Positions 1 to 64,000 of a stretch of 64,000 nucleotides of DNA are shown in pieces. The DNA is from Candidatus Tayloriibacteriota bacterium. Its GTDB lineage: Bacteria > Patescibacteriota > Minisyncoccia > Phycocordibacterales > PALSA-1337. A model generated the notes under the pieces. The model was not told where the DNA came from and did not search any database. It saw only the letters and a list, made by a program, of their open reading frames with translations. A program made the translations under genes and the position numbers. The number at the start of each line of letters is the position of its first letter. Positions within the stretch are counted from its first letter, which is position 1. Location: NCBI GenBank assembly GCA_028286665.1, contig JAQBRD010000031.1, positions 155 through 64,154 of the forward strand, given 5' to 3'.

Positions 1-1
1 C

Positions 2-1057
2 CCTACTATCTCGATTCCTCTGCAAGACTACTACGTCAACAAGGATGACAATCTCAATCCTCGCTACGTATTCGACTCATTCGTCGTCGGTCCATTCAAC
101 GAACTCGCGCACGCAGCGTCTCAAGCGGTCGTGAAGACTCCTGGCCAGGCGTACAATCCGCTTTTCATCTACGGAAATACCGGCCACGGCAAGACGCATC
201 TCATCCAAGCGATCGGCAATCACATCAAGATTCTCCACCCGCAGAAGAAAGTCTTCTATCTGACCTCCGAACGTTTCGGCACCGAGTATTTTCAGGCGCT
301 TCAGGCGAATAAGGCTCAGCAATTCAAAGAAAAGTACCGCAAGTACGACGTGATCATCATGGACGACATCCAATTCTTCTCGAGCAAGGAAAAATTCCAG
401 GAAGAATTGTTCCATCTCTTCAATACCTTCCACGAATCGAACCGCCAGCTCGTCTTCTCGTCCGATAAGAATCCTAATTTCATCCCCGGCATCGAGGATC
501 GCCTCAAGTCGCGCTTCAGCATGGGCATGATCATCGACATTCCGACTCCTGACCACGAATCGAGGATGGCGCTTGTCCGAGCGAAGGCAGGTCATAATAA
601 CCTTATTCTGAGCGAAGAAATCACTAATTTCCTCGCGGCGAATATCGATGGTAACATCCGCGAGATCGAAGGCGTCATCAATGCGATCGTCTGCCAGACG
701 CAGCTGAAAGGGAAGGAGCTTTCGCTTAGCGAAATAAAGAATCTCGTGAAGAACAACGCGAAGCCGAAGAAATCCGTTGCCATCAAGGATGTCATCAAGC
801 TCATTTCGAATTTCTACAACATCGATGAAGAAAGCGTCTATAACAAAACCCGAAAGAAGGAGGTAGTGAAGCCTCGCCAAGTCATCATGTATATCCTCCG
901 AGAGGATTTCAATGTCTCCTTTCCATCGATCGGAGAGAAGATGGGCGGGCGAGATCATACGACCGTCATTCACTCATGCGAAAAAGTGAAGGAGGATGTG
1001 AAGATGAATCCGATTCTTGCGGAAGAGATCGCGCAGATTCGGGCGATGCTCGCATAG
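2..1057 (+). CDS. dnaA: Chromosomal replication initiator DnaA (5'-truncated by window edge)
   Basis: The frame is open from base 2 and the translation contains ...NPRYVFDSFVVGPFNELAHAA...AYNPLFIYGNTGHGKTHLIQAIGN (Walker A). AAA+ sensor motifs and the C-terminal DNA-binding domain (VIMYILRE...GGRDHTTVIHS) are present. Confidence 0.95.
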   Translation, partial: PTISIPLQDYYVNKDDNLNPRYVFDSFVVGPFNELAHAASQAVVKTPGQAYNPLFIYGNTGHGKTHLIQAIGNHIKILHPQKKVFYLTSERFGTEYFQALQANKAQQFKEKYRKYDVIIMDDIQFFSSKEKFQEELFHLFNTFHESNRQLVFSSDKNPNFIPGIEDRLKSRFSMGMIIDIPTPDHESRMALVRAKAGHNNLILSEEITNFLAANIDGNIREIEGVINAIVCQTQLKGKELSLSEIKNLVKNNAKPKKSVAIKDVIKLISNFYNIDEESVYNKTRKKEVVKPRQVIMYILREDFNVSFPSIGEKMGGRDHTTVIHSCEKVKEDVKMNPILAEEIAQIRAMLA

Positions 1058-1334
1058 TTCTTTTAATTATTTTTTAATGGGGATAGGCTGTGGGTAAGCC
1101 TGTGGGAAACATAAGAATAAACCTGTGGATAGCTGTCGGATGAAATGTGGGTAATTTCTGGTAGAGTGAGTTCAATGAGAAGCTGTCAGAAGTTGTAATA
1201 ATTTGTCCACACATACGGAATAGGTTTTTATGGCCATGAATATAGATATGCCAGGCTTATCACCATATCCACAGGACTAATAATAATAATAAGTATTTAT
1301 ATATAGTATTAATTAATAATAAGGAACAACTATT
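1058..1334. promoter_or_regulatory. Putative oriC: DnaA-box cluster plus AT-rich DNA-unwinding element between dnaA and dnaN
   Basis: There are at least six near-consensus DnaA boxes (TTATCCACA or its reverse complement TGTGGATAA, each with 0-2 mismatches). They lie at about 1090-1098, 1101-1109, 1134-1142, 1146-1154 (all tgtggNtaa on the + strand), 1203-1211 (ttgtccaca) and 1265-1273 (atatccaca). An AT-rich tract (aataataataataagtatttatatatagtattaattaataataa, 1278-1325) follows. Confidence 0.6.
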
Positions 1335-2438
1335 ATGAAGATAGAATGCGTTCAGGAAAAATTAGCCGGAGCAGTGTCGATCGCCGAACGAGTTGCGGGA
1401 AAGCATGTGACCCTTCCGGTCCTCTCATGCTTGCTTCTCGATGCGCAGAAAAATCAGCTGACGATCCGAGCGACCAATCTCGATCTCGGTCTTGAGATCA
1501 TTGTTCCTGCGAAAACCGATGAAGAGGGAATCGTGGCCGTTCCCGCGAATATTCTTTCCTCATTCATTTCAGGCGCATCTCAAGGCGACAAGGGCGTCAA
1601 GATTTTCACCAAGGACGCGAATATCGTCGTCGAAGCATCTCATAGCCGCGGAACCATCAAAACGATGCCTGTGGATGATTTTCCGAGCATCCCGAGGGTA
1701 TCTGATGGAACATCCTTCACGGTCAATGGCGCCGATTTCGTGAAAGGCCTCAAATCAGTCTGGTACAGCGCATCTATTTCGGGCATCAAGCCGGAACTTT
1801 CGAGCGTATATATTTATTCTGACGATGGAACAGTGGTTTTCGCGGCAACTGACTCTTTCCGCCTCGCGGAAAAGCGCATCCGTCTCAAGAAAAGCGCTGA
1901 TTTCACGCAGATCCTCATTCCATTCAAGAACATTCCTGAAATCATCCGCGTATTCGACCAGGTAAATGACGATATTTCCGTTACGCTCAGCAAGAATCAG
2001 ATCTCTTTCGACTATAAAGGCCTGTACCTCGTCTCCCGAGTGATCGACGGCGTATTTCCTGATTATAAGCAGATCATCCCGAAGCAGAGCACGACTGAAG
2101 TCGTCGTCCTCAAGCAGGATCTCATCGACGGCTTGAAGGTCTCGCATATCTTTTCGGACAAATTCAATCAGATAACCATGGTCGTCGATCCGAAGACGAA
2201 GGAATTCAGCCTGAAGACGAAGAACGCCGATGTCGGAGAGAATACGCATAATCTCGAGGCGACCATCGAAGGCGATGCGATCACGATCAATTTCAACTAC
2301 AAGTACATAACTGACTGCTTCCAATCGATCGACTCCGACAGCATCACGCTCCTCTTCAATGGCCTCAATCGCCCGATGGTGATGCATCCTGCGACAGACA
2401 AGTCGTTCACCTACCTTGTGATGCCGATGAATCGCTAA
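1335..2438 (+). CDS. dnaN: DNA polymerase III beta sliding clamp
   Basis: A 367-aa protein whose N-terminus reads MKIECVQEKLAGAVSIAERVAGKHVTLPVLSCLLLDA...LTIRATNLDLG. It sits in the canonical dnaA-dnaN position and is preceded by an aagga RBS. Confidence 0.93.
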   Translation: MKIECVQEKLAGAVSIAERVAGKHVTLPVLSCLLLDAQKNQLTIRATNLDLGLEIIVPAKTDEEGIVAVPANILSSFISGASQGDKGVKIFTKDANIVVEASHSRGTIKTMPVDDFPSIPRVSDGTSFTVNGADFVKGLKSVWYSASISGIKPELSSVYIYSDDGTVVFAATDSFRLAEKRIRLKKSADFTQILIPFKNIPEIIRVFDQVNDDISVTLSKNQISFDYKGLYLVSRVIDGVFPDYKQIIPKQSTTEVVVLKQDLIDGLKVSHIFSDKFNQITMVVDPKTKEFSLKTKNADVGENTHNLEATIEGDAITINFNYKYITDCFQSIDSDSITLLFNGLNRPMVMHPATDKSFTYLVMPMNR

Positions 2439-2452
2439 TCGCTGCAAAACAC

Positions 2453-2710
2453 ATGTTCAATATCGGCGGCTTCTTCCAAAAATTCAAAAGCCTCGAGCTC
2501 GAGGATTTCCGAAAGCGCTCGATAGTCATCGATGCGATAAAGAAGCGCACCAATATCGATCTCCGGCCGCAAGACATCAAATTCGAGCAGGGAAGAGTCC
2601 GCCTTTCGATAAGCTCGCTCGAAAAGAATGAGATTTTCATGAAAAAGGCCGCGCTTGTCGCTGATATTCAGGCGCTGCTCGATAAGCCGAAGATAAGCGA
2701 TATTGTTTAG
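2453..2710 (+). CDS. Small hypothetical protein in the post-dnaN slot
   Basis: An 85-aa ORF immediately downstream of dnaN. In many genomes this slot holds a small DUF721/DciA-like or S4-like protein, but I cannot assign the family from the sequence. Confidence 0.3.
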   Translation: MFNIGGFFQKFKSLELEDFRKRSIVIDAIKKRTNIDLRPQDIKFEQGRVRLSISSLEKNEIFMKKAALVADIQALLDKPKISDIV

Positions 2711-2713
2711 CTC

Positions 2714-3541
2714 ATGCATGTCGTGAAAAAAAGCAGGAAAGAAGTCTGCATCGCGATAGCGCTCGCGACAATCGTCGTTGTCTCTATCGCTATTTCTTCC
2801 GGTGAGATTTTTGCTATGAGGCGCGCAGTCTCATCAGTCCCACTTTCTATTTCGAGCGCCTCAGTCATCGTCCCTATCATCGCATATCACCATGTTCGCC
2901 CGTATCAGAAAGGCGAATCGATATATGAAGAGGCATACGACATAACGCCGGAACTTCTCGCGCGAGAGCTCGACTATCTCCGCGCAAATAGCTACAAGAC
3001 GATCACATTCGATGCGCTTGCAGATGCTCTGGAAAAAGGAACACCGCTTCCGCCGAAGCCGATCATCCTTTCTTTCGATGATGGGAATAAGGATCAATTC
3101 GAATACGCACTTCCTATCCTTCAGGAGCATGGAGCTGCAGCTACTTTTTTCATCTATACCGTCGTAATCGGAAAACCGAAATATCTTTCATGGGACGATA
3201 TCCATGCTCTGGAAAAATCAGGAATGGAAATCGGCGCCCATGCGAAGACTCACCCGTATATCGTGAAGATCGTCGATCCGAAAGTGATGCGCGATGAGAT
3301 CGAAGGGGGCAAGAAGATCCTCGAGGATCACCTCGGGCATCCTGTCAGGACTTTTGCATATCCTTTCGGCCATTCTTCTCCGCTTGGCATCGAGATCGTG
3401 AAGGAAGCCGGCTTCCGCACGGCTCGTACGCTCTATACAGGGAATATTCAAGAGAAAGACAATCCACTCGAGCTCCGAGCGTATCTCGCTACCGATAATT
3501 GGGACGATTTCCTCTCCGCGATCAGTATCGCGGCTATTTGA
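2714..3541 (+). CDS. Polysaccharide deacetylase family protein (NodB/CE4 domain), N-terminal TM anchor
   Basis: NodB-homology motifs are present: ILSFDDGNKDQ, ATFFIYT, GMEIGAHAKTHP and TFAYPFGHSS. The N-terminus is a hydrophobic helix. Confidence 0.8.
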   Translation: MHVVKKSRKEVCIAIALATIVVVSIAISSGEIFAMRRAVSSVPLSISSASVIVPIIAYHHVRPYQKGESIYEEAYDITPELLARELDYLRANSYKTITFDALADALEKGTPLPPKPIILSFDDGNKDQFEYALPILQEHGAAATFFIYTVVIGKPKYLSWDDIHALEKSGMEIGAHAKTHPYIVKIVDPKVMRDEIEGGKKILEDHLGHPVRTFAYPFGHSSPLGIEIVKEAGFRTARTLYTGNIQEKDNPLELRAYLATDNWDDFLSAISIAAI

Positions 3542-6146
3542 CCACTGAGAATTCCACGGAAGCCTCTCCTCGATTGAGCGCTTCATCGTAGACGACGATC
3601 TTGAGCGTGTTCTTGTCCTGGAGATTATTCAGATCTGATGGCGTGAAGCCGATGGCGAATGGCGCCTGGGAATTCGAGACGATATAGCGGCCGTTCACGT
3701 AGAGCTCGACTTTCTTCGTCTTGAATTTGCTGTCGGAGAGGAAGTTTATTTCCATGCGGGATTTCGAATCGAGGAATGCGCCGTTCTGGGGAGAAACGAT
3801 GCTCACCTTCGGCGCATTGAGCTGCGTATGGATATCGTCTGTTTCCTTCGGAACGTCATACGACGTCACTTCCTTGAAATCAGGATGCGACTTCGCCCAG
3901 TCGTCGTACCATGCGCGTACGCCATGTTCCCAGTTTTCGAATTGCGGATCATTTTCAGGATGTTCCGGTTTCGGACCAGTCGGGTCATTTTTATCGAGCC
4001 AATAAAGTATCGTATGGACATTGTTGAAGACGATCTCCTGCTTGAGTTCCGGAGGTGTGAATTCGGTCGCAAGCTTTCCGGATACGCTGTCTCTGAAATA
4101 TGAGACGCCTCCTTTCCAGATGCCATGGAGGACCGGCTTCGAATCCGTCGGCGACGGCTCAGGAGATTTGAAGCGATCGTTTTCAGGAAGGGAATCCATG
4201 ACTTCGCTCATGAAGCCCGCCCAGACTGGCGCGATGACGAGGCCTGCGACCTTCTTCTGCATCGGCGTGTTGTTGTTCTTTCCTGCCCAAGCTCCGACGA
4301 CGAGGCTTGGCGTATAGCCTTCGACCCAGACGTCTCGATAGTCATTCGTCGTACCGGTCTTGATCGCGACTTGCCGGCCCCATGGATTCACGAGGTCATT
4401 GAGGCTTTCGAGGCGGACTTTCGGATCGGAAAGGATATCGGAAATCTGCCGAGCTGATTGCGCGGTGATGACCTGATTCGGCGAAGTCTTCGCTTCCTCG
4501 AGGATCTTTCCGTTGGCATCCTCGACCTTCAATACGCTTCGGTACGGGTTGCGCATGCCATCGTCTGCGAATACTCCGTATGCGCTCGTGAGTTCGAGGA
4601 GGGATACTTCACCGCCTCCGAGGACGAGCGTCAGGCCGTATCGATTCGGATCGGTAAGGCTGGTGATGCCCATGTTCTCAGCTGTCTGGATCGAATCCTT
4701 GATGCCGGTAAGATAGAGGGCTTTCACCGCAGGAATGTTTCGAGATTGGGCGAGCGCGGTTCGGATCGTTATCGGACCCTCATAGATGCCGTCGTAGTTT
4801 TCGGGGGAGTAGCAGATGGAAGAGCTCGCGCCCGTGTTCTTGGCTTTGCCGTCAAAGGTGCATTGCGCAGCGAATTCAGTCGGAGCATCGAAGAGGATCG
4901 TGTCGGGCGTGTATCCCTTCATGAATGCTGTCGCATATACGAACGGCTTGAATGTCGATCCTGGCTGTCGGGCAGCGGTCGCGATGTTGAAGTTCCCGTC
5001 TATCTTCTTGTCATAATAATCTCTCGAACCGACCATGGTGAGGATGTCGCCTGTCTTCGGGTCGATGGCAACCATCGCGGTATTGCTTGCTCCGAAGGAA
5101 GTTTCGAGCGTCGGAGCGAAATGCGAAATGATCTTTTCGGCCTTCTGCTGCATATCGAAATTGAGCGTCGTCGTGACTTTGAGTCCGCCGCGGAGAACCG
5201 CGTCCTCTCCGTATTTGTCGATAAGGGCATCGCGGACCATGAGGACGAAATGGGGAGCGCGGATATTCGACGTGTTCTTTTCAAGGAATACGACTTTTTC
5301 TTTCAGCGCAGCAGCATGTTCTTCTTTCGTGATGACGCCGGCTTCTTCCATTTTCAAGAGGACGAGCTTCTGCCGATTATCAAGCGCAGCTTTGTTCTTT
5401 CCGTATGGGGAATAGTATGTCGGAGCCTGGGGAATGGCGGCCAGATAGGCGGCTTCCGCAAGCGTCACGTCCTTCGCTGATTTTCCGAAGAATGTCTTGC
5501 TTGCTTCCTGGATGCCGTAGATATTTCCTCCGTAGGGCGATTCGTTGAGATAGGTCGAAAGTATCTGGTCCTTGGTGAGCACACGCTCGATCTTGATCGC
5601 GAGCACCCATTCCTTGAGCTTTCGGGTGATCGTCTGATCCTGCGTGAGGACTGAGTTCTTGATGACCTGCTGGGTGATCGTCGATCCTCCCTGCTTGATT
5701 CCGCCAGGAGTGAGATCGGCGATGATGGCGCGGAGGATAGCCGTCGGCTTGATGCCGAAATGCTGATAGAATTCGGTATCTTCAATAGCGACGGATGCCT
5801 TCTTTATGAGCGGCGAGATGTCTTCGAAAGCTACCGCGGTCCTTTTGGTATCCTGATGCACGTCATAGAGGAGGATCGTTCCTGTCCGATCGTAGATCTT
5901 CGTCGATTGGTCTACTTTTCGAGCTTCGAAGGTGCTCAGGTCCGGCAGCTGAAGGGTAGAGATCCACAGTATGGCGATTCCGGAAAAAAGAAGCACGAGG
6001 GAGACTCCGAGCGTTACGATCGCGTGGGCGACCTTCTTCCTGGTCGAAAGGAATTTCGGGCGATGAAAATGAGGCCGGCGATGATGCTTCGCCCCTTCAG
6101 GGGCATGTTTTGAGTGGGTACGGTTCATGATGGCAAATTGTACCAT
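3534..6146 (-). CDS. Class A penicillin-binding protein (PBP1A-type transglycosylase/transpeptidase) with C-terminal extension
   Basis: The glycosyltransferase domain carries EDTEFYQHFGI...GGSTITQQVIKN...RKLKEW. The transpeptidase domain carries SRNIPAVKAL and KTGTTND. There is an N-terminal TM and about 200 aa after the TPase domain. Confidence 0.9.
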   Translation of the reverse strand: MVQFAIMNRTHSKHAPEGAKHHRRPHFHRPKFLSTRKKVAHAIVTLGVSLVLLFSGIAILWISTLQLPDLSTFEARKVDQSTKIYDRTGTILLYDVHQDTKRTAVAFEDISPLIKKASVAIEDTEFYQHFGIKPTAILRAIIADLTPGGIKQGGSTITQQVIKNSVLTQDQTITRKLKEWVLAIKIERVLTKDQILSTYLNESPYGGNIYGIQEASKTFFGKSAKDVTLAEAAYLAAIPQAPTYYSPYGKNKAALDNRQKLVLLKMEEAGVITKEEHAAALKEKVVFLEKNTSNIRAPHFVLMVRDALIDKYGEDAVLRGGLKVTTTLNFDMQQKAEKIISHFAPTLETSFGASNTAMVAIDPKTGDILTMVGSRDYYDKKIDGNFNIATAARQPGSTFKPFVYATAFMKGYTPDTILFDAPTEFAAQCTFDGKAKNTGASSSICYSPENYDGIYEGPITIRTALAQSRNIPAVKALYLTGIKDSIQTAENMGITSLTDPNRYGLTLVLGGGEVSLLELTSAYGVFADDGMRNPYRSVLKVEDANGKILEEAKTSPNQVITAQSARQISDILSDPKVRLESLNDLVNPWGRQVAIKTGTTNDYRDVWVEGYTPSLVVGAWAGKNNNTPMQKKVAGLVIAPVWAGFMSEVMDSLPENDRFKSPEPSPTDSKPVLHGIWKGGVSYFRDSVSGKLATEFTPPELKQEIVFNNVHTILYWLDKNDPTGPKPEHPENDPQFENWEHGVRAWYDDWAKSHPDFKEVTSYDVPKETDDIHTQLNAPKVSIVSPQNGAFLDSKSRMEINFLSDSKFKTKKVELYVNGRYIVSNSQAPFAIGFTPSDLNNLQDKNTLKIVVYDEALNRGEASVEFSVVK

Positions 6147-6158
6147 ATGTGATAGATT

Positions 6159-7412
6159 ATGTTCATGTTTTTATTTCCAAAAAAGGGCGCTTCAGCTATG
6201 AAAAATAAGGGCGTTATCACGGATGCCGCGCGGATAGATGCTTTTCTGACACGCGGAGTCGAGAATATCTTCCCGAAGGCGGATTTCGTGCGGGCAAAGA
6301 TGCTCCGCGGCGAGCAGTTGACGATGTATTACGGCATCGATCCGACTGGACCGAATATTCATCTGGGGCACCTGATTCCTATTCGCAAGCTCGCTGAATT
6401 CCAGCAGCTCGGCCATAAGATCTATTTCCTCATCGGCGATTTCACTGCGACCATCGGTGATCCGGACAAAGCGTCTACGCGCAAGGTCCTTACCCGAAAA
6501 CAAGTTCTCGACAATTGCCGCCATTATCAGGATCAAGCTTCGAAATTCATCTCGTTCTCAGGTCCGAACAGGGCGGAACTCAAATACAATTCGACTTGGC
6601 TCGGCAAATTGGGCTTTGCCGAGGTGCTCGAACTCGCTTCGAAAATGACCGTCCAGCAGATGCTCAAGCGAGACATGTTCGAACTTCGCATGAAAGAAGG
6701 CTCCCCGATTCATATCCATGAATTCATGTATCCGCTCATGCAGGGCTATGACAGCGTCGCAATGGACGTCGATGGAGAGATCGGCGGCAATGACCAGACT
6801 TGGAATATGCTCGCGGGGCGAGATCTCCTGAAATCCATGAAGAATAAGGATAAATTCGTGATCGCTATGAAACTCCTCACGGACCCTTCCGGAAAGAAGA
6901 TGGGCAAGACCGAGAATAACGCCGTCAGTCTCGATCAGACCCCTGAAGAAATGTTCGGCCGAATCATGTCCTGGTCCGATAGCCTCATTCTTCCGAGCTT
7001 CGAGATCTGCACCGATATGCCGATGGAAGAGATCGAATCGATCAGGAAATCTCTCGAGTCCGGAACGAACCCTCGCGACGCGAAAGTCCGCCTTGCAAAA
7101 GCAGTTGTGACGATGTGCCACGATGCTGCAGCCGCAGAGCAGGCATTTCAGAAATTCGAGCAGACTTTCAAGAAAGGCGAAATGCCTGCTGATGCAGCCG
7201 AAGCTTCCGTCGCAGCCGGAACAAAGCTCGCCGACATCCTCGTCTCCGAGAAGATCGTCGCCTCGAAAGGCGAATTCCGACGCCTCATCGAAGGGAAGGG
7301 CGTCAGCGAATTCGGTTCTGACGAGCCGATCTCCGATCCTGATTTCAAAGTCGACAAGGGCATCTCTCTCCGCATTGGCAAGAAGCGCTTCGTCAAGATT
7401 TCGATCAAATAA
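6159..7412 (+). CDS. tyrS: Tyrosyl-tRNA synthetase
   Basis: The protein has YYGIDPTGPNIHLGHL (HIGH motif), KMGKT (KMSKS motif) and a C-terminal S4-like domain. The true start may be the downstream Met (MKNKGV, about 6198). Confidence 0.9.
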   Translation: MFMFLFPKKGASAMKNKGVITDAARIDAFLTRGVENIFPKADFVRAKMLRGEQLTMYYGIDPTGPNIHLGHLIPIRKLAEFQQLGHKIYFLIGDFTATIGDPDKASTRKVLTRKQVLDNCRHYQDQASKFISFSGPNRAELKYNSTWLGKLGFAEVLELASKMTVQQMLKRDMFELRMKEGSPIHIHEFMYPLMQGYDSVAMDVDGEIGGNDQTWNMLAGRDLLKSMKNKDKFVIAMKLLTDPSGKKMGKTENNAVSLDQTPEEMFGRIMSWSDSLILPSFEICTDMPMEEIESIRKSLESGTNPRDAKVRLAKAVVTMCHDAAAAEQAFQKFEQTFKKGEMPADAAEASVAAGTKLADILVSEKIVASKGEFRRLIEGKGVSEFGSDEPISDPDFKVDKGISLRIGKKRFVKISIK

Positions 7413-7415
7413 TAG

Positions 7416-7442
7416 AAAAAGCCCAGATCTCGGGGCTTTTTC
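7416..7442. terminator. Bidirectional rho-independent terminator between convergent tyrS and the acidic-protein gene
   Basis: aaaaagccc-agatctcg-gggcttttt forms a perfect 9-bp stem with A- and T-runs on either side. Confidence 0.6.
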
Positions 7443-7463
7443 TATTTCATGAACTCGTACTGA

Positions 7464-7709
7464 TTATTGTTCCCATTTGTCTCCGAAAGGGTCGACCTCC
7501 TCTACATCGAGAACAGCAGCCTCCTCATCCTCCTCCTCATCTTCAAGCGATACTTCCTCTTCAGCTTCAAGAAGATCAGGATCGATAGCCTTCTCATCCG
7601 CTTCGGGAATATCGATCGGTCCATCTTTGGGCTTCAGGATCTCTATTTCGTCTTCGTCCTGCAGAGGAGCGATGACCGGCTTCTGTTTTTCATTCTTTGC
7701 TCGTGGCAT
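7464..7709 (-). CDS. Small highly acidic hypothetical protein
   Basis: An 81-aa ORF with a run of Glu/Asp residues (EEEVSLEDEEEDEE). It lies downstream of ruvC and just upstream of the bidirectional terminator at 7416-7442. The low-complexity sequence makes the call uncertain. Confidence 0.3.
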   Translation of the reverse strand: MPRAKNEKQKPVIAPLQDEDEIEILKPKDGPIDIPEADEKAIDPDLLEAEEEVSLEDEEEDEEAAVLDVEEVDPFGDKWEQ

Positions 7710-7824
7710 ATGCTGTTTCTGATTTCTTTAAAAATTTTATTTCATAGTTGTAACAAAACCCCACCCTTTTTGCAAATATCCCGATATGTGGACAACTCTG
7801 CGTCCAGCCGAAAAAGCCCCTGCG

Positions 7825-8352
7825 CTACTTTTTTCGGTTGAATTCGTGCGCGATGCAGGTGAGCGCGACCGCGATCGCGTCATACTCGTCGTCGAGTTTC
7901 GCAGTTTTTTTCCCCGGTTTCGACCCCGGTTTCACATCGGTAGCTTCGTCGAGTTTCACAAGCAGCGGAATCATCTTGATCACCTGCGATTTGTCGCTTG
8001 CGCCATGGCCGGTGACCGCGATCTTGATCTGACCCGGCGTATATTCGTAGAGGGAAAGGCCTCGTTTCACTGATTCATATGCGATGACGCCGCGCGTTTC
8101 AGCCACATGCATGGCCGTTTTCTGGTTCTTCGTGATGAAGAGTGATTCGATGCCGAGGCATTCGGGCTTATAGAGTTCGAGCACTCGCGCGATCTCATTT
8201 CCGACTGCGACGAGTCGCGCATAGAAGTCGTCTTTCGCAGAAGTCGTGAAGCATGCGGAATACAAGACGATCTCTTTCGATCGGGAATCGCTTTTTTCGA
8301 CGACCGCGATGCCGAGCCGGTCATATCCTGGATCGATGCCGAGTACTTTCAT
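7825..8352 (-). CDS. ruvC: Holliday junction resolvase RuvC
   Basis: I take the start at the internal Met (MKVLGIDPGYDRLGIAVVE...), because the longer ORF would overlap yebC. The RuvC catalytic motifs GIDPG and ...AIAVALTCIAH are present. Confidence 0.85.
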   Translation of the reverse strand: MKVLGIDPGYDRLGIAVVEKSDSRSKEIVLYSACFTTSAKDDFYARLVAVGNEIARVLELYKPECLGIESLFITKNQKTAMHVAETRGVIAYESVKRGLSLYEYTPGQIKIAVTGHGASDKSQVIKMIPLLVKLDEATDVKPGSKPGKKTAKLDDEYDAIAVALTCIAHEFNRKK

Positions 8353-8380
8353 AGTTATTCGCGCCAAGCGTGAATGAGGA

Positions 8381-8911
8381 TTATTCAGCATTAGTGAACA
8401 CTCCCTGCACCTCGTCATTCTCTTCAAGCGCTTCGACGAGCTTCTCAAGCAATTCGATGTCTGCGTCTTCGAGCGGTGTAGTCGATGTCGCGACCCATCC
8501 CTCGTGATTCTTCGTGAATGCCCACGCTGCGCTGCCTTGAGCTGCAAGCTCTGAGCCGTGCATCGAGAGGATGTGCTTCACTTCCTGAGCAGCCTTGTTG
8601 CGATTGTCAGTGAGCGCTTCGATGATGATCGCCACGCCGCCTGGTCCGTAGGTTTCATAGGTGACATCCTCCATTTCGGCGCTGTTGTCCGCGGTGGCTT
8701 TCTTGACTGCGCGATCGATGGTGTCGTTCGGCACATTTTCCTTCTTTGCTTTCTCGATGGCGTTCATGAGGCCCGGAGATCGAAGGTTTCCCTTGGCTTT
8801 CTTTGCCTCAGCTGAAATGAGCTTCACCATCTTGGTAAATATCTTGCTCTTCTGAGCGTCCGTCTTCGCTTTCTGATGCTTGATCTTCGAATATTTATTA
8901 TGTCCTGACAT
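8381..8911 (-). CDS. yebC: YebC/PmpR-family DNA-binding regulator (short form, 176 aa)
   Basis: The N-terminus MSGHNKYSKIKHQKAKTDAQKSKIFTKMVK matches the YebC MAGHSKWANIKHRK signature. It sits upstream of ruvC, which is the classic yebC-ruvC pairing. Confidence 0.8.
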   Translation of the reverse strand: MSGHNKYSKIKHQKAKTDAQKSKIFTKMVKLISAEAKKAKGNLRSPGLMNAIEKAKKENVPNDTIDRAVKKATADNSAEMEDVTYETYGPGGVAIIIEALTDNRNKAAQEVKHILSMHGSELAAQGSAAWAFTKNHEGWVATSTTPLEDADIELLEKLVEALEENDEVQGVFTNAE

Positions 8912-8974
8912 GTGGATGTTGTTATCGCGATGCGTATGTATGGCTGATATTCACATACTATCACTCTATTGGAA

Positions 8975-9006
8975 ATAAAAAAGGGCGGCCTTTTGACGGG
9001 CCGCAC
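8975..9006 (-). terminator. Rho-independent terminator after the CAP-domain protein gene
   Basis: On the - strand gcggcc-cgtcaaaa-ggccgc is followed by cttttttatttcc. Confidence 0.5.
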
Positions 9007-9030
9007 TTTGTGAAATCGTGAGGAAAATCC

Positions 9031-11049
9031 TCACTGCGTCTGGTTGATCCGATAGAATCGGTTCTTTCCAGCGATCATCAGATCATCGAATGCCACCGTG
9101 ACATTCGTGCCTGAGAGGTTGGTCGCGAGGCTTGCCCACGAGATCTGGGTCAAGTTCGTCTTATACTCCAGATTGTATTTGTGGCCGGTCTCGGCCATGA
9201 AGGAAAGACGGATCTTTCCATTGCCTGGAAGCGTCGGCGGATTCATCCGCGGCGGTCCCGGCATCGCATTGAGCGCGATCGGCTGGCCCCATTCCGCATG
9301 GAAGCTCCCGGACAGGTTGAATACCTGAGCTCGGATCTGGGCTGCCCAGGATCCTGTCGTCGGCAGATTCAGCGTCATCGAGGTGCCGTTGGTGCCGCTT
9401 GGAGCGACTCCAGTCGTCGCCTCGAACATTTCTGATGCGGCGACGACTGCGATCTTATCGATCCACCACCCGTAGTCTTGGGTCGTGAGCGGGAAGAATG
9501 AGCCGCCTTGCGCGCATTGGTAGTCGAATCTGATCATGATCGTTTTCCCAGCGAATGCCGAGAAGTCGATCGATCGATTCGCGAAGTTGAATTCGTAATC
9601 GAAATCGCCCCCGGTGCCGGTCTGACGATAGAGTTCCGACCATGTATTGCCTTCGTCCTGGGAAACCAGGATGACTGCTGACTGACTCGAGGTCGATTTT
9701 GCGAATCGGCTCAAGAATGTCAGCTGGCTTGTCGCGCTCGGAATGACGAACCTTTTCAAGGTGATCGTCTGATGCAGCTGTCCGTCCGGACAGGCCAGAT
9801 GGAACGAATTCGTGCCGTCTATCTGGTCCTGATGTCCCGAATTGTTCGTGACAACCGAGTATCCTGGAGAAGCCTGCACCGTTATGTTCGTCAGCGACGA
9901 TGATTCGCCGCTTTCGATATATGCGTACGGTCGAAGTTTGCCTGATCGCCATTCATATCCAGTAGCCAGAGGCACCGGAACGAATGACAAGGAAGCAGCG
10001 ATCCCGACTATCACATTGGTATTGCTGCCGGCAATGAAGTTCGGCAGCACCCGATCCGCTCCGGCTATTTCCGGATCGAAGATCGTGACTGCATAGGTGA
10101 AGGTCTGCGGGCTGCCATTGATCATGACATTGCTTACCGTCACCGTGATCGAATTGTCGCCTGAAGGTTTCGGCATGAGATACCTGGCCGAAGCCGAGGA
10201 GCTCGCGTCGATATTGTCAGGAACCCAGACGATGCTGTTTTCGCCAGCGCCAGTCTGAATGGTCTCGATCCGCACCGGAACATTCGTGCCGTTGCGGATC
10301 ATCTGTATCGAATTCGTGCTGAACACTGCATTCGGATAGGAGAGAGACCATCGAGGAGGAACCAACTGGTAGGGAACATATCCCGGAGGAGGCCATGCGA
10401 CAAAACCGTATCTTGTCGAAGGCCTCGGACCGAAGATGTTCTCGTCAGATCTCAAGAGGACATTAGCGCCCTTGTACGTTCCGAGCGCAGGGACATCTCC
10501 GACGCCCATGACGAGCGTCTGCGGATAGAGCATCCAGCGCCTATGGAAGACGTTGAAGTTATTCGCCAAGCCTTCCGTCATGTATGCGCTGATCGCATCC
10601 GGACCCCATATCCCGAGGGTTATGTTGCCGAGTGCTGCCGCATTCGCTCCGGACGCCGTATAGAACAGGGAGTTTGTCGGAGGGAAGTGCGTCGCGAAGT
10701 TGTTCGCTGACATCATCAGCGCTGCCTGCTGGCATGCCGCATTCGAACTTGCGTTGAATGTGATGATGTTCGAGAGTCCTGCCATCACCCGCACGACGTT
10801 CACTCTTGCGAGCGAAGCGTTCTGCGAGTTCGACGATATCGTACCGGCTGTCCCGTTCGTGTAGTTTCCCGTCCAATCCAGCGTGATGCCGGGATAGGAG
10901 CAGTAGACTGCATTGAATAGGAGTCGGGAAGCCTCCCGACCAGGCGTTGGAGCTACGACAATCGCAGCTTGATTTGTCTGGCTGAAACCCGCGAGGGTCA
11001 GGCCGAACAAGGCTGCTATGAATAGCAGATTCGAGCATTTATTTTTCAT
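9031..11049 (-). CDS. Large secreted protein with N-terminal CAP/SCP (PR-1-like) domain and beta-rich C-terminal domains
   Basis: The protein has a signal peptide (MKNKCSNLLFIAALFGLTLAGFS). The region NVVRVMAGL...CQQAALMMSANNFATHF...NVFHRRWMLYPQTLVMGVG resembles a CAP domain. The remaining approximately 450 aa are Ser/Thr/Asn/Gly-rich. Confidence 0.5.
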   Translation of the reverse strand: MKNKCSNLLFIAALFGLTLAGFSQTNQAAIVVAPTPGREASRLLFNAVYCSYPGITLDWTGNYTNGTAGTISSNSQNASLARVNVVRVMAGLSNIITFNASSNAACQQAALMMSANNFATHFPPTNSLFYTASGANAAALGNITLGIWGPDAISAYMTEGLANNFNVFHRRWMLYPQTLVMGVGDVPALGTYKGANVLLRSDENIFGPRPSTRYGFVAWPPPGYVPYQLVPPRWSLSYPNAVFSTNSIQMIRNGTNVPVRIETIQTGAGENSIVWVPDNIDASSSASARYLMPKPSGDNSITVTVSNVMINGSPQTFTYAVTIFDPEIAGADRVLPNFIAGSNTNVIVGIAASLSFVPVPLATGYEWRSGKLRPYAYIESGESSSLTNITVQASPGYSVVTNNSGHQDQIDGTNSFHLACPDGQLHQTITLKRFVIPSATSQLTFLSRFAKSTSSQSAVILVSQDEGNTWSELYRQTGTGGDFDYEFNFANRSIDFSAFAGKTIMIRFDYQCAQGGSFFPLTTQDYGWWIDKIAVVAASEMFEATTGVAPSGTNGTSMTLNLPTTGSWAAQIRAQVFNLSGSFHAEWGQPIALNAMPGPPRMNPPTLPGNGKIRLSFMAETGHKYNLEYKTNLTQISWASLATNLSGTNVTVAFDDLMIAGKNRFYRINQTQ

Positions 11050-11156
11050 AGATCAGAGAGTAGATTTCTGTATGGGTTTCGGACGTGGGGAATTTATTCA
11101 ACCATACAACAAAAGCTGATATTTGGCTATATCAGCTGTGCATAACACGCGTATCG

Positions 11157-11699
11157 CTAGAAAACAAAAAGCTCGATGACGAATGTTGCGAGGCTGAGCG
11201 CGATCCCGATAAAAAGCAGCTGTCGGGCTATATGGAAAAGCTTTCGTTTCGGGCGGTAGTAGAACTTGCATAGATTGTATGTCTCGACAGCGTAGTTGCG
11301 ATCGATCTCTTCCTCCGACTCGGTCATTTCTTGAGCTGCTTTCAGATAGTCGTCAGCCGAAGAGAACGATTCTATCTTCTTTCTGTACAGGAGGCTTTCA
11401 TCCTGTCCTCGCTTCCGCATCGAATGCGGCGGATGAATGGCGACGAGGCCGACAAGCGCTGCGACTGCCGAGAAAAGCATCATGAAAAGGATCGGCAGGC
11501 TTTCGCCCTTTTCGAAGATTGATGCGGTGAATGCGAAGATGGCGATGCTGATACCTATGACGATATTGATCTGGTGATCGAGGTGCTGAACCATGTCGGT
11601 TATTCGATCTAGGCTCTTCTCGATGAATCCGGAAGATTTTTCTCCAGCTTTCTCTGTTGGCAATTCTGCCCGGTATGTTTCTTGTTCCATATGCTGCAA
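11157..11699 (-). CDS. Hypothetical membrane protein (TM hairpin, about 75-aa soluble segment, C-terminal TM)
   Basis: Hydrophobic segments are IVIGISIAIFAFTASIF, LPILFMMLFSAVAALVGLVAI and LLFIGIALSLATFVIELFVF. I could not assign a family, and SLATT-like or other 2-3TM effector-like folds cannot be excluded. Confidence 0.4.
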   Translation of the reverse strand: MQHMEQETYRAELPTEKAGEKSSGFIEKSLDRITDMVQHLDHQINIVIGISIAIFAFTASIFEKGESLPILFMMLFSAVAALVGLVAIHPPHSMRKRGQDESLLYRKKIESFSSADDYLKAAQEMTESEEEIDRNYAVETYNLCKFYYRPKRKLFHIARQLLFIGIALSLATFVIELFVF

Positions 11700-11714
11700 G
11701 TATAGCAGTTTTTC

Positions 11715-12737
11715 CTAGAGGAGTTTTCCCAGGCCTTTCGCGTCGAGGTGCGCGTATGCTTTGTCCGTCACGGTGCGGCCGCGGGGCGTCTTCTCGAGCA
11801 AGCCGAGCTGGATAAGATACGGCTCATAAACGTCTTCGATCGTTTCCTGCTCTTCTGAAAGGGCAACCGCGATGGTGTTGAGTCCGACAGGTCCGCCTTT
11901 GAACTTATTGATGATGGTATTGAGGACTTCGCGATCAGCCGCATTGAGGCCGAGATGATCGACGCCGAGCATCGAGAGGGCCTTCTCGACGATCTCTCCG
12001 GAAAGGGATGTGTTATTGATCTGCGCATAGTCGCGGCAGCGCTTGAGGAAATAATTGGCAGTACGGGGAGTGAAACGGCTGCGCTTCGAGATCGCAGTTA
12101 CAGCGTCATCGTGAATCTCGATATTGAGGATCTTGGCGGAACGCTTCACGATCTCGCCGATCTCTTCTTCGGTATAGAATTCGAGCTTGAATACGCCGCC
12201 GGAAAATCTTGAGCGAAGCGGCGACGAAATCATGGCGATGCGCGTCGTCGCAGCGATGAGCGTGAAAGCCGGAAGCTCGAGCTGGATGGTCCGAGCCGAA
12301 GGACCCTTGCCGATGATGATGTCGAGCGTCCCTGATTCCATGGCAGGGTAGAGGACTTCCTCGATTGCCTTGTTGAGACGGTGTATTTCGTCGATGAAAA
12401 GAATGTCGCCATGCGACAGGTTCGTGAGGATCGATGCGAGATCGCCGACTTTGAGGATTGCCGGGCCCGAAGTGACCTTCATCTGCGCGCCGGTCTCCTT
12501 CGCGATGAGATGCGCGAGCGTGGTCTTGCCAAGACCTGGGGGTCCATAGAAAAGAATGTGTTCTGGCGGATGCTTCCGCTGCTCTGCGGCAGTGAGGAGC
12601 ACATGCAAGTTGTTCTTGATGTTCTTCTGACCGATGTACTCAGCCCATTTTCCTGGACGAAGGGTATTGTCGAGGTATGCCGTCTCCTTTTTCGGGTCTG
12701 CCTCAGCTGCTCGGGGGGTAGGATTGGTACTTGACAT
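11715..12737 (-). CDS. ruvB: Holliday junction branch migration helicase RuvB
   Basis: The protein has ILFYGPPGLGKTTLAHLIA (Walker A), LFIDEIHRL (Walker B) and a winged-helix C-terminus. Confidence 0.95.
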   Translation of the reverse strand: MSSTNPTPRAAEADPKKETAYLDNTLRPGKWAEYIGQKNIKNNLHVLLTAAEQRKHPPEHILFYGPPGLGKTTLAHLIAKETGAQMKVTSGPAILKVGDLASILTNLSHGDILFIDEIHRLNKAIEEVLYPAMESGTLDIIIGKGPSARTIQLELPAFTLIAATTRIAMISSPLRSRFSGGVFKLEFYTEEEIGEIVKRSAKILNIEIHDDAVTAISKRSRFTPRTANYFLKRCRDYAQINNTSLSGEIVEKALSMLGVDHLGLNAADREVLNTIINKFKGGPVGLNTIAVALSEEQETIEDVYEPYLIQLGLLEKTPRGRTVTDKAYAHLDAKGLGKLL

Positions 12738-13121
12738 ATTATTTAATATATGCTAGGATACTAGTGTAAGTGACTCAGATGATTCAGAACGGTCGCTATT
12801 CAATTTTTCAGGACGAGCTCATCGAATTCACAAATCTCTAAGCAATATACGTGGTTTGCTCCGCGTATCTGACATAGTTTTGAGGACATTTTGGTTATCA
12901 CCTCGTGTGCATGTACTGGGGTTATCCTTTGGACTATGTTTAACTTTTGGTCGGCTGATTGGAAGTATTGCTTGGAGATTTCTGCATTCGATCTATGTCG
13001 AGGAACTACATACATCGTACTCCTCTCCCATTAAAATTCAATTGACAGCGAAAGTTTTGTGGTTCGTAACTGAATCCGCATCCTCGCTCACCATCATTCC
13101 GCGCTCATTCAAGTGCGGCTT

Positions 13122-13469
13122 TTATTTTTTGGCGGCGCTATTGAGTTGGTTCTGCGCTTTCTGAATTTCCATCGATTCTTTCTGCTCCTCGCGCACATCC
13201 ACGTCGATTTCGCGCTTAAGGTTCGGAATCTCGTATTGCGTACGCGTGATCTCGTTCCTTTCGGTGTTGATTTCAGCCCGGTGCTTCTTTATCTCCATAT
13301 CGAGCTTTATGACTTCCTGCTCATGCTCGCGCATCTTAGCCTGGAATTCTGTGATCTTCGAGCCGTCTTCGACGAGCTTCTTCTTGAGTTCCTCGATGTG
13401 ATCGTGGTGCTTTCGCCGTGCTTCGTTGAGCTGATCGATCATATGCTTCACGTCCATTTGCAGTGCCAT
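13122..13469 (-). CDS. Coiled-coil hypothetical protein downstream of pilB
   Basis: The protein is about 115 aa from the internal Met (MALQMDVKHMIDQLNEARRKHHDHIEELKK...) and is rich in Lys, Glu and Arg heptads. The start is uncertain. Confidence 0.35.
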   Translation of the reverse strand: MALQMDVKHMIDQLNEARRKHHDHIEELKKKLVEDGSKITEFQAKMREHEQEVIKLDMEIKKHRAEINTERNEITRTQYEIPNLKREIDVDVREEQKESMEIQKAQNQLNSAAKK

Positions 13470-13506
13470 GGTATTTTTTAAAGTTAGGATTCCTGATTGA
13501 ATAATT

Positions 13507-15201
13507 CTAATCCTCAAGCCCGACCACTCGCTCGAGCTCGTCGAAGGTCGTCGTTCCCTGGAGGATCTTGATCATGCCGTCCTGCGTCATCGTGATGAGT
13601 CCTTGGGGGACTGCGGCTGCGGCGACCTCGGCTTCGCTCGGGCTGAATTCGATGACCTTCTCGACTTCAGGAGTGATCCTGATTCCTTCGTAGATTCCGA
13701 TGCGGCCTTTGTAGCCGGTCTTGTTGCACTTTGTGCATCCGTCACTCACCCATATTTTCGAATTGTTCGCCGGTATCTGAGATCTGTCGACGATCGAAGC
13801 CATCGAACTGTCGATGAGCCGCTTCATGCGGAGGATCTTCTTGTCCTCGGTCGGCGCATTGATGTCGAGTTCCTTCCTGCAGAATGGGCAGAGCTTTCGG
13901 AGGAGACGCTGCGCGAGGATGATGTTGACTGCGGAGCTGAGGATCTTCGGATTCACGCCGAGATCGCTCAGGCGGGGGAATGCTCCGGCTGCGCTGTTGG
14001 TGTGGAGCGTCGAGAAGACGAGGTGTCCGGTGAGCGCGGAGTTGATGGCGATGGAGGCTGTCTCGCCATCACGGATTTCACCGATCATGATCACGTCCGG
14101 ATCCTGTCGAAGCACTGAGCGGAGGCCTTCGACGAAGGTGTAGCCCTTGTCGTTCACCTGCGTCTGGGTGATGCCGGGGAGGTGGTATTCGATCGGGTCT
14201 TCGATGGTGATGATCTTCACTTCCTGTCCGTAGACTTTCTTCAGGAAGGCATAGAGCGTGGTGGTCTTTCCGGAACCTGTCGGACCTGTCGTGAGGAGCA
14301 TTCCTTTCGGCTTGTTGATCTCCCGCTCGATGACGGCCATGAGCTTCTCGGGGATGCCGAGCGCTTCGAGGGGAACGCCGATCGATTTCGGATTGAGGAT
14401 TCGCATCACGATGGATTCGTTGTATGCGCCAGGAAGGATCGAGGTTCGGATTTCGATATCGGCGTCGTTGATGTGCACGCTGAAGCGTCCGTCCTGCGCG
14501 CTGCTCTTGATATTGAGCTTGAGGCCGGAGAGGAGCTTGATTCGCGACGTGAGCAGGTTGAAAGTGTCCTTGTCGAAATTGAGCACGTTGATGAGCACGC
14601 CGTCGAGCCGGTATCGGAGTCGGATGTATTCTTCTTCAGGCTCGATATGGATGTCTGAAGCGTCGGTCGCGAGCGCTCCTGCGAGGATGGTCTCGAGGAT
14701 GTGCGAAACGCGATAGCTCTTCTTCGTCGAGAGGGTATTCTCCAGGATCGAAATGATCGTCGGAAGGCTCTTTGCCTGTCCGACGATCGCATTGATCTCC
14801 TCGCTCGAGATCTCGAGCGAACCCGCTTTGTTTTCTATGGCGAACGAGAGGTCCTTGTATCCGGTCCAGGCTTTTTCAAGGCTGGCTGTCGAAGTTATGT
14901 AGAGTTCAGGAAGCCAATTCTTCTCCTTCAGGCTTGCGACGACCTGAGCGACCTGCGGGCTTTCCGGTTCGCGGACGGCGACTTTCACGCGCTTGTCGAT
15001 GAGGGCGAATGCCGCAGCCTTCGAGGTTCGGGCTGTCTTTTCTTCGATGAGGCGGAGCGCGTCAGCATTCACTGAACTGATCGTGAGATCGATGTATTCG
15101 AGACCGTATTTGGCAGAGAGGTATTGCACTACCTCCTCTTCTTCCTTGTGGAGGAGGTCGGTTACTCGGCGATTCTGCTTGTCTTCATCAAATTCGATCA
15201 T
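13507..15201 (-). CDS. pilB: Type IV pilus assembly ATPase PilB (GspE family)
   Basis: I take the start at the internal Met (MIEFDEDKQ...). The protein has GPTGSGKTTTLYAF (Walker A), the GspE signature region and a CPFC...CTKCNKTGYKGRIGIYE tetracysteine motif. Confidence 0.9.
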   Translation of the reverse strand: MIEFDEDKQNRRVTDLLHKEEEEVVQYLSAKYGLEYIDLTISSVNADALRLIEEKTARTSKAAAFALIDKRVKVAVREPESPQVAQVVASLKEKNWLPELYITSTASLEKAWTGYKDLSFAIENKAGSLEISSEEINAIVGQAKSLPTIISILENTLSTKKSYRVSHILETILAGALATDASDIHIEPEEEYIRLRYRLDGVLINVLNFDKDTFNLLTSRIKLLSGLKLNIKSSAQDGRFSVHINDADIEIRTSILPGAYNESIVMRILNPKSIGVPLEALGIPEKLMAVIEREINKPKGMLLTTGPTGSGKTTTLYAFLKKVYGQEVKIITIEDPIEYHLPGITQTQVNDKGYTFVEGLRSVLRQDPDVIMIGEIRDGETASIAINSALTGHLVFSTLHTNSAAGAFPRLSDLGVNPKILSSAVNIILAQRLLRKLCPFCRKELDINAPTEDKKILRMKRLIDSSMASIVDRSQIPANNSKIWVSDGCTKCNKTGYKGRIGIYEGIRITPEVEKVIEFSPSEAEVAAAAVPQGLITMTQDGMIKILQGTTTFDELERVVGLED

Positions 15202-15426
15202 AGAGATATGCCAATAGTATACCAAGTATTCAGCCAAATAGGGCATGCGAAAAGGGCATATCTGAGGCCTCGGCAAGCCATTTGGACATGTATTGACATA
15301 TATGTTATAAATGGTATAATATACCACAGAGCAGTATCAGAAAAAACAATACAAACCCTACCGATGTGCCATGAATGAGGCCTTGTTTGGCACCATCTCA
15401 AGCACACAACGCAAGAAAACACGAAA

Positions 15427-16053
15427 ATGAAAACACTGAAAATTGTCAATTCAATCACTTTGGCCATCATCGCGATTGCGATGATGGCCTCGACTTCTAC
15501 AGCAAAGGCTTACGGCCCTTGGTACACACATACGAATGAAACGAGCACTGTTGACGTCAGTACCAATGTCAGCTGCAAGGTCGCCGTCCCGAGCAGCAAT
15601 GTTCAGGCCGTGGCTCCAAGCTCCAATTATAGTTATTCCGGTTCGACGACAACTGCGGAAGCTCAAGCGAGCGTCGGTACTACCGGCGAAGTCGGAGAAT
15701 CCCGTCTCATCAGGGAACCCATGGTCGCGAATCATAGCTACAGCCGAACATGGACCGACCATCGCACTGGCCTCACATACACCACGAATTATGTGGTGGA
15801 TCGCGTCGAACGGGACCAGGTCGTCAATACGTTCAAGCCGAACGGTACGTTCCTCGGGAGTACGGTCATTCGGACCACGGTCGTAACAACGAATAGTTAT
15901 GGAAGCGTTTCACAGAACGCCGACTTCCGCGAGCCGCAGACGTACATTCCGGTGAATGCGCCGCAAGCAAGCTATAGAGAAGGGCATTTTACGAAGAATG
16001 GGTTCTTCCGATCGCTGACTCTGCCGTTCAGCAACCATAAGAGGTCAAAGTGA
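15427..16053 (+). CDS. Secreted hypothetical protein
   Basis: The signal peptide is MKTLKIVNSITLAIIAIAMMASTSTAKA, and the mature region is Ser/Thr-rich. Confidence 0.45.
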   Translation: MKTLKIVNSITLAIIAIAMMASTSTAKAYGPWYTHTNETSTVDVSTNVSCKVAVPSSNVQAVAPSSNYSYSGSTTTAEAQASVGTTGEVGESRLIREPMVANHSYSRTWTDHRTGLTYTTNYVVDRVERDQVVNTFKPNGTFLGSTVIRTTVVTTNSYGSVSQNADFREPQTYIPVNAPQASYREGHFTKNGFFRSLTLPFSNHKRSK

Positions 16054-16087
16054 TTGAGTTGAACTCAGAACCGCTCTCGCGCCTCAT

Positions 16088-16603
16088 GTGCTTGAGCGGT
16101 TTCACTTTTTCATAAGAGGCTGCTATATTGGATTCATGAATACGGCACCGCATCTATCGGCACGATCGACTTCGCTCGAACAGACATCGGAAATCGCTCG
16201 GCAATGGCTCGAGGCGATCGCTGCTTCGCCTGTCTCAGCTTCAGCGATAATCATCGGCCTCGATGGAAACCTCGGTTCGGGTAAGACGACTTTCACGCAG
16301 GCTGTCGCGCGGGAGCTCGGCGTCGCCGAACAGGTGACGAGCCCTACGTACGTGATCCAGAAATCCTATGCGATATTGAATCCGAGATTTTCCGCTCGTT
16401 TCAGCCGACTCATCCATATCGACGCGTATCGTCTCGAAGAGGCAAGCGAGCTCGAGGTTATCGGTTTCAGGAAGCTCGCGGCAGATCCGCGGAATCTCAT
16501 CCTCATCGAATGGCCTGAAAGGGTAGCAGCCCTCCTGCCTGCGGACATGCGCACGGTGCATTTCGCATTCGTCGATGAGACGACTCGAAGCATCGAATAT
16601 TAG
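16088..16603 (+). CDS. tsaE: tRNA threonylcarbamoyladenosine biosynthesis protein TsaE (YjeE-type P-loop)
   Basis: The protein has IGLDGNLGSGKTTFTQAVAREL, VTSPTYVIQKSY and IHIDAYRLE. The true start is probably the internal Met at about 16136. Confidence 0.8.
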   Translation: MLERFHFFIRGCYIGFMNTAPHLSARSTSLEQTSEIARQWLEAIAASPVSASAIIIGLDGNLGSGKTTFTQAVARELGVAEQVTSPTYVIQKSYAILNPRFSARFSRLIHIDAYRLEEASELEVIGFRKLAADPRNLILIEWPERVAALLPADMRTVHFAFVDETTRSIEY

Positions 16604-17733
16604 AAGGGAATCAGTGCGCCGTTCTTATACGTATCGAGCTCTACCGGCGTGGTGCTGACCTGGTGGGTCGGGAGGAACGTGATCGGACCATTTGCGGTCG
16701 AGAATGCATGAGACTCTATATATGAGGAGACATCGGCATTGTTTCCAGTCTTCGCGATTGCTTCGGCGAGGACATAGACGGCATCGTATGATCGATTCGC
16801 GGACTTCGCAGAATCGGCATTGAATCGCGCGTGGTATCGGGCGATGAATGCAGGCGTGCTCGCTTCCCAATTGAGGACGGTTATTCCTTCGAGGAGCGAT
16901 CGGTTGTCTGCGGTGAATCCGTCGTACGAGCCTGCGTAGGTGATCATCTTCGACGTGAAGCCGAGCTCCTTCGAGCGCATGAGGAAGTTCACGGTGTCTT
17001 TGTCGACCATGTCGAGAAAGACGGTGTCGACGTGCTGCTGCTTCAATTTGGCGATAGTGGTTTTGAAGTCATTGGTATCGAAAGCCGTGTACGCTTCGTC
17101 GATGATCACGCCCTTGCCGATCTCTTTCGTTACCTGCGCGATGGTCTTCGCGATCTCTGTGCCGAAGGTTGATTTGAAATGGACGACGGCGATCTTCTGC
17201 ACGTCGTCGCGCTTCAGATAGCTCGTGACGCCGCGGATGACTTTGCTGAAATCAGTGAGCATCGAGAAGCTATTCGCATTGAATTCGAAGCCGCCTTCGA
17301 TCCTGAACTGCGTCGGCGTGATCAGGGTTGTCTTGCTATTGAGGGCAAGCGGAAGCATCGGCTGGGCAACGAAATCCCAGAGGCCGCCGATGACGGCATT
17401 TGCGTTGTCGATGCTCGTGAGCTTCGTGAAAGCCGAAACCGCGGATTTCGGGTTCGTCTGATCGTCTTCATAGATGATCCTCACTTGCCGGCCGTCGATG
17501 CCGCCTGCTGCATTGATCTCTGATGCCGCGAGATCCATGCCGTTCTTGGCGTATTCGCCGAAGCTTGCCGCCGGACCTGTGAGCGAAATGACGGCGCCGA
17601 TGACGATCGGGTTTGCTGACGCATTGCTGCCGGAATCGGCAGGGGATACGCTCGGCTTATTGAGCGCGATGACTGCTCCCGCGATGAGCGCTGCGAGCAC
17701 TATAGCTGAAATGATTGCTGATGATTTTTTCAT
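16600..17733 (-). CDS. Membrane-anchored LivK-type (PBP type I) substrate-binding protein, copy 1
   Basis: There is an N-terminal anchor, followed by IVIGAVISLTGPAASFGEYAKNGMDLAASEINAAGGIDGRQVRIIYEDDQ, which is typical of the branched-chain amino-acid binding family. No permease or ATPase gene is adjacent. Confidence 0.8.
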   Translation of the reverse strand: MKKSSAIISAIVLAALIAGAVIALNKPSVSPADSGSNASANPIVIGAVISLTGPAASFGEYAKNGMDLAASEINAAGGIDGRQVRIIYEDDQTNPKSAVSAFTKLTSIDNANAVIGGLWDFVAQPMLPLALNSKTTLITPTQFRIEGGFEFNANSFSMLTDFSKVIRGVTSYLKRDDVQKIAVVHFKSTFGTEIAKTIAQVTKEIGKGVIIDEAYTAFDTNDFKTTIAKLKQQHVDTVFLDMVDKDTVNFLMRSKELGFTSKMITYAGSYDGFTADNRSLLEGITVLNWEASTPAFIARYHARFNADSAKSANRSYDAVYVLAEAIAKTGNNADVSSYIESHAFSTANGPITFLPTHQVSTTPVELDTYKNGALIPF

Positions 17734-17851
17734 ATGTATATATTGTTGGCGGTTAACCTGCCTATGTGTCTGACTTGCTATAATCCTACATCAATGTCAC
17801 AATATGTATATAGTTCGGCGAAAAGCGAATAACTATATATAACAACATATA

Positions 17852-18631
17852 ATGACAAACGAAACCTTTCTGGATACGCTCGGATTGAAGCCGGTGCCGA
17901 AAAGAGTGCTCATGAGCATCGTCAGCCATGGGGTTTCTACCGTTGCGGATCTGGCCTCGCGCCTCAATATTCCAAAATCATCAGTGTATGATGCGCTCGA
18001 TATGCTCGTCGGGGAAAGCCTCGTGAACGAATATGGAGATGAACGAGGGAAGACATTCGGCATTTCTGACAAAGAGCAGCTCGCTCGCGTGCATAAGAAA
18101 AAGATGGACGAATTGCAGGGCGCGCATTCGGCGCTGCTGTCGTTCATTCAGAATCACGGCGCCGATGACAGCGTCGCCAAGCCGAAGATGAAATTCTATG
18201 CAGGAACGCTCGGGATGAAGCAGGCTTTCCGCGACATGCCATGGTCGAAGAAATATACTGAGACATATCTTATGTGGCCGATGAAGGACATGCTTGATTC
18301 GCTCGGCGAAGAATTCCTCCATTGGCATGGGAAGCAGCGCTTTCAATATGATGTGATCATCAATTGCATCGAGAAGCATAGCGATCGGTCGCTGCAGCAT
18401 GGAAAGGGCGACAAGTACGCATGGCTCGAGAACAACCTGAAGAAGAATCTCGCGCGGATACGTTTCATGCCGAAGGGAACTGATTGGAAAATGAGCTATT
18501 GGATCTATGGCGACAAATGCCTATTTGCGAGCGGCGGCAGCGAAAAATTCGCCTTCATAATCCATAGCAAGGAATTCAGCGACATGATGAAGCTCATGTG
18601 GCAGAGCGTATGGGAGAAGGCGAGGGACTGA
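17852..18631 (+). CDS. TrmB-like HTH transcriptional regulator, paralog A
   Basis: The N-terminus is a winged HTH (LMSIVSHGVSTVADLASRLNIPKSSVYDALDMLV). The C-terminal domain is homologous to four other ORFs in this window. The gene is divergent from SBP copy 1. Confidence 0.7.
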   Translation: MTNETFLDTLGLKPVPKRVLMSIVSHGVSTVADLASRLNIPKSSVYDALDMLVGESLVNEYGDERGKTFGISDKEQLARVHKKKMDELQGAHSALLSFIQNHGADDSVAKPKMKFYAGTLGMKQAFRDMPWSKKYTETYLMWPMKDMLDSLGEEFLHWHGKQRFQYDVIINCIEKHSDRSLQHGKGDKYAWLENNLKKNLARIRFMPKGTDWKMSYWIYGDKCLFASGGSEKFAFIIHSKEFSDMMKLMWQSVWEKARD

Positions 18632-18634
18632 TAT

Positions 18635-19219
18635 TTATTCGAAGACCGATTTCCTGATGAGGTCGGCTTCATCAGTGAAGATGTGCGATCTGATGCCGAC
18701 GCTCTCGGCTGCTTTCACATTCTTTTCCTGATCATCGAAGTAGAGGCAATCGCTCGGGCGTATGTCATGCTCAGCAAGGATGCTCGTCCATGCGCGAATG
18801 TCTGGTTTGACGAAGCCGGTCTGCCAGGAGAAATAGACCTTATCGACTGCCTCGTGGACCCATGGATAGCTGCCGTAGTACTCGGCACGCTCCTTGAAGT
18901 TGTTGGAGAGAATGAAGACTTTGATGCCCTTGCCGCGGAGTTCCTTCGCGAAAGCGACCATGGCATCTGAAACCTTTTCAGCTTTGAACCAATAGTCCCA
19001 GAATTCTTGCTCGGTCAGATTGATATTCCACGCTCTGAGCGCAGGTTCCCAGTAGTCGAATGATCGGCCGGCGTTTGGCTGGCGCGATTTGGCCATGATC
19101 TCGGAAAGCTTCGGGACGAATTCTGAAACAGGAATGCCGAAATCCTTCTCGAACCGCTCGCTGAGCTTCGGTGCTTGGAGGAATATGCCGTTAAGGTCGA
19201 AAATGATTGCTTTGTTCAT
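18635..19219 (-). CDS. HAD-superfamily hydrolase
   Basis: Motif I reads IIFDLNG, the sequence includes VFILSNN, and motif IV reads YFDDQEKN. Confidence 0.6.
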   Translation of the reverse strand: MNKAIIFDLNGIFLQAPKLSERFEKDFGIPVSEFVPKLSEIMAKSRQPNAGRSFDYWEPALRAWNINLTEQEFWDYWFKAEKVSDAMVAFAKELRGKGIKVFILSNNFKERAEYYGSYPWVHEAVDKVYFSWQTGFVKPDIRAWTSILAEHDIRPSDCLYFDDQEKNVKAAESVGIRSHIFTDEADLIRKSVFE

Positions 19220-19224
19220 TTCTT

Positions 19225-19575
19225 TTATTCTTTGCCGACGATGAGATGCAGGTGGAAATGCGCCGGGACTGACTTGTTCTTCGTCGTTGCCTCTATTATA
19301 TAGTCATATTCAGGATGGACAACGGCTGCCTTGAGTTGCTGGTATTCTTTCAGCTCTGCTTCATTGAGGCCGGTTTCCGTTACGTGTCTGATCGGAATGA
19401 GCATATGATGCGTTTTTGCGATGAGGTCGTAGGGGAATTTGTTGCCGGTTATTTTCCAGTGAGCGAATGTTCTTAATGCAGGCTTTTCGCAAAGAGGGCA
19501 CGCGCCGCTCGGAGCAGCGCTCTGCTGGTATTCCTTATGCTGCTGCTTCATTTCCGGTGTTCGCAATGAGGGCAT
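19225..19575 (-). CDS. HIT-family (histidine triad) protein
   Basis: A CPLC zinc-binding motif is followed by the C-terminal histidine triad HFHLHL. Confidence 0.7.
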   Translation of the reverse strand: MPSLRTPEMKQQHKEYQQSAAPSGACPLCEKPALRTFAHWKITGNKFPYDLIAKTHHMLIPIRHVTETGLNEAELKEYQQLKAAVVHPEYDYIIEATTKNKSVPAHFHLHLIVGKE

Positions 19576-19610
19576 GTTTTTCGTGGTTAATTATTGATGA
19601 ATGGCAGCAT

Positions 19611-20366
19611 CTATTTTGCACCGAGCAATTCCCAGGTTGATATAAAAAGATTTCGAAGCATTGTTGCGATAGCTGGGGATTCGATGATGATCGCATATAT
19701 TTCATTTTCCTTGAAGGAAAAGAACGCCGTTTTCTTTCCATAAATATCAAGCGTTCCGTTGATGGGCGAGTGGGATGGAAGCATGCGCGTTTCACGATAT
19801 GCATTCGTCACAAGTCCTGGGTCTTTCGGTCCTGATGAGCTGGCCGTAATGAGATACGAATATATCTTAAGCTTTTCTCTGCGTTTCAGCCAATTCGGGA
19901 AATATTTCGGAAGCACCTTCATCATGTCGAGATTTGAAAAAGCATGAAGCTCTCTGTTGTTCTCCTGCTCGAGCGTTTCGAGTATGTCTTCCCAGACGAA
20001 TTTCACGCCATCGATTCCCGTATAGAGCTTCGCTGCAGGAACGAGCATGCCGTGCCCGCGAATATCCATCAATTCTGGAACAATGGATCTCATCTTCGCT
20101 TCCTTTTCCTGCTGCATCTTCACGAGCCTGTTCGGACTCTCGGCAGAATAGTAGACGACATTATTTTTCTTCCACGACGAAACATATTTCTGATGCATCA
20201 GCGAGTCGAGCGTGTGGTACGCCGTCGTGCGAGCGATGCCTGTCTCTTTCGCCAAGCTGAAAGCAGTTGCTTCGGCATATTTGAGCAGGGCAGTATAGAG
20301 GGTCGCTTCATTTTCGCTGAAGCCGCATTCTTTGAGTATTTTCTGAGTATTCATAATAGCGTCCAA
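19611..20366 (-). CDS. TrmB-like HTH transcriptional regulator, paralog B
   Basis: The HTH reads LYTALLKYAEATAFSLAKETGIARTTAYHTLDSL, and the C-terminal domain is shared with the other paralogs. The gene is divergent from SBP copy 2, with the HIT and HAD genes downstream on the same strand. Confidence 0.7.
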   Translation of the reverse strand: MDAIMNTQKILKECGFSENEATLYTALLKYAEATAFSLAKETGIARTTAYHTLDSLMHQKYVSSWKKNNVVYYSAESPNRLVKMQQEKEAKMRSIVPELMDIRGHGMLVPAAKLYTGIDGVKFVWEDILETLEQENNRELHAFSNLDMMKVLPKYFPNWLKRREKLKIYSYLITASSSGPKDPGLVTNAYRETRMLPSHSPINGTLDIYGKKTAFFSFKENEIYAIIIESPAIATMLRNLFISTWELLGAK

Positions 20367-20467
20367 AAAACGGACTACTTCTAATATCTATAATAAGCTT
20401 TAAATATAATACTAAATAGGCATTTGTCAATATATTTTTAAAATACAAGGACTAATCCCACGCGATC

Positions 20468-21595
20468 ATGTATGTTGGATGGATGAAAAGAAATATATAC
20501 ATAGCCATTGCTGCGCTTGCCGTCTGCGGGCTTTTTGTCGCATTGCATATCAGTCCGAAGCGCCAGCCTGTTTCTATCGGATTCGTCGGACCTTTCACTG
20601 GAAATTCAGCATTCTTCGGAGAGTATATGCAGAGAGGCCTTGATATTGCCCGCAGCGAATATTCCGCCGATGATATTTCGCGAGTGAGGATCATTAAGGA
20701 AGACGATGCCTGTTCAGCAAAGAATGCATTAAGTGCGGTTCAGAAACTGATTTCAGTCGATCATGTGAAATACGTCATCGGCCCGCTTTGCAACGAATCT
20801 TCTGTCGCGACAGAGCAGCTGTTCGAAGATAGCCGTGTCATATCAGTGACGATCGGCCTCCCGTCGAACAAGATCGCGAATATGGGGCCATATCATTTCT
20901 CATTCTCTCCAGAAATCGAATATTTGATGAAGGCCATAAGCGGAGAAATTATTAAGAAGAAAATAACGAGAGTGGCGGTGATCCATATGATCGGAGCTTT
21001 CGAGGATGAGAATTATCGGCATTTCATAAAATATCTTTCTATGGGCGGCGTTTGGCTGGCGGCAGATGTTTCTGAAATAAAAGGCACGACCGATTTCAAA
21101 GCATCAATCCTTAAAATAAAGCAATCGAACCCGGATGGCATCATGATCGTCGCTCACACTGCCGAATTGAACAATATTCTCAAGCAGATGGACGCGCAAG
21201 GTCTTCGCGGGCTTCAGAAGTTCGGTATTCATGCTGCTGAAACCAAATTGCTGCTCGAGCAGAAAGACATCGCTGAAGGTTTCATCTACCCGTATCCTGG
21301 CGATGATGCCGAAAGCCAATCTGCAAAATCATACGCTCAGAAATATGCCGATGCGTATCATGCGGCGCCAGACCCTTCTTCGGTAAATGTCTATAACAGC
21401 TATAAGATACTTATTTCGGCAATCGGTGAGTGCGGGTATGAAAACAGCGATTGCGTTCAGCGTAAGTTATCTCAGCTCAAGGATTTTCCTGGAGCGAGCG
21501 GAAGCCTGTCTGTCGATGAGAGGGGAGTCGGCACATATAAGCAAATCATGCTGAAGACAGTGCATAATGGAAAATTCGAAAAGCTGAGCGAATAG
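20468..21595 (+). CDS. LivK-type substrate-binding protein, copy 2
   Basis: The protein has VSIGFVGPFTGNSAFFGEYMQRGLDIA...RIIKEDDACSAKNA. The N-terminal anchor carries a possible lipobox (LAVC). Confidence 0.8.
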   Translation: MYVGWMKRNIYIAIAALAVCGLFVALHISPKRQPVSIGFVGPFTGNSAFFGEYMQRGLDIARSEYSADDISRVRIIKEDDACSAKNALSAVQKLISVDHVKYVIGPLCNESSVATEQLFEDSRVISVTIGLPSNKIANMGPYHFSFSPEIEYLMKAISGEIIKKKITRVAVIHMIGAFEDENYRHFIKYLSMGGVWLAADVSEIKGTTDFKASILKIKQSNPDGIMIVAHTAELNNILKQMDAQGLRGLQKFGIHAAETKLLLEQKDIAEGFIYPYPGDDAESQSAKSYAQKYADAYHAAPDPSSVNVYNSYKILISAIGECGYENSDCVQRKLSQLKDFPGASGSLSVDERGVGTYKQIMLKTVHNGKFEKLSE

Positions 21596-21600
21596 CATTT

Positions 21601-22509
21601 TTACTCGGTATTCTTCTTGAAAAGGATTTTCGCTTTGAAATCGGGTATGGCGATCAGCGCCTGCTCGATTGATCGGACGAATTCGAGTTCTGGCCAATCG
21701 TCGGGGTGCTTCTCGATCTTCCAGCGGAGGGACGTGAGGATCCGGACGAGGACGAGCGTCTGGATGTCATGCATCATCAGATCGAGTTCCTCGGGTTCGA
21801 TCCCGTATCCTGCGATGAATTCATCGACATTCTTCTTGCCGGTATTCCAGGCGAAGATATCGGCGAGTTCGCCGTGCGGCGCCCGGCTGCCGCTCGCGGT
21901 TCCCCAATCGATGACATATATGTCGCCATCAGGGTGGACGATGGTATTCTCCGGGCCGAGATTGCCATGGCAGAGCATCGGCAGATAATGCCACCCTTTG
22001 ATCTCATCTACGCGTGCGCGCATGTCGGCGATCTGCGTCTCGGTAAGAAGCTTGTGCTTCACGAAGAATCCGTCATCGAAAAGCTGCTCGTCGATCCAAG
22101 TGAGATCGATCTTGTATTCCTCGGCTGGAATCGTATTGTACTTCTTCGCATAACTGCCGAGGGCGCGCCATATGCGCTTGGTTTCATCATGCATGACTGT
22201 GCCGCGGATCCCGGGAATGAATTCCTGAAAGGAGTACGCATACTCTTCCTCGATGCCGACCGCAAGCGGCCTCGGGGTCGGTATGTGCAGCTGGAGGGCG
22301 GCATTCATGCACCATTCTTCCATTCTGTAGGTCTTGAGCGCATCATGGGATTTCTGCATGCGGAGGATGCACATCCTCTCTTTAAGGGATATCCTGAAGA
22401 CGACATTGATGACGCCTTGGTCTATGATCTCCTCGACAGCCGCGGGAATCTCGCCGAATTCCTTTTCGGTGATCTTGTATATGAGTTCCTGCATTTCTGG
22501 CGGTGTCAT
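21601..22509 (-). CDS. Aminoglycoside/choline-kinase-like phosphotransferase (APH/protein-kinase-like fold)
   Basis: The catalytic-loop motif is CHGNLGPENTIV, and IDWGTASG is the DFG-equivalent (IDW). I take the start at the internal Met (MTPPEMQ), 78 bp from the divergent polA start. Confidence 0.65.
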   Translation of the reverse strand: MTPPEMQELIYKITEKEFGEIPAAVEEIIDQGVINVVFRISLKERMCILRMQKSHDALKTYRMEEWCMNAALQLHIPTPRPLAVGIEEEYAYSFQEFIPGIRGTVMHDETKRIWRALGSYAKKYNTIPAEEYKIDLTWIDEQLFDDGFFVKHKLLTETQIADMRARVDEIKGWHYLPMLCHGNLGPENTIVHPDGDIYVIDWGTASGSRAPHGELADIFAWNTGKKNVDEFIAGYGIEPEELDLMMHDIQTLVLVRILTSLRWKIEKHPDDWPELEFVRSIEQALIAIPDFKAKILFKKNTE

Positions 22510-22586
22510 TTTTTGATGTTGTCTGAAATGTCGTATGAGTCGGGTGATAGGATGCTTAATTTCAAGCCGTCCTGTACAATAAGCGT

Positions 22587-25121
22587 ATGGAAAAATCTCT
22601 GAAAAATAGCTCGAAAAAGGGAGCGGAAAAGGCTGAAAACCGTAAGCGCGAGAAGCTCGTGCTTCTCGACTCGCACGCGATCCTCCATCGAGCATACCAT
22701 GCATTGCCTGATTTCGTTTCTGCGAAAGGCGAGCCGACGGGCGCCATCTACGGACTCGTGAGCATGCTCATTTCGATCATTGCAGAGTTGAAGCCGGATT
22801 ATATCGTCGCATGTTACGATCTGCCCGGCCCGACATACCGTCATGAGGTGTACAAGGAGTACAAAGCGGGCCGGGCGAAGACCGACGGCGATCTCGTCAC
22901 CCAGCTCCAGAGCTCGCGCAAAGTCTTCGAAGCTTTCAATATTCCGATCTACGACAAGCCCGGCTTCGAAGCAGACGACATGCTCGGCTCGATCGTCGAG
23001 CAGATACTCGATCGCAAGGAATGCTCTGACCTCGATGTCATCATCGCATCGGGCGACATGGACACAATGCAGCTTATCTCGGATCGACGGGTGATGGTGT
23101 ATACGCTGAAGAAGGGCATCAAGGATACTGTGCTCTATGATGAAGAGGCCGTGCGAGCTCGTTTCGGTTTCGGTCCTGAGCTGCTTCCTGATTACAAAGG
23201 CCTTCGCGGCGATACGTCCGACAACATCATCGGCATCAAGGGCATCGGCGAGAAGACTGCCGGCACGCTCATCGGTACGTTCGGAACGATCGAGAATATG
23301 TACAAGGTATTGTCGACCGATGCAGGCAAGAAGAAATTCGAAGAAGCCGGCATCACGCCGCGCATCGTGAAGCTCCTCGAAGAAGGGAAGGAAGAAGCTG
23401 AGTTCAGCAAGATGCTCGCGACGATCCGCCGTGATGCGCCGATCGAGTTCGTCCGGCCAGAAAAGCATTTCTTCGACATGGTCGCTGACCCGATCGTCTT
23501 CGATGCGGTCATGAAGCTCTTCAATGAATTGAATTTCCGCACGCTCGGTCCGCGGCTCAAGAATGCGATTTTCGGAAAGGCTCCGGCTGCTGCGAAGGAG
23601 CGAGCATCTGAAAAAGATGAAGCTGAAACAGATGCGGCAGAAAGCCCGTCGAATCCAGGAAATTCGGCGCTTTTCGATATCGTCGCGCCGGAGGAGGTGA
23701 AGCGGACCGGCCTCGCGCTCTGGCTGCTTGATTCCAATCTGACGAATCCCGGCGTAGAGGAGATCACGAACTTCGCGCAGACGGAGGATTTTGCGAAGGC
23801 TTCGGCGATCATCTTCAGCGAGCTTGAGAAGCAGGGCCTGAAGAAGCTGTACGATACGATCGAGATGCCCATCCTGCCGATCATCGAACGGATGAATGCT
23901 CGCGGCGTGAAGATCGATCGCGCGCTTCTCGCGAAGCTTTCGAAGGACTATCACACGCAGCTCGACAGGCTCGAGAAGCAGATCCACAAGCATGCCGGCG
24001 TCGAATTCAACATCAATTCTCCCAAACAGCTCGGTGAGATCCTCTTCGACAAGCTCATGCTCACGGCGAAAGGCATGAAGAAGACTGCCGGCGGCGCCCG
24101 ATCGACGCGCGAATCCGAGCTCGAGAAGCTCCGCGACTCGCATCCGATCGTGTCGCTCATTTTCGAATACCGAGAATTCCAGAAGCTCCTCTCTACATAT
24201 ATAGACACGATCCCGACATTGCTCGATGAGCATGATCGGCTCCATAGCAATTTCATACAGACGGGAACGACGACCGGACGCATGGCGTCGCAGAGCCCGA
24301 ACCTGCAGAATATTCCGATCAGGACGGACCTCGGACGTGCGATCCGCGGAGCGTTCATCGCGGACAAGAAGCCTGCGGACGGGAAGGGGGCGTTCATCCT
24401 CGGCGCTTTCGACTACTCGCAGATCGAACTGCGCATCGCAGCATTCCTTTCAGGCGACGAGAAGCTCATCGGTATCTTCAAGAGCGGGCAGGATGTCCAT
24501 GCGGCAGTCGCTGCGGAAGTCTTCGGCGTTCCGATCGACAAAGTTGATCGCGAGATGCGACGTCGGGCGAAGATCATCAACTTCGGCATCCTCTACGGCA
24601 TGGGCGTGACTGCGCTCCGCGGCAATCTCGAAAGCGAAGGCGATGTGAAAGTCACCCGCGACGAGGCGCAAAAATTCTATAACGAATACTTCGCGAAATT
24701 CTCCGGACTCGCGCAGTATCTCGACAAGGTGAAAGCTGAAGCATCTCGAAAGGGCTACACTGAGACATTCTTCGGCCGACGCCGCGTATTCGAAGGCATC
24801 AATTCGAAGCTTCCATATATCAAGGCAATGGCAGAACGCATGGCTATCAATGCCCCTATTCAGGGAACGAATGCCGATGTGGTGAAGATCGCCATGAAGC
24901 GCATCGACGACTATATCGAGAAGGAAGGACTTCGCGACGATGCCTCGCTCATCCTTCAGGTCCATGACGAGCTCGTGTATGAGATCCGCGAAGCGAAGGC
25001 TGAAAAGATCGCCGCGGGCATCAAGGAGATCATGGAGACAGTCATCGATCCGAAGGATATCCACGGCATCAAGCTTATGGCGAACGGCACGCTCGGCGAT
25101 AATTGGGGCGTATTGAAATAG
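22587..25121 (+). CDS. polA: DNA polymerase I (5'-3' exonuclease + polymerase; 3'-5' exonuclease region reduced)
   Basis: The N-terminal 5' nuclease carries LVLLDSHAILHRAYHAL. Polymerase motifs are DYSQIELR (A), RRRAKIINFGILYGMG (B) and QVHDELVYE (C). There are only about 180 aa between the nuclease and polymerase domains, and no DxE Exo I motif. Confidence 0.93.
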   Translation: MEKSLKNSSKKGAEKAENRKREKLVLLDSHAILHRAYHALPDFVSAKGEPTGAIYGLVSMLISIIAELKPDYIVACYDLPGPTYRHEVYKEYKAGRAKTDGDLVTQLQSSRKVFEAFNIPIYDKPGFEADDMLGSIVEQILDRKECSDLDVIIASGDMDTMQLISDRRVMVYTLKKGIKDTVLYDEEAVRARFGFGPELLPDYKGLRGDTSDNIIGIKGIGEKTAGTLIGTFGTIENMYKVLSTDAGKKKFEEAGITPRIVKLLEEGKEEAEFSKMLATIRRDAPIEFVRPEKHFFDMVADPIVFDAVMKLFNELNFRTLGPRLKNAIFGKAPAAAKERASEKDEAETDAAESPSNPGNSALFDIVAPEEVKRTGLALWLLDSNLTNPGVEEITNFAQTEDFAKASAIIFSELEKQGLKKLYDTIEMPILPIIERMNARGVKIDRALLAKLSKDYHTQLDRLEKQIHKHAGVEFNINSPKQLGEILFDKLMLTAKGMKKTAGGARSTRESELEKLRDSHPIVSLIFEYREFQKLLSTYIDTIPTLLDEHDRLHSNFIQTGTTTGRMASQSPNLQNIPIRTDLGRAIRGAFIADKKPADGKGAFILGAFDYSQIELRIAAFLSGDEKLIGIFKSGQDVHAAVAAEVFGVPIDKVDREMRRRAKIINFGILYGMGVTALRGNLESEGDVKVTRDEAQKFYNEYFAKFSGLAQYLDKVKAEASRKGYTETFFGRRRVFEGINSKLPYIKAMAERMAINAPIQGTNADVVKIAMKRIDDYIEKEGLRDDASLILQVHDELVYEIREAKAEKIAAGIKEIMETVIDPKDIHGIKLMANGTLGDNWGVLK

Positions 25122-25124
25122 CTC

Positions 25125-25895
25125 ATGATTTATTTCCTCCACGGAACCGATACGGACAAAGCGCGGGCCAAAGCCAAGGAGCTTGTCGCTGCGATGCAAA
25201 AGAAGAAGCCGGATGCGGCGTTCTTCACCGTGAACGGGGAAGTGTGGGTTGCCGCCGGCATCGCACAAAGCGGCATGGTCATCGATGAGTACGCCGGCGG
25301 CCAAGGCCTCTTCGAGAACAAGTTCATCGTGCTCGTCGATCGCGTCGGCGAGGACAAGGAATTGCGCGAAAGCCTGGCGGAGAAGGCGGAACTCATGGCC
25401 GAGTCGGATAATATTTTTATAATCGTAGAGGGCAAGCTCGATAAGGCGACGACGACCAAGATCGAGAAGCTCGCGGAAAAGACGCAGGAATTCGAAGCTG
25501 AGAAAGCCGAGGCGGGCGCATTTTTCAAAAAAACGGACAGCTCATCCGGTTCCGGCGCAAATATCTTCGCCCTCGGGGATGCGCTCGGCCGCCGCGACAA
25601 GAAGCAGCTCTGGGTGCTCTATCGCCAATTCATCGATGAGGGGAAGGCTCCCGAAGAAATCCACGGCACGCTATTCTGGCAGGCGAAATCGATCGCGCTC
25701 GCTGCTCGCACGAAAAGCGCCGCAGAATCCGGCCTCGCGCCGTTCGTCTATTCGAAATCGAAAGCATTCGCGGAAAATTATTCAGATCTTGAATTGCGCA
25801 AGCTACTCGACGATCTCATCTCCGTCTCGCATGATTCCCGGAGAGGGAAGCATGATCTGGAGACGGCTCTTGAGATATTGCTTTTGAAAATATAG
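25125..25895 (+). CDS. DNA polymerase III delta subunit (HolA)-like
   Basis: A 256-aa protein whose N-terminus (MIYFLHGTDTDKARAKAKEL) and C-terminus (LRKLLDDLISVSHDSRRGKHDLETALEILLLKI) are HolA-like. It lies immediately downstream of polA. Confidence 0.55.
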   Translation: MIYFLHGTDTDKARAKAKELVAAMQKKKPDAAFFTVNGEVWVAAGIAQSGMVIDEYAGGQGLFENKFIVLVDRVGEDKELRESLAEKAELMAESDNIFIIVEGKLDKATTTKIEKLAEKTQEFEAEKAEAGAFFKKTDSSSGSGANIFALGDALGRRDKKQLWVLYRQFIDEGKAPEEIHGTLFWQAKSIALAARTKSAAESGLAPFVYSKSKAFAENYSDLELRKLLDDLISVSHDSRRGKHDLETALEILLLKI

Positions 25896-25907
25896 TCCGC
25901 TTTATTT

Positions 25908-27701
25908 TTATTCTGCCGCCGCATCCCTCGTCTTGATGTATTTCTGCCAAAGCATCTGAAAATCCGGCGAAGAGGCCTGCAGCTCAGCAAGCGAACCGGA
26001 GGCGATGATCCTGCCGTCCTTGAAGAAGTAGACTGTATCGAATAAGGAAAGAAGGTGGAGCCGATGTATCGATGAGATCACGGTCTTGCCTTCGAAAGCG
26101 GTGAAGATGTTCTTGTAGATCGCGAGCTCGTTGTGGAAGTCGACGCTGCTCGTCGGCTCGTCGAGGAGGATGATCTCCTTGTCGATCGATGCGAGGAGTC
26201 CGCGGGAAAGGGCGAGGCGCTGCTTCTCGCCGCCGGAGAGATTGACGCCTTTTTCGACGATGGACGAGTCGAGCTTCTTCGGAAGCCGCTTCACGATATC
26301 GGTGAATCGAGCCATGTCGGTGAAGACCTCGATGTGCTGCTCTGAATAATCGACGCCCATGGTGATGTTCTCGCGGATGGTCGTCGAGAATATCTCCGGG
26401 TCCTGCGGCACAAGCGAGATCGAGTCGCTGATGGCAGAGAAGCCGCCGCCCTCTTTCGCGCCATCGATGGCGAGATCGATCGATTTCGGATGATAGAGAT
26501 CGCGGAAGACTTTCAGGAAAGTGCTCTTGCCGCCCCCGCTTTCGCCGATGACTGCGATCTTTTCGCCTTTCGATATCCGCATGCTGATCTCATCGAGGTG
26601 CCGCATGGCTCCGTCCTCGCGATGATATGAGAATGAGAGATTGCGGATCTCGATCGACGACCATTCTTTCGGCAGCAATGCGGGCGGGACATGGACCTGC
26701 TCTGCAAACTCCTTCGAAATCTCCTCCGAATTCATGAGCGAGGTCCGCTGCCGGATGATGTCGCCGTAGAGGTAGGCGAATCGGTAGAACGTCTCGCGTA
26801 CCTGATTCACATAGCTGTAGAGGATGTATATCGTTCCGGACAGGATCATGTTTCCGGCTTTGAAATTGAAATAGACGTAGCCGCTCAATATGAGGACTAC
26901 TGAAAGCCGCCCGATGACCGATGCTGAGAACCACTTCTGCTCGTTTCGGATATTGTTCGTATTGTATTGACTGAACGGCTCTTCCATATGCGCAATTATG
27001 GAATCGAGGACGGGCGATTTGATTCGGAGCGTGATGACCGTAGTGATGTTGCTGATCGTGTCGAATATCTTCGCCGAGATCTTGTTGTCGAGGCGGTTCA
27101 CGATACGATATCCTGGAACGAGCACGCGGTCGAAGCGAATGAGGATGTAGAACGCGATGGCAGTGGCGATGATGAGGAAGGCTGTGGCGGCAGGCTCATA
27201 GAACATGATGACGACATATGCAGTTATCAGGAATATGACGGATTGGATGAGTTCGAAGGTGCGCGAAGCGAAGCTTGAAAGGGCTTCGGCGCCTTTCTCG
27301 ATCTTGTCGATCGTATCTCCTGAGTGATGATCCACATGCCATTCGATGGGGAGGTTCATGGTTCCTTCGAGCATATATGCCTTGAAGTTCTTCCGGACGA
27401 TGAATGAGGTCTTGTTCTCGAGGATGCGGCCGTATCCGTGGAAAATCCAGAAGCCGAGTTCCTGCGCGAGGAAGAGGGTGAGAAAAGCGAGGATCACATA
27501 TATATTGTCCTGCTTCACTCCTTGCTCCTGGATGATATTGAGCACCTTGCCGATGATGAGCGGCTCGACGGTGCCGATCGCGTTTGCGATGACGAAGAGG
27601 AATATGAAAAGGATGACGCTCCGGCGATTGGTCCCGGCGAATTTCCACATCTTGCGGATAAGATATATGACCGGATTGTTCTTGAAGATATGCGTAGTCA
27701 T
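25908..27701 (-). CDS. ABC exporter, fused permease-ATPase (MsbA/MdlB type)
   Basis: Six predicted TM helices are followed by GESGGGKSTFLKVF (Walker A), LSGGEKQRLALSRGL (signature motif) and ILLDEPTSSVD (Walker B). Confidence 0.9.
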   Translation of the reverse strand: MTTHIFKNNPVIYLIRKMWKFAGTNRRSVILFIFLFVIANAIGTVEPLIIGKVLNIIQEQGVKQDNIYVILAFLTLFLAQELGFWIFHGYGRILENKTSFIVRKNFKAYMLEGTMNLPIEWHVDHHSGDTIDKIEKGAEALSSFASRTFELIQSVIFLITAYVVIMFYEPAATAFLIIATAIAFYILIRFDRVLVPGYRIVNRLDNKISAKIFDTISNITTVITLRIKSPVLDSIIAHMEEPFSQYNTNNIRNEQKWFSASVIGRLSVVLILSGYVYFNFKAGNMILSGTIYILYSYVNQVRETFYRFAYLYGDIIRQRTSLMNSEEISKEFAEQVHVPPALLPKEWSSIEIRNLSFSYHREDGAMRHLDEISMRISKGEKIAVIGESGGGKSTFLKVFRDLYHPKSIDLAIDGAKEGGGFSAISDSISLVPQDPEIFSTTIRENITMGVDYSEQHIEVFTDMARFTDIVKRLPKKLDSSIVEKGVNLSGGEKQRLALSRGLLASIDKEIILLDEPTSSVDFHNELAIYKNIFTAFEGKTVISSIHRLHLLSLFDTVYFFKDGRIIASGSLAELQASSPDFQMLWQKYIKTRDAAAE

Positions 27702-27755
27702 AGACTACTTGAAGCCGAAAGGGATCGGGAAAGATAACGATATGGTGAGGATGCA

Positions 27756-27779
27756 GGTGCGCCAAATGGGAATGGAACC
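27756..27779. repeat. Imperfect direct repeat of the tRNA-Lys 3' end (att-like island boundary)
   Basis: ggtgcgccaaatgggaatggaacc matches tgtgcgcccagttggaatcgaacc (28588-28611) at about 19 of 24 positions. The low-GC segment starts immediately after it. Confidence 0.55.
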
Positions 27780-27853
27780 TTTTAACCAAGCCTTGTAAGT
27801 CTTTATTGAAACCTTATGTAAGTTAGATCTTATGTAGGGTCACACTTTAGGAA

Positions 27854-28543
27854 TCAAACTACAATCTTTACTTTATCCCAAGATTGTTCTGCTCCGTCAT
27901 ACAAACCTTTTATTGTACCCGCCAAACGAAACTGCGCCTCTTGGTTTAAATCATGTGCATTAACACCGATTCGCTCGCAGAAAGTAAAAACAAGAGGTGC
28001 TAACATTAGTTTTTGTTTCCAAGCATTTTCAGACCAAAGTCGATGATTAACTCTCACAATACGGTCGTCATTTTCAATTCCTAATTCTCTGGCGGTCTCA
28101 ATATTTTTCTTCGTCAAATCTTCACGCATATTGTAATTGAAACTCAAATTTATTTTTCCAAGATTAGTGAGCCAGTGAAGTGTTACACCATCAACCGCAT
28201 TGTTGTAAGATTCCATACTAGCCCAAATACCGTCTCTCCCTTTTTCGTGAAGGTATGATTTTGTGAAGTCACTTTGAGTAACTACAATTTTTCCGCTAAT
28301 GAATTTATGGGTCCAAGCAAGTGCAAATAGCTCAAAACGAATGACCTTTATTTCGTCATTTATTTTTTGAGAATCGATTTTTGCAAATTCCGGGTATATT
28401 TCGACGATATTTTTCTTAACAACATCAGAAAATACGCTACTAACATCAATCTCACCGACTACTGAGTTTAGAATTTGAGTATCGTAAAAATCACGACAAA
28501 AATCTTCTAACTTCTTTTTCTGTTTTATTGAGAAAAATGACAC
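27854..28543 (-). CDS. Hypothetical protein on low-GC island; possible HEPN-type abortive-infection-like protein (Rx5H motif)
   Basis: The ORF is at about 33% GC against about 52% for its neighbours. The first in-frame ATG (28621) lies inside tRNA-Lys, so I place a putative GTG start at 28543. DDRIVRVNHRLWSE near the C-terminus matches the HEPN R-x4-6-H consensus. Confidence 0.4.
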   Translation of the reverse strand: MSFFSIKQKKKLEDFCRDFYDTQILNSVVGEIDVSSVFSDVVKKNIVEIYPEFAKIDSQKINDEIKVIRFELFALAWTHKFISGKIVVTQSDFTKSYLHEKGRDGIWASMESYNNAVDGVTLHWLTNLGKINLSFNYNMREDLTKKNIETARELGIENDDRIVRVNHRLWSENAWKQKLMLAPLVFTFCERIGVNAHDLNQEAQFRLAGTIKGLYDGAEQSWDKVKIVV

Positions 28544-28589
28544 TGTATTTATTATAAACCTTATAAGGCCCTCGCATCGGTCTTGGTTG

Positions 28590-28662
28590 TGCGCCCAGTT
28601 GGAATCGAACCAACGACCCACTCCTTAAAAGGGAGATGCTCTACCGACTGAGCTATGGGCGC
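28590..28662 (-). tRNA. tRNA-Lys (anticodon TTT)
   Basis: The reverse complement is gcgcccatagctcagtcggtagagcatctcccttttaaggag...ggttcgattccaactgggcgca. This gives a cloverleaf with acceptor GCGCCCA/TGGGCGC, anticodon loop CTTTTAA and T-loop TTCGATT. Confidence 0.85.
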
Positions 28663-28725
28663 ATGTCTGAAGATACTACCATAAAATACGGCTCTGGCAA
28701 CAGCTTTCAGTGCATCATGCTTCTG

Positions 28726-29100
28726 TTAGAGCGGCAGATCGAATGCGAGGAAGCCGGCGCCGCTGAAGAGGATCGAGATCGCGATGACGAAGAGGATGAA
28801 GTAATAGTTCACGCCGTCGGTGAAGAGGGCTTTCGAAGTCGCCTTGTTCACGAGCTTCACTCCGAGGAGGATCACTGCGACGAGCGCCGCTGCTTGCGTG
28901 AAGAGGCCGATGATGAGGAGCACGCCGCTTACGAGGTCGACGATGCCGAGGACGAGCGTCTGAGTTTCAGCTTTTCCTTCAGCGGTTTTTTTCTGCACGT
29001 TCTTCAAACCCCAGAGCGCGAGCACTGCGCCGAGAACGAGTCGGAGGAGAAGGGGAGCGATGAGGCCGTATGTGAAGAATGCGGGAAAGATTGATGGCAT
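28726..29100 (-). CDS. DoxX-family membrane protein
   Basis: A 124-aa protein with four predicted TM helices and LRLVLGAVLALWGLKN, in the DoxX pattern. Confidence 0.6.
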   Translation of the reverse strand: MPSIFPAFFTYGLIAPLLLRLVLGAVLALWGLKNVQKKTAEGKAETQTLVLGIVDLVSGVLLIIGLFTQAAALVAVILLGVKLVNKATSKALFTDGVNYYFILFVIAISILFSGAGFLAFDLPL

Positions 29101-29127
29101 GGTTTTTTATGATATCTAATATATAGT

Positions 29128-29634
29128 ATGCCTATGATACCACAACTCCCGGCCGGTTCAGGCGCTTTCATCCTCATGCACGATGTCCGGAGCGTTCATA
29201 ATGTCGGATCTATATTCCGCACTGCGGACGGATTCGGCGTGGAAAAGATCTATATTTCAGGCCATACGCCGTCTCCGATCGACCGTTTCGGCAGGAAGCG
29301 CCCTGATATGGCGAAGGTCGCGCTCGGAGCTGAGGATTCGGTCGCATGGGAGATGGTCGAGGATCCGCTGGTGCTCGTTAAGAAGCTGAAGAAGTCCGGC
29401 GTGCGCATCGTCGCGCTCGAGCAGGATGAGAGATCTGTCGATCTGAAAGAGATTCCGTCGATCAGCATGGCTCGCCAGCCCACGTTGCTCATTCTTGGCA
29501 GGGAGGTGGAAGGGATCGGAAAGGAATTTCTCGATATCTCTGATGTCATCGCTGAGATCCCGATGGTCGGCAAGAAGGAATCATTCAATGTCTCGGTCTC
29601 TGCAGGAGTTGCGATGTATCAGCTTTTCGGCTGA
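29128..29634 (+). CDS. SpoU/TrmH-family RNA 2'-O-methyltransferase
   Basis: The protein has HNVGSIFRTADGFG, LILGREVEGI and IPMVGKKESFNVSVSAGVAMYQL. Confidence 0.8.
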   Translation: MPMIPQLPAGSGAFILMHDVRSVHNVGSIFRTADGFGVEKIYISGHTPSPIDRFGRKRPDMAKVALGAEDSVAWEMVEDPLVLVKKLKKSGVRIVALEQDERSVDLKEIPSISMARQPTLLILGREVEGIGKEFLDISDVIAEIPMVGKKESFNVSVSAGVAMYQLFG

Positions 29635-29656
29635 GATAATTGTTGAAAGTTTCATA

Positions 29657-30457
29657 TCATATTTTCTTTGCCCGAAAGACGACGCATGTCGGCACCATGC
29701 TGCTTGCTGTGGCAGAATAGATCGGCGAATACACGTCGAGCGGTTCCGTATCCTTGTCGGGCTTCGGCTCCCAGAATCCGTCGACGGAGAATCCTGCTTC
29801 GGTGAGCATTCTGAACCAGTCGCTTGGGCGGAGCTGGTGCGTTTCTATAAGCTGTCCGCTGCCTTTCCAATTTTCACGAAAAAGCGGCATCGGTTCGTGA
29901 TAGCTTTTGCGTACGACAAGCTTACCCTCTTCAGTTTCTATGATTCGGCTGAGGTAATGATCCCAGGAGAATATGAAATATCCTCCGGGCCGTAATTTCT
30001 TATGGATCTCACCAAACAGCTTTTCGGGATATTCCGACCATCCGATGCTGTAGACCGCGATGACGCAGTCAAAAAGGCCATATGGAAGCGCTTCGTCCAT
30101 CGCCTGCTGTATCAGCGTGAAGCGCTTAGGGTATCCGCTGCTATTTTTCGAAGCAGCAGCGATTCTCATTTCAGCGATTTTCTTCTGTGCTGAGCTGAAA
30201 TCGATTCCGGTCACATGAGCGGCACCGTGTTTCAGAAGATATGCGATAGAATCTCCAGAGCCGAAGCCTATCTCGAGAAACTTTCCCCCTTTGATCTCGG
30301 GAATGATCGCGACATCTTTCATTTCGCCATTCGTACCCCACGAAGGAAGGGAAGTTCCTCCTGCGTATTGTTTCGCGACGAAGTCCCAGGCTTGCTGATG
30401 ACTCTTCAGGGTAGCTCCTTGCGGGCAGGGGTCGCTCTGGGCGCGTAATTTATTCAT
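29657..30457 (-). CDS. Class I SAM-dependent methyltransferase
   Basis: Motif I reads FLEIGFGSGDS, the sequence includes VTGIDFS, and motif II reads FDCVIAVYS. Confidence 0.7.
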   Translation of the reverse strand: MNKLRAQSDPCPQGATLKSHQQAWDFVAKQYAGGTSLPSWGTNGEMKDVAIIPEIKGGKFLEIGFGSGDSIAYLLKHGAAHVTGIDFSSAQKKIAEMRIAAASKNSSGYPKRFTLIQQAMDEALPYGLFDCVIAVYSIGWSEYPEKLFGEIHKKLRPGGYFIFSWDHYLSRIIETEEGKLVVRKSYHEPMPLFRENWKGSGQLIETHQLRPSDWFRMLTEAGFSVDGFWEPKPDKDTEPLDVYSPIYSATASSMVPTCVVFRAKKI

Positions 30458-30563
30458 GTCGTACGTTATATCCTGAAAGTAGAAATAAGTCTCAAATATA
30501 GACTTTATTTGAGTATTAATCGAATATGGCCATAATATATAAGGTTTATTTAATAAAAATAGA

Positions 30564-30580
30564 CGTCATTATTTATGACG
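30564..30580. promoter_or_regulatory. Palindrome CGTCAT-TATTT-ATGACG upstream of TrmB-like paralog C (candidate operator)
   Basis: A perfect 6-5-6 inverted repeat lies about 14 bp before the start codon. A second palindrome, AAGTCT-CAAATAT-AGACTT, is at 30487-30505. Confidence 0.35.
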
Positions 30581-30593
30581 GTTTATTGCATAT

Positions 30594-31388
30594 GTGAGCA
30601 AAGGGTGGTATAAAAACGTCATGGAAAAAGAATTACTTGGGCATCTGATCGAGCTCGGACTTACGGAAAAAGAAGCCCGGCTCTATGTCTGGCTTGTGGA
30701 GCGCATCGAGACTACCGGCTATGAGGCGAGCATCGCGCTCAAGATCCCTCGAGGCACCGCGTACACCTTGCTCGAAGGTCTTGTTCGGAAAGAAATCGTC
30801 CGAGCAGGAACGCAGAACAAGAAACGCGTATACACTCCTGAATCGTTTTCAGTGTGGAAGAAAAGTCTTCAGGAAAAGATGAATATTGCTTCCTCGATGC
30901 TTCCGCTTCTCGAGAGCATGGTCTCAGTCAAAGGTCATAGCATCGATGTTCGTCTTTATAAGGGAATGTCTGGGGTGCAGAAGGCCTGGGATGAAGTCAT
31001 CGAGCATTTCGAAAAAAATCGCGTCGACACTTGCTTTGCAGTAAGTCATGGATCTCAGATCTACGCTGCGATGCCGAGGTATTTCAAGCGATGGATCGAG
31101 CGTCGGGTGGCGAACAAGACCGAGGCATATCTGATTTACCCGCTTGAAGACAAGAATGCGGTAGAGAACGGCTCCATTAGGGAACCGCTCGCTCAGTATA
31201 AATTCGCGCAGGGCGAGGCGCTCGCTTTCAGCGGAGACGTCACATGCGGAGGAAAGATCGCCGCTATCTTCTCATTCGACAATAAGCAGGAGCCGCACGC
31301 AGTGATCATCGAATCCGAAGACATTTCGAAGATCTTCACGCAATGGTTCAGAACCTTGTGGCACGTTCTACCGGGAAAGAATTTCTGA
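30594..31388 (+). CDS. TrmB-like HTH transcriptional regulator, paralog C
   Basis: The HTH reads LYVWLVERIETTGYEASIALKIPRGTAYTLLEGLV, and the C-terminal domain is shared (AVIIESEDISKIFTQWFRTLW). Confidence 0.7.
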   Translation: MSKGWYKNVMEKELLGHLIELGLTEKEARLYVWLVERIETTGYEASIALKIPRGTAYTLLEGLVRKEIVRAGTQNKKRVYTPESFSVWKKSLQEKMNIASSMLPLLESMVSVKGHSIDVRLYKGMSGVQKAWDEVIEHFEKNRVDTCFAVSHGSQIYAAMPRYFKRWIERRVANKTEAYLIYPLEDKNAVENGSIREPLAQYKFAQGEALAFSGDVTCGGKIAAIFSFDNKQEPHAVIIESEDISKIFTQWFRTLWHVLPGKNF

Positions 31389-31389
31389 T

Positions 31390-32394
31390 CTAGCCCCGCT
31401 TTGATTGCAGCTTCTGATGCACGTCGCAGAAATGCGCGCTTCGTCCCGCGACGACTTTCCGTCGGATCGTGCCGGTGCATTTCGGCTTCGAGCATGGCTG
31501 TCCGGTCTTCCGGTATGCCTTGTGCTGCTCCTGGAATTTGCCGCGCTCGCCATGGATATTGCGATAGTCGCTCATGGAGTCTCCGCCGAAATCGATGCCG
31601 CGAGAGAGGACGGCCCGGACTGCTTCATAGAGATTCTTCAGATCTTTGTCGCTCACATCCTTCACTCGCTCTTCAGGATTGATGCCTGCGCGCCAAAGCG
31701 CTTCATCAGAATAGATATTGCCGATGCCGGCGATGATCGACTTGTCCATGAGCGTCGTCTTGATCTTGCCGACAGGCTTCAGCCGAAGGCGTTCCGCGAA
31801 TCTGTCGAAGGTGAAGCTCGGATCAAGCGGTTCTGGGCCGATGTCCTCGAGATGCGCCGACTCATGCGCCGCTGCGGTCGAGAGCAGGGTGACCTTGGCG
31901 AATTTGCGCATATCAGAAAGCACGAGCTGCTTGCGGGGCTTATTTTCTTTGCCATCCGAGAGCGTGAATACGAGATGGATGAAACGATTGAAGGGATCTC
32001 GGAGCGCATCGCTTGCGCGAGCAGCCGGCGTCCATGGGTCGCGCGATTTCTTGGGATCGAACTCGTATTCGCCAATCATCATATGCCCGGTCATCTTCAT
32101 GTGGATGAGGATGGTCTGGGCAGGGAGCTTGCCGGAGTCATTCGAACCGTCTTTTTGTCCACTGTTGCGAGCCTCGAGATTGATGAGGATGTTCTTCGCT
32201 CGCCGCTCAGCGCCGAGGATCTTCCTGCCGACGATGCTCTCCCTGAAGCTGCTGAAAAATTCCGGATCCTTGATGGTATCCGAGCCGTGATAGTGCTTGC
32301 TGTCGTAATCAGTCCAGACATCCTCGACGATGAGGCCTTTCGCGAGCCTGTTGAGCCCGTTCACGGTCGTTTGGACTTCGGGTAATTCTGGCAT
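31390..32394 (-). CDS. fpg: Formamidopyrimidine-DNA glycosylase (Fpg/Nei family), long form
   Basis: I take the start at MPELPEVQTT (catalytic Pro2 and Glu3). The sequence includes KRSYLMDQ-like and H2TH regions and a C-terminal zinc finger (CSKPKCTGTIRRKVVAGRSAHFCDVHQ). At about 335 aa the protein is longer than the roughly 270-aa norm. Confidence 0.8.
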   Translation of the reverse strand: MPELPEVQTTVNGLNRLAKGLIVEDVWTDYDSKHYHGSDTIKDPEFFSSFRESIVGRKILGAERRAKNILINLEARNSGQKDGSNDSGKLPAQTILIHMKMTGHMMIGEYEFDPKKSRDPWTPAARASDALRDPFNRFIHLVFTLSDGKENKPRKQLVLSDMRKFAKVTLLSTAAAHESAHLEDIGPEPLDPSFTFDRFAERLRLKPVGKIKTTLMDKSIIAGIGNIYSDEALWRAGINPEERVKDVSDKDLKNLYEAVRAVLSRGIDFGGDSMSDYRNIHGERGKFQEQHKAYRKTGQPCSKPKCTGTIRRKVVAGRSAHFCDVHQKLQSKRG

Positions 32395-32429
32395 ATACTT
32401 TCTTATACCACATATTCTCATTTCCTTCA

Positions 32430-33761
32430 TTGCTCATGAAAAAAATCCTCTCAGTTCTCCTGCTCGCAATATTCTTCACGGCTTCTCTCGCTGCCCTCGG
32501 GAATATTCCGGAGATCGTGGCGCTTGCTTCGGATTTCGGCATACGGCTCGTAGAGCAGAATGGATCGGAGCAGAGTCAGAACGATCAGCAGGCCGCGATA
32601 TTCTTCATTCCCGGCATCAGCGTCGGAGATCTTCAGGCAAAATACAAGAAAGCGCCTGAAACAGCGCAGAAAATAAATGTCCTCGTCGTGCCTGGCCACG
32701 AGCCGGATTACGGCGGCGCAGAATACCGCGATCTCAAGGAGCGAGATATGACCGTTGAGCTCGCAGGCTATCTCGCCGATCTTCTGAAAGCCAATCCGCG
32801 CTTCAGCGTCACCGTACCTCGTAGCCTCCATGCATGGAATGAACCGTTCGCTTCGTATTTCATCGATGCGTCTACATCGATCAGGGATTTCGCCGCACGT
32901 CAGAAATCTGAAATGGAGCGCCTCATGAAATCCGGCGAGATCAAGACTCAGGAGGCCGAGGTCTATCACAACGACGCTCCATCAGACGTCGCGCTCCGGA
33001 TCTACGGCATGAACAAATGGGCGAATGACAATCACGTCGATGTCGCGATCCATATCCATTTCAATGATTATCCCGAGCATCGTACGAAAAGCCCTGGGGA
33101 ATATGCCGGCTATGTCATCTATGTTCCTGAGCATCAGTATTCCAATAGCAGCACGACCAAAGCCATCGCCGACAGCATCAGCAAGCGCCTCTCGCGGTAT
33201 TATCCGACCAGCAATCATCCGCAGGAAGTCGACGGGGTAGTGGAAGATCAGGATCTCATCGCGGTCGGCTCGCATAACAGTTCAGATGCGCCGAGCATGC
33301 TCATCGAGTACGGCTATATCTATGAGCCGCAATTCCAGAATCCTGCCGCGCGCAAGCTCATCCTCGAGGATCTCGCATTTCAGACATATCTCGGCTTGCA
33401 GGATTTCTTCGGAAGCGGCAACGACGTGACGCTCAAGTATGACAACCTCATCCTTCCGCACGAGTGGACGAAGAATCTTTCGAAGACTATCTTCGATGTC
33501 GCGACGAAGCTCGGCGGAACGAACCGCGACGTCATCGTCAGCGATATTATCGCGCTTCAGACTGCGCTCATGAGAGAAGGAATGTATCCTCCGAAAGGCG
33601 AAACGAAATACGCATGTCCGAGAAGCGGTGCCTTCGGCCCATGCACCATGAAAGCACTCGCCGAATTCCAGAAGAAGTGGGGCATCCGGGGCGAAGCCGG
33701 CTCTGTCGGCGAAAAGACCCGCAAGAAGCTGAATGAGTTATACGAATCGCAGATGCTATAA
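32430..33761 (+). CDS. N-acetylmuramoyl-L-alanine amidase (Amidase_3-like) with C-terminal peptidoglycan-binding domain
   Basis: After a signal peptide, VLVVPGHEPDYGG...ERDMTVELAGYLADLL...VDVAIHIHFND has the amidase_3 pattern. The C-terminus (IIALQTALMREGMYPPKGETKY...ALAEFQKKWGIRGEAGSVGEKTRKKL) is a PG_binding_1-like domain. Confidence 0.65.
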   Translation: MLMKKILSVLLLAIFFTASLAALGNIPEIVALASDFGIRLVEQNGSEQSQNDQQAAIFFIPGISVGDLQAKYKKAPETAQKINVLVVPGHEPDYGGAEYRDLKERDMTVELAGYLADLLKANPRFSVTVPRSLHAWNEPFASYFIDASTSIRDFAARQKSEMERLMKSGEIKTQEAEVYHNDAPSDVALRIYGMNKWANDNHVDVAIHIHFNDYPEHRTKSPGEYAGYVIYVPEHQYSNSSTTKAIADSISKRLSRYYPTSNHPQEVDGVVEDQDLIAVGSHNSSDAPSMLIEYGYIYEPQFQNPAARKLILEDLAFQTYLGLQDFFGSGNDVTLKYDNLILPHEWTKNLSKTIFDVATKLGGTNRDVIVSDIIALQTALMREGMYPPKGETKYACPRSGAFGPCTMKALAEFQKKWGIRGEAGSVGEKTRKKLNELYESQML

Positions 33762-33778
33762 GCGCGACACCAAGCTGC

Positions 33779-34543
33779 TTACTTTATTCCTTCCCAGATT
33801 CCCTTGAAGAGCTCGCGCATGTTGTGCGCGAGTTTTGCGTCATAGATCTGCACGAGATAGTGCGGTTTCTGATTGGTGACGATGAGCGTCAGGTAATCGC
33901 CGGTGACCCATGTGGTCGCAGTGAAATCGCCCTCGCCGTTCCAAAATTTGATGATGCGGTTGCTGTAGCCGCGCTTGCTCATGTCAGCTTCGAATTTCGA
34001 TTCGTTGCTGAGCAGACGGAGCGACAGCTTGCTCGGCGCACACTTCTTCCAATACCAATCGATCCATCCCTGGTAGCTTTTCACGAAGCTCGGATCCTGG
34101 AATCCCCACCAGATGCTGTCGTTCTTCAGGATGCTCTGACTCCATATCGGCGCCTGCTTCTCCATGAATGCCTCGATGTCCTCCTCATAGACGAATTGTA
34201 TCTTCGGAATGGAATAGCGCGTGTTTTTCGTAATGTCTTTCAATGCGTCGACAGCCTTGCCGATGAGCACCTTCTTGTTCTGAAGCTCGAGCTCTTCCTT
34301 CCGGATCATTTTCTTCAGATCCTCCGGCGGCAGGGCAGTGAGGTAGTTCTGCTTTCCGCCGACGTCTTCGACGATGATTCCTCGCGCGATGAGCTCCTTG
34401 GCGATGCTGTAGGTGGTCGAGCGGTTGATGCCGGTGAGGCGGGCGATGTGCGCCGGCGTCGCATGGCCGAGTTCAAGTACGGCGAGGTATGTTTTGACCT
34501 CCTTTTCTTTCAATCCGAGTTCTTGCAATATTTGTTCAATCAT
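33779..34543 (-). CDS. TrmB-like HTH transcriptional regulator, paralog D
   Basis: The HTH reads VKTYLAVLELGHATPAHIARLTGINRSTTYSIAKELI. The gene is divergent from the 34811 ORF and SBP copy 3. Confidence 0.7.
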   Translation of the reverse strand: MIEQILQELGLKEKEVKTYLAVLELGHATPAHIARLTGINRSTTYSIAKELIARGIIVEDVGGKQNYLTALPPEDLKKMIRKEELELQNKKVLIGKAVDALKDITKNTRYSIPKIQFVYEEDIEAFMEKQAPIWSQSILKNDSIWWGFQDPSFVKSYQGWIDWYWKKCAPSKLSLRLLSNESKFEADMSKRGYSNRIIKFWNGEGDFTATTWVTGDYLTLIVTNQKPHYLVQIYDAKLAHNMRELFKGIWEGIK

Positions 34544-34810
34544 GTCGAAATCATAGCGTGTTGTTATAAAATTGTCAACACATAAATATGCTTTAAATAA
34601 AGGTTTAAATTAAAATATATGAGTATATTGTTATATGTAATTAGTCATGATTATGAAAATTGTGCAATAATAATGCCAGAAAGTAAATAGTACTTTGAAA
34701 CATCGGTTCCGGAAACAGGCATGTCACGCAAGGCCTGTCTATTCCCGGAACCGATGCTATCGATAAGCTCCCATGCGGGATGACACGATGCCTCAGTAAG
34801 GGAATAAATT

Positions 34811-35149
34811 ATGAAAAAATACACCGGAATCGAAATCCCGACCGAAACCATAACCCCTTGCCATGAGTTTCACAGCGCGAAAGCATTCGTGGTCAAGGTC
34901 GGGGACTTGTATTATCGCATCGAACGCAAGGCGAAGTTGCTTCACGAGAAGGACGCTAAGGCAGGTTCTTGGCCGTTCGGCTGGATGTATCGCTTCGAAG
35001 CAGTACAGATCGAGTCGCCGGAACGCGAGCTAGATTTCGCTCTGCAGCAATTCATAGGGGAGAGACTCGCGCAAGGTCTAATGGCCGGGGATCTGACGGA
35101 CTTTACCTGCCAAGGTTCTGCTGGCGCGAAAAAAGGTGGGTGGAGTTGA
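34811..35149 (+). CDS. Hypothetical protein (112 aa) with structured leader
   Basis: The ORF is preceded by an aggg RBS and by a long hairpin at 34694-34750. Confidence 0.4.
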   Translation: MKKYTGIEIPTETITPCHEFHSAKAFVVKVGDLYYRIERKAKLLHEKDAKAGSWPFGWMYRFEAVQIESPERELDFALQQFIGERLAQGLMAGDLTDFTCQGSAGAKKGGWS

Positions 35150-35254
35150 GAAAACAAATGGAGGATCCTCAAAAAATCCTCCACTTTATTGAGTTCACGA
35201 CAGTGTGTCGCGGATTCATAGAGTCCTTATTTATTCAATAAAAAATTTAAAAAT

Positions 35255-36373
35255 ATGAATACCAAATCATTGCGGATTCTCTGTTCCATCCTTCTCCTAG
35301 TCATCATCGTCTTCGCTGTCTATAAGGGCAGCAAAGGAAATGAAGCATCTGGAGACATAAAGATCGGGGGTATCCTCATCATGAGCGGCGGCGGCGCAGC
35401 TTGGGGCGACGGATCGAAGAGCGGCATGCAGATGGCTGTCGAGGATATCAATAAGAATGGGGGAGTCAACGGAAGAAAGCTCAGCCTTGTTCTGGAAGAT
35501 GATGCGGGAGATCCGAAGAAGGCCATCAGCGCCTTCTCGAAGCTGACCAACTCGGACGGAGCAAAATTCATCATCGGTCCGAATTGGTCTAATTCCGGAC
35601 TCGCACTCGTTGATTTGGCGAAGAATAACAAGGCTGTCCTCATATCTCCGACACTCGGCGTGAAAGAATTCAATGAAGGAAGCGAAAACATATTTAACAC
35701 ATGGCCGCACGACTTCATCCTTTCGCGGAACATCGCTGACTATGTGTACAAGAAAGGATATCGGAATGTCGCGATATTCGGACTGCAGGATTCGTGGGTA
35801 TATGATCAGACGAAGAATTTCAAGGAAAGGTTCGAAGAGTTGGGCGGCAAGGTCGCGTTGGTCTATGAGCCACAGGCGACTGAAACAGATATGCGCGCAG
35901 GAATAACTAAGGTGAAGGCTGATAAATCGATCGATGCGATCATTATGACCGTCGCCGGCTATAGCCAATCGCATATCATGCCGCAGCAGATCCGAAGCCT
36001 TTCGGTAAACCTTCCGATCTTCTCGGTCAACATCGACAAGAAATCGATTCATGATTGCGGAGCAGCTTGTGAAGATATGATCTTCCTCAGTTATTTCACT
36101 CCGAATAAGCAGTTCGAAGCGAAATACAAGGCAAAATTCGGAGCCGAGGTGCTGATAGGCGCCGATTCATCTTATGACGCGGTGATGCTTCTTGCGAAAG
36201 CGATGACTGAAACGAAAAGCACTGATGTTGCGAGCGTCTCCAAGTATCTGAATGCGGTGAAAGAATATGATGGAATGTCGGGCAATCTGAAGTCGGATGG
36301 GAAGAGGGCTTTCATAAAGCCGTACACGGTGAATAGGGTGATGAAGGGGGAGCCTGTAGCCATAGTAGAATAA
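35255..36373 (+). CDS. LivK-type substrate-binding protein, copy 3
   Basis: After an N-terminal anchor comes IKIGGILIMSGGGAAWGDGSKSGMQMAVEDINKNGGVNGRKLSLVLEDDAGDPKKA. Confidence 0.8.
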   Translation: MNTKSLRILCSILLLVIIVFAVYKGSKGNEASGDIKIGGILIMSGGGAAWGDGSKSGMQMAVEDINKNGGVNGRKLSLVLEDDAGDPKKAISAFSKLTNSDGAKFIIGPNWSNSGLALVDLAKNNKAVLISPTLGVKEFNEGSENIFNTWPHDFILSRNIADYVYKKGYRNVAIFGLQDSWVYDQTKNFKERFEELGGKVALVYEPQATETDMRAGITKVKADKSIDAIIMTVAGYSQSHIMPQQIRSLSVNLPIFSVNIDKKSIHDCGAACEDMIFLSYFTPNKQFEAKYKAKFGAEVLIGADSSYDAVMLLAKAMTETKSTDVASVSKYLNAVKEYDGMSGNLKSDGKRAFIKPYTVNRVMKGEPVAIVE

Positions 36374-36383
36374 AGCGAAGAAC

Positions 36384-36418
36384 AAAACCGCCGCTCCTTT
36401 CGGAGCGGCGGTTTTGTT
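36384..36418 (+). terminator. Rho-independent terminator
   Basis: aaaaccgccgctcc-tttc-ggagcggcggtttt. Confidence 0.6.
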
Positions 36419-36488
36419 ATTGATTTCGCTCGGGGATTTCTCAAAGGATAAGCTTCCTATGTGAAAGCGTCAGGCTGCCATATAATGG

Positions 36489-39400
36489 ATGGATATGAAA
36501 AAAATCGCTGTATTCCTCGGCATCCTGGCGGTCGCGTTCTCGGGTTTTTTTGCGGTGAAGCATGATGCGCAGGCTAGTTCGATGGGATATATAGAGTCGA
36601 GTTGCATCTATTACGGATATCAATCGAATGGCAATACTTTCTCTGAAACCCGTTTCTGGGATATGCCGATCACTGATGCGATGCCTGCTCCTCAGAATCT
36701 GGGAACTCTCATTGCGACATATGCAGCGTCGAAGCCTGCAGGCGACAGGTCAGAGAGTCGTCAAAATAATTCTACGTCTAAATTGGCTTACCCGGTAGGC
36801 TGCCAAAAATATTCCGGTTTTTTCACCTATAAGGTTATGAGCATGGTCCTCAGCACCGATGACTCGGTTCGGTTTTCAGACGGCAATACGGTGCGAGACT
36901 ATGCGGGACCGGTGAGCGCGGTGGATGAAGTAATGACCAGCCATGCGGACAAGCTTACTTTCAACGTGATACCAAAATTCCGCGGACCCGCGACTACTCT
37001 TGCGGCAAGCGTCTCAGGAAATCAGGTGACTCTTGCTTGGAGCAATCCGTTTCCGGCGAAATCTCTTGCCATGACTAGCTATGTGGCTGCGGTTGAGCGG
37101 GCACGTGCAGGATCGAATTCATTCGTGCAGGTGAGCCCCGCTCTCGATCAAAGCTTCAGCATGCCGTATTCGAATATCGGAAACTATACGAAATTCTTCA
37201 CGCCGCAATTGACCTACACGGATACCTCGGCGCCTGAAGGAGATTTTGATTATCGAATCAGGATAGACATGTCTTTTCAGACAGCCACTGGCGAATTCTA
37301 TGTAAATGGCGGAAGCAGCCAAGATGGTTATTATGCAAAGACATATCATTATTCGACCGTCGCGAGCGCAAAGTTGCCACCGAAAGCTCCGAAGCTCGCT
37401 TCGATCAGTCCAAATAGCTTCAGTGTCGATGCGACAGAAACGCCGCCGGTCACTATCGCTGGAACTGGCTTCAAGCCGACCGGCAATTCAATCAAGTTCG
37501 TTCATGCGACCATCGCAGGCAAGGTATACCGCATCGATGACGTATCGAGCGCTGGAACCTCTCTCGCTTTCGATCTGCCCGCAGGCATGACGCAAGGAGC
37601 ATATAACGTAACGACGAAAGTCACTGATAGCCCTTGGAGCAATGAGCTCACCGTCAGGGTTCTTCCGAAGAGTCCTGCGGCACTTACAGCGAAATTCGTA
37701 TTTACTGATACTAAAAAAGGAATCGATCTCGATTGGAGCGGAGGCGCAGCGAATTCGATTGTTTCTGGGTATGAGGTGGAAAGGGCTTCTGGGTATAGGG
37801 CAGACTCTGCAGAGTATAAGAAGATATCGGAAACTACCGGAAAGACAGCCTTCGATGCAAATTTGAATTTGCTTACTACGAAGGATATTTTTTACCGGAT
37901 CAAGACTAAATTCACTGATGGAACTTCCGTTACCTCTAATGTAGCTTCGGTTCCCGCGTGTCAGAAGATTGCGGGAAATGGTCCGGTCAAAGTCGTGTTC
38001 ATGAGAGATAAGAAAATATCCGAAGATCTCAAAGTAGATGCATTTTACGGTGTAGTCTTGAATACAATAAAACTCGGCTTCAGAAGGACAGATCCCTTCA
38101 AGGCGTATGCTAACAAATTCTCCTTCTATATCGATCTTGAAGAATATGATACTTATGATGATTGGTCGATGCCTGAAGGCACGGCAAAATCTCAATCTGA
38201 GTGCGGAAAGGATGCAAAGATTTATATTTATTACAGCACAAAAGTAGGAAAAACAGCTTACTCATACTTCAATAGCGGAGAGGTGTACATGATGCCTTTT
38301 GATTTATTGCCTACAGCAGGCTTCGATAATCTTATCGATTATGAGAAAAAAATACGTCTGCTCGATAGCAGCGCATCTTCTTCACTTATTCTTGCGCAGG
38401 CTACGCTTCACGAAGTCGGGCATGCTTTCGGAAGATTGCGAGACGAATATATCAGAAGTACTGAGCCTGAACCGTCTTCATTGAGCGTTTTCGATTCCGT
38501 AAATTGCAGCACTAAACCATCGTCTGATTTCCGAAGCTCTATCAATAATCAGATATACGGTTCATTGACAAGCGTCGGCTGCAGCTATCTCAAAGCATAC
38601 ACCGGTCATGCAGGCGATACCTCCAATACATTCTACAAGCCGAGTAAGGCAAGCTTGATGGATACGATACATGCAACCAAGAATCCAGACGGTACGTACA
38701 TAACGTATTCGCGAATATCATCTCCTCGATTCAATGTTATCTCTTGCGGGTATCTCATTTCGGCAATTCTCGGAGAGCCTACGGATAAGGCACATGCGCA
38801 AACGCATTGGCAAGAATGCGCGACGGAACTCGATACTGAGACGGATACTCCGCCGCTTGCCGGCAAGCCGGGGACCTTGAAATCATCAAGCTCCATCGTA
38901 TATCCAGGCAATGCGATAAAATCATCAGCAAACTCAGTTTCAAAAATGAATTCCGTGCCAACCTCGTCAGATCGAAACAGCTTGATCATCAGCGGTTCTG
39001 GCTTCACTCCGGAGGGGAACAATATTCGCTTTGCCAATACTGCAACAAAGAAGGTTTTCGAGATAAATGAGGTTCCAAGCATCGACGGAAAAACTCTGCA
39101 GCTAGATATTCCAAACGATACCGATCCAGGAACATACAACGTAAGGGTGGGGGCATTCAACAGTCCTTGGAGTGACGCGATATCGCTTCAAGTGCTCGAT
39201 TTCCCGAAGATTGCTTCATTTAGTCCTGCATCAATCACGCTTAGCGAGCTCTCGAAGCCGATCCTCATCAAAGGATCTAATTTTATCGTCGGACATACGG
39301 TGACGGTTTCATTCGCGCCGAAGAGCGGAGGATCGGCTATCATAAGCACCGCGAAAGTTGCAACGAGTACGAAAATTTCCGTTATACCGCCGGCCTCGCT

Positions 39401-42104
39401 TGCTGTTGGAACATATCAGGTCTTTGTTTCGGATTCGACCGATGGCGCGAAAGTCGAAACCAATAAGCTCGACCTCGGCGTGTATGAAGCTCGAGTGGCG
39501 GTTCCTACGATTTCTGCAGCTTCGCCAGCGAAAGCTGGTCCGAGCGCGAGCGTCGCCCTGAACGGTACTCATTTCACCGCAGATTCGATCGTGAGGATCT
39601 GGAACGATTCTCAGGAATATTCCGTGACGCCGACGATCGCATCGAGCACGAGACTGACATTCATCGTTCCTGCGAATGCGGTTCTCGGAACATACTCGGT
39701 CAAGGTCCTTGCGGGATCAGTCGGCGAATCAACCTCGCTTCCATTCCAGATTCTTTCCATTCCGAATATCACAAGCATCACTCCGAGATCTCTCGCCAAC
39801 CCTAATGTGACAGGGAAGCCGATCGTTCTTGCAGGCGTCCGCTTCATCGTCGGCCATATGGTAGATGTCGTATTCGAGCCAAAAAGCGGAGCCGCGTCAA
39901 CTCCCGTTTCAGTCAGAGTCGCAAGTTCGACGCGTATCACGCTCAGTGCTCCGGCCTTATCCGTTGGCATCTATGACGTATCTGTCGTCGATGGTTCTAT
40001 CGAAACAAACAAAGTGGCCTTCACAGTATCGAACGGCATTCCGGCGATCACTGCAATGAACCCTCCTGCGGAAGGTCCTGGCGGAACGATAACCGTCTCA
40101 GGCGCAAGATTCGTCGATGGGATCGTCCTGCGGATACTCCCGGGAACGACGGTCATCCCGGCCGCTTCGACCACGGTTGCTGCTGACGGCAGAACACTCA
40201 CATTCATCGTGCCATCCGGACTCGCGGCAGGCAGTTATGCATTGAGAGCTGCAGTTCCTGGCGTGGGAGCAAGCAATGATTTCGTATTCACGATTCTTTC
40301 AGGTCCCGTTCTGACCTCGGCTCAAGCGTCGGGCGGCGATCAGTATTCGATCAGCGGTTCCAATTTCGTAGTTGGCAAGACCGCAACGGTCAATTTCGCT
40401 CCTCGAGCCGGAGGCAGCAGCGTGCTGGCTTCTGCAGTGATCGCATCATCGACGCAGGTAAGCGTGAACGCTGTTCTTCCGGAAGGGAATTACGATGTCT
40501 CGATGACTGTCGATTCCGTGACCACGAACAGAGTCATATTCTCGACTAACCCTCCGATACTGACATCCTTTACAACGGATGCGCCGGTACCAGATCAGCC
40601 ATATTGCGACTCGCCGAGTCCGGTGACCTTCACTGTTACGGGCAGGAATTTCCTCGCGTCATCCGTTCTCAAAATAATCGGAGCCGGCGGAAAGGTGTAT
40701 CCATTGAATAACAATCAGGTTTCTGCTGATAAGGCATCTATCTCCGCTCAGTTCAATTACCGATGCGCGACAGCTTCTGACAATGGAGCGGGAACTATTT
40801 CGCAGGGGGCTTATTCGCTCGTCGTCGATGGCCTGAGCCCGATCGTGAGCAATAGCCTTCTCTTCAACATACCTTACCCGATGCGGATCCTTCCGCTCGG
40901 CGTGACGGACGTCATCCAATCGGGTCAGATCGTCCTCGTCGGCTCCATGCAGATATTCCATGTGCAACGAGGCAGCGACTTCACTCAGACTTGGGACATT
41001 TTGGGTTCCGGCGGGTCGCTGTCCTATACTGCGATACTCAGCCGCTTCGATCCGTTCATCGATGTCGCCAACTATACGAATAACACGATCGCATACCAAT
41101 ATAGGAACAGCATCAACGCTTCCGGAGGGGTTGTCGGGTCCGCTTTCAATGTGACTATTCCTACAGCTTCCATTCCTGTAGGAACGTATACATTGAAAGC
41201 AGGATTGAATTATCCAGGAAATCCACCTCGATCGTTGCCGCTCATACCGACTGCGAGCGTGGGAGATGCTAACCTTCCATGGTACGACGCCTCGTATTCG
41301 CCGGGATATCGATATACAGTCGGATTCTTGATGGTTGAGGATGCTGCCGCAACGGCGGCTTCAGTCAAGAAAACGCAGAGCGCAGCATCGACGCCTCTTA
41401 CGCTGAGCGCCCTTATCAAAAATGCCGCATCGACATCGACATCAGCTGCGAAGATCGTCGCTCCCGTTTCAGCTCCTGTCTCTGTTCCTGTTCCGAAACC
41501 TGCTACATCAACTCCGGCAATTTCAATTGCAGCTACCACAAGCTCAACAATTTCGATCCCGTCAGCTCCGACCCCAGTTCCAGTAGCGCCGATTCCAGTT
41601 CCTGCGCCGACACCCGTACCAGCTCCGGTTCCTGCGGTCATGCCGATCACTATCCTCCCATGGTCTGCACAAGCAACCATCCAGGCAGGGAAGTCTCTCC
41701 CATACACGCTTAATTGGAGCGGCGGTCCTACGGAGAAGACTTGGAAATCATTCATCCATGTCGTGAAGGGCGATGGCACGACTGTCGCGGCAGATGCATA
41801 CTATCCTTCTACTCCGACGACCCAGTGGTCTGGAAGTCAGAATTTCAGTAGCTCAGTGGCGATACCTCCGACGCTTGCTCCAGGTACGTATCGGGTCATG
41901 GCCGGTCTCTGGATCCCTGTGGGAACTACGCCGTCAGCTGATTTGAAACTCGTCCCAGGATCCGGCGTGACGCTCGATCCGGCATATAGCGCACATTATC
42001 GATACCAAGTCGGGACGATCACGGTGACGTCGCCGTCATCAGCGCTCGGAGCGATGATCAGCGCGCTCGGCGATGACTTCATCTCGCGTTTCTTCAGCAG
42101 GTAG
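36489..42104 (+). CDS. Giant modular surface protein (1871 aa): signal peptide, Fn3-like modules, about 9 IPT/TIG-like Ig repeats, zincin metallopeptidase-like domain (HEVGH...DEY, M64-like), Pro/Thr/Ala-rich linker, C-terminal domain
   Basis: The signal peptide is MDMKKIAVFLGILAVAFSGFFAV. Repeats of about 85-90 aa of the form P.I.S..P........I.G..F..G..V.F.P..G.......V.S.T.I....P..L..G.Y.V.V recur about nine times. LAQATLHEVGHAFGRLRDEYI matches the HExxH(x7)DEY pattern of family M64. A PVPAPTPVPAPVP linker follows. Confidence 0.75.
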   Translation: MDMKKIAVFLGILAVAFSGFFAVKHDAQASSMGYIESSCIYYGYQSNGNTFSETRFWDMPITDAMPAPQNLGTLIATYAASKPAGDRSESRQNNSTSKLAYPVGCQKYSGFFTYKVMSMVLSTDDSVRFSDGNTVRDYAGPVSAVDEVMTSHADKLTFNVIPKFRGPATTLAASVSGNQVTLAWSNPFPAKSLAMTSYVAAVERARAGSNSFVQVSPALDQSFSMPYSNIGNYTKFFTPQLTYTDTSAPEGDFDYRIRIDMSFQTATGEFYVNGGSSQDGYYAKTYHYSTVASAKLPPKAPKLASISPNSFSVDATETPPVTIAGTGFKPTGNSIKFVHATIAGKVYRIDDVSSAGTSLAFDLPAGMTQGAYNVTTKVTDSPWSNELTVRVLPKSPAALTAKFVFTDTKKGIDLDWSGGAANSIVSGYEVERASGYRADSAEYKKISETTGKTAFDANLNLLTTKDIFYRIKTKFTDGTSVTSNVASVPACQKIAGNGPVKVVFMRDKKISEDLKVDAFYGVVLNTIKLGFRRTDPFKAYANKFSFYIDLEEYDTYDDWSMPEGTAKSQSECGKDAKIYIYYSTKVGKTAYSYFNSGEVYMMPFDLLPTAGFDNLIDYEKKIRLLDSSASSSLILAQATLHEVGHAFGRLRDEYIRSTEPEPSSLSVFDSVNCSTKPSSDFRSSINNQIYGSLTSVGCSYLKAYTGHAGDTSNTFYKPSKASLMDTIHATKNPDGTYITYSRISSPRFNVISCGYLISAILGEPTDKAHAQTHWQECATELDTETDTPPLAGKPGTLKSSSSIVYPGNAIKSSANSVSKMNSVPTSSDRNSLIISGSGFTPEGNNIRFANTATKKVFEINEVPSIDGKTLQLDIPNDTDPGTYNVRVGAFNSPWSDAISLQVLDFPKIASFSPASITLSELSKPILIKGSNFIVGHTVTVSFAPKSGGSAIISTAKVATSTKISVIPPASLAVGTYQVFVSDSTDGAKVETNKLDLGVYEARVAVPTISAASPAKAGPSASVALNGTHFTADSIVRIWNDSQEYSVTPTIASSTRLTFIVPANAVLGTYSVKVLAGSVGESTSLPFQILSIPNITSITPRSLANPNVTGKPIVLAGVRFIVGHMVDVVFEPKSGAASTPVSVRVASSTRITLSAPALSVGIYDVSVVDGSIETNKVAFTVSNGIPAITAMNPPAEGPGGTITVSGARFVDGIVLRILPGTTVIPAASTTVAADGRTLTFIVPSGLAAGSYALRAAVPGVGASNDFVFTILSGPVLTSAQASGGDQYSISGSNFVVGKTATVNFAPRAGGSSVLASAVIASSTQVSVNAVLPEGNYDVSMTVDSVTTNRVIFSTNPPILTSFTTDAPVPDQPYCDSPSPVTFTVTGRNFLASSVLKIIGAGGKVYPLNNNQVSADKASISAQFNYRCATASDNGAGTISQGAYSLVVDGLSPIVSNSLLFNIPYPMRILPLGVTDVIQSGQIVLVGSMQIFHVQRGSDFTQTWDILGSGGSLSYTAILSRFDPFIDVANYTNNTIAYQYRNSINASGGVVGSAFNVTIPTASIPVGTYTLKAGLNYPGNPPRSLPLIPTASVGDANLPWYDASYSPGYRYTVGFLMVEDAAATAASVKKTQSAASTPLTLSALIKNAASTSTSAAKIVAPVSAPVSVPVPKPATSTPAISIAATTSSTISIPSAPTPVPVAPIPVPAPTPVPAPVPAVMPITILPWSAQATIQAGKSLPYTLNWSGGPTEKTWKSFIHVVKGDGTTVAADAYYPSTPTTQWSGSQNFSSSVAIPPTLAPGTYRVMAGLWIPVGTTPSADLKLVPGSGVTLDPAYSAHYRYQVGTITVTSPSSALGAMISALGDDFISRFFSR

Positions 42105-42128
42105 GTGACCCGTCGCTTGATCTATAGG

Positions 42129-42158
42129 AAAACGCCAGGCTGATCAGCCTGGCGTTTT
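42129..42158. terminator. Bidirectional terminator between the giant gene and murE
   Basis: aaaacgccaggc-tgatca-gcctggcgtttt. Confidence 0.6.
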
Positions 42159-42176
42159 CCTATTCTTCAATTTCCT

Positions 42177-43496
42177 CTATTTTCTTGCGAGGAATGCGTG
42201 AAGTTCTTCGTGCGCGATCTGCGAATCTCCCCATGGAGTCTTCGTATTATTCGGACCCATGATGTACGGGTCGGTGCCTTTGCCGGTGATGAGGATTGCG
42301 ATGCCTGCGCCGCCGTCCTCACGAGGTGTTCCGTCAGGATTGGTTCCTGCGCGCCGGATCGCTTCACGGATCGCTTCGCGCCGGTCCATGATGATCGTCG
42401 GCTGGATTTCGGTAATGCCTGCAGCTACGTCAGCGACGATCTTCTTCGGATCTTCGTCATACGGATCTTCATCGGTAAGGATAATGTCGTCGCAGTATCG
42501 GTCGGCAAGTCTGCCCATTTCCTTTCGCTTCCAATTATCACGTCCGCCGCCGGTGCCGCCGAGAATGGCGATGATGCTCGAGGTTTCGAATACCTGATAG
42601 AGCTTCTCGAGGGAATCAGGCGTATGCGCGTAGTCGACGATGACGGTGAATTTCTGGCCGGCTTCGATGCGTTCGACGCGTCCTTTGATGCCGGTGAATT
42701 TCGTTATCGCACGCGCAATCGTATCATCGTTCACTCCCTGGGATCGAGCCGCATTCGCTGCTGCGAGGATGTTGTACAGATTGAAAAGGCCTGAAAGCGG
42801 GGAAGCCACTTTCCGCCCATGCTCCTTGCCGCCGAAGGTGAAGGTGATGCCTTGCTTGAGGATCTCGTACGGCTCGACGTCCTTTGCACTATAGGTCATC
42901 TTCTTGTCGGCTTCGCATGTGAGGAATCTGCCGGCCTCTTTGTCATCGCCATTCACGATGATGGTTCGCTGCGCTTTCTTCGAATGGATCATTTCGCAGG
43001 CAATCTTCGCTTTTGCCGCCGCGTAATTTTCGAATGATCCGTGCGAGTCGATATGCTCAGGCGAAAGATTCGTGAAGACGAATGCGTCGAGATGGAGGAA
43101 TTTGTGACGGTAGAGGAGCGTGCCTTGCGAAGTCATCTCGAGGATGACATAGTCGCATTTCGCTTTCACGGCTTTGCGGATGAGGCGCTGGACGAAGAAT
43201 CTGCCGGGCATCGACATCTTGTAGAGATTGTCGAAGGATTCGTCGCCGATCTTGTGGCGGATGGTATTCGAAACTGCAGTTCGATAGCCGGCTTCCTCGA
43301 GGATCGCGTTGAGTATTTCAGTCGTCGAGCTTTTGCCTTTCGTTCCGGTCACGCCGATCACCTTGATATGCCGCGAAGGGAAGCTGTACCAGAGCGCAGC
43401 GGCAAGCGCGAGCGAATAATGATATGCAGGCTGGAAGAAATGGAAGAGCTTGGTCGGAATGAATCGGCGGATTTTTGCGAGGGTGTTGTCGAGCAT
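42177..43496 (-). CDS. murE: Mur ligase family protein, MurE-like (UDP-MurNAc-L-Ala-D-Glu:diamino acid ligase)
   Basis: The protein has IKVIGVTGTKGKSSTTEIL (P-loop), the C-terminal Mur ligase domain signature DYAHTPDSLEKL, and GGTGGGRD. Confidence 0.65.
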   Translation of the reverse strand: MLDNTLAKIRRFIPTKLFHFFQPAYHYSLALAAALWYSFPSRHIKVIGVTGTKGKSSTTEILNAILEEAGYRTAVSNTIRHKIGDESFDNLYKMSMPGRFFVQRLIRKAVKAKCDYVILEMTSQGTLLYRHKFLHLDAFVFTNLSPEHIDSHGSFENYAAAKAKIACEMIHSKKAQRTIIVNGDDKEAGRFLTCEADKKMTYSAKDVEPYEILKQGITFTFGGKEHGRKVASPLSGLFNLYNILAAANAARSQGVNDDTIARAITKFTGIKGRVERIEAGQKFTVIVDYAHTPDSLEKLYQVFETSSIIAILGGTGGGRDNWKRKEMGRLADRYCDDIILTDEDPYDEDPKKIVADVAAGITEIQPTIIMDRREAIREAIRRAGTNPDGTPREDGGAGIAILITGKGTDPYIMGPNNTKTPWGDSQIAHEELHAFLARK

Positions 43497-43523
43497 GTGA
43501 TTGGTGATGTATTTCTAAATGCG

Positions 43524-44150
43524 TTAAATTCCGAGGATTTTGAGGGCTGCCTTCACTCGTGCGCCGGTGTCGGTGAGCTTCTTGTCGATCTGCTTCATCG
43601 CGTCGCGGGCTTCGTTATCGCGATAGCCGAGCGCTTGGAGTGCTGCGAGGACATCGGAGTCGCCGCGGATATTCGCCTGTCGGGTTGCCGTATATTCTGC
43701 CGAGTGCGCAATGAGGTCGAAGTCGCCGATCTTGTCCTTGAGCTCGCGGACGATCTTCTCGGCATTCTTCTTGCCGATGCCGGAGACTTTCGTCAGATGC
43801 GATGCGTCTTCTGTTTCAATTGCCATATGGAGTGTCGCTACGGATGAGACGTTGAGGATTCCGAGCGCGGTCTTCGGTCCGATGCCGGAGACAGTCGTGA
43901 GCAGCTGGAAGAAATTGAGTTCCTGCAGGGAAGAGAAGCCATAGAGGTCGAGCGCATCATCGCGCACTGCGAGGTGCGTCCAAAGGCTGGCTGGCACGCC
44001 GACGGTATAGCTCGCGATGGTGTCTCCGGTCGCGAAGACCTTATATCCGACGCCGGCAGTGATCACGCCGTTGGTGCCAATTGCGCCGGTATTCACCACG
44101 AGGAATTTGAGGTCGATATGGCTCACTGTGCCGATAATCTGGGAAATCAT
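43524..44150 (-). CDS. ruvA: Holliday junction DNA helicase subunit RuvA
   Basis: Two HhH motifs are present (LTTVSGIGPKTALGIL and LTKVSGIGKKNAEKIV), along with the C-terminal RuvB-interaction domain (LAALQALGYRDNEARDAM). The N-terminal OB domain carries an insertion of about 15 aa. Confidence 0.85.
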   Translation of the reverse strand: MISQIIGTVSHIDLKFLVVNTGAIGTNGVITAGVGYKVFATGDTIASYTVGVPASLWTHLAVRDDALDLYGFSSLQELNFFQLLTTVSGIGPKTALGILNVSSVATLHMAIETEDASHLTKVSGIGKKNAEKIVRELKDKIGDFDLIAHSAEYTATRQANIRGDSDVLAALQALGYRDNEARDAMKQIDKKLTDTGARVKAALKILGI

Positions 44151-44261
44151 GGGTACATTCTACTATATGTGGGGGAGAAGTGCTCAAAACCTCGGAAATG
44201 CTTGTATTTCCCGCAGAGCTATGGTACATTACGAGCCACATACAAAGCCCATAAAACACAT

Positions 44262-44528
44262 ATGCCAATCACATCTTCAGCAAAAAAAGCCCTCCGAGCA
44301 AGCGCAAAGAAGCGCGTGAATAACATCCGCCGAAAGACCGCTATCGACACGAACCTCAAGAAGTTCCGAAAGCTCGTCGTCGAAAAGAAAGCGAAGGAAG
44401 CTCAGGCAGTCCTCGCGAACCTCTCGCAGGCGCTCGACAAGGCGGCAAAGACGAATTACATCAAGGCGAACACTGCATCACGGCTCAAGTCCCGAGCAGC
44501 AGCATCTCTCAAGAAGATCTCAGCCTAG
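44262..44528 (+). CDS. rpsT: 30S ribosomal protein S20
   Basis: MPITSSAKKALRASAKKRVNNIRRK...KANTASRLKSRAAASLKKISA. I take the start at the internal Met of a longer ORF. Confidence 0.85.
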   Translation: MPITSSAKKALRASAKKRVNNIRRKTAIDTNLKKFRKLVVEKKAKEAQAVLANLSQALDKAAKTNYIKANTASRLKSRAAASLKKISA

Positions 44529-44547
44529 TCGTTCAGATAATCTGATA

Positions 44548-44578
44548 CAAAAAACCATCCTCGGGATGGTTTTTTATT
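44548..44578 (+). terminator. Rho-independent terminator after rpsT
   Basis: aaaaaaccatcc-tcgg-gatggtttttt. Confidence 0.6.
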
Positions 44579-44589
44579 TATGGTAGAAT

Positions 44590-44931
44590 ATGCATATGAA
44601 CCCATCCACATTCGAAGTATTTCAGCTCGTATTGGTTTTCATCTCAGTCATCGCCGGGGTAGTGGCCGCCGTCTACTTCTATCTCTCGACGGACATCTTC
44701 ATGAACCTGCTCAAGCGTCCGCTCAAGCTCATCTCGTCAGGAATGATCATCATGACGATCGGCGTGCTCATGGCCGCAGTCATCTCATTCGAAGCGCGAA
44801 CCGGCGTCGTATTCGTCGTCTATGATCTTCCGATTGAAATGTTCTTCTATTTCTCGTACATCGTCGGCTCGATCATGATCCTCGCGGGTGCGCGTCAGTT
44901 CGTGCATCGGCCGAAGGTTTCGACTGTCTAG
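44590..44931 (+). CDS. Hypothetical membrane protein (3 TM)
   Basis: A 113-aa ORF with three hydrophobic helices and no recognisable motif. Confidence 0.4.
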   Translation: MHMNPSTFEVFQLVLVFISVIAGVVAAVYFYLSTDIFMNLLKRPLKLISSGMIIMTIGVLMAAVISFEARTGVVFVVYDLPIEMFFYFSYIVGSIMILAGARQFVHRPKVSTV

Positions 44932-45017
44932 TACCGGGCGAGTGTGCGGAATGCTCAGGCAAATAACAACCCGAATTTCCCTTTCGGGCATTCGAGTTGT
45001 TTGAAGTTGAGCATCGG

Positions 45018-45695
45018 CTAGATGTTCCGAGCCTTGAGCTCCTGATTTTCAGAGCCGGCTTCCTTCGCATAATGGATGGCAAGGAACTTCGCGCCGATTG
45101 CCAGCGCGCGATATGCTCGGCCGGAAACTTTCGGATCAAGCGGCGAGCTGGCCTCGATCGATTGATGAAGATCATGGAGCGCCCTCTCGATGTCGTCGGC
45201 CTTTCCGATCGCCATGAGCGCTTTCACGATCTGGCCGAGGAGAAGCGTCTTCGATCCGGCATTTCCTTCGCTCTCAGCCTTCGACAATCCTTGTTTCAGG
45301 AGGTTGAGCGCATGCTCCGCGTCCTTCGTCGTGCTGAGAATGATGACTCCGGCGACTTCGAAGTCGCTTGATGACCATTCGCTTCTGTCCGTCTCTTCTG
45401 CAAGCGCGACTGCTTCCTTGGAAATCTCAAGCGCTTCATCAAGGAGCTTTTGCCACTCCTCGTTGATAATGCCTTCCGTTTCCTCGAGAGCAGCTGTCGC
45501 CGTTCCGATGATGTCGACGCAAGTGCTCGCAAGCTGAAGCTGCCCGCCCTTGATCTTTCCTTCGTTGATGAGCCTGTGCCGTTCCAGGAGGGAATGAGCG
45601 AGGAGTTCTCGTTTGTGTTTGACTGTCGTGCCTTTCCAGGCGAGATCGTATGGTTTCATAGATATAATGTGCTGTTTCGGCCTATGGATATTCAA
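45018..45695 (-). CDS. Hypothetical alpha-helical protein
   Basis: An ORF of 213-225 aa. The start may be the internal Met (MKPYDLAWKG, 45659). No family-specific motif was seen. Confidence 0.4.
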   Translation of the reverse strand: MNIHRPKQHIISMKPYDLAWKGTTVKHKRELLAHSLLERHRLINEGKIKGGQLQLASTCVDIIGTATAALEETEGIINEEWQKLLDEALEISKEAVALAEETDRSEWSSSDFEVAGVIILSTTKDAEHALNLLKQGLSKAESEGNAGSKTLLLGQIVKALMAIGKADDIERALHDLHQSIEASSPLDPKVSGRAYRALAIGAKFLAIHYAKEAGSENQELKARNI

Positions 45696-45750
45696 TAGGT
45701 GGTCATAGTTATGACGTCGTTAATAGGTTTGGCTTACAGCATGTGGGGCG

Positions 45751-45826
45751 AAAATGAATCGGTCACAGGTCTCGGACTGCTGTCCTCGCCTGCGACCCCG
45801 CCTCGGCCGCCTTCGCGCCCTCCGGC
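45751..45826. repeat. Structured intergenic repeat, copy R1 (about 75 nt)
   Basis: GGTCACAGG-[19-nt hairpin]-CCTGCGACC-CCGCCTCGGCCGCCTTCGCGCCCTCCGGC-TTTCGATTCC. This aligns to the copy at 51686-51760 and shares its stem architecture. Confidence 0.5.
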
Positions 45827-45841
45827 TTTCGATTCCTGCCA

Positions 45842-45872
45842 GGAGCAAAAGAAAAACCGGCACAGCCGGTTT
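45842..45872. terminator. Bidirectional terminator (3' of tRNA-Arg on - strand)
   Basis: aaaaaccggc-acag-gccggttttt, followed by cttttttt. Confidence 0.55.
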
Positions 45873-45881
45873 TTCTTTTTT

Positions 45882-45956
45882 TGGTGCTCCTGGCAGGAAT
45901 CGAACCTGCATTTCTCCCTTCGCAGGGGAGTGTCCTATCCATTGAACGACAAGAGC
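45882..45956 (-). tRNA. tRNA-Arg (anticodon GCG as read; CCA encoded)
   Basis: The reverse complement is gctcttgtcgttcaatggataggacactcccctgcgaagggagaaatgcaggttcgattcctgccaggagcacca. The acceptor is GCTCTTG/CAGGAGC, the anticodon stem CTCCC/GGGAG, the loop CTGCGAA and the T-loop TTCGATT. Confidence 0.75.
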
Positions 45957-46038
45957 GTATCTGGCGGACTGCTCCGAAACCGGACGCACTTCGCAAGTGA
46001 AAACAGCCTATCACGCCGGCACGCAATTTCCAAATTCC

Positions 46039-46503
46039 CTAGAAGCCGAGATACTCGAGGATCTTCTGAGTAAGCGGCTCGTGGTGCTGCGTTTCAGCTA
46101 TGTAATTGAGAAGCACCTCGCGCACTTCTTCAGGATCCACATCGTCGATGTGCACGGTGATGTAGGGCATGAATACTTTCTGGGATTTGATGAGGATCTT
46201 CGAAGGGTGCTGATGCGGGTCGATCCAGAAGGATTCGAGCGTGAGGAAAGGGTAGAGGATGTCGCCCATGACTACTCCGCGGTCGTTGATCTCGCAGTAC
46301 ATCAGGCGCGGATGCTTCGACGAAGCGAGGAGGAGCGCCGTAGTGCCGACGATGATCAGTATGCCGAAGATAACATTTCCGAAGATGAATGCGAGAGCTG
46401 CAGCTGTCGCCGCGATGATGCCGACGCTCCAATACCAGTCGGAAGTCTTTTCCGTATGATGATGCTCGAGTGCGTGCCACGAGATGATGGGTGCTGCTGC
46501 CAT
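46039..46503 (-). CDS. Hypothetical membrane protein (2 TM + C-terminal soluble domain)
   Basis: I take the start at the internal Met (MAAAPIISWHALEHHH) to avoid overlap with the upstream gene. The hydrophobic segments are WYWSVGIIAATAAALAFIF and NVIFGILIIVGTTALLLA. Confidence 0.4.
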   Translation of the reverse strand: MAAAPIISWHALEHHHTEKTSDWYWSVGIIAATAAALAFIFGNVIFGILIIVGTTALLLASSKHPRLMYCEINDRGVVMGDILYPFLTLESFWIDPHQHPSKILIKSQKVFMPYITVHIDDVDPEEVREVLLNYIAETQHHEPLTQKILEYLGF

Positions 46504-46511
46504 GTCAGATA

Positions 46512-47042
46512 TTATACACCCTTGTTGAGGTCGACGCCAAAGCATGCGGGTTCGCCAGTGCGGCTATTTTGGAAATATTCCGGGAATTCAGCTTTCTCCC
46601 AAGGAAATACGAACCAATTGCTGCCTTCGACGCCGAAGAAATCAGGCCTATCGACGCATTTGTCTTTATTCACTGCGATGACGACGGTCTTCAGTTCGGC
46701 GACGTTGTATTCATTGCGGAGGATGTCGGCGACTTTCCTCAGCGTCCTTCCAGTTTCAGCTATCTCGTCGACGAGAAGAATTTTCTTTCCTGCGAGATCG
46801 ATCTTCGGCAGATATTTCACGACGAGTTCGCCGCGCGTATCCTTTTCATACGAGCTGACTGAAACAGTGACGATGTTGCTGTTTTTGAATTCCTTGGCGA
46901 TGAGCGCGAGGGGAATGACGCCGCCGGTCGCGATGCCGACGAGGTAATCAGGAGCGAAGCCTGCGGCGGCGATCTGCGCAGCGAGGCTTCGGCAATGCTC
47001 CTCGACTTCGATCCAGGCGATATGGGTGATGTTCGTGTCCAT
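46512..47042 (-). CDS. Type I phosphoribosyltransferase (purine PRTase-like, Gpt/Hpt-type)
   Basis: The PRPP-binding motif is KILLVDEIAETGRTL. I take the start at MDTNITHIAW. Confidence 0.7.
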   Translation of the reverse strand: MDTNITHIAWIEVEEHCRSLAAQIAAAGFAPDYLVGIATGGVIPLALIAKEFKNSNIVTVSVSSYEKDTRGELVVKYLPKIDLAGKKILLVDEIAETGRTLRKVADILRNEYNVAELKTVVIAVNKDKCVDRPDFFGVEGSNWFVFPWEKAEFPEYFQNSRTGEPACFGVDLNKGV

Positions 47043-47141
47043 GCAGGGGATTATAGCAGATGAAGCGTGAGGCATGAGAAAAGCCGCCGGGTTTCACTCG
47101 GCGGCTTTTCTTTCTGCGTTGTTTCTCTTTCCCTACCCGTA

Positions 47142-47504
47142 TTACATGTTTGGAGTCATGCAAGCTCCGAGCCAGCAATGCGCGAGCATCTCCTGCTGAA
47201 TCGCGTTCTTGGTCAGCGGTCCGAAGTATCCGGTAGCAGGGACGTTATGGCTTGCCTGGTACTGAATGAGGGCTGCCTTCGTCTGTCCGCCGAAGTATCC
47301 GAGCGATACTGTAGGCGCGACGTTGAGATATCCCTGCTCTCCGAGGAACGCCTGGAGTTCTGTCGCTCCGTTTCCTGTTGCGCCTGACTGGAGGTCAGAG
47401 CCGTAGAGGATGGAGAGGCTTGCAGTCGCTGCGTGAGCGCTGTTCGCTGCGAAGGCTCCGAAAGCGAGCATGATCGCGAATACTCCGACTGTGATTTTTT
47501 GCAT
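47142..47504 (-). CDS. Secreted peptidoglycan-binding-domain protein
   Basis: The signal peptide is MQKITVGVFAIMLAFGAFAANSAHA. The PG_binding_1-like region reads LQAFLGEQGYLNVAPTVSLGYFGGQTKAALIQYQASHNVPATGYFGPLTKNAI. Confidence 0.6.
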   Translation of the reverse strand: MQKITVGVFAIMLAFGAFAANSAHAATASLSILYGSDLQSGATGNGATELQAFLGEQGYLNVAPTVSLGYFGGQTKAALIQYQASHNVPATGYFGPLTKNAIQQEMLAHCWLGACMTPNM

Positions 47505-47666
47505 ACGGTATTTCTTTGGGAAAGTGTTATTTGGTCTTTCTTATTGATGGTGCCGCGAAGGCCGGGGAATCATTACAAGAGCGATCGTTTCTGATCTCGA
47601 GTGATAAACAAAACACCGCTCGATGAGAGCGGCGGCACGATCCAGTGCGAGGTGTTGGTAAAGCAG

Positions 47667-48014
47667 TCAGGCTGCGAGCAGTCCTCCTGACTCTGTGCGA
47701 AACTGCTCGCTGTTGAAGCGCTCGACAAGCGAAGGCTCGTCGCTGCAGCCTGGCTTTTTCCCGAGGAAGTACACGAGGTACTCGTTTGACTGATCGTCTG
47801 CCCAGGCTCGCATTTCATGCAGGGTGTATTGCCGATCCGCTTCCATCCAGAAGATGAAGACGTTCTCTACGAAGTCGAAGTCGGTCTCATTGCAGATTTT
47901 TCGAGCGGCGGCGAGCGCGAGCTTCGGATCTTCGGTGATGAGCCGCGGCGAGAGGTGGGCGACCGTGGTATCACGGCCATTCTGGCAGGTGACTACGAGG
48001 TATGCTTTTTTCAT
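47667..48014 (-). CDS. Hypothetical protein (115 aa)
   Basis: An ORF whose terminator hairpin (ccgctc-tcat-cgagcgg) lies downstream at about 47625-47645 on the - strand. Confidence 0.4.
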   Translation of the reverse strand: MKKAYLVVTCQNGRDTTVAHLSPRLITEDPKLALAAARKICNETDFDFVENVFIFWMEADRQYTLHEMRAWADDQSNEYLVYFLGKKPGCSDEPSLVERFNSEQFRTESGGLLAA

Positions 48015-48098
48015 AGTTCAATATGGCTTTGCTGGTTTCGTTTTGAACATTAACACTAACGATTGGGTTCCGCAACAAAGAAGAAGCGCTGCTCGAAC

Positions 48099-48527
48099 CT
48101 ATTGAGATGTGGGATATTTTTCAAACTTCGGCACTGCCGGATTCAGGCGATCCCATGGCTGCGCATCGGATACCCATACTTCCATCTGCTGATTGAAGCC
48201 GCTCGGATCATCTAAGCTTGAGGTAAAGATCGCCACGATGCCCGGTGCTGAATCGGGTTTGGATAGGATAGGGGAACCGCAATCAGAGCAGAAGCCTCGA
48301 TGGTTCTTTCCACCTGCCTCGCTCTCTGTCGCGTAGAAACTGAGCTCACCTTGCGTGAGTTTGAAGGTTTCTTTCGGAACGACCGTGTAAGTAGAAAATG
48401 GTCCTCCGCTCGAGTGCTGGCAGTCTCGACAATGGCAGTTGAGCATCGTGACGGGAGCCGCTGCTGATTCGTAGCGGATCTTGCCGCAGGCGCACCCGCC
48501 GGTGAGTTGTGGGTTTATGTCGGTCAT
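48099..48527 (-). CDS. GFA-family (CENP-V/glutathione-dependent formaldehyde-activating-like) zinc protein
   Basis: GGCACGKIRYE...MLNCHCRDCQHSSGGPFS...GFCSDCGSP matches the Gfa cysteine pattern. Confidence 0.7.
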   Translation of the reverse strand: MTDINPQLTGGCACGKIRYESAAAPVTMLNCHCRDCQHSSGGPFSTYTVVPKETFKLTQGELSFYATESEAGGKNHRGFCSDCGSPILSKPDSAPGIVAIFTSSLDDPSGFNQQMEVWVSDAQPWDRLNPAVPKFEKYPTSQ

Positions 48528-48615
48528 ATCTACATTTTATCACTTTTGAGTCGCTTGAGTAAGGCACCTATCAAAGTCATGGTACAATTTTTGTATTATC
48601 AATAGTAACTCATCT

Positions 48616-48906
48616 ATGTTTAAAATAATTTTCCTGGTCGCAATTGTCATCTGTGTGGCGTTCATGCTTAAGAAAAAATCGAAGCTTTCGGAAGGGCAGA
48701 CATCATCAGAACCGCTCCTCGGGAATGAAAAGCTGATAATCTGGATAATATGCCTGCTGAATCCTATCTGGGGAGGAGCGATCTTTTACTACGGATGGAA
48801 AAATAAGCTTCCGGTAAAGGCAAAATCAGCCAATCAGATATCGCTCTGGGCTTTCTTCATTGAATTGGTCTTAGCTGTGGTGGCATTTGCGCTGCTTTCC
48901 ATTTAA
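48616..48906 (+). CDS. Small hypothetical membrane protein
   Basis: A 96-aa ORF with three hydrophobic helices in a lower-GC segment. Confidence 0.4.
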   Translation: MFKIIFLVAIVICVAFMLKKKSKLSEGQTSSEPLLGNEKLIIWIICLLNPIWGGAIFYYGWKNKLPVKAKSANQISLWAFFIELVLAVVAFALLSI

Positions 48907-48911
48907 TATCC

Positions 48912-49649
48912 ATGATGATTTCATTCAATGGCTTCCAGGCATTCTTGCTGTTTCTTGGAACAGTAATCCCTCTCAGTTGCTTATTGTATTTCATGATAGC
49001 TTTGCTATTTGAAATACCAGAATGGAACAGAAGCCGAAAGCTGTCTCTGCTCGCAAAGAAATACGATCTCACTTTCCTGAGGTCGAAAAGAGGGTGGCGA
49101 AATGGCTGGTTGAGTTTGCAGAATGGTCAGAGCAACTTTATTTCTGGAAAGATAGGTCCTTTCGTTGTGGATTTTCACGACTATCTTCTTGTGGAAGGGA
49201 ATCTCGGCCTCGGGTTCAAACCTTCGATTGCTGAAGTTTCTAATAAATGGAATCTGTCAGGCACCGGCGGAACTGCCTTTACTCGCAAGGTATCTATGCT
49301 GAATAGCAAATTCTACCGCAAGCTCCCGCTCAAGGTTCTGACAGAGGTGTTCGAGAAGATTTCTGCCCAGGCTTCAGACAAGGAGGTGCAAGAAATGCTG
49401 TCGGATCTCGATTTTACCAAACATATCATGAGAAATTGGTCCAAAGCCGCCTTCATCTCTGGCTTCGTGGCCATATTTTCCCTCTTCGTCGCGTCACTGG
49501 CCTCACCGGATTTTCCAGATTATTCCATAATAGCAATAATCGCCTTCAATGCTTTTTTGAATATCCCTCTGTTGTTATGGACATCTAAAAAATACGGGAA
49601 ACAATTTCTTCCGGCAGATATCAATCAGTACCCGCAGATGGAGGTATAA
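48912..49649 (+). CDS. Hypothetical membrane protein (245 aa)
   Basis: There are N-terminal and C-terminal TM helices with a central soluble region in between. No family was identified. Confidence 0.4.
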   Translation: MMISFNGFQAFLLFLGTVIPLSCLLYFMIALLFEIPEWNRSRKLSLLAKKYDLTFLRSKRGWRNGWLSLQNGQSNFISGKIGPFVVDFHDYLLVEGNLGLGFKPSIAEVSNKWNLSGTGGTAFTRKVSMLNSKFYRKLPLKVLTEVFEKISAQASDKEVQEMLSDLDFTKHIMRNWSKAAFISGFVAIFSLFVASLASPDFPDYSIIAIIAFNAFLNIPLLLWTSKKYGKQFLPADINQYPQMEV

Positions 49650-49650
49650 C

Positions 49651-50397
49651 TTATTCCTTCGGAAGCGTATCCCAAATATAGAGAAACATATTTTTGAACA
49701 TGTTTGCGAAAACGACTGAGTCTATCGTTGCCGCATACATTTGATGGTCTTTTATCGCGAACAGCGTCGATTTGCTTCCGCTGATATATATCGAGCTCTC
49801 AATGGGGTATGAGCCGGGCATGACTTTAGTTTCACGCAATCCATTTTTTTCATAGCCGAGTGTATTGTCGCCCTTGTTTAGAACAGGACGAATTATTCTT
49901 ATTGAAATGCCGTGCTTTTCTCTTTCCTGAATCCAGCTATCGCTAATCTTTGGAAAAATGTCAGTAAAATCAGGCCTAATGAAAGAATATATCGTGTTGG
50001 TTTTCTGCTCGATAGCATTTTCAAGTACTCCGTTCATGGCTATCTTCACACCTTCTTTGCCCGTATAGAGCTTTGCGTAGGGAAGCACCTCGTTCTGTTC
50101 TGAGTATGTCTTCAATTCAGGAATCAATTCTTCAAGAATTGTCTTCCTCTCGTTGTACTTCTTCAGAAGCAGATTGGGACTTTCTGGAAAGAAATATGTG
50201 ATCGTATTTTTCTTCCATGAAGATATGTAGCCTGATTTCTCCAGAGCCTTGAGAGTGTGATACACGCTAGTCTTCGGAAGCGAAGTATCCGCAGCTATTT
50301 TGAATGCTGTAGCGTCTTTGAGCTTGAATAGTGACAGATAGACTCGGGCCTCTTTCTTTGAAAAGCCCATTTCCTCAAGATTTTTGGTTATATTCAT
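49651..50397 (-). CDS. TrmB-like HTH transcriptional regulator, paralog E
   Basis: I take the start at MNITKNLEEMGFSKKEARVYLSLFKLKDATAFKIAADTSLPKTSVYHTLKALE, and the C-terminal domain is shared. The gene is divergent from SBP copy 4. Confidence 0.7.
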   Translation of the reverse strand: MNITKNLEEMGFSKKEARVYLSLFKLKDATAFKIAADTSLPKTSVYHTLKALEKSGYISSWKKNTITYFFPESPNLLLKKYNERKTILEELIPELKTYSEQNEVLPYAKLYTGKEGVKIAMNGVLENAIEQKTNTIYSFIRPDFTDIFPKISDSWIQEREKHGISIRIIRPVLNKGDNTLGYEKNGLRETKVMPGSYPIESSIYISGSKSTLFAIKDHQMYAATIDSVVFANMFKNMFLYIWDTLPKE

Positions 50398-50410
50398 GAC
50401 AACTATAGTA

Positions 50411-50429
50411 TAGTCCATATTTTGGACTA
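50411..50429. promoter_or_regulatory. Palindrome TAGTCCA-TATTT-TGGACTA immediately upstream of TrmB-like paralog E (candidate operator)
   Basis: A perfect 7-5-7 inverted repeat with the same TATTT spacer as the palindrome upstream of paralog C. Confidence 0.4.
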
Positions 50430-50527
50430 AATCAACTGTTTAATATATGGCTAATAATATAGACGTAAGTATATTACATATTAATAAAGTCCAAATACGA
50501 AGTATTTATTGACAAAATATAATACTA

Positions 50528-51679
50528 TTGTTCTATAAGAATAAAGAACATATGAAAAAATACATCATTTCTGGCCTAGTTATATTGGTTCTTTCGGGGA
50601 TTTTGTTTGGAATTACGAATCAGCGTGGTTCATCTTCAGCAGTTACTATTGGCTTTCTCGGATCTTTGACCGGTGTAGATCCTAATTACGGAGAGGCGAT
50701 GAAAGGCGGAGTTTCGATTGCGGTGGATGAAATCAATGCTGAAGGTGGAATTGCCGGCAAGAAATTAGAGGTAATTTATGAAGATGGCAAATGCATCGAT
50801 ACCAAGTCAGCGGTGAGCGCTGCCCAGAAACTAATCACAATTGATAAGGTCAATATTATCCTTGGCGGGGGTTGCAGCAACGAGGCTTTGTCTATCGTAC
50901 ATCTCCTCGAAGAATCAAACACACTTCTGCTTTCATCTGGGGCGAGCAGTCCCGCGCTATCAGGCTTGAGCAAGAATGTCTTCCGAAATGCCCCAAGCGA
51001 TGCGCAGACCGGAGAAAAGATCGCGGCATATATGTTTTCAAAGCATTTTCGAAAGGTCGCAATCGTGTCTGATCAAACTGATTATTCAAAAGGCTTCAGG
51101 GATTCGTTTTTGAAATCCTTCGCAAATCTTGGAGGGTTTGTTGTCGAAGATATATCCGTTTCGCCAAAAGGTTCGGATTACCGGACCGATCTGGTTAAGC
51201 TAAAAGGAAAGGAAATCGATGCCATATTCATCAATCCCAACGTACCCGTCAGTGCTGGCATTATCGCAAGACAGGTGAGGGAGCTCGGGATGAATCAGCA
51301 GCTGTTTTTCGCCTATCACGCAACTCCTGATCTGGTCAGAACCGGTGGGGATGCCGTCAACGGTGCGGTAATAATCAATGTCCCGACTCCAGAGAATGAT
51401 GCTGCAAAAAGAATCCTCAAGCGATTCGAAGAAAAATACGGCAAGAGCACAGTCTATCCATACAACACGCTTGCCGCATACGATGCTGCAATGCTCATAG
51501 CTCAAGGGATAAAGAAAGCTGGCAGCAAAACGGAAGATGTTCGGTCGTATTTGCACGAATTGAAAAATTTCACCGGAGCGCTTGGCTCATATCACTTCGA
51601 TGAGAGAGGGGATATCCAAGACCTTCAGTATCGATTTGAAAGGGTTGAGGGCGGAAAGTTTGTCGATATTGTGGAATAA
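50528..51679 (+). CDS. LivK-type substrate-binding protein, copy 4
   Basis: After an N-terminal anchor comes VTIGFLGSLTGVDPNYGEAMKGGVSIAVDEINAEGGIAGKKLEVIYEDGKCIDTKSA. Confidence 0.8.
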   Translation: MFYKNKEHMKKYIISGLVILVLSGILFGITNQRGSSSAVTIGFLGSLTGVDPNYGEAMKGGVSIAVDEINAEGGIAGKKLEVIYEDGKCIDTKSAVSAAQKLITIDKVNIILGGGCSNEALSIVHLLEESNTLLLSSGASSPALSGLSKNVFRNAPSDAQTGEKIAAYMFSKHFRKVAIVSDQTDYSKGFRDSFLKSFANLGGFVVEDISVSPKGSDYRTDLVKLKGKEIDAIFINPNVPVSAGIIARQVRELGMNQQLFFAYHATPDLVRTGGDAVNGAVIINVPTPENDAAKRILKRFEEKYGKSTVYPYNTLAAYDAAMLIAQGIKKAGSKTEDVRSYLHELKNFTGALGSYHFDERGDIQDLQYRFERVEGGKFVDIVE

Positions 51680-51685
51680 AGATTC

Positions 51686-51760
51686 GGTCGCAGGTATTTT
51701 TCTTGTGAAAAATCCTGCGACCCCGCCTCGCGCACCTTCGTGCGCTCCGGCTTTCAAATC
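51686..51760. repeat. Structured intergenic repeat, copy R2 (about 75 nt)
   Basis: GGTCGCAGG-[TATTTTTC-TTGT-GAAAAAT]-CCTGCGACC-CCGCCTCGCGCACCTTCGTGCGCTCCGGC-TTTCAAATCT. The outer 9-bp stem, inner hairpin and second hairpin (GCGCAC-CTTC-GTGCGC) are conserved with R1 through compensatory changes. Confidence 0.5.
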
Positions 51761-51786
51761 TCACGCTCCAATATGCGCAGATAAAT

Positions 51787-51815
51787 GAAAAGCCCTGCAT
51801 TGAGCAGGGCTTTTC
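51787..51815. terminator. Bidirectional terminator between SBP copy 4 and tRNA-Ser
   Basis: gaaaagccctgc-attga-gcagggcttttc. Confidence 0.6.
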
Positions 51816-51823
51816 ATTTATTG

Positions 51824-51910
51824 CGGATGGGGTGAGATTTGAACTCACGGTCCCCTTACGAGGACGACGGTTTTCAAGACCGTTGCCTTAAACCACTCAG
51901 CCACCCATCC
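51824..51910 (-). tRNA. tRNA-Ser (anticodon TGA), type II with long variable arm
   Basis: The reverse complement is ggatgggtggctgagtggtttaaggcaacggtcttgaaaaccgtcgtcctcgtaaggggaccgtgagttcaaatctcaccccatccg. The anticodon loop is CTTGAAA and the T-loop is TTCAAAT. Confidence 0.8.
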
Positions 51911-52006
51911 ATTTGGTGCTTTTCAGCGGGAAGCGCCTGATGCCGCTTCGTTTCCGATAATAACAGAAAGATTCCATTTGCGCCAGATTTGCGTTAGGAT
52001 AGGCCT

Positions 52007-52438
52007 ATGAAATACCTCGGAATAGACTATGGATCGAAGCGGGTCGGCATCGCGGTCTCGGACCTCGGCGGCCGTTTCGCCTTGCCGAAGAAAGTGATCA
52101 GGAATGGCGGCTCTGCCGCGGCGATGGCTGCGCTCGTAGTAGAGATAGTCGCGCTCGCAGCGGAAGAGAAGGTATCTGAGATCGTCATGGGCGAATCGAA
52201 GGACTTCTCAGGAAATGAGAATCCGATCATGGCCGCAGCGAAAGCTTTCGCTCTCGAGCTCCGCACGGCGACCGGCATGCCGGTCCATATGGAGCCGGAA
52301 TTCATGACGAGCCATCAGGCGGAACGGACGCAGCATGAGCTCGGAGGCAGCAGGGAAATGCTTGATGCGTCAGCAGCTGCAGTCATTCTCCAGAGCTTTC
52401 TCGACCGCGAGCGCGACGATGCCGATCTCGGCGAGTAA
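52007..52438 (+). CDS. ruvX: Putative pre-16S rRNA nuclease / Holliday junction resolvase-like YqgF (RuvX)
   Basis: MKYLGIDYGSKRVGIAVSD...IVMGESKDFSGNE matches the RuvX pattern. Confidence 0.8.
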   Translation: MKYLGIDYGSKRVGIAVSDLGGRFALPKKVIRNGGSAAAMAALVVEIVALAAEEKVSEIVMGESKDFSGNENPIMAAAKAFALELRTATGMPVHMEPEFMTSHQAERTQHELGGSREMLDASAAAVILQSFLDRERDDADLGE

Positions 52439-52453
52439 TGAATAACGCGGCGC

Positions 52454-52939
52454 ATGCTATATAATAATCACATGATCAATTACGATGATTTCGCGAAGGT
52501 TGAAATAAAAGCAGGGAAAATCCTCTCTGCTGAGAAGATTCCTGAAACCGACAAGCTGCTCAAGCTCTCGGTCGATTTCGGCGAGACGGCAATGGTCGAC
52601 GATCCTGCTTTCGCCGCAGCTCCTGGTGCGCTCGGTGCTGATGACCAGCCGGCGCCTGTTATGCCACCTGCACAAATATCAGTGCCGAAGCATCGCCAGA
52701 TCGTCTCGGGCATCTCCATGCATTTTCCTGATCCTGCGGTCCTCGTCGGACGCACGGCGATGTTCGTTACGAATCTTGAACCTCGGAAAATCAAAGGCTT
52801 CGAAAGCAATGGCATGCTTTTTGCCATCTCGACTCCCGACAAGCTCGATGAAACCGGCGCAGTGATATCGAAGGGAAGCTTCTCGCTCCTCGAGCCGTCT
52901 CCTGCGGCGAATATTCCTCCGGGCACTCGAGCTTGCTAG
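52454..52939 (+). CDS. tRNA-binding OB-fold protein (CsaA/Trbp111/MetRS-C-terminal-like) with low-complexity insert
   Basis: FAKVEIKAGKILSAEKIPETDKLLKLSVDFGE...RQIVSGISMHFPDPAVLVGRTAMFVTNLEPRKIKGFESNGMLFA. A 35-aa Ala/Pro-rich insertion is present. Confidence 0.65.
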   Translation: MLYNNHMINYDDFAKVEIKAGKILSAEKIPETDKLLKLSVDFGETAMVDDPAFAAAPGALGADDQPAPVMPPAQISVPKHRQIVSGISMHFPDPAVLVGRTAMFVTNLEPRKIKGFESNGMLFAISTPDKLDETGAVISKGSFSLLEPSPAANIPPGTRAC

Positions 52940-53571
52940 CTATGAATCTCATCCACTCCATAACTCATTTCCTCGCACCGGCGCATATCATCTTGTCGCT
53001 CGGCCTCATCGGCGTGATCGCTGTCGTCTTTGCTGAGTCGGGACTGTTCTTCGGATTCTTCCTGCCGGGGGATTCGCTTCTTTTCACTGCCGGATTCCTC
53101 GCTTCGCAAGGCTTCATATCATTGCCGCTGCTGCTCATCGGCGTATTCGTCGCGGCGGTGCTCGGAGACAGCGTCGGCTATGCATTCGGAAAAGTCGTCG
53201 GCGGAAAGCTGTACTCGCGTGCCGATTCCCGCTGGTTCCGGAAGAAGCATATCGAGCAGGCCGGATCCTTCTATGAGAAGCATGGAGCGAAAGCGATCAT
53301 CCTCGCCCGATTCATGCCGATCATCCGGACATTCGCGCCGATCGTCGCCGGCGCTGCGAACATGCCATATCGGAAATTCATCGCATATAACATCATCGGA
53401 GGCTTGCTCTGGTCCGTCGGGCTTTCGATCATCGGCTATTCGTTCGGCAATATCGTCCCGAACGCCGACCGTTACATAACGCCGATCGTGATCCTCATCC
53501 TTCTCGTTTCCATCCTGCCAGGCCTCTGGCATCTGGTGAAATCGCAGATATCGAAGCGCAGGAATATGTAG
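52933..53571 (+). CDS. DedA-family membrane protein
   Basis: VFAESGLFFGFFLPGDSLLFTAGFL is followed by multiple TM helices. The gene overlaps the upstream gene by 7 nt. Confidence 0.75.
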   Translation: MLAMNLIHSITHFLAPAHIILSLGLIGVIAVVFAESGLFFGFFLPGDSLLFTAGFLASQGFISLPLLLIGVFVAAVLGDSVGYAFGKVVGGKLYSRADSRWFRKKHIEQAGSFYEKHGAKAIILARFMPIIRTFAPIVAGAANMPYRKFIAYNIIGGLLWSVGLSIIGYSFGNIVPNADRYITPIVILILLVSILPGLWHLVKSQISKRRNM

Positions 53572-53584
53572 TACAATATGGGAA

Positions 53585-54649
53585 ATGATCGCAGAGACAT
53601 TCTTCAAACTTTTTCCTACTCCGAAATTTCTCGACATGCCGTATGCGGGATTGCATATTTCCGATGATGCGATCCGAGTCATCCAATTCAGCCATGGAAG
53701 GCACAGCCTCGAGGTCGTGAAGCACGGGTGCCGCCTCCTCTCCCCAGGCATCGTCGAAGCAGGGTATGTGAAGGACGAGAAAGCCCTGAGCAAGCTCGTC
53801 AGCGAACTCGCTTCCGAGCTCGGCATCACCTTCGTGCGCGTATCGATCCCTGAGGAAAAGATGTATCTTTTCAAGACCGACATCGCTGCGAGCGACGAGA
53901 AGCAGATCAGCCAGAATATCGAATTCAAGCTCGAAGAGAATGTGCCGCTTTCGCCCGCAGATGCGCTCTTCTATTTCGATGTCATACCATCAGCTGCCGG
54001 CGGCAAGCGCTCTGCGATGGTCTCCGTCGCTCCGCGGAAAGTCATCGACGCGTATCTCAATGTTCTCGCCGATGCGAAGCTCACCGCGCTCTCATTCGAA
54101 GTCGAGGCCAAGGCTCTCGCCCGAGCTTTCGTCCCGAAAGGCAGCGGCGAGACAGAACTCGTCATCAACATCATGAGCAAGAAGACGGGCATATATGTCA
54201 TCTGCGAAGGAATCGTCTCGTTTACGTCTACGGTCTCGTGGGGAGGCGATGCGGTCACCGAGGTGATCGAGAAAGCCTTCGACATCAAGCCGGCCGAAGC
54301 GATCGAAATGAAGAAGTCGGCCGGCTTCCATGACGGCAAGGACACGAAGAAGATCCTCGCCGCTATCCAGGACAGCGTGGCGGTCCTCCAGAAGGAAATT
54401 TACAAGGTGTACACGTATTGGATCGAGCATGGAGAAGGCTGCAAGGACATCAATCGCATCGTCCTGTGCGGCGCAGATGCGCAGCTTGTCGGACTCATCT
54501 CCCATATCTCGCCCGATCCGAAGATTCCGGTCGATATCGGCAATGTCTGGCAGAACGCATTCTCGAGCGACAAGTATATTCCTCCGATTTCGCACGAGGA
54601 GTCGCTTGATTATGCAGTCGCAGCCGGTCTTGCCTTGCCCCAACAATAA
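53585..54649 (+). CDS. pilM: Type IV pilus assembly protein PilM (actin-like ATPase fold)
   Basis: A 354-aa protein, LHISDDAIRVIQFSHGRHSLEVV...GIVEAGYVKDEKALSKLV, which is the first gene of a pilMNO cluster. Confidence 0.7.
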   Translation: MIAETFFKLFPTPKFLDMPYAGLHISDDAIRVIQFSHGRHSLEVVKHGCRLLSPGIVEAGYVKDEKALSKLVSELASELGITFVRVSIPEEKMYLFKTDIAASDEKQISQNIEFKLEENVPLSPADALFYFDVIPSAAGGKRSAMVSVAPRKVIDAYLNVLADAKLTALSFEVEAKALARAFVPKGSGETELVINIMSKKTGIYVICEGIVSFTSTVSWGGDAVTEVIEKAFDIKPAEAIEMKKSAGFHDGKDTKKILAAIQDSVAVLQKEIYKVYTYWIEHGEGCKDINRIVLCGADAQLVGLISHISPDPKIPVDIGNVWQNAFSSDKYIPPISHEESLDYAVAAGLALPQQ

Positions 54650-54654
54650 ACGCC

Positions 54655-55194
54655 ATGTACTCGCTCCTGCCTGAAAGATACATAAAGAATCTCCGCCGCG
54701 AATACCGCTTGCGCCTCGCTGCGACATGCCTGTTCTTCCTCACGGCGGCATTCGCGATTGGAATGGTATCGCTTCTTCCTTCATATATCCTTTCTCGAGG
54801 GCAGGAAAGCCAGGCAGTGACTGAGCTTGATTCTCTGAAGAAGGCCAGCGCAGCGAGCGGCGTCGACAAGGCCGGGCAGGATGTCATCGCTTTGCAGAGC
54901 ATGATCTCTTCGCTCGGAAACCACCAGGACGCGAAGCCCTTGTCAGGCGTCGTAGAGAAGATCATCAGCCACCGTCCGCAGAGCGTCATCCTCGGCACAT
55001 TTGATGTTTCGCGCGATGCGTCGTCGACCGCCACAGTCCTGATTTCCGGCATCGCTCTTGCCCGAGAATCGCTCATCTCCTTCAAGAAGGAGCTTGGGAA
55101 TGACCCGAGCTTCATCAAGGTCGAATTCCCGGTATCGGATCTCGCAAAGGGGCATGATATCCATTTCAATATGAAGGTCAAGGTAAAAATATAA
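54655..55194 (+). CDS. pilN: Type IV pilus assembly protein PilN-like (bitopic)
   Basis: The N-terminus MYSLLPERYIKNLRREYRLRLAATCLFFLTAAFAIGMVSLLP contains a single TM helix, and the protein follows pilM. Confidence 0.6.
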   Translation: MYSLLPERYIKNLRREYRLRLAATCLFFLTAAFAIGMVSLLPSYILSRGQESQAVTELDSLKKASAASGVDKAGQDVIALQSMISSLGNHQDAKPLSGVVEKIISHRPQSVILGTFDVSRDASSTATVLISGIALARESLISFKKELGNDPSFIKVEFPVSDLAKGHDIHFNMKVKVKI

Positions 55195-55198
55195 TTCA

Positions 55199-55759
55199 AT
55201 GAAACGGATTTCCCATACCACAATATATTTCTCGGTATCTCTCATCACCCTCCTCGCGCTCGTCGGCGTCTATTGGAACGTATATCAGAGCATCGACGGG
55301 CAGACTGTCCGTACTGCCAATGTCCTCAAGGAAGTGGCGAAGGAGAAGTACCGCAGGGAGCATGAGGAGGCGGTGGTAAAAATGCTGAAAGACGTCGAAG
55401 CGGATCGGGAGAAGATACTCGGCTATTTCATCCATGGCGATCAGGCGGTCGATTTCATCGAGAAGCTCGAGAGCCTCGGCAATTCGACAGGGACGACCTT
55501 GATCGTCAGTTCGATCAATGCCGACGATCTCTCAGACAGCCCTTCAGGAACCGTCGGCAAGCTCCGCGCCCATATGTCAAGCATCGGGAGCTGGCCGGCC
55601 ATGATGAAGATCCTGCTTCTCGCCGAACAATTGCCGTATAGCGTCGCGATCAGCAACCTTCGGCTCGAGGCCTCCGGCATATCTGACGCGACGGGGAAAG
55701 CGCTCCCTTCGAGCCAATGGAAGATCGATCTGGATATCGAAGTCCTTTCAATAAAGTAA
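55199..55759 (+). CDS. pilO: Type IV pilus assembly protein PilO-like (bitopic)
   Basis: A single N-terminal TM helix is followed by a coiled-coil and a periplasmic domain. The gene is third in the pilMNO cluster. Confidence 0.55.
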   Translation: MKRISHTTIYFSVSLITLLALVGVYWNVYQSIDGQTVRTANVLKEVAKEKYRREHEEAVVKMLKDVEADREKILGYFIHGDQAVDFIEKLESLGNSTGTTLIVSSINADDLSDSPSGTVGKLRAHMSSIGSWPAMMKILLLAEQLPYSVAISNLRLEASGISDATGKALPSSQWKIDLDIEVLSIK

Positions 55760-55760
55760 T

Positions 55761-56087
55761 ATGAAATTCTCACTCAAAAAACATCCGAATCATGCGGTCA
55801 GCCATAAGAAGCTGTCGATCAATTTCGGCAGCAATCCCCGGATCGACTGGATCGCGGTGGTCGTTCTCGCATTTGCTGCCGGAATCATCAGCGTCTATGG
55901 CGCAGTCTCGCTCTTCCTCAATATCCGAGACGGGGAAGCACCGTCATCTAACGCCGCAGCAATCGCCGGCACAACGGTCAACGCCGCTGAAATCTCGAAA
56001 GTCGTCACTTCGCATGAAACGCGGAATGCCGAATTCGAGACGATCCAAAGAACGCCATATGCGCGAAGCGACGATCCGGTCAGGTAG
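55761..56087 (+). CDS. Small bitopic membrane protein at the end of the pilMNO cluster
   Basis: A 108-aa protein with a single TM helix (IDWIAVVVLAFAAGIISVYGAVSLFL). A PilP-like role is possible but unsupported. Confidence 0.4.
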   Translation: MKFSLKKHPNHAVSHKKLSINFGSNPRIDWIAVVVLAFAAGIISVYGAVSLFLNIRDGEAPSSNAAAIAGTTVNAAEISKVVTSHETRNAEFETIQRTPYARSDDPVR

Positions 56088-56179
56088 CTGCTTTGCCGGA
56101 GGTTTGCTATAGTCTCCATGCGGGCCAAGCCGAGCAGCTCGAATTTGGTAATTCGGTCCATGCCCAAATTTGGTAATTT

Positions 56180-56251
56180 GCCCTTGTAGTTCAATGGATA
56201 GAACTGCGGACTTCTAAGCCGTCGATGTTGGTTCGATTCCAACCAGGGGCA
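56180..56251 (+). tRNA. tRNA-Arg (anticodon TCT)
   Basis: gcccttgtagttcaatggatagaactgcggacttctaagccgtcgatgttggttcgattccaaccaggggca. The acceptor is GCCCTTG/CAGGGGC, the anticodon loop CTTCTAA and the T-loop TTCGATT. The anticodon stem has one closing mismatch. Confidence 0.7.
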
Positions 56252-56356
56252 CATGCTAGTGAGACAGACCGAGATAGTTGAAAGCAATGAAAAAGCAGGA
56301 GAATTTTAGTTCTCCTGCTTTGAGGTGTATCGCGGGCTTACGCCGAAGGTTGTTTT

Positions 56357-56770
56357 TTAAGCCGTAATGAATTGGACTTTACCGCTGGTCGGGACCTTGC
56401 CTTTCAGCGGTTCCCATCTTTTCGCCCAATTGAATGAGCGTCCGGTGAAGCGGTGCAGCCTGTTGATCGAAGAGATCGAAATTTTGTCTCCGATCTCCGG
56501 CAACGACTGTCCTTTCCGGAAGTGGATGAATCGCGTGCATGAGGCCGAAATCATCCTTGCGCTGCCTTGCTGAAGGCGTGGGTCGATTTCCATGCCTTGT
56601 CTGAGAGAAACCTCGAGAACTCCAGGTCGGAGATTTTTAACTTCCATCACCTCGCCCTGATCAGTCTCGGTGCTTCCTTGCTCGTAACTGAGAAGCGGTA
56701 GGGGAATGAGAAGGTAGGCGGCAGCAACAACAATAAGTGCTGCAATGATGCAGATTGTTCCGATAATCAT
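56357..56770 (-). CDS. Hypothetical membrane-anchored protein (137 aa)
   Basis: An N-terminal TM helix (MIIGTICIIAALIVVAAAYLLI) precedes a C-terminal region that is probably a beta-rich domain. Confidence 0.4.
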   Translation of the reverse strand: MIIGTICIIAALIVVAAAYLLIPLPLLSYEQGSTETDQGEVMEVKNLRPGVLEVSLRQGMEIDPRLQQGSARMISASCTRFIHFRKGQSLPEIGDKISISSINRLHRFTGRSFNWAKRWEPLKGKVPTSGKVQFITA

Positions 56771-56999
56771 AAGTATTTCTTTTTTTGTGCTCGAAGAGCG
56801 GGTTCCATCTGAAATTACCGCTTAACCCACATATTGTCAATTTATTAGAGATCGATTGAGCCCAATTTCAAATTCTGAAGAGCCTGCAAAAGGTGGGAAT
56901 AAGCTGTGTATAACGGGTGGATATCCCTATGGTACCCCTATCTTTGCGGTGCTAGAATAAACAGGTCGAAATAATCGATTATCAATTCATCATTAATTT

Positions 57000-57401
57000 A
57001 TGGCTAAGAAACTCAGTATCGTTTTCGGAATCGTCTTCATCATCGTCGGCATCCTCGGATTCATCCCGAATCCGCTCGTGTCAGCAACAGGATTCTTCGG
57101 CGTTGATACGGTTCATACTATCGTGCACCTCGTCATCGGCATCATTCTCCTTGTCGTCGGCCTCAAGTGCGCGAAGACAAGCGCAGCAGTGCTCATCGTC
57201 GTCGGAGCAGTATACCTCCTCCTCGCGATCATCGGCTTCTTCGGAGTTACGAGCATCCTCGGCTTCCTCAATGTGAATACTCCTGACAACTGGCTCCATG
57301 CGGTTCTCGGAATCGTCATCATCATTGCAGGCATCATGGGAAAGAAGTGCAACTCTGAAATGGCTGCGCCTGCAGCTCCGGTTGCTCCGACACAGATGTA
57401 A
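57000..57401 (+). CDS. Small multi-TM membrane protein (DUF4383-like pattern)
   Basis: The protein has four hydrophobic helices, with motifs GFIPNP...DTVHTIVHLVIG...NWLHAVLG. Confidence 0.45.
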   Translation: MAKKLSIVFGIVFIIVGILGFIPNPLVSATGFFGVDTVHTIVHLVIGIILLVVGLKCAKTSAAVLIVVGAVYLLLAIIGFFGVTSILGFLNVNTPDNWLHAVLGIVIIIAGIMGKKCNSEMAAPAAPVAPTQM

Positions 57402-57432
57402 TAACGATCGCGGAACGACTGTTCATGCGAAG

Positions 57433-57463
57433 AAAAACCGCCCGAGTGGCGGCTTTTCTTTTG
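57433..57463 (+). terminator. Rho-independent terminator
   Basis: aaaaaccgcc-cgagtg-gcggcttttcttttg. Confidence 0.6.
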
Positions 57464-57477
57464 TGGGGCGCTTGCCT

Positions 57478-57786
57478 TCAGATGAATCTGCTAATCAAGC
57501 TCATGAAATGAAAGTAATAGAGAGCAAAGTCAATTAAGCCGACAATTATCAGCATATAACAAAGCTGCTTCAACTCATTGCCTTTGAATACATATTTGCT
57601 TGCCCATAAGGGTCGATCAGAAGCCGTAAAGCTTTTATTGAAATGTGCGTAAATGGCAACAGCGATCGATATGATGCCCATTATCATGAATATATCATCA
57701 CTGTCTGCGCCGGATTTCAAAAATGATGCGATCGCCGGAAGGATCAATAAGACTACGGCAAACCAAACCGGATGGAATCTTTTCAT
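57478..57786 (-). CDS. Small hypothetical membrane protein (102 aa)
   Basis: An ORF with three hydrophobic helices. Confidence 0.35.
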   Translation of the reverse strand: MKRFHPVWFAVVLLILPAIASFLKSGADSDDIFMIMGIISIAVAIYAHFNKSFTASDRPLWASKYVFKGNELKQLCYMLIIVGLIDFALYYFHFMSLISRFI

Positions 57787-57905
57787 TTAGAAATGATAGC
57801 ACAGAAATAAGCCTGCGATCTCCTTCGCTTAGTCCTGCTTTCGTTCCTTCCATACTCTCAGACAAATAGAATAAGCTGGCTCACGCCAGCTTATTCTATT
57901 TGTTG

Positions 57906-57987
57906 TGAGCACGGAGGGACTCGAACCCTCAAGGATCACTCCATACGCTTCTGAGACGTACGCGTATACCAGTTCCGCCACGTGCTC
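57906..57987 (-). tRNA. tRNA-Leu (anticodon CAG), type II
   Basis: The reverse complement is gagcacgtggcggaactggtatacgcgtacgtctcagaagcgtatggagtgatccttgagggttcgagtccctccgtgctca. The acceptor is GAGCACG/CGTGCTC, the anticodon loop CTCAGAA, the T-loop TTCGAGT and the discriminator A. Confidence 0.75.
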
Positions 57988-58060
57988 ATTTATATCTTCA
58001 GAAGGGGACATGGGTATTATACACAGTGGATGGATTTGGTCACGCATAAAATCTGGGCGC

Positions 58061-58096
58061 AAAAGAAAAAGACGGCCAAGCCGTCTTTTTCTTTTG
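58061..58096. terminator. Bidirectional terminator between tRNA-Val and tRNA-Leu
   Basis: aaaagaaaaagacggc-caa-gccgtctttttcttttg. Confidence 0.55.
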
Positions 58097-58099
58097 CTG

Positions 58100-58172
58100 T
58101 GCGCGATGAGGGGCTCGAACCCCCGACCTTTCCCGTGTAAAGGGACTGCTCTACCAACTGAGCTAATCGCGC
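58100..58172 (-). tRNA. tRNA-Val (anticodon TAC)
   Basis: The reverse complement is gcgcgattagctcagttggtagagcagtccctttacacgggaaaggtcgggggttcgagcccctcatcgcgca. The acceptor is GCGCGAT/ATCGCGC, the D-stem GCTC/GAGC, the anticodon loop TTTACAC and the T-loop TTCGAGC. Confidence 0.8.
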
Positions 58173-58209
58173 GCATCCTTGCGTACCATGCTAGACTAAC
58201 GTATATTTC

Positions 58210-59151
58210 ATGAATTATCAATACATCTCTATGAAACCAGCCCCAAAAACAGCCAAAACAAAGAAAATCGCAAAAGCTTCAAAAAAAGCCGTGAAAGCGA
58301 TACAAGGCCCGAAACTTCCGAAAATCGAAGTCCTCTATGAAGATGCGAATATCGTCGCCATCAACAAGCCATCCGGCTTGGTCGTGCATTCTGATGGAAA
58401 GACCGATGAGGTATTCCTCACTGATTGGATCCTCAAGCATTATCCGAAGGCGAAGAACGTCGGCGAACCGATCGTCACGAATGAAACCGTCGGCGCAGAC
58501 GGCGCGAAGCGGGAATCGCAGACGATCTATCGTCCGGGCATCGTCCATCGCCTCGACCGAGACACGTCCGGCGTCATGCTCATCGCAAAGACGAAAGCAG
58601 GGCACGCGCATCTGAAGACGCAGTTCCAGGAGCATACGATCAAGAAGAAGTACTTCGCATTCCTCTATGGAGAATTGAAAGAAGAATGGGGCATCATCGA
58701 TCGTCCGATCGGACGCAGCACTGGCGACTTCCGAAAATGGTCCGCTACCCGCGGCGCACGAGGGGAGCTTCGTCCTGCGCAGACCTGGTGGAACCTCATC
58801 AAGGCCGGTTACGACAAGGATGTTACTGGAAAGTATTCGTTCGTCCAAGCAGAACCGAAGACTGGCCGCACGCATCAGATCCGCGTCCATTTCAAGGCGA
58901 TCAATCATCCAGTCGTCGCAGACAAGCTCTATGGAGGCGAAAAGCCGCCAGGACTCGGGTTCACTCGAACTGCGCTCCATGCTTCGACTATCACATTCAT
59001 CCCAGTCGGCACGAAGGCAAAGCCGGGCAAGCCGGTCACTGTGAACGCTCCATTCCCCGCGGATTTCCTCCATGCGATGAGCGAAATGGACGTGGTCATG
59101 CCGGCGACGATCGGAAAGAATCTCTCGAAAACCCGCAGCACTATTGCGTAA
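58210..59151 (+). CDS. RluA-family pseudouridine synthase with Lys-rich N-terminal tail
   Basis: The catalytic motif is GIVHRLDRDTSGVMLIAK, together with IAINKPSGLVVH. The N-terminal 40 aa are Lys/Ala-rich. Confidence 0.8.
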   Translation: MNYQYISMKPAPKTAKTKKIAKASKKAVKAIQGPKLPKIEVLYEDANIVAINKPSGLVVHSDGKTDEVFLTDWILKHYPKAKNVGEPIVTNETVGADGAKRESQTIYRPGIVHRLDRDTSGVMLIAKTKAGHAHLKTQFQEHTIKKKYFAFLYGELKEEWGIIDRPIGRSTGDFRKWSATRGARGELRPAQTWWNLIKAGYDKDVTGKYSFVQAEPKTGRTHQIRVHFKAINHPVVADKLYGGEKPPGLGFTRTALHASTITFIPVGTKAKPGKPVTVNAPFPADFLHAMSEMDVVMPATIGKNLSKTRSTIA

Positions 59152-59196
59152 TTTAGCCCCCTATGTTACATTAGTCGGCACTGATTAGCATCATTT

Positions 59197-59655
59197 ATGG
59201 CAACAAAAACCCCAATTACGACAGTAAATATCGACGAACGAAAGAATCTCGGCCTCCGATCTGGAGACACGGTTCGTGTTTGGCAGAAGATCAAGGAAGG
59301 AGAAGGCAAGGAAGGAAAGATCCGACTTCAGGCATTCGAGGGACTCGTTCTCGCGAACAAGCACGGCACTGAAGCAGGCGCTACATTCACGGTCCGAAAG
59401 GTCATGGACGGCGTCGGCGTAGAAAGGATCTACCCGCTCTTCTCCCCGATGATCGACAAGATCGAGGTCCTCCGACGATCGAAGGTACGACGAGCGAAGC
59501 TCTACTTCGTCCGAGACAAAGCCGCGAAGGAAATCCGACACCAGATGCGACGCATGCTCAAGCTCGAGCCAGGACAGAACACTGACACGAAGCACAATAT
59601 CGCAGCGAAGCCGGAAGCGAAAGCCGAAGCAGCCTCAGAAGAGGTCGCAGCATAA
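59197..59655 (+). CDS. rplS: 50S ribosomal protein L19 with C-terminal extension
   Basis: GDTVRVWQKIKEGEGKEGKIRLQAFEGLVLANKHGTEAGATFTVRKVMDGVGVERIYPLFSPMIDKIEVLRRSKVRRAKLYFVRD matches the L19 core. Confidence 0.85.
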   Translation: MATKTPITTVNIDERKNLGLRSGDTVRVWQKIKEGEGKEGKIRLQAFEGLVLANKHGTEAGATFTVRKVMDGVGVERIYPLFSPMIDKIEVLRRSKVRRAKLYFVRDKAAKEIRHQMRRMLKLEPGQNTDTKHNIAAKPEAKAEAASEEVAA

Positions 59656-59659
59656 CTCA

Positions 59660-59694
59660 AAAAACAGAAGACCGCGAAAGCGGTTTTTTGTTTT
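59660..59694 (+). terminator. Rho-independent terminator after rplS
   Basis: aaaaaacagaagaccgc-gaaa-gcggttttttgtttt. Confidence 0.6.
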
Positions 59695-59763
59695 CAGGCA
59701 TGATTTTCGACAAAGGTTGAAAATAAGTAAGATATCGGCTATAGTGGTGAAGTTCGAAAATAT

Positions 59764-59850
59764 GCGCAGGTGGCGAAACTGGCAGACGCACTACCTTGAG
59801 GTGGTAGCGCCCTCACGGGCTTGGAGGTTCAAATCCTCTCCTGCGCACCA
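59764..59850 (+). tRNA. tRNA-Leu (anticodon GAG), type II, CCA encoded
   Basis: gcgcaggtggcgaaactggcagacgcactaccttgaggtggtagcgccctcacgggcttggaggttcaaatcctctcctgcgcacca. The anticodon stem is CTACC/GGTAG and the loop is TTGAGGT. Confidence 0.8.
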
Positions 59851-59854
59851 AATG

Positions 59855-59887
59855 AAAAGACCGAGCTATGCTCGGTCTTTTCATTTG
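59855..59887 (+). terminator. Terminator after tRNA-Leu(GAG)
   Basis: gaaaagaccgagc-tat-gctcggtcttttcattt. Confidence 0.6.
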
Positions 59888-60046
59888 CGCAGAGCGAAGC
59901 GCACGGGCGCTTCGCGTGAGAGGATTTGAAAAGTCTGAGTATGTTTTCAAGCTTGCGGAGCAAGCGATAAAACTCGAAGACTATACCGATCCCGTAGGGA
60001 TCAAATCCGTACCACTGTCCCCACAACTCTCTCATGCTATCCGCAC

Positions 60047-61456
60047 ATGTGGGGTATACTGTACCTCATGAACCCACAAAACAATCCGAACGAGATCAAT
60101 CCCAATGATCTGTTCCCGCAGCGTCCCGCATATCAGCAGACTCCGCCTTCTTCTCCTGCCGGCGGAATTGGGCAGCAGCCGACTCCTGCGATGACTACGC
60201 ACAAAAGCCACCTCCTGATCAAGGTCATTATCGTCATCATACTTCTCCTTATCGCGGGAGGCGTAGCTTCGGCATTCTATCTGAATATATTCCAGTCGCC
60301 TGAAACAACGGTGAAGAACACAGCATACTCGGCCGACAAGCTCCTCTCGGCGCATACTGAAGGGGTCATCGACGTCAGCTTCACGCAGAGCGGCAAAGCG
60401 AACTCGTTCAAGGTCACCATGTCGACCGATGCTGACAAGTCAGATGCGAAGAATCCGAATATATCGAGCAAGATCGCATTCGCGGGCATGGGCCTGACCG
60501 CTGATGCCGATGTCCGATATATCGACAATACACTGTATCTCAGGGTGAATCAGTTTCCGCTGAGCGGCATGATTCCCGGAACCACCAATATCCAGGGCGT
60601 CTGGTATTCAGTTACGAAGCAGGAGATCGAGGATTATTCGAAGCAGTATGGAAGCAAGACTCCTGCCGCTTTGCAGGATCCGAAGAACATCCCGCACGTG
60701 AGCGATCTGTATGATATCTTCAAAAGCAGCCATTTCATCGGCGACATAACATCGCAGGGAATTTCGAAGGGCAAGGATGGATCCTATGTAAGGACATACT
60801 CGATCCCCATCCAGAAAGAGCATCTCTCTGAAGCGTTGATCGCATTGGTCAGCAAATACGATCCGACCGGCAAATCGATTCCGAATGTCGAAGAAGCGAA
60901 GAAGGAATTCGATTCGATCCTGAATGATTTCACGTTCGATACGGCCACCGTCGAAGTCGGACTTTTCGATCAGCAGGTGAGAAGCGTCGCGTTCGGCATT
61001 GGATTCAACCCGACAGGGAAGGCCACAATTCCTTCATTCGGAGGCGGACATGTCGGCGTCCGAAGCGAATACTCGAAGATAAACCAGAAGCTCTCCTTCG
61101 AGAAGCCTGCAGACGCGCAGTCGCTCACGAAGCTCATCGAGGCTTCGATGGGGCAGTCGCAGCAGAAGGCGCAAGATGCGATGATCAAGTCGTATCTCAT
61201 GAGTCTCAGACCATCCAGCGCGCTTTATTTCGATAAGAATCATGGCACATATGTCGGATTCTGCGGATCGAATGATGTAAAAAATATGAATGATACGCTT
61301 GCAGCGAAGCAAGGACACAGCCCACTCAATTGCCTATCCGACGCGAGCAAATTCATTGCCTTCGTGCCGCTCTCAGATCAAACATATTTCTGCGTTGATT
61401 CTGCCGGAGCAGCCGTTACGATCCCCGGAATTCCTGTCAGCAAGAGCTGCAAGTAG
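60047..61456 (+). CDS. Hypothetical membrane-anchored extracellular protein (Pro/Gln-rich N-terminus, single TM)
   Basis: A low-complexity N-terminus (NPQNNPNEINPNDLFPQRPAYQQTPPSSPAGG) is followed by a TM helix (LLIKVIIVIILLLIAGGVASAF) and a domain of about 380 aa ending in paired Cys. The start may be at 60068. Confidence 0.45.
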   Translation: MWGILYLMNPQNNPNEINPNDLFPQRPAYQQTPPSSPAGGIGQQPTPAMTTHKSHLLIKVIIVIILLLIAGGVASAFYLNIFQSPETTVKNTAYSADKLLSAHTEGVIDVSFTQSGKANSFKVTMSTDADKSDAKNPNISSKIAFAGMGLTADADVRYIDNTLYLRVNQFPLSGMIPGTTNIQGVWYSVTKQEIEDYSKQYGSKTPAALQDPKNIPHVSDLYDIFKSSHFIGDITSQGISKGKDGSYVRTYSIPIQKEHLSEALIALVSKYDPTGKSIPNVEEAKKEFDSILNDFTFDTATVEVGLFDQQVRSVAFGIGFNPTGKATIPSFGGGHVGVRSEYSKINQKLSFEKPADAQSLTKLIEASMGQSQQKAQDAMIKSYLMSLRPSSALYFDKNHGTYVGFCGSNDVKNMNDTLAAKQGHSPLNCLSDASKFIAFVPLSDQTYFCVDSAGAAVTIPGIPVSKSCK

Positions 61457-61536
61457 TAATGGCTGTGTCTGAAAAACTGGCGAGGAATCGATAAATCTGT
61501 TATAACTGTAACGCCCCTCATGGGGCGTTCGGTCAT

Positions 61537-61609
61537 GGTGGCTATGGTGTAACGGTTAACACTGGAGCTTGTGGAGCTCTCAATTCGGGTTCGATTCCCG
61601 ATAGCCACC
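61537..61609 (+). tRNA. tRNA-His (anticodon GTG) with genomically encoded G-1
   Basis: g-gtggctatggtgtaacggttaacactggagcttgtggagctctcaattcgggttcgattcccgatagccacc. The anticodon loop is TTGTGGA, the discriminator is C, and the extra 5' G pairs opposite the discriminator. Confidence 0.8.
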
Positions 61610-61644
61610 CACGACTTATTTTTGGCATTTTCTGCCACGCCGAA

Positions 61645-61668
61645 GAACCGCTCTCTGTAGCGGTTTTT
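61645..61668 (+). terminator. Terminator after tRNA-His
   Basis: gaaccgctctc-tg-tagcggttttt. Confidence 0.55.
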
Positions 61669-61795
61669 CGATTATAGCCCTTCCGGTGTTTACTTCGGTA
61701 GGTGCCGTTTCTTGCCGGAAGCGGTAAACAAGTAAACAAAACCGCTGCCAGGACGACAACGGATTTCAGCCCGCAAAATCAAAAGCCTTGATAAC

Positions 61796-63997
61796 TTACG
61801 ATTCTTTTCGTTTCTGAACAGTTTCAATAAAACCAACAATTGCATTGAGATCTTTCTCGATTTCGTCTGGAAGAGGAAGATCCACTGGAGCTTCGTCCGA
61901 CTGTGAATGCTCGTAACGGGAATACGTCGTCATCATCTCGTCGACAAACTTGCAATCCTCGACAGTGATTTTTGCGAGGTGTTCAATTTTGCCTTTGGTC
62001 TGAACTTCGGCGCTGTGGCGGCGGACAACTCCAGCCAGAAGATCAGTCTCAACAACCTGTTCCAGTAAAATACGAATGTCTCGGCACAGCGCCTTTGCCT
62101 CTTGTTCATACTGCACATCGCCTGCTTCCAACGCCGTTCTTGCCGCACCCAATCGTTCGTTCAAAAAGCGTCTTCCTGTTTGCTTCGTTTTTGTGAGTGT
62201 GATGGGGAGGTCCGCGATATCGCCCTTCCTGCTTTTACTAAGGCAAACGATTGTTTTCTCGATCTTTTCTTTGTCCGTATATTTTTCTAAAAGTCCGATC
62301 AATGAGAGTCGGTGCGTAAAAACAATCACTTGGCGGTTTTTGCTGAGCTCGACAAGACGTTTAGCTGTAGCTTCTTCGTAAACTTGGTCCAGTGAAGAAA
62401 TTGGATCATCAAATACAAACGGCGTTTTCGCTCCTCGACCTTCGGTATCAGCGAGAAACGCAGCTAGAGAAATTATCCGACATTCGCCTTCGCTCAAGAC
62501 GTCGGAGGTTTTTGCGTTCTTGTTGCGACAGTCTTTCAGAAACAACTGGTGATAAACGTGTCCAACGTCGGTCCTTGTCTTTTTCAGATGAACAGGAATC
62601 CGATGAGCCTTAAGCGCAAGCAATTCGGTGGTGAAGCGCTGGGTATACGCTTTCGTTATCAACTCGTCGGCAAGAGTAGATTTTTTTCGGGAAAGGGCTG
62701 CCGTATTGGTTAGAGCACTCGCTGCTTCCAATTTCTTAACTTTAGAAAGGCGAAGTATCTCGGCATCAATAGCCGTCCTTTGTTCGTGCATCCATTTCCT
62801 AGCCGCCAAGTTTTTTCGGGTTTGCTCAAGCGCCGGCCTGTTTTCACTCTTCGCGTCTTTTTCATAACCCCGAGCTTCCTTCGAAAGACTTCGGGCAGCC
62901 TGTGCTATCGGCATCAGGTATGATCTTTTTGGAAGGGAAGATACCTCACTTATCTTGAATGCTGTAAGGCATGAAGATTTTCTGTTTATTATTGCTGATA
63001 CGAATTCTACGATCGAGGCTCGGTCCGCTTTCTCTAGAATCGCCACCGCGTCCATCGTTAACGCCAGTGCGTCGGTCGTCGGAATATTCGGAAACTCAGC
63101 TTCAAGGCTTTGGGTTAGTTGTTCGGCTTTGCGTGCCAGCTTCTGTAATTCTCCTTTGATGAATGTTTCAAATGACTGATGCCGATCGCAACCCTCCGGG
63201 TCGAGGTGTTGCTGACAGAGGACACATCGCGTATCGTCGGCGATATTCGGAAAATCCGCTCCAGGGTAAGCGTGTTCGGTTGAATATGCACGAGCGGCTT
63301 CCCATAAAAGTTGCCAAGATTTCGATCCGACTCCGGCCAACGGCGCTTTTTCGAAGACTTTGTTCGCGTCTTCGTTTGCAGCTTTTCGTTTGGCAATAGC
63401 ATCATTCTTAGCTTCCAGGTATTCCGTACATTTTTCTTCTGAAAAACCGTCGCTGAGCTGCTTCAGCGACTGCAACAGCTTTATCGTCGTTTCAATCTGC
63501 CTATTCACTTTGCTGGCTTTTGCGGCAGGGTCTGCTTCTGAAAGTCTTTTGTTTATGTCGGTGAGTTCTTTATTGTCTGCGGTTGTCCACTTTGCAGCAC
63601 TATCTACACCAACGGTCGTCGTAGCCGCCGTGATGCTTTTATACCATGCAGCCGCAGTTGTTGTTGAAAACTCATGGGGGAAGACGGGTAATTTTGAAAC
63701 GTTTACCCGGATTTGGGTCTGAATCAAACCGCCAACGCTTTCGCAAACGCCAGTTAGACGAGTAAAGAGCCTCAACAGCCACGGCTCGAACGCCACCTCA
63801 TTTTCGCTGTTTACATACACATATCCGCAAGCCGTATCAAAAATGTCGGTACCAAGGAGTTCGGACAACGCTTTACCGGACCATTGTGAAGATTTACCGA
63901 TGGCGTTTTCCGTGAATGTAAATGTCGCGGTCTGTGCTTGTGGACCATCCTTAAATATATCTGTTAAGAGTGCTCCCGGATGTCTCGCGCCGCACAC
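61796..63997 (-). CDS. SMC/RecF/SbcC-like ABC ATPase with CxxC motif and C-terminal extension (N-terminus beyond window); candidate RloC/AAA_13-like defence ATPase
   Basis: The frame is open at the window edge, so the Walker A motif must lie upstream. DDTRCVLCQQHLDPEGCDRH is zinc-hook-like. SEGECRIISLAAFLA is signature-like, PFVFDDPISSLD contains Walker B and the D-loop, and VIVFTHRL is the H-loop. About 170 aa follow the H-loop. Confidence 0.45.
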   Translation of the reverse strand: MCGARHPGALLTDIFKDGPQAQTATFTFTENAIGKSSQWSGKALSELLGTDIFDTACGYVYVNSENEVAFEPWLLRLFTRLTGVCESVGGLIQTQIRVNVSKLPVFPHEFSTTTAAAWYKSITAATTTVGVDSAAKWTTADNKELTDINKRLSEADPAAKASKVNRQIETTIKLLQSLKQLSDGFSEEKCTEYLEAKNDAIAKRKAANEDANKVFEKAPLAGVGSKSWQLLWEAARAYSTEHAYPGADFPNIADDTRCVLCQQHLDPEGCDRHQSFETFIKGELQKLARKAEQLTQSLEAEFPNIPTTDALALTMDAVAILEKADRASIVEFVSAIINRKSSCLTAFKISEVSSLPKRSYLMPIAQAARSLSKEARGYEKDAKSENRPALEQTRKNLAARKWMHEQRTAIDAEILRLSKVKKLEAASALTNTAALSRKKSTLADELITKAYTQRFTTELLALKAHRIPVHLKKTRTDVGHVYHQLFLKDCRNKNAKTSDVLSEGECRIISLAAFLADTEGRGAKTPFVFDDPISSLDQVYEEATAKRLVELSKNRQVIVFTHRLSLIGLLEKYTDKEKIEKTIVCLSKSRKGDIADLPITLTKTKQTGRRFLNERLGAARTALEAGDVQYEQEAKALCRDIRILLEQVVETDLLAGVVRRHSAEVQTKGKIEHLAKITVEDCKFVDEMMTTYSRYEHSQSDEAPVDLPLPDEIEKDLNAIVGFIETVQKRKES

Positions 63998-64000
63998 ATG

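Follow-up and report, generated by a model that had tools for sequence, protein, structure and literature searches.

In Thermococcus litoralis and Pyrococcus furiosus, the 338-aa regulator TrmB belongs to the trehalose/maltose (TM) operon, the cluster of an ABC importer that depends on a MalE-type sugar-binding protein. TrmB acts at the palindrome TACTN3AGTA in the malE promoter, and its Tyr50 is a DNA-binding residue (PMC4158304). The related TrmBL2 (PF0496/TK0471, PDB 5BPD) lacks about 70 residues of the sugar-binding part of TrmB (PMC4158304). It is a single, abundant and largely non-specific DNA-coating chromatin protein of archaea. In the LIV-I system of Escherichia coli, the substrate-binding proteins (SBPs) LivJ and LivK share one translocator, LivH/LivM/LivG/LivF; both SBPs are free in the periplasm and the system is under Lrp control. 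In Rhizobium leguminosarum, the SBP gene braC3 reportedly lies away from permease genes, and its product is said to use BraDEFG encoded elsewhere.

The stretch of DNA analysed here, 64 kb in full length and called the window below, is one of the contigs of a Candidatus Taylorbacteria MAG (Paceibacteria, CPR/Patescibacteria; locus tags JWO73_) with a reduced genome of ~1 Mb and ~1000 genes. It contains five regulators with a TrmB-type HTH (R1-R5, ~250 aa) and four LivJ/K-type SBPs (S1-S4), and the genome as a whole has at least eight such regulators (five in the window, three on another contig) and at least ten SBPs (four and six). As with TrmB, the setting is a TrmB-family regulator in an SBP-dependent ABC importer cluster, but the organism belongs to the CPR bacteria, the SBP beside the regulator is of LivJ/K type (Peripla_BP_6) rather than MalE type, and at least eight paralogous regulators are present, most of them paired with an SBP (R3 has none). 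Whereas TrmBL2 is a single protein, many paralogs are tied here to specific neighbours. The genome shares with LIV-I its LivH, LivM and LivG homologs and SBPs nearest to LivJ and LivK; however, its SBPs number at least ten, against two in LIV-I, they are predicted to be anchored N-terminally, some of their genes lie scattered a long way from those of the translocator, and divergent TrmB-like regulators stand where LIV-I has Lrp. Compared with BraC3 and BraDEFG, TrmB-like partner regulators and an SBP expansion in a reduced genome are added. What is new is thus a set of SBP cassettes, each apparently under its own regulation, tied to two known kinds of system, the TrmB family and the LIV-I importer.

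Regulators and binding proteins of the window

S1, 16600-17733, minus strand: LivJ/K-type SBP, MDB5259689 (Peripla_BP_6, E 1.2e-51), partner of R1
R1, 17852-18631, plus strand: regulator of TrmBL2 architecture, JWO73_898, MDB5259690, partner of S1
R2, 19611-20354, minus strand: regulator, MDB5259693 (PF01978, E 1.6e-13); ORF extendable to a TTG at 20366
S2, 20468-21595, plus strand: LivJ/K-type SBP, MDB5259694 (Peripla_BP_6, E 1.1e-39), divergent from R2
R3, 30621-31388, plus strand: regulator, MDB5259702 (PF01978, E 1.9e-11), with no partner SBP in the window
R4, 33779-34543, minus strand: regulator, MDB5259705 (PF01978, E 9.4e-13), cognate of S3; its ortholog group is widespread
S3, 35255-36373, plus strand: LivJ/K-type SBP, MDB5259707 (Peripla_BP_6, E 5.7e-54), cognate of R4
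R5, 49651-50418, minus strand: regulator, MDB5259720 (PF01978, E 4e-13)
S4, 50528-51679, plus strand: LivJ/K-type SBP (Peripla_BP_6, E 1.9e-55), divergent from R5; start ambiguous, TTG 50528 or ATG 50552

The original prediction of five TrmB-like regulators and four LivK-type SBPs stands. All five regulator ORFs are real and exceed the gathering cutoff of PF01978, the TrmB HTH (34.9-50.7 bits against 25.6 bits; E 1e-8 to 1e-13, Pfam HMM search), and NCBI places the starts of R2, R3 and R5 slightly differently from that prediction (19611-20354, 30621-31388 and 49651-50418). The proteins are 247-259 aa long and alignable end to end, with 36% identity between R2 and R5, 29% between R2 and R3 and 18-25% for the remaining pairs, a divergence that marks them as old paralogs. 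The predicted structure of R1 best matches TrmBL2, TrmB and the PLD fold, and the architecture runs from a winged HTH through a long (dimerisation) helix to a PLD-like subdomain. On HTH and modelled fold, R1-R5 belong to the TrmB family. TrmBL2 is the closest solved fold, at just 12-15% identity.

R1-R5 share with TrmB the HTH family, a long helix, a PLD-like subdomain and, apparently, a recognition-helix tyrosine (R1 Y46) that is unchanged across all paralogs while other residues of this helix vary. Y46 appears to correspond to TrmB Tyr50, matched by helix position alone. At ~250 aa, the regulators differ from TrmB in having no PF11495, its C-terminal sugar-binding part, which gave no match at E <= 0.01 in any of R1-R5; the earlier suggestion of a sugar-responsive repressor is unsupported.

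Peripla_BP_6 (PF13458) covers ~320 residues in each of S1-S4 (E 1e-40 to 1e-55), although their mutual identity is merely 24-30%. Among solved structures, S1 comes closest to LivJ and LivK, and S4 to Leu/Ile/Val and other amino-acid SBPs, with PDB matches of the SBPs at E 1e-22 to 1e-32. By homology, S1-S4 are type I (cluster B) LivJ/K-like binding proteins. Each carries a hydrophobic 17-mer at its N-terminal end (KD 2.7-3.0), which may stay on as a membrane anchor or be removed as a signal, and such an N-terminal segment occurs in 119 of 119 full-length SBPs of the compared loci; no clear lipobox was seen at this segment in S1-S4 or related SBPs. We take the contacts of LivJ with the alpha-amino-acid moiety to be S79, T102, Y202 and E226. 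In alignments at ~25% identity, S1-S4 mostly differ from LivJ at these positions, a departure from LIV-I, the positions vary widely across the ten SBPs of this genome, and near-canonical contacts occur among the ten only in the SBP at 3384-4505 of locus L009. Because the contacts are mostly unconserved in S1-S4, amino acids are merely a prior for the ligand. Among the compared loci S2 has no close ortholog (best 29%).

Divergent spacers and a conserved element at R1

Three pairs are head-to-head across a short AT-rich spacer: S1/R1 (118 bp, 67% AT), R2/S2 (101-113 bp, 72% AT) and R5/S4 (109-133 bp, 79% AT), in a window of 49% AT. A short AT-rich divergent promoter had been proposed for every pair, and this does not extend to R4/S3. 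These genes are divergent as well, but their 711-bp gap holds an ORF and a hairpin, leaving them without a short shared promoter.

34811-35149, plus strand: 112-aa ORF between R4 and S3
35156-35186: hairpin after the 112-aa ORF and before S3
36381-36418: strong terminator-like hairpin 3' of S3

The 112-aa ORF has no Pfam match and is unlike the genes upstream of R4 orthologs. Promoter-like boxes were seen on the R2 strand (TTGACA-16-TATATT, 20430-20403, 11 of 12 box matches) and at R4 (TTGACA-17-TATGAT, 34578-34550). R3 has no SBP within 4 kb. It had been described as divergent from a methyltransferase/TrmH pair, which is right for the Methyltransf_11 (SAM methyltransferase) gene at 29657-30457; the adjoining SpoU/TrmH gene sits on the other strand.

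The S1/R1 spacer carries a conserved element.

17814-17831, plus strand: TTCGGCGAAAAGCGAATA, conserved 18-nt element in the S1/R1 spacer

This element forms the centre of the dyad ATAnTTCG-N8-CGAATAAn. Every one of the 31 R1 orthologs examined has it, directly upstream of or across the start, with 0-4 mismatches; in eight loci it is read as codons. With up to 3 mismatches allowed, the window contains a single copy, just 3' of the predicted R1 promoter and just 5' of the predicted -35 box of S1 on the opposite strand. It keeps a constant distance to the promoter-like boxes, while its distance to the start codon varies. We regard it as a candidate operator for R1 that overlaps the divergent promoters. 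A crude search of low power found no conserved cis element in four other regulator groups.

The element could instead work as RNA, for instance as a hairpin in the 5' leader that influences translation or stability, with the real operators elsewhere. Its location within the transcribed leader or first codons is compatible with such a role, as are its ability to fold into a 5-6 bp hairpin and the variants in loci L004, L020 and L036 that make the stem stronger. However, the consensus hairpin amounts to -4 kcal/mol (z = -1.0, with 40 of 200 shuffles equally good), Rfam holds no match, and spacing is constant to the promoter boxes, not to the start codon. The hairpin arms are invariant and therefore offer no covariation, which also argues against an RNA function. 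We consider such a function decidedly unlikely.

Cognate pairing across genomes

In other genomes, 61 of 92 family regulators have a divergent SBP gene within 400 bp, which exceeds chance, and divergent orientation with spacers of ~30-180 bp is kept across dozens of genomes. An SBP gene is transcribed divergently from the R1 ortholog in 26 of 32 loci, the pairs with an R1-group regulator all have an SBP of the S1 group (24 of 24), and S1 orthologs (49-65% identity) are always divergent from R1 orthologs. A locus in another assembly (L002) pairs an R5 ortholog (67% identical) divergently with an S4 ortholog (52% identical). The distances of regulators and SBPs are correlated, with a Mantel r of 0.91 (p = 0.001) and a Spearman coefficient of 0.48 within loci (p = 8e-4). 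From these comparisons the regulator and SBP subfamilies are shown to be inherited as fixed one-to-one pairs. The repeated regulator-SBP module of the original prediction is thereby borne out by ortholog-group pairing across genomes, and there is strong support that the pair is a real, repeated and conserved two-gene module.

The R4 group, which supplies 55 of the best 120 family matches, behaves differently. A divergent SBP accompanies only 6 of 48 evaluable R4 orthologs and the other 42 have no adjacent SBP, so this subfamily must have other or additional targets. Where SBPs do adjoin R4 orthologs (metagenome loci), S3 is their best match among S1-S4 in nine of nine cases (37-56% identical).

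These exceptions bear on the possibility that the TrmB-like proteins are nucleoid or global DNA binders resembling TrmBL2, or regulators of unrelated genes, and that SBP adjacency is inherited synteny. That the chromatin protein TrmBL2 is the best structural match, that the PF11495 effector subdomain is absent, and that R3 and most R4 orthologs lack an SBP neighbour would all fit. Yet at least eight divergent paralogs with varied recognition helices in a ~1 Mb genome argue for distinct specificities, strict subfamily pairing in divergent orientation across short spacers is the behaviour of local regulators, and the R1-specific dyad occurs once per locus, at R1's own promoter. We consider global binding or unrelated targets unlikely.

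Liv translocator genes and a probable shared importer

Searches with tblastn and HMMs found no LivH, LivM or LivG homolog in the window, whose sole ABC gene, at 25908-27701, encodes a fusion of exporter type; as originally reported, none of the four SBPs has an adjacent permease or ATPase gene. A 59,784-bp contig of the same MAG, by contrast, carries LivH (MDB5259260), LivM (MDB5259259) and a LivG-type ATPase annotated as 'hypothetical protein JWO73_462' (PF00005 plus the PF12399 BCA_ABC_TP_C tail). LivH and LivM both match PF02653 (BPD_transp_2), and identity to the E. coli proteins is 29% for LivH (4e-33), 33% for LivM (5e-43) and 36% for LivG (1e-54). By homology, this genome encodes LivH, LivM and LivG of a LIV-I/HAAT-type importer (TC 3.A.1.4). 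The Liv genes are interspersed with six SBPs (among them JWO73_464 and JWO73_471) and three TrmB-like regulators across JWO73_462-473, and both this locus and the window locus were recovered from sequencing run SRR13312974. No LivF was found within the 13.8 kb available around LivHMG; relatives' Liv clusters usually have two ATPase genes.

In 17 loci of relatives the sequence extends at least 7 kb to either side of the R1-S1 ortholog pair, and in 12 of these the pair lies inside a Liv cluster, with LivH or LivM no more than 10 kb away; S1 orthologs adjoin LivH or LivM in many relatives. Liv clusters of Paceibacteria hold up to 12 SBPs and five regulators per 20 kb; multiple scattered copies, originally called unusual, are thus surpassed by denser arrays in this lineage.

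The original prediction read S1-S4 as orphans that may be receptors rather than transporter subunits. On this model they would be true orphans serving as surface receptors or sensors, each coupled to a ligand-responsive TrmB-like repressor in a one-component-like sensing module. The 64 kb without a permease or ATPase for the four SBPs, the housekeeping genes surrounding the cassettes, and the R1-S1 pairs of loci L020 and L037, with zero Liv genes in 20 kb, speak for that reading. But that prediction also named operon-like Liv genes elsewhere in the genome as incompatible with orphan status, and LivH, LivM, LivG and six paralogous SBPs are there, so the orphan-receptor reading fails by its own criterion; the position of S1 orthologs beside LivH or LivM in relatives points the same way. 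Moreover, an extracellular SBP would need a membrane partner for its signal to reach a cytoplasmic regulator, and none of the scanned window ORFs was found to encode a histidine kinase, a chemoreceptor or another partner in signalling. We therefore give a receptor role very little credence.

We think it likely that the four pairs are 'satellite' SBP-regulator cassettes feeding one shared LivHMG(F) translocator, in a multi-SBP importer of Liv type. Outside the cell, each SBP would capture a small solute of its own, most probably an amino acid or related compound that a biosynthetically poor host has to import, and pass it to the single LivHM-G(F) translocator. Each regulator would bind an operator within its divergent promoter region, for R1 the candidate TTCGGCGAAAAGCGAATA dyad, and control its own gene and that of its partner SBP; the signal would probably be a ligand that its PLD-like domain senses. 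A further step, that each pair is a co-evolving specificity cassette whose PLD-like domain senses inside the cell the same solute, or a product of it, that the SBP captures outside, is a possibility we advance tentatively and with some doubt.

Several observations count against the shared-importer explanation: R3 has no SBP, 42 of 48 R4 orthologs lack one beside them, no LivF turned up in the sequence available around LivHMG, a clearly conserved cis element was seen for R1 alone, the LivJ contacts are mostly unconserved in S1-S4, and the nearest solved fold, TrmBL2, is non-specific and has no known ligand.

If this co-evolving-cassette reading is correct, a cell of ~1000 genes could retune the substrate range of one translocator by switching single SBPs on and off. 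The at least eight TrmB-like proteins would then form a family of small-molecule sensors specific to this lineage, and would make up a large share of the transcription factors of this reduced genome.

Regulator and binding-protein genes of the window

The window is bacterial DNA starting close to dnaA/dnaN, and also encodes PBP1a, TyrRS, RuvABC, PilB/PilM, TsaE, PolA, a Mur ligase and eight tRNAs. Its proteins are identical to NCBI MDB5259689-MDB5259720, from a 64,590-bp contig of a MAG named Candidatus Taylorbacteria bacterium, in which R1 is annotated as 'hypothetical protein JWO73_898'. We recovered all nine open reading frames of the original prediction, comprising five TrmB-like regulators (R1-R5) and four membrane-anchored LivJ/K-type substrate-binding proteins (SBPs; S1-S4):

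16600-17733, - strand: S1, SBP
17852-18631, + strand: R1, TrmB-like regulator
19611-20354, - strand: R2, TrmB-like regulator
20468-21595, + strand: S2, SBP
30621-31388, + strand: R3, TrmB-like regulator, facing a SAM methyltransferase gene
33779-34543, - strand: R4, TrmB-like regulator
35255-36373, + strand: S3, SBP
49651-50418, - strand: R5, TrmB-like regulator
50528-51679, + strand: S4, SBP

The predicted identities also held, as PF01978 matched all five regulators above the Pfam gathering score (E 1e-8 to 1e-13) and Peripla_BP_6, marking type I binding proteins, matched all four SBPs (E 1e-40 to 1e-55), each of which carries a strongly hydrophobic segment at its N-terminus. None of R1-R5 showed a Pfam match over its C-terminal ~170 residues. 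The alignments proposed in the original prediction gave pairwise identities of only 18-36% among the regulators and 24-30% among the SBPs; these low values indicate that the paralogs of both kinds in the window are old.

Four head-to-head pairs with a short AT-rich spacer had been described. This geometry applies to S1/R1, R2/S2 and R5/S4 (spacers of 101-133 bp, 67-79% A+T), but R4 and S3, while divergent, lie 711 bp apart, with a 112-aa open reading frame (34811-35149, + strand) and a hairpin between them. No similarity was found between this 112-aa ORF and the genes upstream of R4 orthologs. In the spacer between R4 and the 112-aa ORF, 5' of the latter, lies a GC-rich inverted repeat (34701-34756; 21-nt arms, 86% complementary, 14 nt between them) with no match in Rfam.

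Promoter-like sequences were no more frequent than in shuffled sequence in 16500-21700 (6 versus 6.4) and only slightly more so in 33700-36500 (6 versus 3.7), and promoter calls were limited to individual 11-of-12 matches in spacers. Terminator-like sites were enriched in 33700-36500 (9 versus 2.7 in shuffles). About 70 bp past the S3 terminator begins a 1871-aa protein (36489-42104, + strand), a probable large surface protein containing IPT/TIG and further Ig-like domains. Elsewhere in the window, a 180-aa protein adjoining ruvB (11157-11699, - strand) matches PycTM, the Pycsar effector transmembrane domain, marginally (28.9 bits against a cutoff of 27.2), and no cyclase was seen beside it. 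The YebC/TACO1 ORF (8381-8911, - strand) encodes only 176 aa, which extend over roughly one third of the second Pfam domain. Its overlap with the ruvC ORF (7825-8547, - strand) is 167 nt long and is due to an N-terminal ruvC extension of 67 residues that has no Pfam match; a frameshift could explain this, as could truncation of yebC or a ruvC ORF called too long.

Cognate pairs and a Liv translocator in the same genome

No LivH, LivM or LivG homolog occurs anywhere in the window, as had been predicted for the surroundings of S1-S4, and the sole ABC gene is an exporter-type fusion (25908-27701). The original prediction read the SBPs as possible orphan receptors, each with its own TrmB-like repressor. 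Other genomes and the remainder of this one contradict the receptor reading. In a second Taylorbacteria genome (L003), an R1 ortholog lies in a 17-kb cluster of nine Peripla_BP_6, four TrmB and two BPD_transp_2 permease genes with a LivG-type ATPase gene, and a JGI contig (L004) bears a cluster of the same kind. The LivH-type permease of L003, used as a query, led to MDB5259260, which is annotated in the style of the window's MAG and has an accession only 430 below that of R1. Its contig (L009) was recovered from run SRR13312974, which also yielded a contig with R5, and its Liv region reads:

TrmB<- ->SBP SBP / SBP<- ->TrmB LivH LivM SBP / TrmB<- ->SBP SBP LivG

Three of its genes, all from one 59,784-bp contig, are named 'hypothetical protein JWO73_462', 'JWO73_464' and 'JWO73_471'; because the locus-tag prefix JWO73_ is common to both, L009 and the window belong to the same MAG. 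Its LivH, LivM and LivG are clearly homologous to their E. coli counterparts (29%, 33% and 36% identity; E 4e-33 to 1e-54), and with the six SBPs they form three short operons (JWO73_462-473), each beginning at a divergent promoter region common with a TrmB-like gene. One of these regulators is co-directional with LivH-LivM and directly upstream of them. No LivF was seen in 13.8 kb around these Liv genes.

The genome therefore encodes at least ten SBPs, at least eight TrmB-like regulators and one LivHM-G set. The search for Liv permeases beyond the window, which the original prediction had left to be made, thus found LivH and LivM interleaved with SBPs and regulators, and the orphan-receptor model fails on this Liv transporter; additionally, none of the window ORFs that were scanned encodes a signalling partner. 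In E. coli, LivJ and LivK are both served by LivHMGF. By analogy, each anchored SBP would bind a distinct solute and dock on a shared LivHM-G(F) translocator. Among solved structures, the window SBPs come closest to LivJ, LivK and broad amino-acid SBPs. Positions aligned to the LivJ ligand contacts differ widely among the genome's ten SBPs (in an alignment of ~25% identity). This spread suggests that ligands differ between SBPs without naming them, and an attempt to assign ligands to the ten from these contact residues yielded none.

Scanning species-representative genomes with the R1-ortholog alignment gave 41 loci, which were annotated with local HMMs for regulator, SBP, LivH, LivM and LivG/F. 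A divergent SBP lies immediately upstream in 26 of 32 R1-ortholog loci, and within 400 bp of 61 of the 92 family regulators in the scanned loci. LivH/M are present in 12 of the 17 loci having at least 7 kb on both sides; several others lack them, like the window. When 56 regulator-SBP pairs were clustered at ~38% identity, regulator groups and SBP groups matched one-to-one (R1-type with S1-type in 24/24). Regulator distances closely track those of partner SBPs (Mantel r = 0.91, p = 0.001), and the correlation extends to paralogous pairs inside one locus (Spearman = 0.48, p = 8e-4). The predicted repeated module is thus a conserved one. In another locus (L002), orthologs of R5 (67% identical) and S4 (52% identical) likewise form a divergent pair.

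For R4, a scan of metagenomes with the ortholog alignment gave 80 loci (L052-L131), with 48 orthologs evaluable: 6 have a divergent SBP and 42 have no SBP upstream. Three SBP-less contexts of R4 orthologs had suggested that R4 and S3 are chance neighbours, a view overturned by the metagenomic loci, where the SBP, if there is one, is closest among S1-S4 to S3 in 9/9 (37-56% identical). These best matches argue that R4-S3 is a cognate pair, lost or separated in most genomes and split by an insertion in the window. R4 probably has other targets in most genomes; it represents one of the two most widespread subfamilies.

Many typical Paceibacteria Liv/TrmB loci (L010, L013, L014 and others) are titled 'uncultured Candidatus Saccharibacteria', and one (L047) belongs to a 'Bdellovibrionales' MAG; the source records were probably classified or binned too coarsely or wrongly.

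Regulator architecture and a candidate R1 operator

In an AlphaFold model of R1 (22 orthologs, pLDDT 85), a winged HTH is followed by a helix of ~28 residues and then by an alpha/beta domain. A sequence-only comparison of the regulator profile with the PDB matched HTH domains alone and not the C-terminal domain. With the R1 model, the top Foldseek matches were all TrmBL2 chains over the full length (E 1e-13), and the predicted structure thus identifies the C-terminal domain as the PLD-like subdomain of the TrmB effector domain. The sugar-binding part of TrmB is its last ~70 residues (PMC4158304); R1-R5 lack these, in agreement with the missing PF11495 match. A recognition-helix Tyr (R1 Y46) is invariant in all paralogs and, judged by its position in the helix, appears to correspond to Tyr50, which contacts DNA in TrmB (PMC4158304). 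The residue that follows it is variable (D, H, T, S, H), as expected if the regulators differ in operator specificity. This is a large family: the five-regulator profile matched 9,459 clusters (50% identity) at E <= 1e-10. Some members have 510-1079 aa (P0260, P0268, P0261, P0289 and others), with 3-7 separate matches to the 250-aa profile, and resemble either a single HTH with several tandem PLD-like domains or fused regulators.

A chromatin role like that of TrmBL2 agrees with this fold, but fits poorly with many divergent paralogs each locked to a specific partner. We instead propose local control, in which each regulator acts on the bidirectional promoter of its own cassette and senses through the PLD-like domain.

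The 18-mer TTCGGCGAAAAGCGAATA lies at 17814-17831, 20 nt 5' of the R1 start codon, within a wider conserved block at about 17770-17835, and occurs once in the window at up to 3 mismatches. It adjoins all 31 R1 orthologs examined with 0-4 mismatches, while the proteins themselves are only 44-65% identical. With loci anchored on this element, its spacing to a TTGnnn-17-TAttaT promoter-like pair is fixed and its distance to the start codon varies from 0 to 110 nt; in 8 loci an ATG lies 2 nt upstream, so that it is translated (MIRRKANN...). Since the promoter spacing is fixed, the start-codon distance variable and the element coding in 8 loci, conservation acts on the nucleic acid and is tied to the promoter rather than the start codon. 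Conserved TGTCCA and AGTATA read TGGACA-16/17-TATACT on the opposite strand, plausibly the S1 promoter, and box spacing to the element is fixed on both strands. We infer that it occupies roughly +5 to +25 relative to the R1 promoter, immediately upstream of the -35 box of S1.

The arms of the element form a dyad, ATAnTTCG-N8-CGAATAAn. As RNA it gives a weak hairpin, not better than shuffles, and an Rfam search of its region found no match; an RNA role is thus disfavoured, and we favour the element as a candidate DNA operator for R1. Rfam at permissive thresholds gave only chance-level miRNA matches in the S1/R1 and R4/S3 spacers. Conserved cis elements sought in four other regulator groups (4-6 members each) amounted to an A/T run only, and the inverted repeats that the AT-rich R2/S2, R5/S4 and R3 spacers contain are not interpretable without orthologs.

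Probable regulated uptake in a reduced genome

Parts of this system have precedents. TrmB of Thermococcales likewise adjoins and controls binding-protein genes of ABC importers, the architecture of our regulators is that already known from TrmBL2, and known Liv systems include several SBPs per translocator and SBP genes away from permease genes. What is new is the combination into many cognate cassettes of a TrmBL2-type regulator and a LivJK-type SBP, their expansion in a reduced CPR genome, and the sharply conserved R1 element. Full-text literature searches found no paper on TrmB with Patescibacteria or Candidate Phyla Radiation, and no such regulator-SBP arrangement in the papers examined on transporters or binding proteins of these lineages.

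CPR/Patescibacteria are thought to scavenge building blocks from hosts or surroundings, with few regulators. At least ten SBPs and at least eight dedicated regulators, as cognate pairs around one translocator, make up roughly 2% of genes, and suggest that this lineage invests heavily in uptake regulated substrate by substrate. These results also correct a tempting mis-annotation: genes labelled 'Extracellular ligand-binding receptor' that have no permease gene beside them are here not orphan receptors. Additionally, they offer testable handles on this uptake, in pairs open to ligand screening and in the candidate R1 operator.

Follow-up and report, generated by a model that had tools for sequence, protein, structure and literature searches.

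The window analysed here, a stretch of 64,000 nt from a Patescibacteria (CPR) genome, contains between a tRNA-Lys gene and an ABC transporter gene a short segment of low GC content with a single open reading frame (Table 1). Read along the minus strand, the intact tRNA is followed by the low-GC island, then by a partial copy of the tRNA 3' part in direct orientation, and finally by host DNA. The bounds of this islet lie at 27780 or 27800 on one side and at 28566 or 28588 on the other. The tRNA gene points with its 3' end (28589) into the low-GC segment and forms the proximal, attL-like boundary; the first-pass annotation had placed the islet next to this end, and in agreement with this the low-GC DNA begins 23 nt beyond it. 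On the other side the ABC transporter gene marks the return to host DNA, and the spacer of 55 nt in front of it (27702-27756) is host-like with 47% GC.

Table 1. Features of the tRNA-Lys islet and its borders, listed in the direction of reading along the minus strand.
Feature	Position	Strand	Basis or remark
Promoter-like site before tRNA-Lys (TTGCCA, 16-nt spacer, TG-TAGTAT)	28673-28700	-	Consensus scan; putative role
tRNA-Lys(UUU), intact, anticodon ttt	28589-28662	-	ARAGORN; Rfam tRNA model, 73 bits
GC-rich (61%) spacer of 23 nt straight after the tRNA 3' end	28566-28588	-	Beyond the compositional island; host trailer or att arm
ORF leader, 14% GC	28544-28565	-	Read directly from the sequence
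Cargo gene, 229 codons, GTG start	27854-28543	-	ORF list, homologues, alignments A1 and A2
AT-rich trailer (31% GC), stop codon to tRNA fragment	27800-27853	-	Island DNA
Decayed copy of the tRNA-Lys 3' half, attR-like distal boundary	27757-27799	-	Local alignment, 30/43
Native ABC transporter gene, GC3 0.74	25908-27701	-	Pfam ABC_membrane and ABC_tran; directly downstream

The islet carries little besides its gene. An Rfam scan returned nothing but the tRNA, further repeats within the islet are short and chance-like, and no terminator-like site was found from the tRNA through the ORF to the ABC transporter gene. The ORF leader contains a putative TATAAT-like hexamer at 28551-28556 (minus-strand reading), separated from the GTG by 7 nt. 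It also includes the larger part of a perfect palindrome, CCTTATAAGG, at 28559-28568, whose function would likewise be putative. The six neighbour genes, covering about 2.7 kb on each side (25125-31388), encode DNA polymerase III delta, the ABC transporter, a 124-aa ORF without Pfam match, SpoU, a methyltransferase and TrmB. The earlier remark that no integrase remains holds for all six, as none of them is an integrase or another mobility gene, and the single ORF of the islet is without a recombinase domain according to Pfam.

The base composition clearly separates the islet from its surroundings. In windows of 200 nt the GC content amounts to 33-40% from about 27700 to about 28600, compared to 50-59% in both flanks. 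In a two-change-point likelihood fit the island extends from 27780 to 28566; the GC fraction is 0.344 inside and 0.53 outside, and the log-likelihood gain is 37. The islet is the lowest-GC window of 790 nt in the entire 64 kb, approximately four standard deviations under the mean. Both the sliding windows and the fit thus bear out the low-GC island of the first-pass annotation, and the codon usage, which had been proposed there as a check, points the same way: GC3 of the ORF is 0.296 compared to 0.57-0.75 in five native neighbour genes. Homologues from low-GC genomes show GC3 values of 0.22-0.34, the same range as the ORF. The islet DNA is foreign in origin.

One might still regard the ORF as a native gene of odd composition that was never acquired horizontally. 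This would be helped by the circumstance that a closely related genome with an empty site was found neither in the GTDB genomes nor in the JGI metagenomes nor in a large protein database. Orthologues of the ABC transporter in Patescibacteria have 57-67% identity, and in the nearest genomes the order of genes is not the same. The closest relatives in GTDB and JGI (57-64%) have no tRNA-Lys nearby, and the large protein database yielded one match of 100% identity on a 4-kb contig (L030) with the islet present, and one relative of 67% identity with different neighbours. Nevertheless, a native origin is hardly credible in view of the GC3 difference to the neighbours, the 87% identity of the protein to those of distant low-GC lineages, the patchy occurrence across phyla and in an archaeon, and the position of the segment between a tRNA and a tRNA fragment.

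This fragment forms the distal boundary. An imperfect direct repeat of the tRNA 3' end had been noticed in the first reading, and 19 of 24 positions are indeed identical between 27756-27779 and 28588-28611; on realignment this number stands, above the approximately 15 of 24 below which the match was to be regarded as chance. The repeat is longer than had been claimed. It extends in register and ungapped to 30 identical positions out of 43, from 27799 down to 27757 in the window, which corresponds to tRNA positions 32-74. Its start thus coincides with the first anticodon-loop base and its end with the 3' end of the tRNA; upstream of tRNA position 32 there is no similarity. When the 887 nt beyond the tRNA 3' end were block-shuffled 3000 times with composition preserved, the highest local alignment score was 15.5, below the 17 of the real sequence, and elsewhere in the window scores as high as 17 belong to real tRNA genes only. 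Compared with all eight tRNAs of the window, the fragment scores highest with tRNA-Lys (17; the others reach 11 at most). We also considered an origin from tRNA-Val, as the loop of the fragment reads CTTACAA with a Val-like anticodon, and rejected it (score of 9 for Val compared to 17 for Lys).

The copy is decayed. Three of five T-stem pairs are left, with which it cannot fold as a T-arm, the T-loop has an abnormal C, and one acceptor-stem position mismatches the tRNA 5' strand. At least four changes in the 3' 24 nt of the fragment must be decay. Mobile elements integrate preferentially at tRNA genes, and their decayed remnants are common. Repeats of 43-44 nt that span the tRNA gene from its anticodon loop to its 3' end are typical of tRNA integration, and the order seen here, with a complete tRNA, foreign DNA, a partial 3' copy and host DNA, is the one that integrative elements produce at tRNA genes. 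Williams is said to have described in 2002 sublocations of tRNA integration at the anticodon loop and at the T-loop, and genomic islands and integrative elements integrated in tRNA genes are reportedly the subject of work by Reiter from 1989 and of the Islander database.

The state of the fragment raises the question of timing. With the fragment 30% diverged and the ORF hardly ameliorated, the scar may predate the present cargo. Two events would then have to be assumed, namely an older integration at a tRNA-Lys hot-spot or an old partial tRNA duplication, either of which would have left the scar, and an ORF that arrived later by another route, e.g. with a newer element whose distal end was deleted, or by homology-facilitated illegitimate recombination anchored on the tRNA. 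Besides the broken T-stem, the abnormal T-loop C and the acceptor mismatch, the GC3 of the ORF, which shows no measurable shift to the host's 0.7, fits such a sequence of events. The same applies to the compositional boundary at 27780, which lies inside the fragment and not at its end, and to the GC-rich, host-like 23 nt after the tRNA. Against this, the fragment is located exactly at the distal edge of the island, in the right orientation and register, and the 13 differences in 43 nt are small numbers. A donor with a GC3 of about 0.22, as found for the homologue at locus L007, would permit some amelioration and render the ages of scar and cargo reconcilable. We consider the assumption of two events possible though rather improbable.

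Concerning the gene itself, the first-pass annotation had reported a single ORF without recognisable ATG start. The frame indeed lacks an ATG, and in the alignment the GTG at 28543 falls where the 229-aa homologues have Met1. The frame is open further into the tRNA (27854-28621, 255 codons), which accounts for the 255-aa gene call on the identical public contig. The ORF is intact, without stop or frameshift, and has all residues conserved in the family. Pairwise dN/dS values range from 0.08 to 0.14. A Shine-Dalgarno sequence was not found before the ORF. The gene has arrived in this genome recently and is unameliorated. Its transcription probably occurs by read-through from the tRNA-Lys promoter, which is plausible because no terminator was found.

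The gene starts with GTG, lacks a Shine-Dalgarno sequence and has no helix-turn-helix (HTH) partner gene here, so it may be silent. It could be a dead passenger, i.e. a recent import whose frame is intact but which is not expressed and is bound to decay, and the islet would be functionless for the host. All homologues have ATG where the window has GTG, no promoter of its own was called for the gene, and its HTH partner and operon context are lost. Furthermore, the arrival was recent, as seen from the missing amelioration, so the intact frame is no proof of selection in the host. However, an AT-rich frame of 690 nt is free of stops with every conserved residue kept, and ω on the window's own branch is about 0.13. 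The homologues lack a Shine-Dalgarno sequence as well, the read-through just mentioned remains a plausible source of transcripts, and the same sequence occurs with 100% identity on a separately assembled public contig, the 4-kb L030. On balance we regard a functionless passenger as unlikely.

The encoded protein belongs to a family of approximately 229 amino acids, nearly all members having 225-233, and every member is annotated as "hypothetical". The family comprises 144 clusters at 90% identity in a word-indexed search and 314 clusters at 50% identity in an exhaustive phmmer search. When the diverse alignment A2 was used as a profile to search 5.8 billion proteins, 158 matches were obtained, again all "hypothetical" and none with a Pfam domain. 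Members were found in Nealsonbacteria, Staskawiczbacteria, Saccharimonadales, Omnitrophica, Bacteroidetes, Thermodesulfobacteriota and Cloacimonetes, and in one Methanophagales archaeon; IMG/VR, the PLSDB plasmids and the INPHARED phages contain no relatives. The nearest relatives, with 82-87% identity of the protein and 82-84% of the DNA, are located on low-GC contigs of the Nealsonbacteria type, whereas the host ABC transporter is without a relative above 67% identity. The dN/dS of about 0.1 indicates that the family is under strong purifying selection.

In the alignment of 236 members the conserved residues are Y20, E71, A76, H79 (89%), Q90, T94, L98, W107 and Y113, and in the C-terminal part R164 (86%), R168 (94%), W175 and Y215. 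H79 is lost in distant members, which argues weakly against a conserved catalytic histidine. Some longer relatives are fused to a TPR, an Ada Zn-binding domain or a Zn-ribbon, but these fusions are sporadic and not interpretable. On the DNA level the window and seven genomic contexts share 64-84% identity, within 27863-28542 only. The non-coding flanks of the islet, among them the trailer at 27800-27853, have no homology to any fetched locus, and the match ends at the ORF borders. As the homology is confined to the ORF, the gene behaves as a discrete module.

The first-pass annotation had interpreted the protein as a possible abortive-infection RNase of the Abi_2/AbiD/F type with a HEPN domain, the string RIVRVNH near the C-terminus being its catalytic Rx4-6H motif and the islet a degenerate defence islet. 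The string is present at residues 161-167, but few relatives share it: of the 236 members, 9% retain R161 and 19% retain H167, and position 167 is an N in 65%. The conserved R164 and R168 nearby do not form an Rx4-6H motif. The window protein gave no match with Pfam, PADLOC, NCBIfam or PHROGs. The Pfam models for Abi_2 (PF07751) and HEPN did not match it at E<=10 and, at E<=1, gave no match among 48 members of the family, none of the 5027 defence protein models of PADLOC-DB 2.0 matched it at E<=10, and 47 relatives were without any Pfam match. An hhalign comparison of the family profile with two genuine HEPN proteins encoded at neighbouring loci gave probabilities of 0.1-0.3%.

The fold leads to the same result. 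An AlphaFold2 model computed from an alignment of 48 sequences is confident and all-alpha (pLDDT 91.9, pTM 0.89). It contains about eleven helices, and a short strand at the N-terminus pairs with one at the C-terminus. Foldseek searches against the PDB and the BFVD viral models produced no match at the threshold of E<=0.001, and TM-scores did not exceed 0.27. Similarity of the model to the four-helix bundle of solved HEPN domains was not seen, and a sequence profile search against the PDB gave coiled-coil noise only. In being small and all-alpha, in its occurrence in defence islands and in one Rx5H-like string, the window protein does resemble the HEPN abortive-infection proteins (Abi_2/AbiD/AbiF, AbiU2, RnlA/LsoA), and some homologues are located near real HEPN genes. 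Unlike these proteins, however, the family has no conserved motif, no HMM match and no structural similarity. The identity as a HEPN/Abi_2 RNase was rejected on these three grounds. The first-pass annotation had itself named the lack of a HEPN-like fold as a reason to give up this reading, and within the reach of these tools no such fold was seen; the cargo protein is not a HEPN/Abi RNase, and a degenerate islet built around such an enzyme is very improbable.

What the family might do instead can be approached by the places where its members are found. We read ten distinct genomic contexts, the window included. At several loci the family member comes directly after an HTH protein of 65-68 aa that matches the PADLOC models Control_protein and capH. 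At L001-4 the order is HTH (65 aa), the 229-aa protein, then proteins of 206 and 154 aa, with a Schlafen-like ATPase and DpnI close by. At L005/6 HTH and a 182-aa protein precede the homologue and a DpnII-like nuclease; the segment of 4.85 kb that carries the last two is flanked by an adjoining large serine recombinase and by inverted tRNA-Ala copies. At L032-34 HTH and the 229-aa protein are followed by a histidine phosphatase (His_Phos_1), HD and further genes, and a tyrosine integrase is located 5 kb off. The homologue at L007 belongs to an element that also encodes FtsK, a primase and a resolvase.

Other copies are solitary. At L022 the neighbours are Mrr, TIR, PDC-S31, AbiU2, RadC, DUF932 and Gam, and at L020 the homologue adjoins a HEPN-MNT pair. 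The homologue at L018, in a Saccharimonadales genome, lies 1.1 kb downstream of a tRNA-Lys(CUU) in a lower-GC tract of 3.3 kb; neither around this tract nor around that of L032 were convincing direct repeats found. Two loci have ordinary neighbours without defence genes, namely a glycosyltransferase cluster (L016) and housekeeping genes (L031). In the islet of the window and at L016, L018, L020, L022 and L031 the HTH gene is absent. Among all neighbours the PADLOC matches are Control_protein/capH, PDC-S31 and Aga REase.

No partner gene is conserved across these contexts, and no neighbour is paralogous to the family. The HTH partners are 40-50% identical to each other compared to 82-87% for the 229-aa proteins. 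The existence of solitary copies argues against a toxin that requires neutralisation; an obligate adjacent antitoxin gene, as in type II toxin-antitoxin systems with an XRE antitoxin, is lacking. The family is thus mostly accessory cargo of integrative elements and of variable or defence islands, and an XRE-type HTH gene often precedes it. The operons in question resemble cargo operons led by a C-protein or XRE-HTH (PADLOC Control_protein, CapH), since the family member follows the HTH and is itself followed by variable enzymes, i.e. a DpnII-like REase, His_Phos_1 with HD, or unknown proteins. They differ in that the window copy has no HTH and that neither a methyltransferase nor another defined partner is conserved.

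A defence role would follow from these approximately ten contexts through guilt by association. The neighbourhoods suggest that the likely role of the protein is an accessory, conflict-related one, either in phage defence or in the competition between mobile elements, and that it is likely to act by binding and not by nuclease catalysis. A more far-reaching proposal is that the 229-aa family represents an undescribed, self-contained anti-phage or anti-mobile-element module with a new all-alpha fold. In HTH-led operons it would be the constant part, combined with exchangeable effectors (the DpnII-like nuclease, HD together with the histidine phosphatase, and unknown proteins). It would be able to act by itself as well, and as a cassette of one gene it would spread between bacterial phyla and into archaea. 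We put this forward as a doubtful possibility. If it were true, the window would hold the minimal form of such a module, a single gene behind a tRNA promoter.

For the islet as a whole we favour, with some confidence, the reading that this foreign DNA of about 0.8 kb is the remnant of an element integrated in tRNA-Lys, which has kept one cargo gene that is probably expressed by read-through. A mobile element would have been inserted by its integrase into tRNA-Lys(UUU), and the displaced 3'-half copy of the tRNA would have been left behind at the distal end. Since no integrase or other mobility gene is present, this mechanism is read from the scar by itself. The element may then have lost its integrase and its other parts, or the cargo may have been replaced, which presupposes a larger element that was reduced. 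One intact gene would remain, any HTH partner having been lost, and it would probably be transcribed from the tRNA-Lys promoter. The gene family as such moves between phyla as a discrete one-gene module.

The architecture can be compared to known tRNA-integrated islands. PYG1, integrated in tRNA-Gln, has a tRNA repeat of 44 bp with the complete and the partial tRNA copy at opposite ends (PMC9897764). Like such islands, the islet is framed by a complete tRNA gene and, in direct orientation at the opposite end, by a partial copy of its 3' part; the repeat measures about 43 nt and begins at the anticodon loop, the composition is foreign and the cargo is of an accessory type. In contrast to them it comprises about 0.8 kb with one gene, where typical islands measure 5-200 kb, it has neither integrase nor excisionase, and its repeat is 70% and not about 100% identical. 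Because there is no integrase within the island we class it as a remnant or islet and not as an active element. It is no longer able to move on its own.

An islet of this kind, the remnant of a tRNA-linked genomic island, is already known and may be called textbook. Its presence here means that in the small genomes of CPR bacteria a remnant of one gene can still be recognised by a half-tRNA scar of 43 nt, and such a scar is useful to calibrate island finders that demand an integrase. The cargo family is populous (about 314 clusters at 50% identity), constrained and often transferred, and has no annotation, Pfam model or structural neighbour. Since its members recur in the neighbourhood of defence genes and mobile elements, it would be reasonable to include the family in experimental screens.

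Upstream of the GTG start of the islet ORF, the 229-aa frame in the low-GC segment adjoining tRNA-Lys(UUU), a perfect 10-bp palindrome, CCTTATAAGG, occurs at window positions 28559-28568, and a TATAAT hexamer is found on the minus strand at 28556-28551. Together both elements span 7-25 nt upstream of the GTG. Judged from the sequence, they may represent a candidate operator or −10 element, or the start could be leaderless.

Relatives of the islet ORF, a member of the 229-aa family, were found in further settings close to tRNA genes. On L018, a Saccharimonadales contig, tRNA-Lys(ctt) is followed, 1.1 kb further downstream and on the same strand, by a family member that is enclosed in a 3.3-kb tract of lower GC (0.41-0.48 vs 0.52-0.62); the tract also contains unannotated ORFs of 95 and 430 aa. 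A tRNA-fragment repeat was sought at this tract and none was found. The GC3 of the member (0.54) is near the GC of the locus (0.51), the reference here being locus GC; the gene may therefore be an older resident of its locus.

On the contig L005, a 4.85-kb segment encodes a large serine recombinase, an HTH protein, a 182-aa protein, the 229-aa family homologue and a nuclease of DpnII-like type. It is flanked by nested inverted repeats of 352 nt (100%), 284 nt (100%) and 124 nt (91%), of which the outer pair contains a whole tRNA-Ala(tgc) gene. The arrangement reflects either an element that is invertible or of serine-integrase type, or an artefact of metagenome assembly. The exhaustive phmmer search for relatives also returned P0152, a giant protein of 7649 aa in which 32 separate stretches match family residues 107-138. 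This protein probably consists of helical repeats and is unrelated to the family in function.

Within the window a second tract of lower GC (48500-51700; 0.32-0.48 vs ~0.53) begins shortly past the 3' end of tRNA-Ser(tga) and carries three ORFs. From its sequence it might be another tRNA-linked island, the resemblances of its ORFs being judged by eye from their translations. A short AT-rich intergenic region (30400-30600, 36% GC) was also observed between the divergent methyltransferase and TrmB-like regulator genes, and is probably a promoter region common to both.

Features in the window and on the compared contigs
Feature	Position	Strand	Remark
Methyltransferase gene	29657-30457	-	
TrmB-like regulator gene	30594-31388	+	
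245-aa ORF	48912-49649		hydrophobic-looking translation
255-aa ORF	49651-50418		by-eye likeness to TrmB-family regulator at 30594-31388
383-aa ORF	50528-51679		translation resembling a solute-binding protein
tRNA-Ser(tga)	51823-51910	-	
Lower-GC tract with 229-aa family member	L018:4846-8250		ENA ERZ27257061 k141_1798319
Nested inverted repeats	L005:1657-7206		JGI 3300032156 Ga0315295_10000010

L030, a separately assembled Logan contig from SRR13312974, is 100% identical to window 24580-28621 over 4042 bp and ends within the tRNA-Lys gene. The islet ORF was called there as 255 aa because its frame remains open into tRNA-Lys. This length is an annotation artefact, of a type worth guarding against in annotation.

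What the first reader, a model, noticed from the sequence alone, without database searches (positions are those of the whole stretch)
36489..42104. 1871-aa modular surface protein with an M64-like HExxH...DEY metallopeptidase core between IPT/TIG repeat arrays
After a signal peptide come Fn3-like modules. They are followed by at least nine IPT/TIG-like Ig repeats of about 85-90 aa with a recurring G.xF..G.....F.P..G pattern.

A central region carries LAQATLHEVGHAFGRLRDEYI. That is HExxH followed 7 residues later by DEY, the motif arrangement of IgA-specific metallopeptidase family M64.

A Pro/Val/Ala/Thr linker and a distinct C-terminal domain complete the protein. The layout resembles a surface adhesin-protease. 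This would suit a cell that lives attached to a host or partner, though that is speculation.

The gene uses 5.6 kb of what appears to be a compact genome.
Basis: partly seen in the sequence, partly recalled or inferred. Interest (0 to 1): 0.65.

Follow-up and report, generated by a model that had tools for sequence, protein, structure and literature searches.

The report
Stalked M64-like zinc protease, Taylorbacteria surface
This 1871-residue gene from an ultrasmall "Candidatus Taylorbacteria" bacterium encodes an exported protein with a divergent M64-type (igalysin-like) zinc protease domain on a long stalk of antibody-like repeats; databases call it only "hypothetical", and it belongs to an unannotated protease clade found so far mainly in ultrasmall bacteria and archaea.

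Summary

- **Protease domain (aa 488-790).** It carries HEVGHAFGRLRDEY. Alone it scores only 12.5-12.7 bits against Pfam Peptidase_M64 (cutoff 26).
- **Family.** An exhaustive search found 415 relatives at 50% clustering. A 56-sequence profile of them hits the solved M64 structures (3P1V E=1.9e-8; 4DF9; IgA protease 9EKK), about a million-fold better than any other metzincin.
- **Structure.** An AlphaFold model (pLDDT 85) has all 17 top Foldseek PDB hits in M64. The HExxH lies in a long helix, not a beta-sandwich.
- **Conservation.** H641, E642, H645, D652, E653 and Y654 are invariant; M724 (candidate Met-turn) is nearly so.
- **Repeats.** There are eight TIG repeats (one before, seven after the protease), not nine or more. 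One Fn3 domain (aa 396-487) is confirmed by profile.
- **C-terminus.** Two copies of an unassigned ~130-155-aa domain flank a P/V/A/T/S linker.
- **Tail.** The protein ends in an amphipathic tail motif shared by about a third of relatives, with no known model.
- **Source.** A Candidatus Taylorbacteria MAG (MDB5259708.1, "hypothetical protein").

Verdict: a divergent variant of a known protease family in a typical surface-protein architecture. Substrate and anchoring remain inferred.

The parts
36381..36418 (.). 17-bp-stem GC-rich hairpin between the upstream Peripla_BP_6 gene and this gene. It looks like a terminator in both orientations, so the big gene probably starts its own transcript.
   Evidence: terminator scan; sequence
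36489..36575 (+). Signal-peptide-like N-terminus (aa 1-29; MDMKK + hydrophobic core + AQA|SS). NCBI's model starts two codons later, at M3.
   Evidence: only TM-like segment, KD 2.2; NCBI model 1869 aa. The cleavage site is by inspection; no predictor was run.
36576..36983 (+). N-terminal region aa 30-165, unassigned fold, two Cys (39, 105). It begins GYIESSC, like P0044 (GFIEYSC).
   Evidence: no Pfam hit and no phmmer hit among relatives. The resemblance to P0044's N-terminus is by eye only.
36984..37385 (+). Fn3-like module with an insertion (aa 166-299). Not verified as Fn3.
   Evidence: homologous to P0044 aa 195-317, iE 2.5e-13; no Pfam fn3 hit
37386..37664 (+). TIG repeat 1 (aa 300-392)
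   Evidence: own-repeat HMM, 93.6 bits
37674..37949 (+). Fn3 domain immediately upstream of the catalytic domain (aa 396-487). Homologous modules hold the same position in P0044, P0062, P0040 and P0041.
   Evidence: (profile vs titin Fn3 E=2.6e-9)
37950..38858 (+). M64/igalysin-like metzincin catalytic domain (aa 488-790), with six Cys: 491, 572, 673, 698, 753, 777
38409..38450 (+). Zinc-binding motif HEVGHAFGRLRDEY (aa 641-654). H641, H645 and D652 are the predicted Zn ligands and E642 the general base. E653 and Y654 are invariant.
   Evidence: invariance in 56 sequences; HExxH(6)[DE]EY in 134 of 151 relatives; motif definition from PMC12237041 and PMC12402451
38652..38663 (+). Candidate Met-turn S722-L-M724-D725 (family consensus SIM; Met at least 90% conserved)
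   Evidence: M240 of the alignment query = M724. Assigned by analogy with CIM608R of IgAse. The model's geometry was not inspected.
38928..40874 (+). Seven tandem TIG repeats (aa 814-1462). The last carries a Cys-containing insertion (C1373, C1426).
40875..41339 (+). C-terminal domain copy A (aa 1463-1617), weakly related to copy B
   Evidence: iE 0.003-0.015 between the copies; no Pfam match
41340..41636 (+). A/P/S/T/V-rich low-complexity linker (aa 1618-1716)
   Evidence: A23 P19 S15 T13 V11 of 99 residues
41637..42038 (+). C-terminal domain copy B (aa 1717-1850). The same ~130-aa domain occurs three times in P0044 and once each in P0076, P0043 and P0046. Fold unassigned.
   Evidence: best PDB E=0.066; no hits in the word-indexed search
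42039..42101 (+). C-terminal amphipathic tail SSALGAMISALGDDFISRFFSR (aa 1850-1871), a weak copy of a motif shared by ~50 of 151 relatives. Candidate anchor or sorting element.
   Evidence: E=0.0049; hydrophobic moment 0.35 = 95th percentile of this protein's 18-mers; no NCBIfam model
42124..42163 (.). 18-bp-stem hairpin 20 nt after the stop codon, terminator-like; shared with the convergent Mur-ligase gene

Best explanation
The gene encodes a Sec-exported, multi-domain zinc endopeptidase of a Candidatus Taylorbacteria (Patescibacteria) cell.

Catalytic domain (aa 488-790). It is a metzincin whose nearest known relatives are the M64/igalysin peptidases.
- By homology, H641, H645 and D652 hold the catalytic zinc.
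- E642 activates the water.
- M724 forms the Met-turn under the metal site.
- An Fn3 domain abuts the catalytic domain on its N-terminal side. Accessory beta-domains abut the M64 domain in the solved enzymes too.

The rest of the protein. It most likely forms a long stalk made of:
- seven TIG repeats;
- two unassigned domains of ~130-155 aa;
- a P/V/A/T/S linker.

The stalk would hold the protease tens of nanometres from the cell. The short amphipathic C-terminal tail would be the attachment or sorting element.

Likely job. Either cutting proteins outside the cell to supply peptides to an amino-acid-auxotrophic organism, or cutting the envelope proteins of a partner cell.

What is shown and what is inferred.
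- Shown: the ORF, domain boundaries, homology, the predicted fold and residue conservation.
- Inferred: export, zinc ligation, activity, stalk function, C-terminal anchoring and substrate.
For: ORF and signal-like N-terminus.

Family:
- An exhaustive HMMER search with a 3-sequence profile found 415 cluster representatives at E<=1e-3 and 100 at E<=1e-30.
- HExxH(6)[DE]EY is present in 134 of the 151 proteins held (the 150 listed representatives plus P0002).
- H641, E642, H645, D652, E653 and Y654 are invariant in the 56-sequence alignment. M724 and four of the Cys (491, 572, 698, 753/673) are at least 90% conserved.

Relationship to M64:
- Profile against PDB sequences: 3P1V E=1.9e-8, 4DF9 4.3e-7, IgA protease 9EKK 8.3e-6. 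Other metzincins score E>=0.025.
- Pfam M64 is the only family matched by most relatives: 50 of 56 at E<=1, 8 of 56 at E<=1e-5, best 1.7e-8.
- The AlphaFold2 model has pLDDT 85 and pTM 0.87. It has a beta-sheet plus a long helix carrying HEVGH that ends at G648.
- Foldseek against PDB: the top 17 hits are all M64 (E 1.8e-6 to 5e-4, TMq 0.39-0.54), followed by adamalysins.
- The Asp lies at H+11, the M64-specific spacing described in PMC12237041 and PMC12402451.

Accessory domains:
- TIG.
- Fn3 next to the catalytic domain, conserved in several relatives.
- 86 of 151 relatives carry at least one TIG-like repeat.

Anchoring:
- There is no LPXTG-type motif and no C-terminal TM segment.
- The C-terminal tail motif is shared and position-specific.

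Organism. Related loci are mostly Patescibacteria, plus two DPANN-type archaea.
Against: - The protein alone does not reach Pfam's M64 threshold (12.5-12.7 bits against 26).
- Sequence similarity to solved M64 enzymes covers only the upper subdomain up to the zinc motif (profile positions 20-166). Structural similarity is moderate (TMq ~0.5, 12-15% identity).
- The Gly of the M64 motif is at H+7 here, not H+8.
- Model coordinates could not be inspected. Zinc-site geometry, the Met-turn and the Cys pairing are therefore unverified.
- There is no activity, expression or localisation data.
- The tail in this protein is a weak match (E=0.0049). A half-seed HMM recovered only 6 of 25 held-out tails.
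- No conserved gene neighbourhood points to a substrate.
Confidence: 0.72

Rival explanations
1. It is mainly a fibrillar adhesin or structural surface protein. The metzincin-like domain would be a non-catalytic binding module (a pseudo-peptidase).
For: Ig-like repeats and unassigned beta-domains make up most of the protein. 12 of the 151 relatives held lack HExxH altogether, so inactive versions do exist in the clade.
Against: This protein keeps every residue expected for catalysis: H641, E642, H645, D652, and M724. These positions are invariant or nearly so across the 56 aligned relatives. That pattern indicates selection for catalysis.
Confidence: 0.1
2. It is a freely secreted protease, not tethered to the cell. 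The C-terminal tail would be a secretion, docking or protein-protein interaction signal rather than a membrane or envelope anchor.
For: There is no TM helix, LPXTG or lipobox at the C-terminus. The tail is too polar to span a membrane (mean KD below 1.1). No model of a known sorting signal matches it.
Against: The tail sits at the extreme C-terminus after S/T/P-rich linkers in many large exported proteins, including some without the protease domain. This is the layout of wall-spanning linker plus anchor in monoderm surface proteins (my own knowledge). Its hydrophobic moment is high: 0.35-0.57, against a protein-wide mean of 0.19.
Confidence: 0.25
3. The catalytic domain belongs to a different Asp-ligand or related metzincin family (snapalysin M7, adamalysin/reprolysin M12B, myroilysin-like) rather than to the M64 lineage.
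For: Weak profile hits to snapalysin (1C7K, E=0.026), myroilysin (0.025) and snake-venom adamalysins (0.03-0.24). Adamalysins follow the M64 entries in Foldseek. A few relatives hit the Reprolysin_2-5 Pfam models weakly.
Against: M64 hits are about 10^6-fold more significant. They fill the first 17 Foldseek ranks. The DEY triplet and the H+11 Asp spacing match M64 (HEFGHSFGGLADEY in 3P1V), not the H+10 spacing of other metzincins.
Confidence: 0.07
4. It is a true IgA-specific protease like the T. ramosa enzyme.
For: Only the family resemblance.
Against: - Identity is 11-12% and TMq 0.39-0.40 to the IgA protease structures.
- The host is an uncultured Taylorbacteria MAG, and the available relatives are from MAGs of Patescibacteria and archaea.
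- Even within M64, BF3526 does not cleave intact IgA (PMC12402451).
Confidence: 0.01

Closest known systems
BF3526 (PDB 4DF9/9QDI) and BACOVA_00663 (PDB 3P1V), Bacteroides M64 peptidases (cluster CL-I of PMC12402451)
   Same: - Best sequence-profile matches (E=1.9e-8 and 4.3e-7).
- Best fold matches (E~2e-6, TMq 0.50-0.54).
- HExxH...DEY with Asp at H+11.
- A beta-sandwich domain directly N-terminal to the catalytic domain.
   Different: - Only 12-15% identity.
- Sequence similarity stops at the zinc motif. The lower subdomain has its own conserved signature: NC, YG, GC, YRPS..SIM, FNVISCGY, W.EC.
- The Cys spacing differs from the E323/C398/C409/C412 structural zinc site of BF3526.
- Those enzymes are ~400-aa two-domain lipoproteins. 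This is an 1871-aa protein with eight TIG repeats.
Thomasclavelia ramosa IgA protease (IgAse/ThomasA; PDB 9EKK, 9QDH, 9I4Z, 9QA6)
   Same: - M64/igalysin catalytic domain in a large multi-domain, signal-peptide-bearing surface protein.
- An Fn3-type domain packs next to the catalytic domain.
- All-beta domains sit between the protease and a C-terminal attachment region.
- Significant profile hit (E=8.3e-6) and fold hits (E=4e-5 to 5e-4).
   Different: - IgAse has the motif HExxHxxxGxxD with Gly at H+8. Here Gly is at H+7.
- IgAse is sortase-anchored (SPQTG + TM). Here there is no such signal.
- IgAse has a lectin-like N-terminal domain and zinc-binding beta-domains, not TIG repeats.
- IgA specificity cannot be transferred.
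Adamalysin/reprolysin metzincins (M12B; e.g. PDB 1IAG, ADAM8 4DD8)
   Same: General metzincin upper-subdomain architecture and Met-turn logic. They are the next-best fold matches after M64.
   Different: The third ligand is His at H+10, and there is no DEY. Profile E-values are about 10^6 times weaker.
C-terminal amphipathic-helix membrane anchors such as E. coli PBP5/PBP6 (from my own knowledge, not tested here)
   Same: A short amphipathic segment at the extreme C-terminus of an exported enzyme that has no TM helix.
   Different: No sequence relationship was tested. Membrane binding of the tail here is purely hypothetical.

Membership tests
Peptidase M64 / igalysin (Pfam PF09471, MEROPS M64) | Score at or above Pfam's gathering threshold (26 bits) for PF09471 | tested here: not met
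   12.5-12.7 bits, E=0.07-0.08, over only 20 residues around the motif. Among 56 relatives, 8 match at E<=1e-5 and 50 at E<=1. The clade sits on the fringe of the model.
Peptidase M64 / igalysin (Pfam PF09471, MEROPS M64) | Third zinc ligand is Asp, placed 11 residues after the first His (one residue further than in other metzincins) | tested here: met
   H641...D652 is H+11. D is invariant in 56 sequences. The spacing of 6 between HExxH and [DE]EY holds in all 132 motifs scored. Definition from PMC12237041.
Peptidase M64 / igalysin (Pfam PF09471, MEROPS M64) | Gly at H+8 (HExxHxxxGxxD) | tested here: not met
   Here H+8 is R649 and the Gly is at H+7 (G648). In the clade, H+7 is G (62) or A (58) and H+8 is G in 54 of 132 motifs. 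Gly occurs at +7 or +8 in 105 of 132. 3P1V has GG at +7/+8.
Peptidase M64 / igalysin (Pfam PF09471, MEROPS M64) | Closest solved structures by sequence profile and by fold are M64 enzymes | tested here: met
   M64 entries rank first in both searches; TMq is only ~0.5.
Peptidase M64 / igalysin (Pfam PF09471, MEROPS M64) | Second, structural zinc site in the catalytic domain (Glu/Asp + three Cys) | tested here: inconclusive
   E653 of DEY is invariant. Cys673, 698 and 753 are at least 90% conserved. Their spacing differs from BF3526.
Peptidase M64 / igalysin (Pfam PF09471, MEROPS M64) | Zinc-dependent endopeptidase activity | not testable with these tools
   Needs recombinant enzyme.
Metzincin clan | HExxH in an active-site helix ending at a small residue/Gly; a downstream conserved Met (Met-turn); a mixed beta-sheet plus backing helix in the upper subdomain | tested here: met
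   - The model has strands at 7-12, 16-23, 60-69, 94-98, 106-109 and 114-117.
- It has helices at 32-47 and at 145-164 (ending at G648), plus C-terminal helices.
- M724 is at least 90% conserved.
- Foldseek hits are exclusively metzincins.
- The Met-turn geometry itself was not inspected.
IPT/TIG domain (Pfam PF01833) | Score above the gathering threshold; tandem ~85-90-aa units | tested here: met
   66.6 bits against 20.9, 5 stretches. NCBIfam CoaZ_rpt_PGGG 59.7 bits against 30. Eight units by own-repeat HMM.
Fibronectin type III (Pfam PF00041) | Significant match to Fn3 models or structures | tested here: inconclusive
   - Aa 396-487: no Pfam hit alone. A 7-sequence profile hits titin Fn3 at E=2.6e-9 and 5.7e-5, and 3 of 7 homologs hit PF00041.
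- Aa 166-299: no test beyond one homolog.
Sortase (LPXTG-type) or other catalogued C-terminal sorting signals | Signature motif followed by a TM helix and a basic tail at the C-terminus | tested here: not met
   No such motif near the C-terminus and no C-terminal hydrophobic segment. No NCBIfam sorting-domain hit for the protein or for ten tails.

The most novel reading that the evidence does not exclude
The protein represents a clade of igalysin-like metzincins that is largely specific to ultrasmall episymbionts (Patescibacteria and DPANN archaea).
- The clade is missed by current annotation and by the published 15-cluster map of M64.
- It would be displayed on Ig-like stalks through a previously undescribed C-terminal amphipathic anchoring or sorting motif, which unrelated surface proteins of these organisms also use.
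- Its members would cut host-cell envelope proteins as part of attachment or feeding.
Probability: 0.15. Interest if true: 0.7.

Novelty: new variant of a known kind. Interest (0 to 1): 0.42.

Why it matters
Patescibacteria lack most biosynthetic pathways and live on or near other cells. How they obtain amino acids and engage partners is largely unknown.

- **A missed protease clade.** At least 415 sequence clusters carry this domain. Public records label the few named members examined 'hypothetical', 'IPT/TIG domain-containing' or 'MBG domain-containing'. The clade offers concrete, expressible candidates for extracellular proteolysis in these organisms.
- **A wider M64 lineage.** It extends M64/igalysin beyond the gut-associated and other phyla surveyed in 2025.
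- **A possible display signal.** If the shared C-terminal tail is general, it would help predict the surface proteome of organisms without a known display signal.

None of this changes a major concept. The architecture (protease plus Ig-like stalk) is a familiar one.

Tried and rejected
**Direct searches with this protein were uninformative.**
- The single protein, or its central 296 aa, against PDB sequences gave nothing relevant.
- Pfam on the single domain gave only a 20-residue M64 match at E=0.07. Homolog profiles were needed.

**Word-indexed homolog searches were nearly blind to this family.**
- 2 hits with the domain.
- 0 hits with C-terminal domain B.
- 3 hits with the 56-sequence profile.
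- The exhaustive representative search supplied the family instead.

**Structure work.**
- AlphaFold2 with a 3-sequence alignment was useless (pLDDT 31.7). It was repeated with 56 sequences.
- Both structure-prediction jobs went on the catalytic domain. The N-terminal region, the TIG stalk and the C-terminal domains have no model.

**Locus and context searches.**
The 3-sequence alignment worked but uses patterns biased towards close relatives, so the taxonomic spread is a lower bound and may be skewed.
- The look-up of encoding contigs found no record for P0003.
- Synteny: none of the six flanking genes of the window recurs next to family members in the 14 loci. The idea of a functional link to the upstream LivJ-like binding protein was dropped, also because the window holds three such genes.

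**Other negative results.**
- DNA-level tandem repeats were absent. The repeats are old and diverged.
- A literature search linking M64 or igalysin with Patescibacteria found nothing. A search on C-terminal anchors in Patescibacteria also found nothing.
Full report
**1. The observation**

- The window holds one uninterrupted ORF at 36489..42104 on the + strand, encoding 1871 aa.
- Strong terminator-like hairpins flank it: 36381-36418 (17-bp stem) and 42124-42163 (18-bp stem). It probably forms its own transcription unit.
- The N-terminus (MDMKK, a hydrophobic core, then AQA|SS) is the only TM-like segment in the protein. I read it as a Sec signal peptide by inspection; no predictor was run.
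- The quoted peptide LAQATLHEVGHAFGRLRDEYI is present, with HExxH at aa 641-645 and DEY at aa 652-654.
- The protein has only 16 His and 42 Glu, so 0.003 chance HExxH motifs are expected.

**2. The repeats**

- Pfam IPT/TIG matches at E=2e-18: 66.6 bits against a cutoff of 20.9, in five stretches.
- NCBIfam's TIG-like 'choice-of-anchor Z' repeat model matches at 59.7 bits against a cutoff of 30.
- An HMM built from the protein's own repeats finds eight units.
  - One lies before the protease, at aa 300-392.
  - Seven in tandem lie after it, spanning aa 814-1462.
- There is no DNA-level tandem repeat, so the units are old and diverged.

**3. Other modules**

- **Aa 396-487, directly upstream of the protease, is an Fn3 domain.**
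  - The segment alone does not hit Pfam fn3.
  - A profile with six homologous segments hits titin Fn3 domains at E=2.6e-9 and 5.7e-5.
  - Three of the seven segments hit PF00041.
  - Homologous modules occupy the same position in P0044, P0062, P0040 and P0041.
- **Aa 166-299** has one clear homolog (P0044, iE 2.5e-13) and looks Fn3-like by eye. This is unverified.
- **Aa 30-165** is unassigned.
- **After the TIG array come two weakly related domains**, at aa 1463-1617 and aa 1717-1850.
  - They are separated by a 99-residue A/P/S/T/V-rich linker.
  - The second domain recurs three times in P0044 and once each in P0076, P0043 and P0046.
  - It has no significant Pfam or PDB sequence match.

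**4. The protease domain**

*Alone it is uninformative.* Aa 488-790 gives only a 20-residue, 12.5-12.7-bit match to Pfam Peptidase_M64 (E=0.07-0.08, cutoff 26). It gives nothing relevant against PDB sequences. The word-indexed homolog search found two relatives.

*The family.*
- A 3-sequence profile searched exhaustively against 1.84 billion cluster representatives found 415 proteins at E<=1e-3, 269 at E<=1e-10 and 100 at E<=1e-30.
- Nearly all are large multi-domain proteins (median length 910 aa).
- Of the 151 sequences held, 134 carry HExxH(6)[DE]EY.

*Conservation in a 56-sequence alignment (A2).*
- H641, E642, H645, D652, E653 and Y654 are invariant.
- C673, Y690, C753 and G754 are also invariant.
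- M724 and Cys 491, 572 and 698 are at least 90% conserved.

*Relationship to M64.*

| Test | Result |
|---|---|
| A2 profile vs PDB sequences, M64 entries | 3P1V E=1.9e-8; 4DF9 4.3e-7; T. ramosa IgA protease 9EKK 8.3e-6, 9QDH 1e-5, 9I4Z 3.5e-4 |
| A2 profile vs PDB sequences, best non-M64 metzincins | myroilysin, snapalysin and adamalysins at E>=0.025 |
| Pfam M64 among the 56 relatives | 50 match at E<=1; 8 at E<=1e-5 |
| AlphaFold2 with A2 | pLDDT 85.0, pTM 0.87 |
| Foldseek vs PDB | first 17 hits all M64 (E=1.8e-6 to 5.3e-4; TMq 0.50-0.54 for the Bacteroides enzymes, ~0.40 for the IgA protease), then adamalysins |

- The model has an alpha/beta upper subdomain, and HEVGH lies in a 20-residue helix that ends exactly at G648.

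**5. How close it is to M64**

Two 2025 papers define the igalysin/M64 signature as HExxHxxxGxxD. The third ligand is Asp, placed one residue further along than in other metzincins. The signature also includes a Met-turn and a second structural zinc bound by Cys plus an acidic residue (PMC12237041; PMC12402451).

| Feature | Here | Status |
|---|---|---|
| Asp spacing (H+11) and DEY triplet | as in 3P1V's HEFGHSFGGLADEY | matches |
| Gly position | H+7, not H+8 (clade: G or A at +7; G at +8 in 54 of 132) | differs |
| Sequence similarity | stops at the zinc motif (profile positions 20-166) | partial |
| Lower subdomain | own signature: NC...YG...GC...YRPS..SIM...FNVISCGY...W.EC | differs |
| Identity to solved M64 enzymes | 11-15%, TMq ~0.5 | low |

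The published similarity network of M64 lists 15 clusters from many phyla but mentions neither Patescibacteria nor archaea. I therefore call this a divergent M64-like variant on the fringe of the Pfam model, not a documented member. IgA specificity must not be transferred. Even BF3526, a bona fide M64 enzyme, does not cut intact IgA.

**6. Source and distribution**

- The exact protein is in the collection. Its 2-residue-shorter form is NCBI MDB5259708.1, 'hypothetical protein JWO73_916 [Candidatus Taylorbacteria bacterium]', on a 64,590-bp contig.
- The window's other genes are bacterial housekeeping genes:
  - a class A PBP, Mur ligase and RuvA;
  - PolA and TyrRS/TrpRS;
  - a PilB-type ATPase;
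  - 8 scattered tRNAs.
- A pattern-seeded scan of one genome per GTDB species found 14 loci encoding relatives.

| Label of the genome | Loci |
|---|---|
| Taylorbacteria, Paceibacterota, Saccharibacteria or 'Patescibacteria group' | 7 |
| 'Uncultured bacterium' bins | 4 |
| 'Bacteroidota' (a 6.6-kb contig) | 1 |
| Archaeal MAGs (one of them Woesearchaeota) | 2 |

- That scan is biased towards close relatives, so the distribution is indicative only.
- Paralogs are often adjacent, and one protein has two catalytic domains (L006).
- 86 of the 151 relatives carry at least one TIG-like repeat, but none of the others has more than four.
- The few named relatives examined are labelled only 'IPT/TIG domain-containing' or 'MBG domain-containing'.

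**7. The C-terminus**

- There is no LPXTG-like signal, lipobox or C-terminal TM helix.
- The protein ends in SSALGAMISALGDDFISRFFSR.
- About 50 of the 151 relatives end in a clearer version, after S/T/P-rich linkers. The consensus is roughly [ST]A[SN][VI][WF][DN][AS][IL]xx[WF][FL]xx[LF][FW]G[WRK].
- It is amphipathic: hydrophobic moment 0.35-0.57, against a protein-wide mean of 0.19.
- In the fetched loci it also ends large exported proteins that lack the protease domain. Clearest case: L006 7957-10128. Weaker matches: L002 3684-6608, L002 1-2052 and L001 6920-8353.
- No NCBIfam model matches it.
- Statistical support is modest because the motif is short.
  - A half-seed HMM recovered 6 of 25 held-out tails plus this protein.
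  - It gave 8 internal hits in 147,600 residues, roughly 100-fold enrichment at C-termini.
- I treat it as a candidate anchoring or sorting element. This step of the model is inferred.

**8. Mechanism proposed**

1. The protein is exported through Sec.
2. The catalytic zinc is bound by H641, H645 and D652, with E642 as general base and M724 as the Met-turn.
3. The adjacent Fn3 domain and the N-terminal modules may shape or gate substrate access. The NTD of BF3526 restricts access, and the Fn3-type wrapping domain of IgAse is essential.
4. The seven TIG repeats, the two C-terminal domains and the proline-rich linker form an extended stalk. It would be tens of nanometres long if each Ig-like unit spans ~3.5-4 nm; this is my estimate.
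5. The C-terminal tail holds the protein at the envelope.

The substrate is unknown. Plausible roles are peptide supply for an auxotrophic cell or cutting a partner's surface proteins.

The upstream LivJ-like binding-protein gene is not evidence for either role. It is separated by a hairpin, the window has three such genes, and no neighbour is conserved in the related loci.

**9. Verdict**

The finding is a divergent variant of a known protease family in a familiar surface-protein architecture. It has two mildly novel aspects: an unannotated clade concentrated in ultrasmall prokaryotes, and an uncatalogued C-terminal tail motif. Interest is moderate.

Noticed in passing
window 42039-42101; P0049, P0052, P0047, P0045, P0008 and others; L006 7957-10128, L002 3684-6608, L002 1-2052, L001 6920-8353: A ~20-aa amphipathic motif (roughly TASVWDAIxxWFxxLFGW) sits at the extreme C-terminus of about a third of the family, after S/T/P-rich linkers. 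It also ends several large exported proteins that lack the protease domain. No NCBIfam model matches it. It may be an undescribed anchoring or sorting signal of Patescibacteria.
   Followed up: partly
L004 9474-12623: This 1050-aa TIG-containing neighbour of two family members has a tail-like segment (FLAATSGLWGTIKGLFSS) just after its signal peptide, as well as an amphipathic C-terminal end. The half-seed tail HMM also gave 8 internal hits in family proteins (for example P0043 557-572 and P0074 809-833). The motif may therefore not be strictly C-terminal.
   Followed up: no
L006 439-3975, 3979-7608 and 7957-10128; L004 5221-6903 and 8149-9441; L014 2987-4993 and 5296-7023: Family members occur as adjacent paralogs. 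One protein (L006 3979-7608, 1210 aa) carries two complete M64-like catalytic domains.
   Followed up: partly
P0054, P0073, P0075, P0086, P0099, P0100, P0102, P0117 and others: Twelve of the 151 family proteins held lack any HExxH in the matched domain; eight of them align over nearly the full domain, the other four only over part of it. Five more keep HExxH but have lost the DEY. These may be pseudo-peptidases, or some (P0081, P0083, P0095, P0135 match only part of the profile) may be fragmentary matches.
   Followed up: no
P0002, P0005, P0017, P0065, P0066, P0092, P0096: A short-form subgroup (about 450-730 aa) has the catalytic domain near the N-terminus. It has a different C-terminal domain ending in a Cys-rich ...C(F)FNC motif instead of the amphipathic tail.
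   Followed up: no
window 16600-17733 (-), 35255-36373 (+), 50528-51679 (+): Three separate Peripla_BP_6 (LivJ-like, amino-acid-binding type) genes lie in 64 kb. No adjacent permease or ATPase genes were seen next to the one examined. One lies immediately upstream of the protease gene but is separated from it by a strong hairpin.
   Followed up: partly
window 36381-36418 and 42124-42163: Two unusually long perfect hairpins (17- and 18-bp stems, GC-rich, with T-runs on both sides) bracket the gene. They look like bidirectional terminators.
   Followed up: partly
window 36489 vs 36495: The NCBI protein model (1869 aa) starts at the second in-frame ATG (M3). The ORF's first ATG gives 1871 aa, and that form is also on record from a Logan assembly. 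A GGATGG lies just upstream of the second ATG.
   Followed up: partly
window 9031-11049 (-), 13507-15327 (-), 30594-31385 (+) and 33779-34543 (-): Other envelope and regulation genes in the window: a 672-aa CAP-domain (cysteine-rich secretory protein family) protein, a PilB/T2SSE-type ATPase, and two TrmB-family regulators flanking an Amidase_3 + PG_binding_1 cell-wall hydrolase (32430-33758).
   Followed up: no
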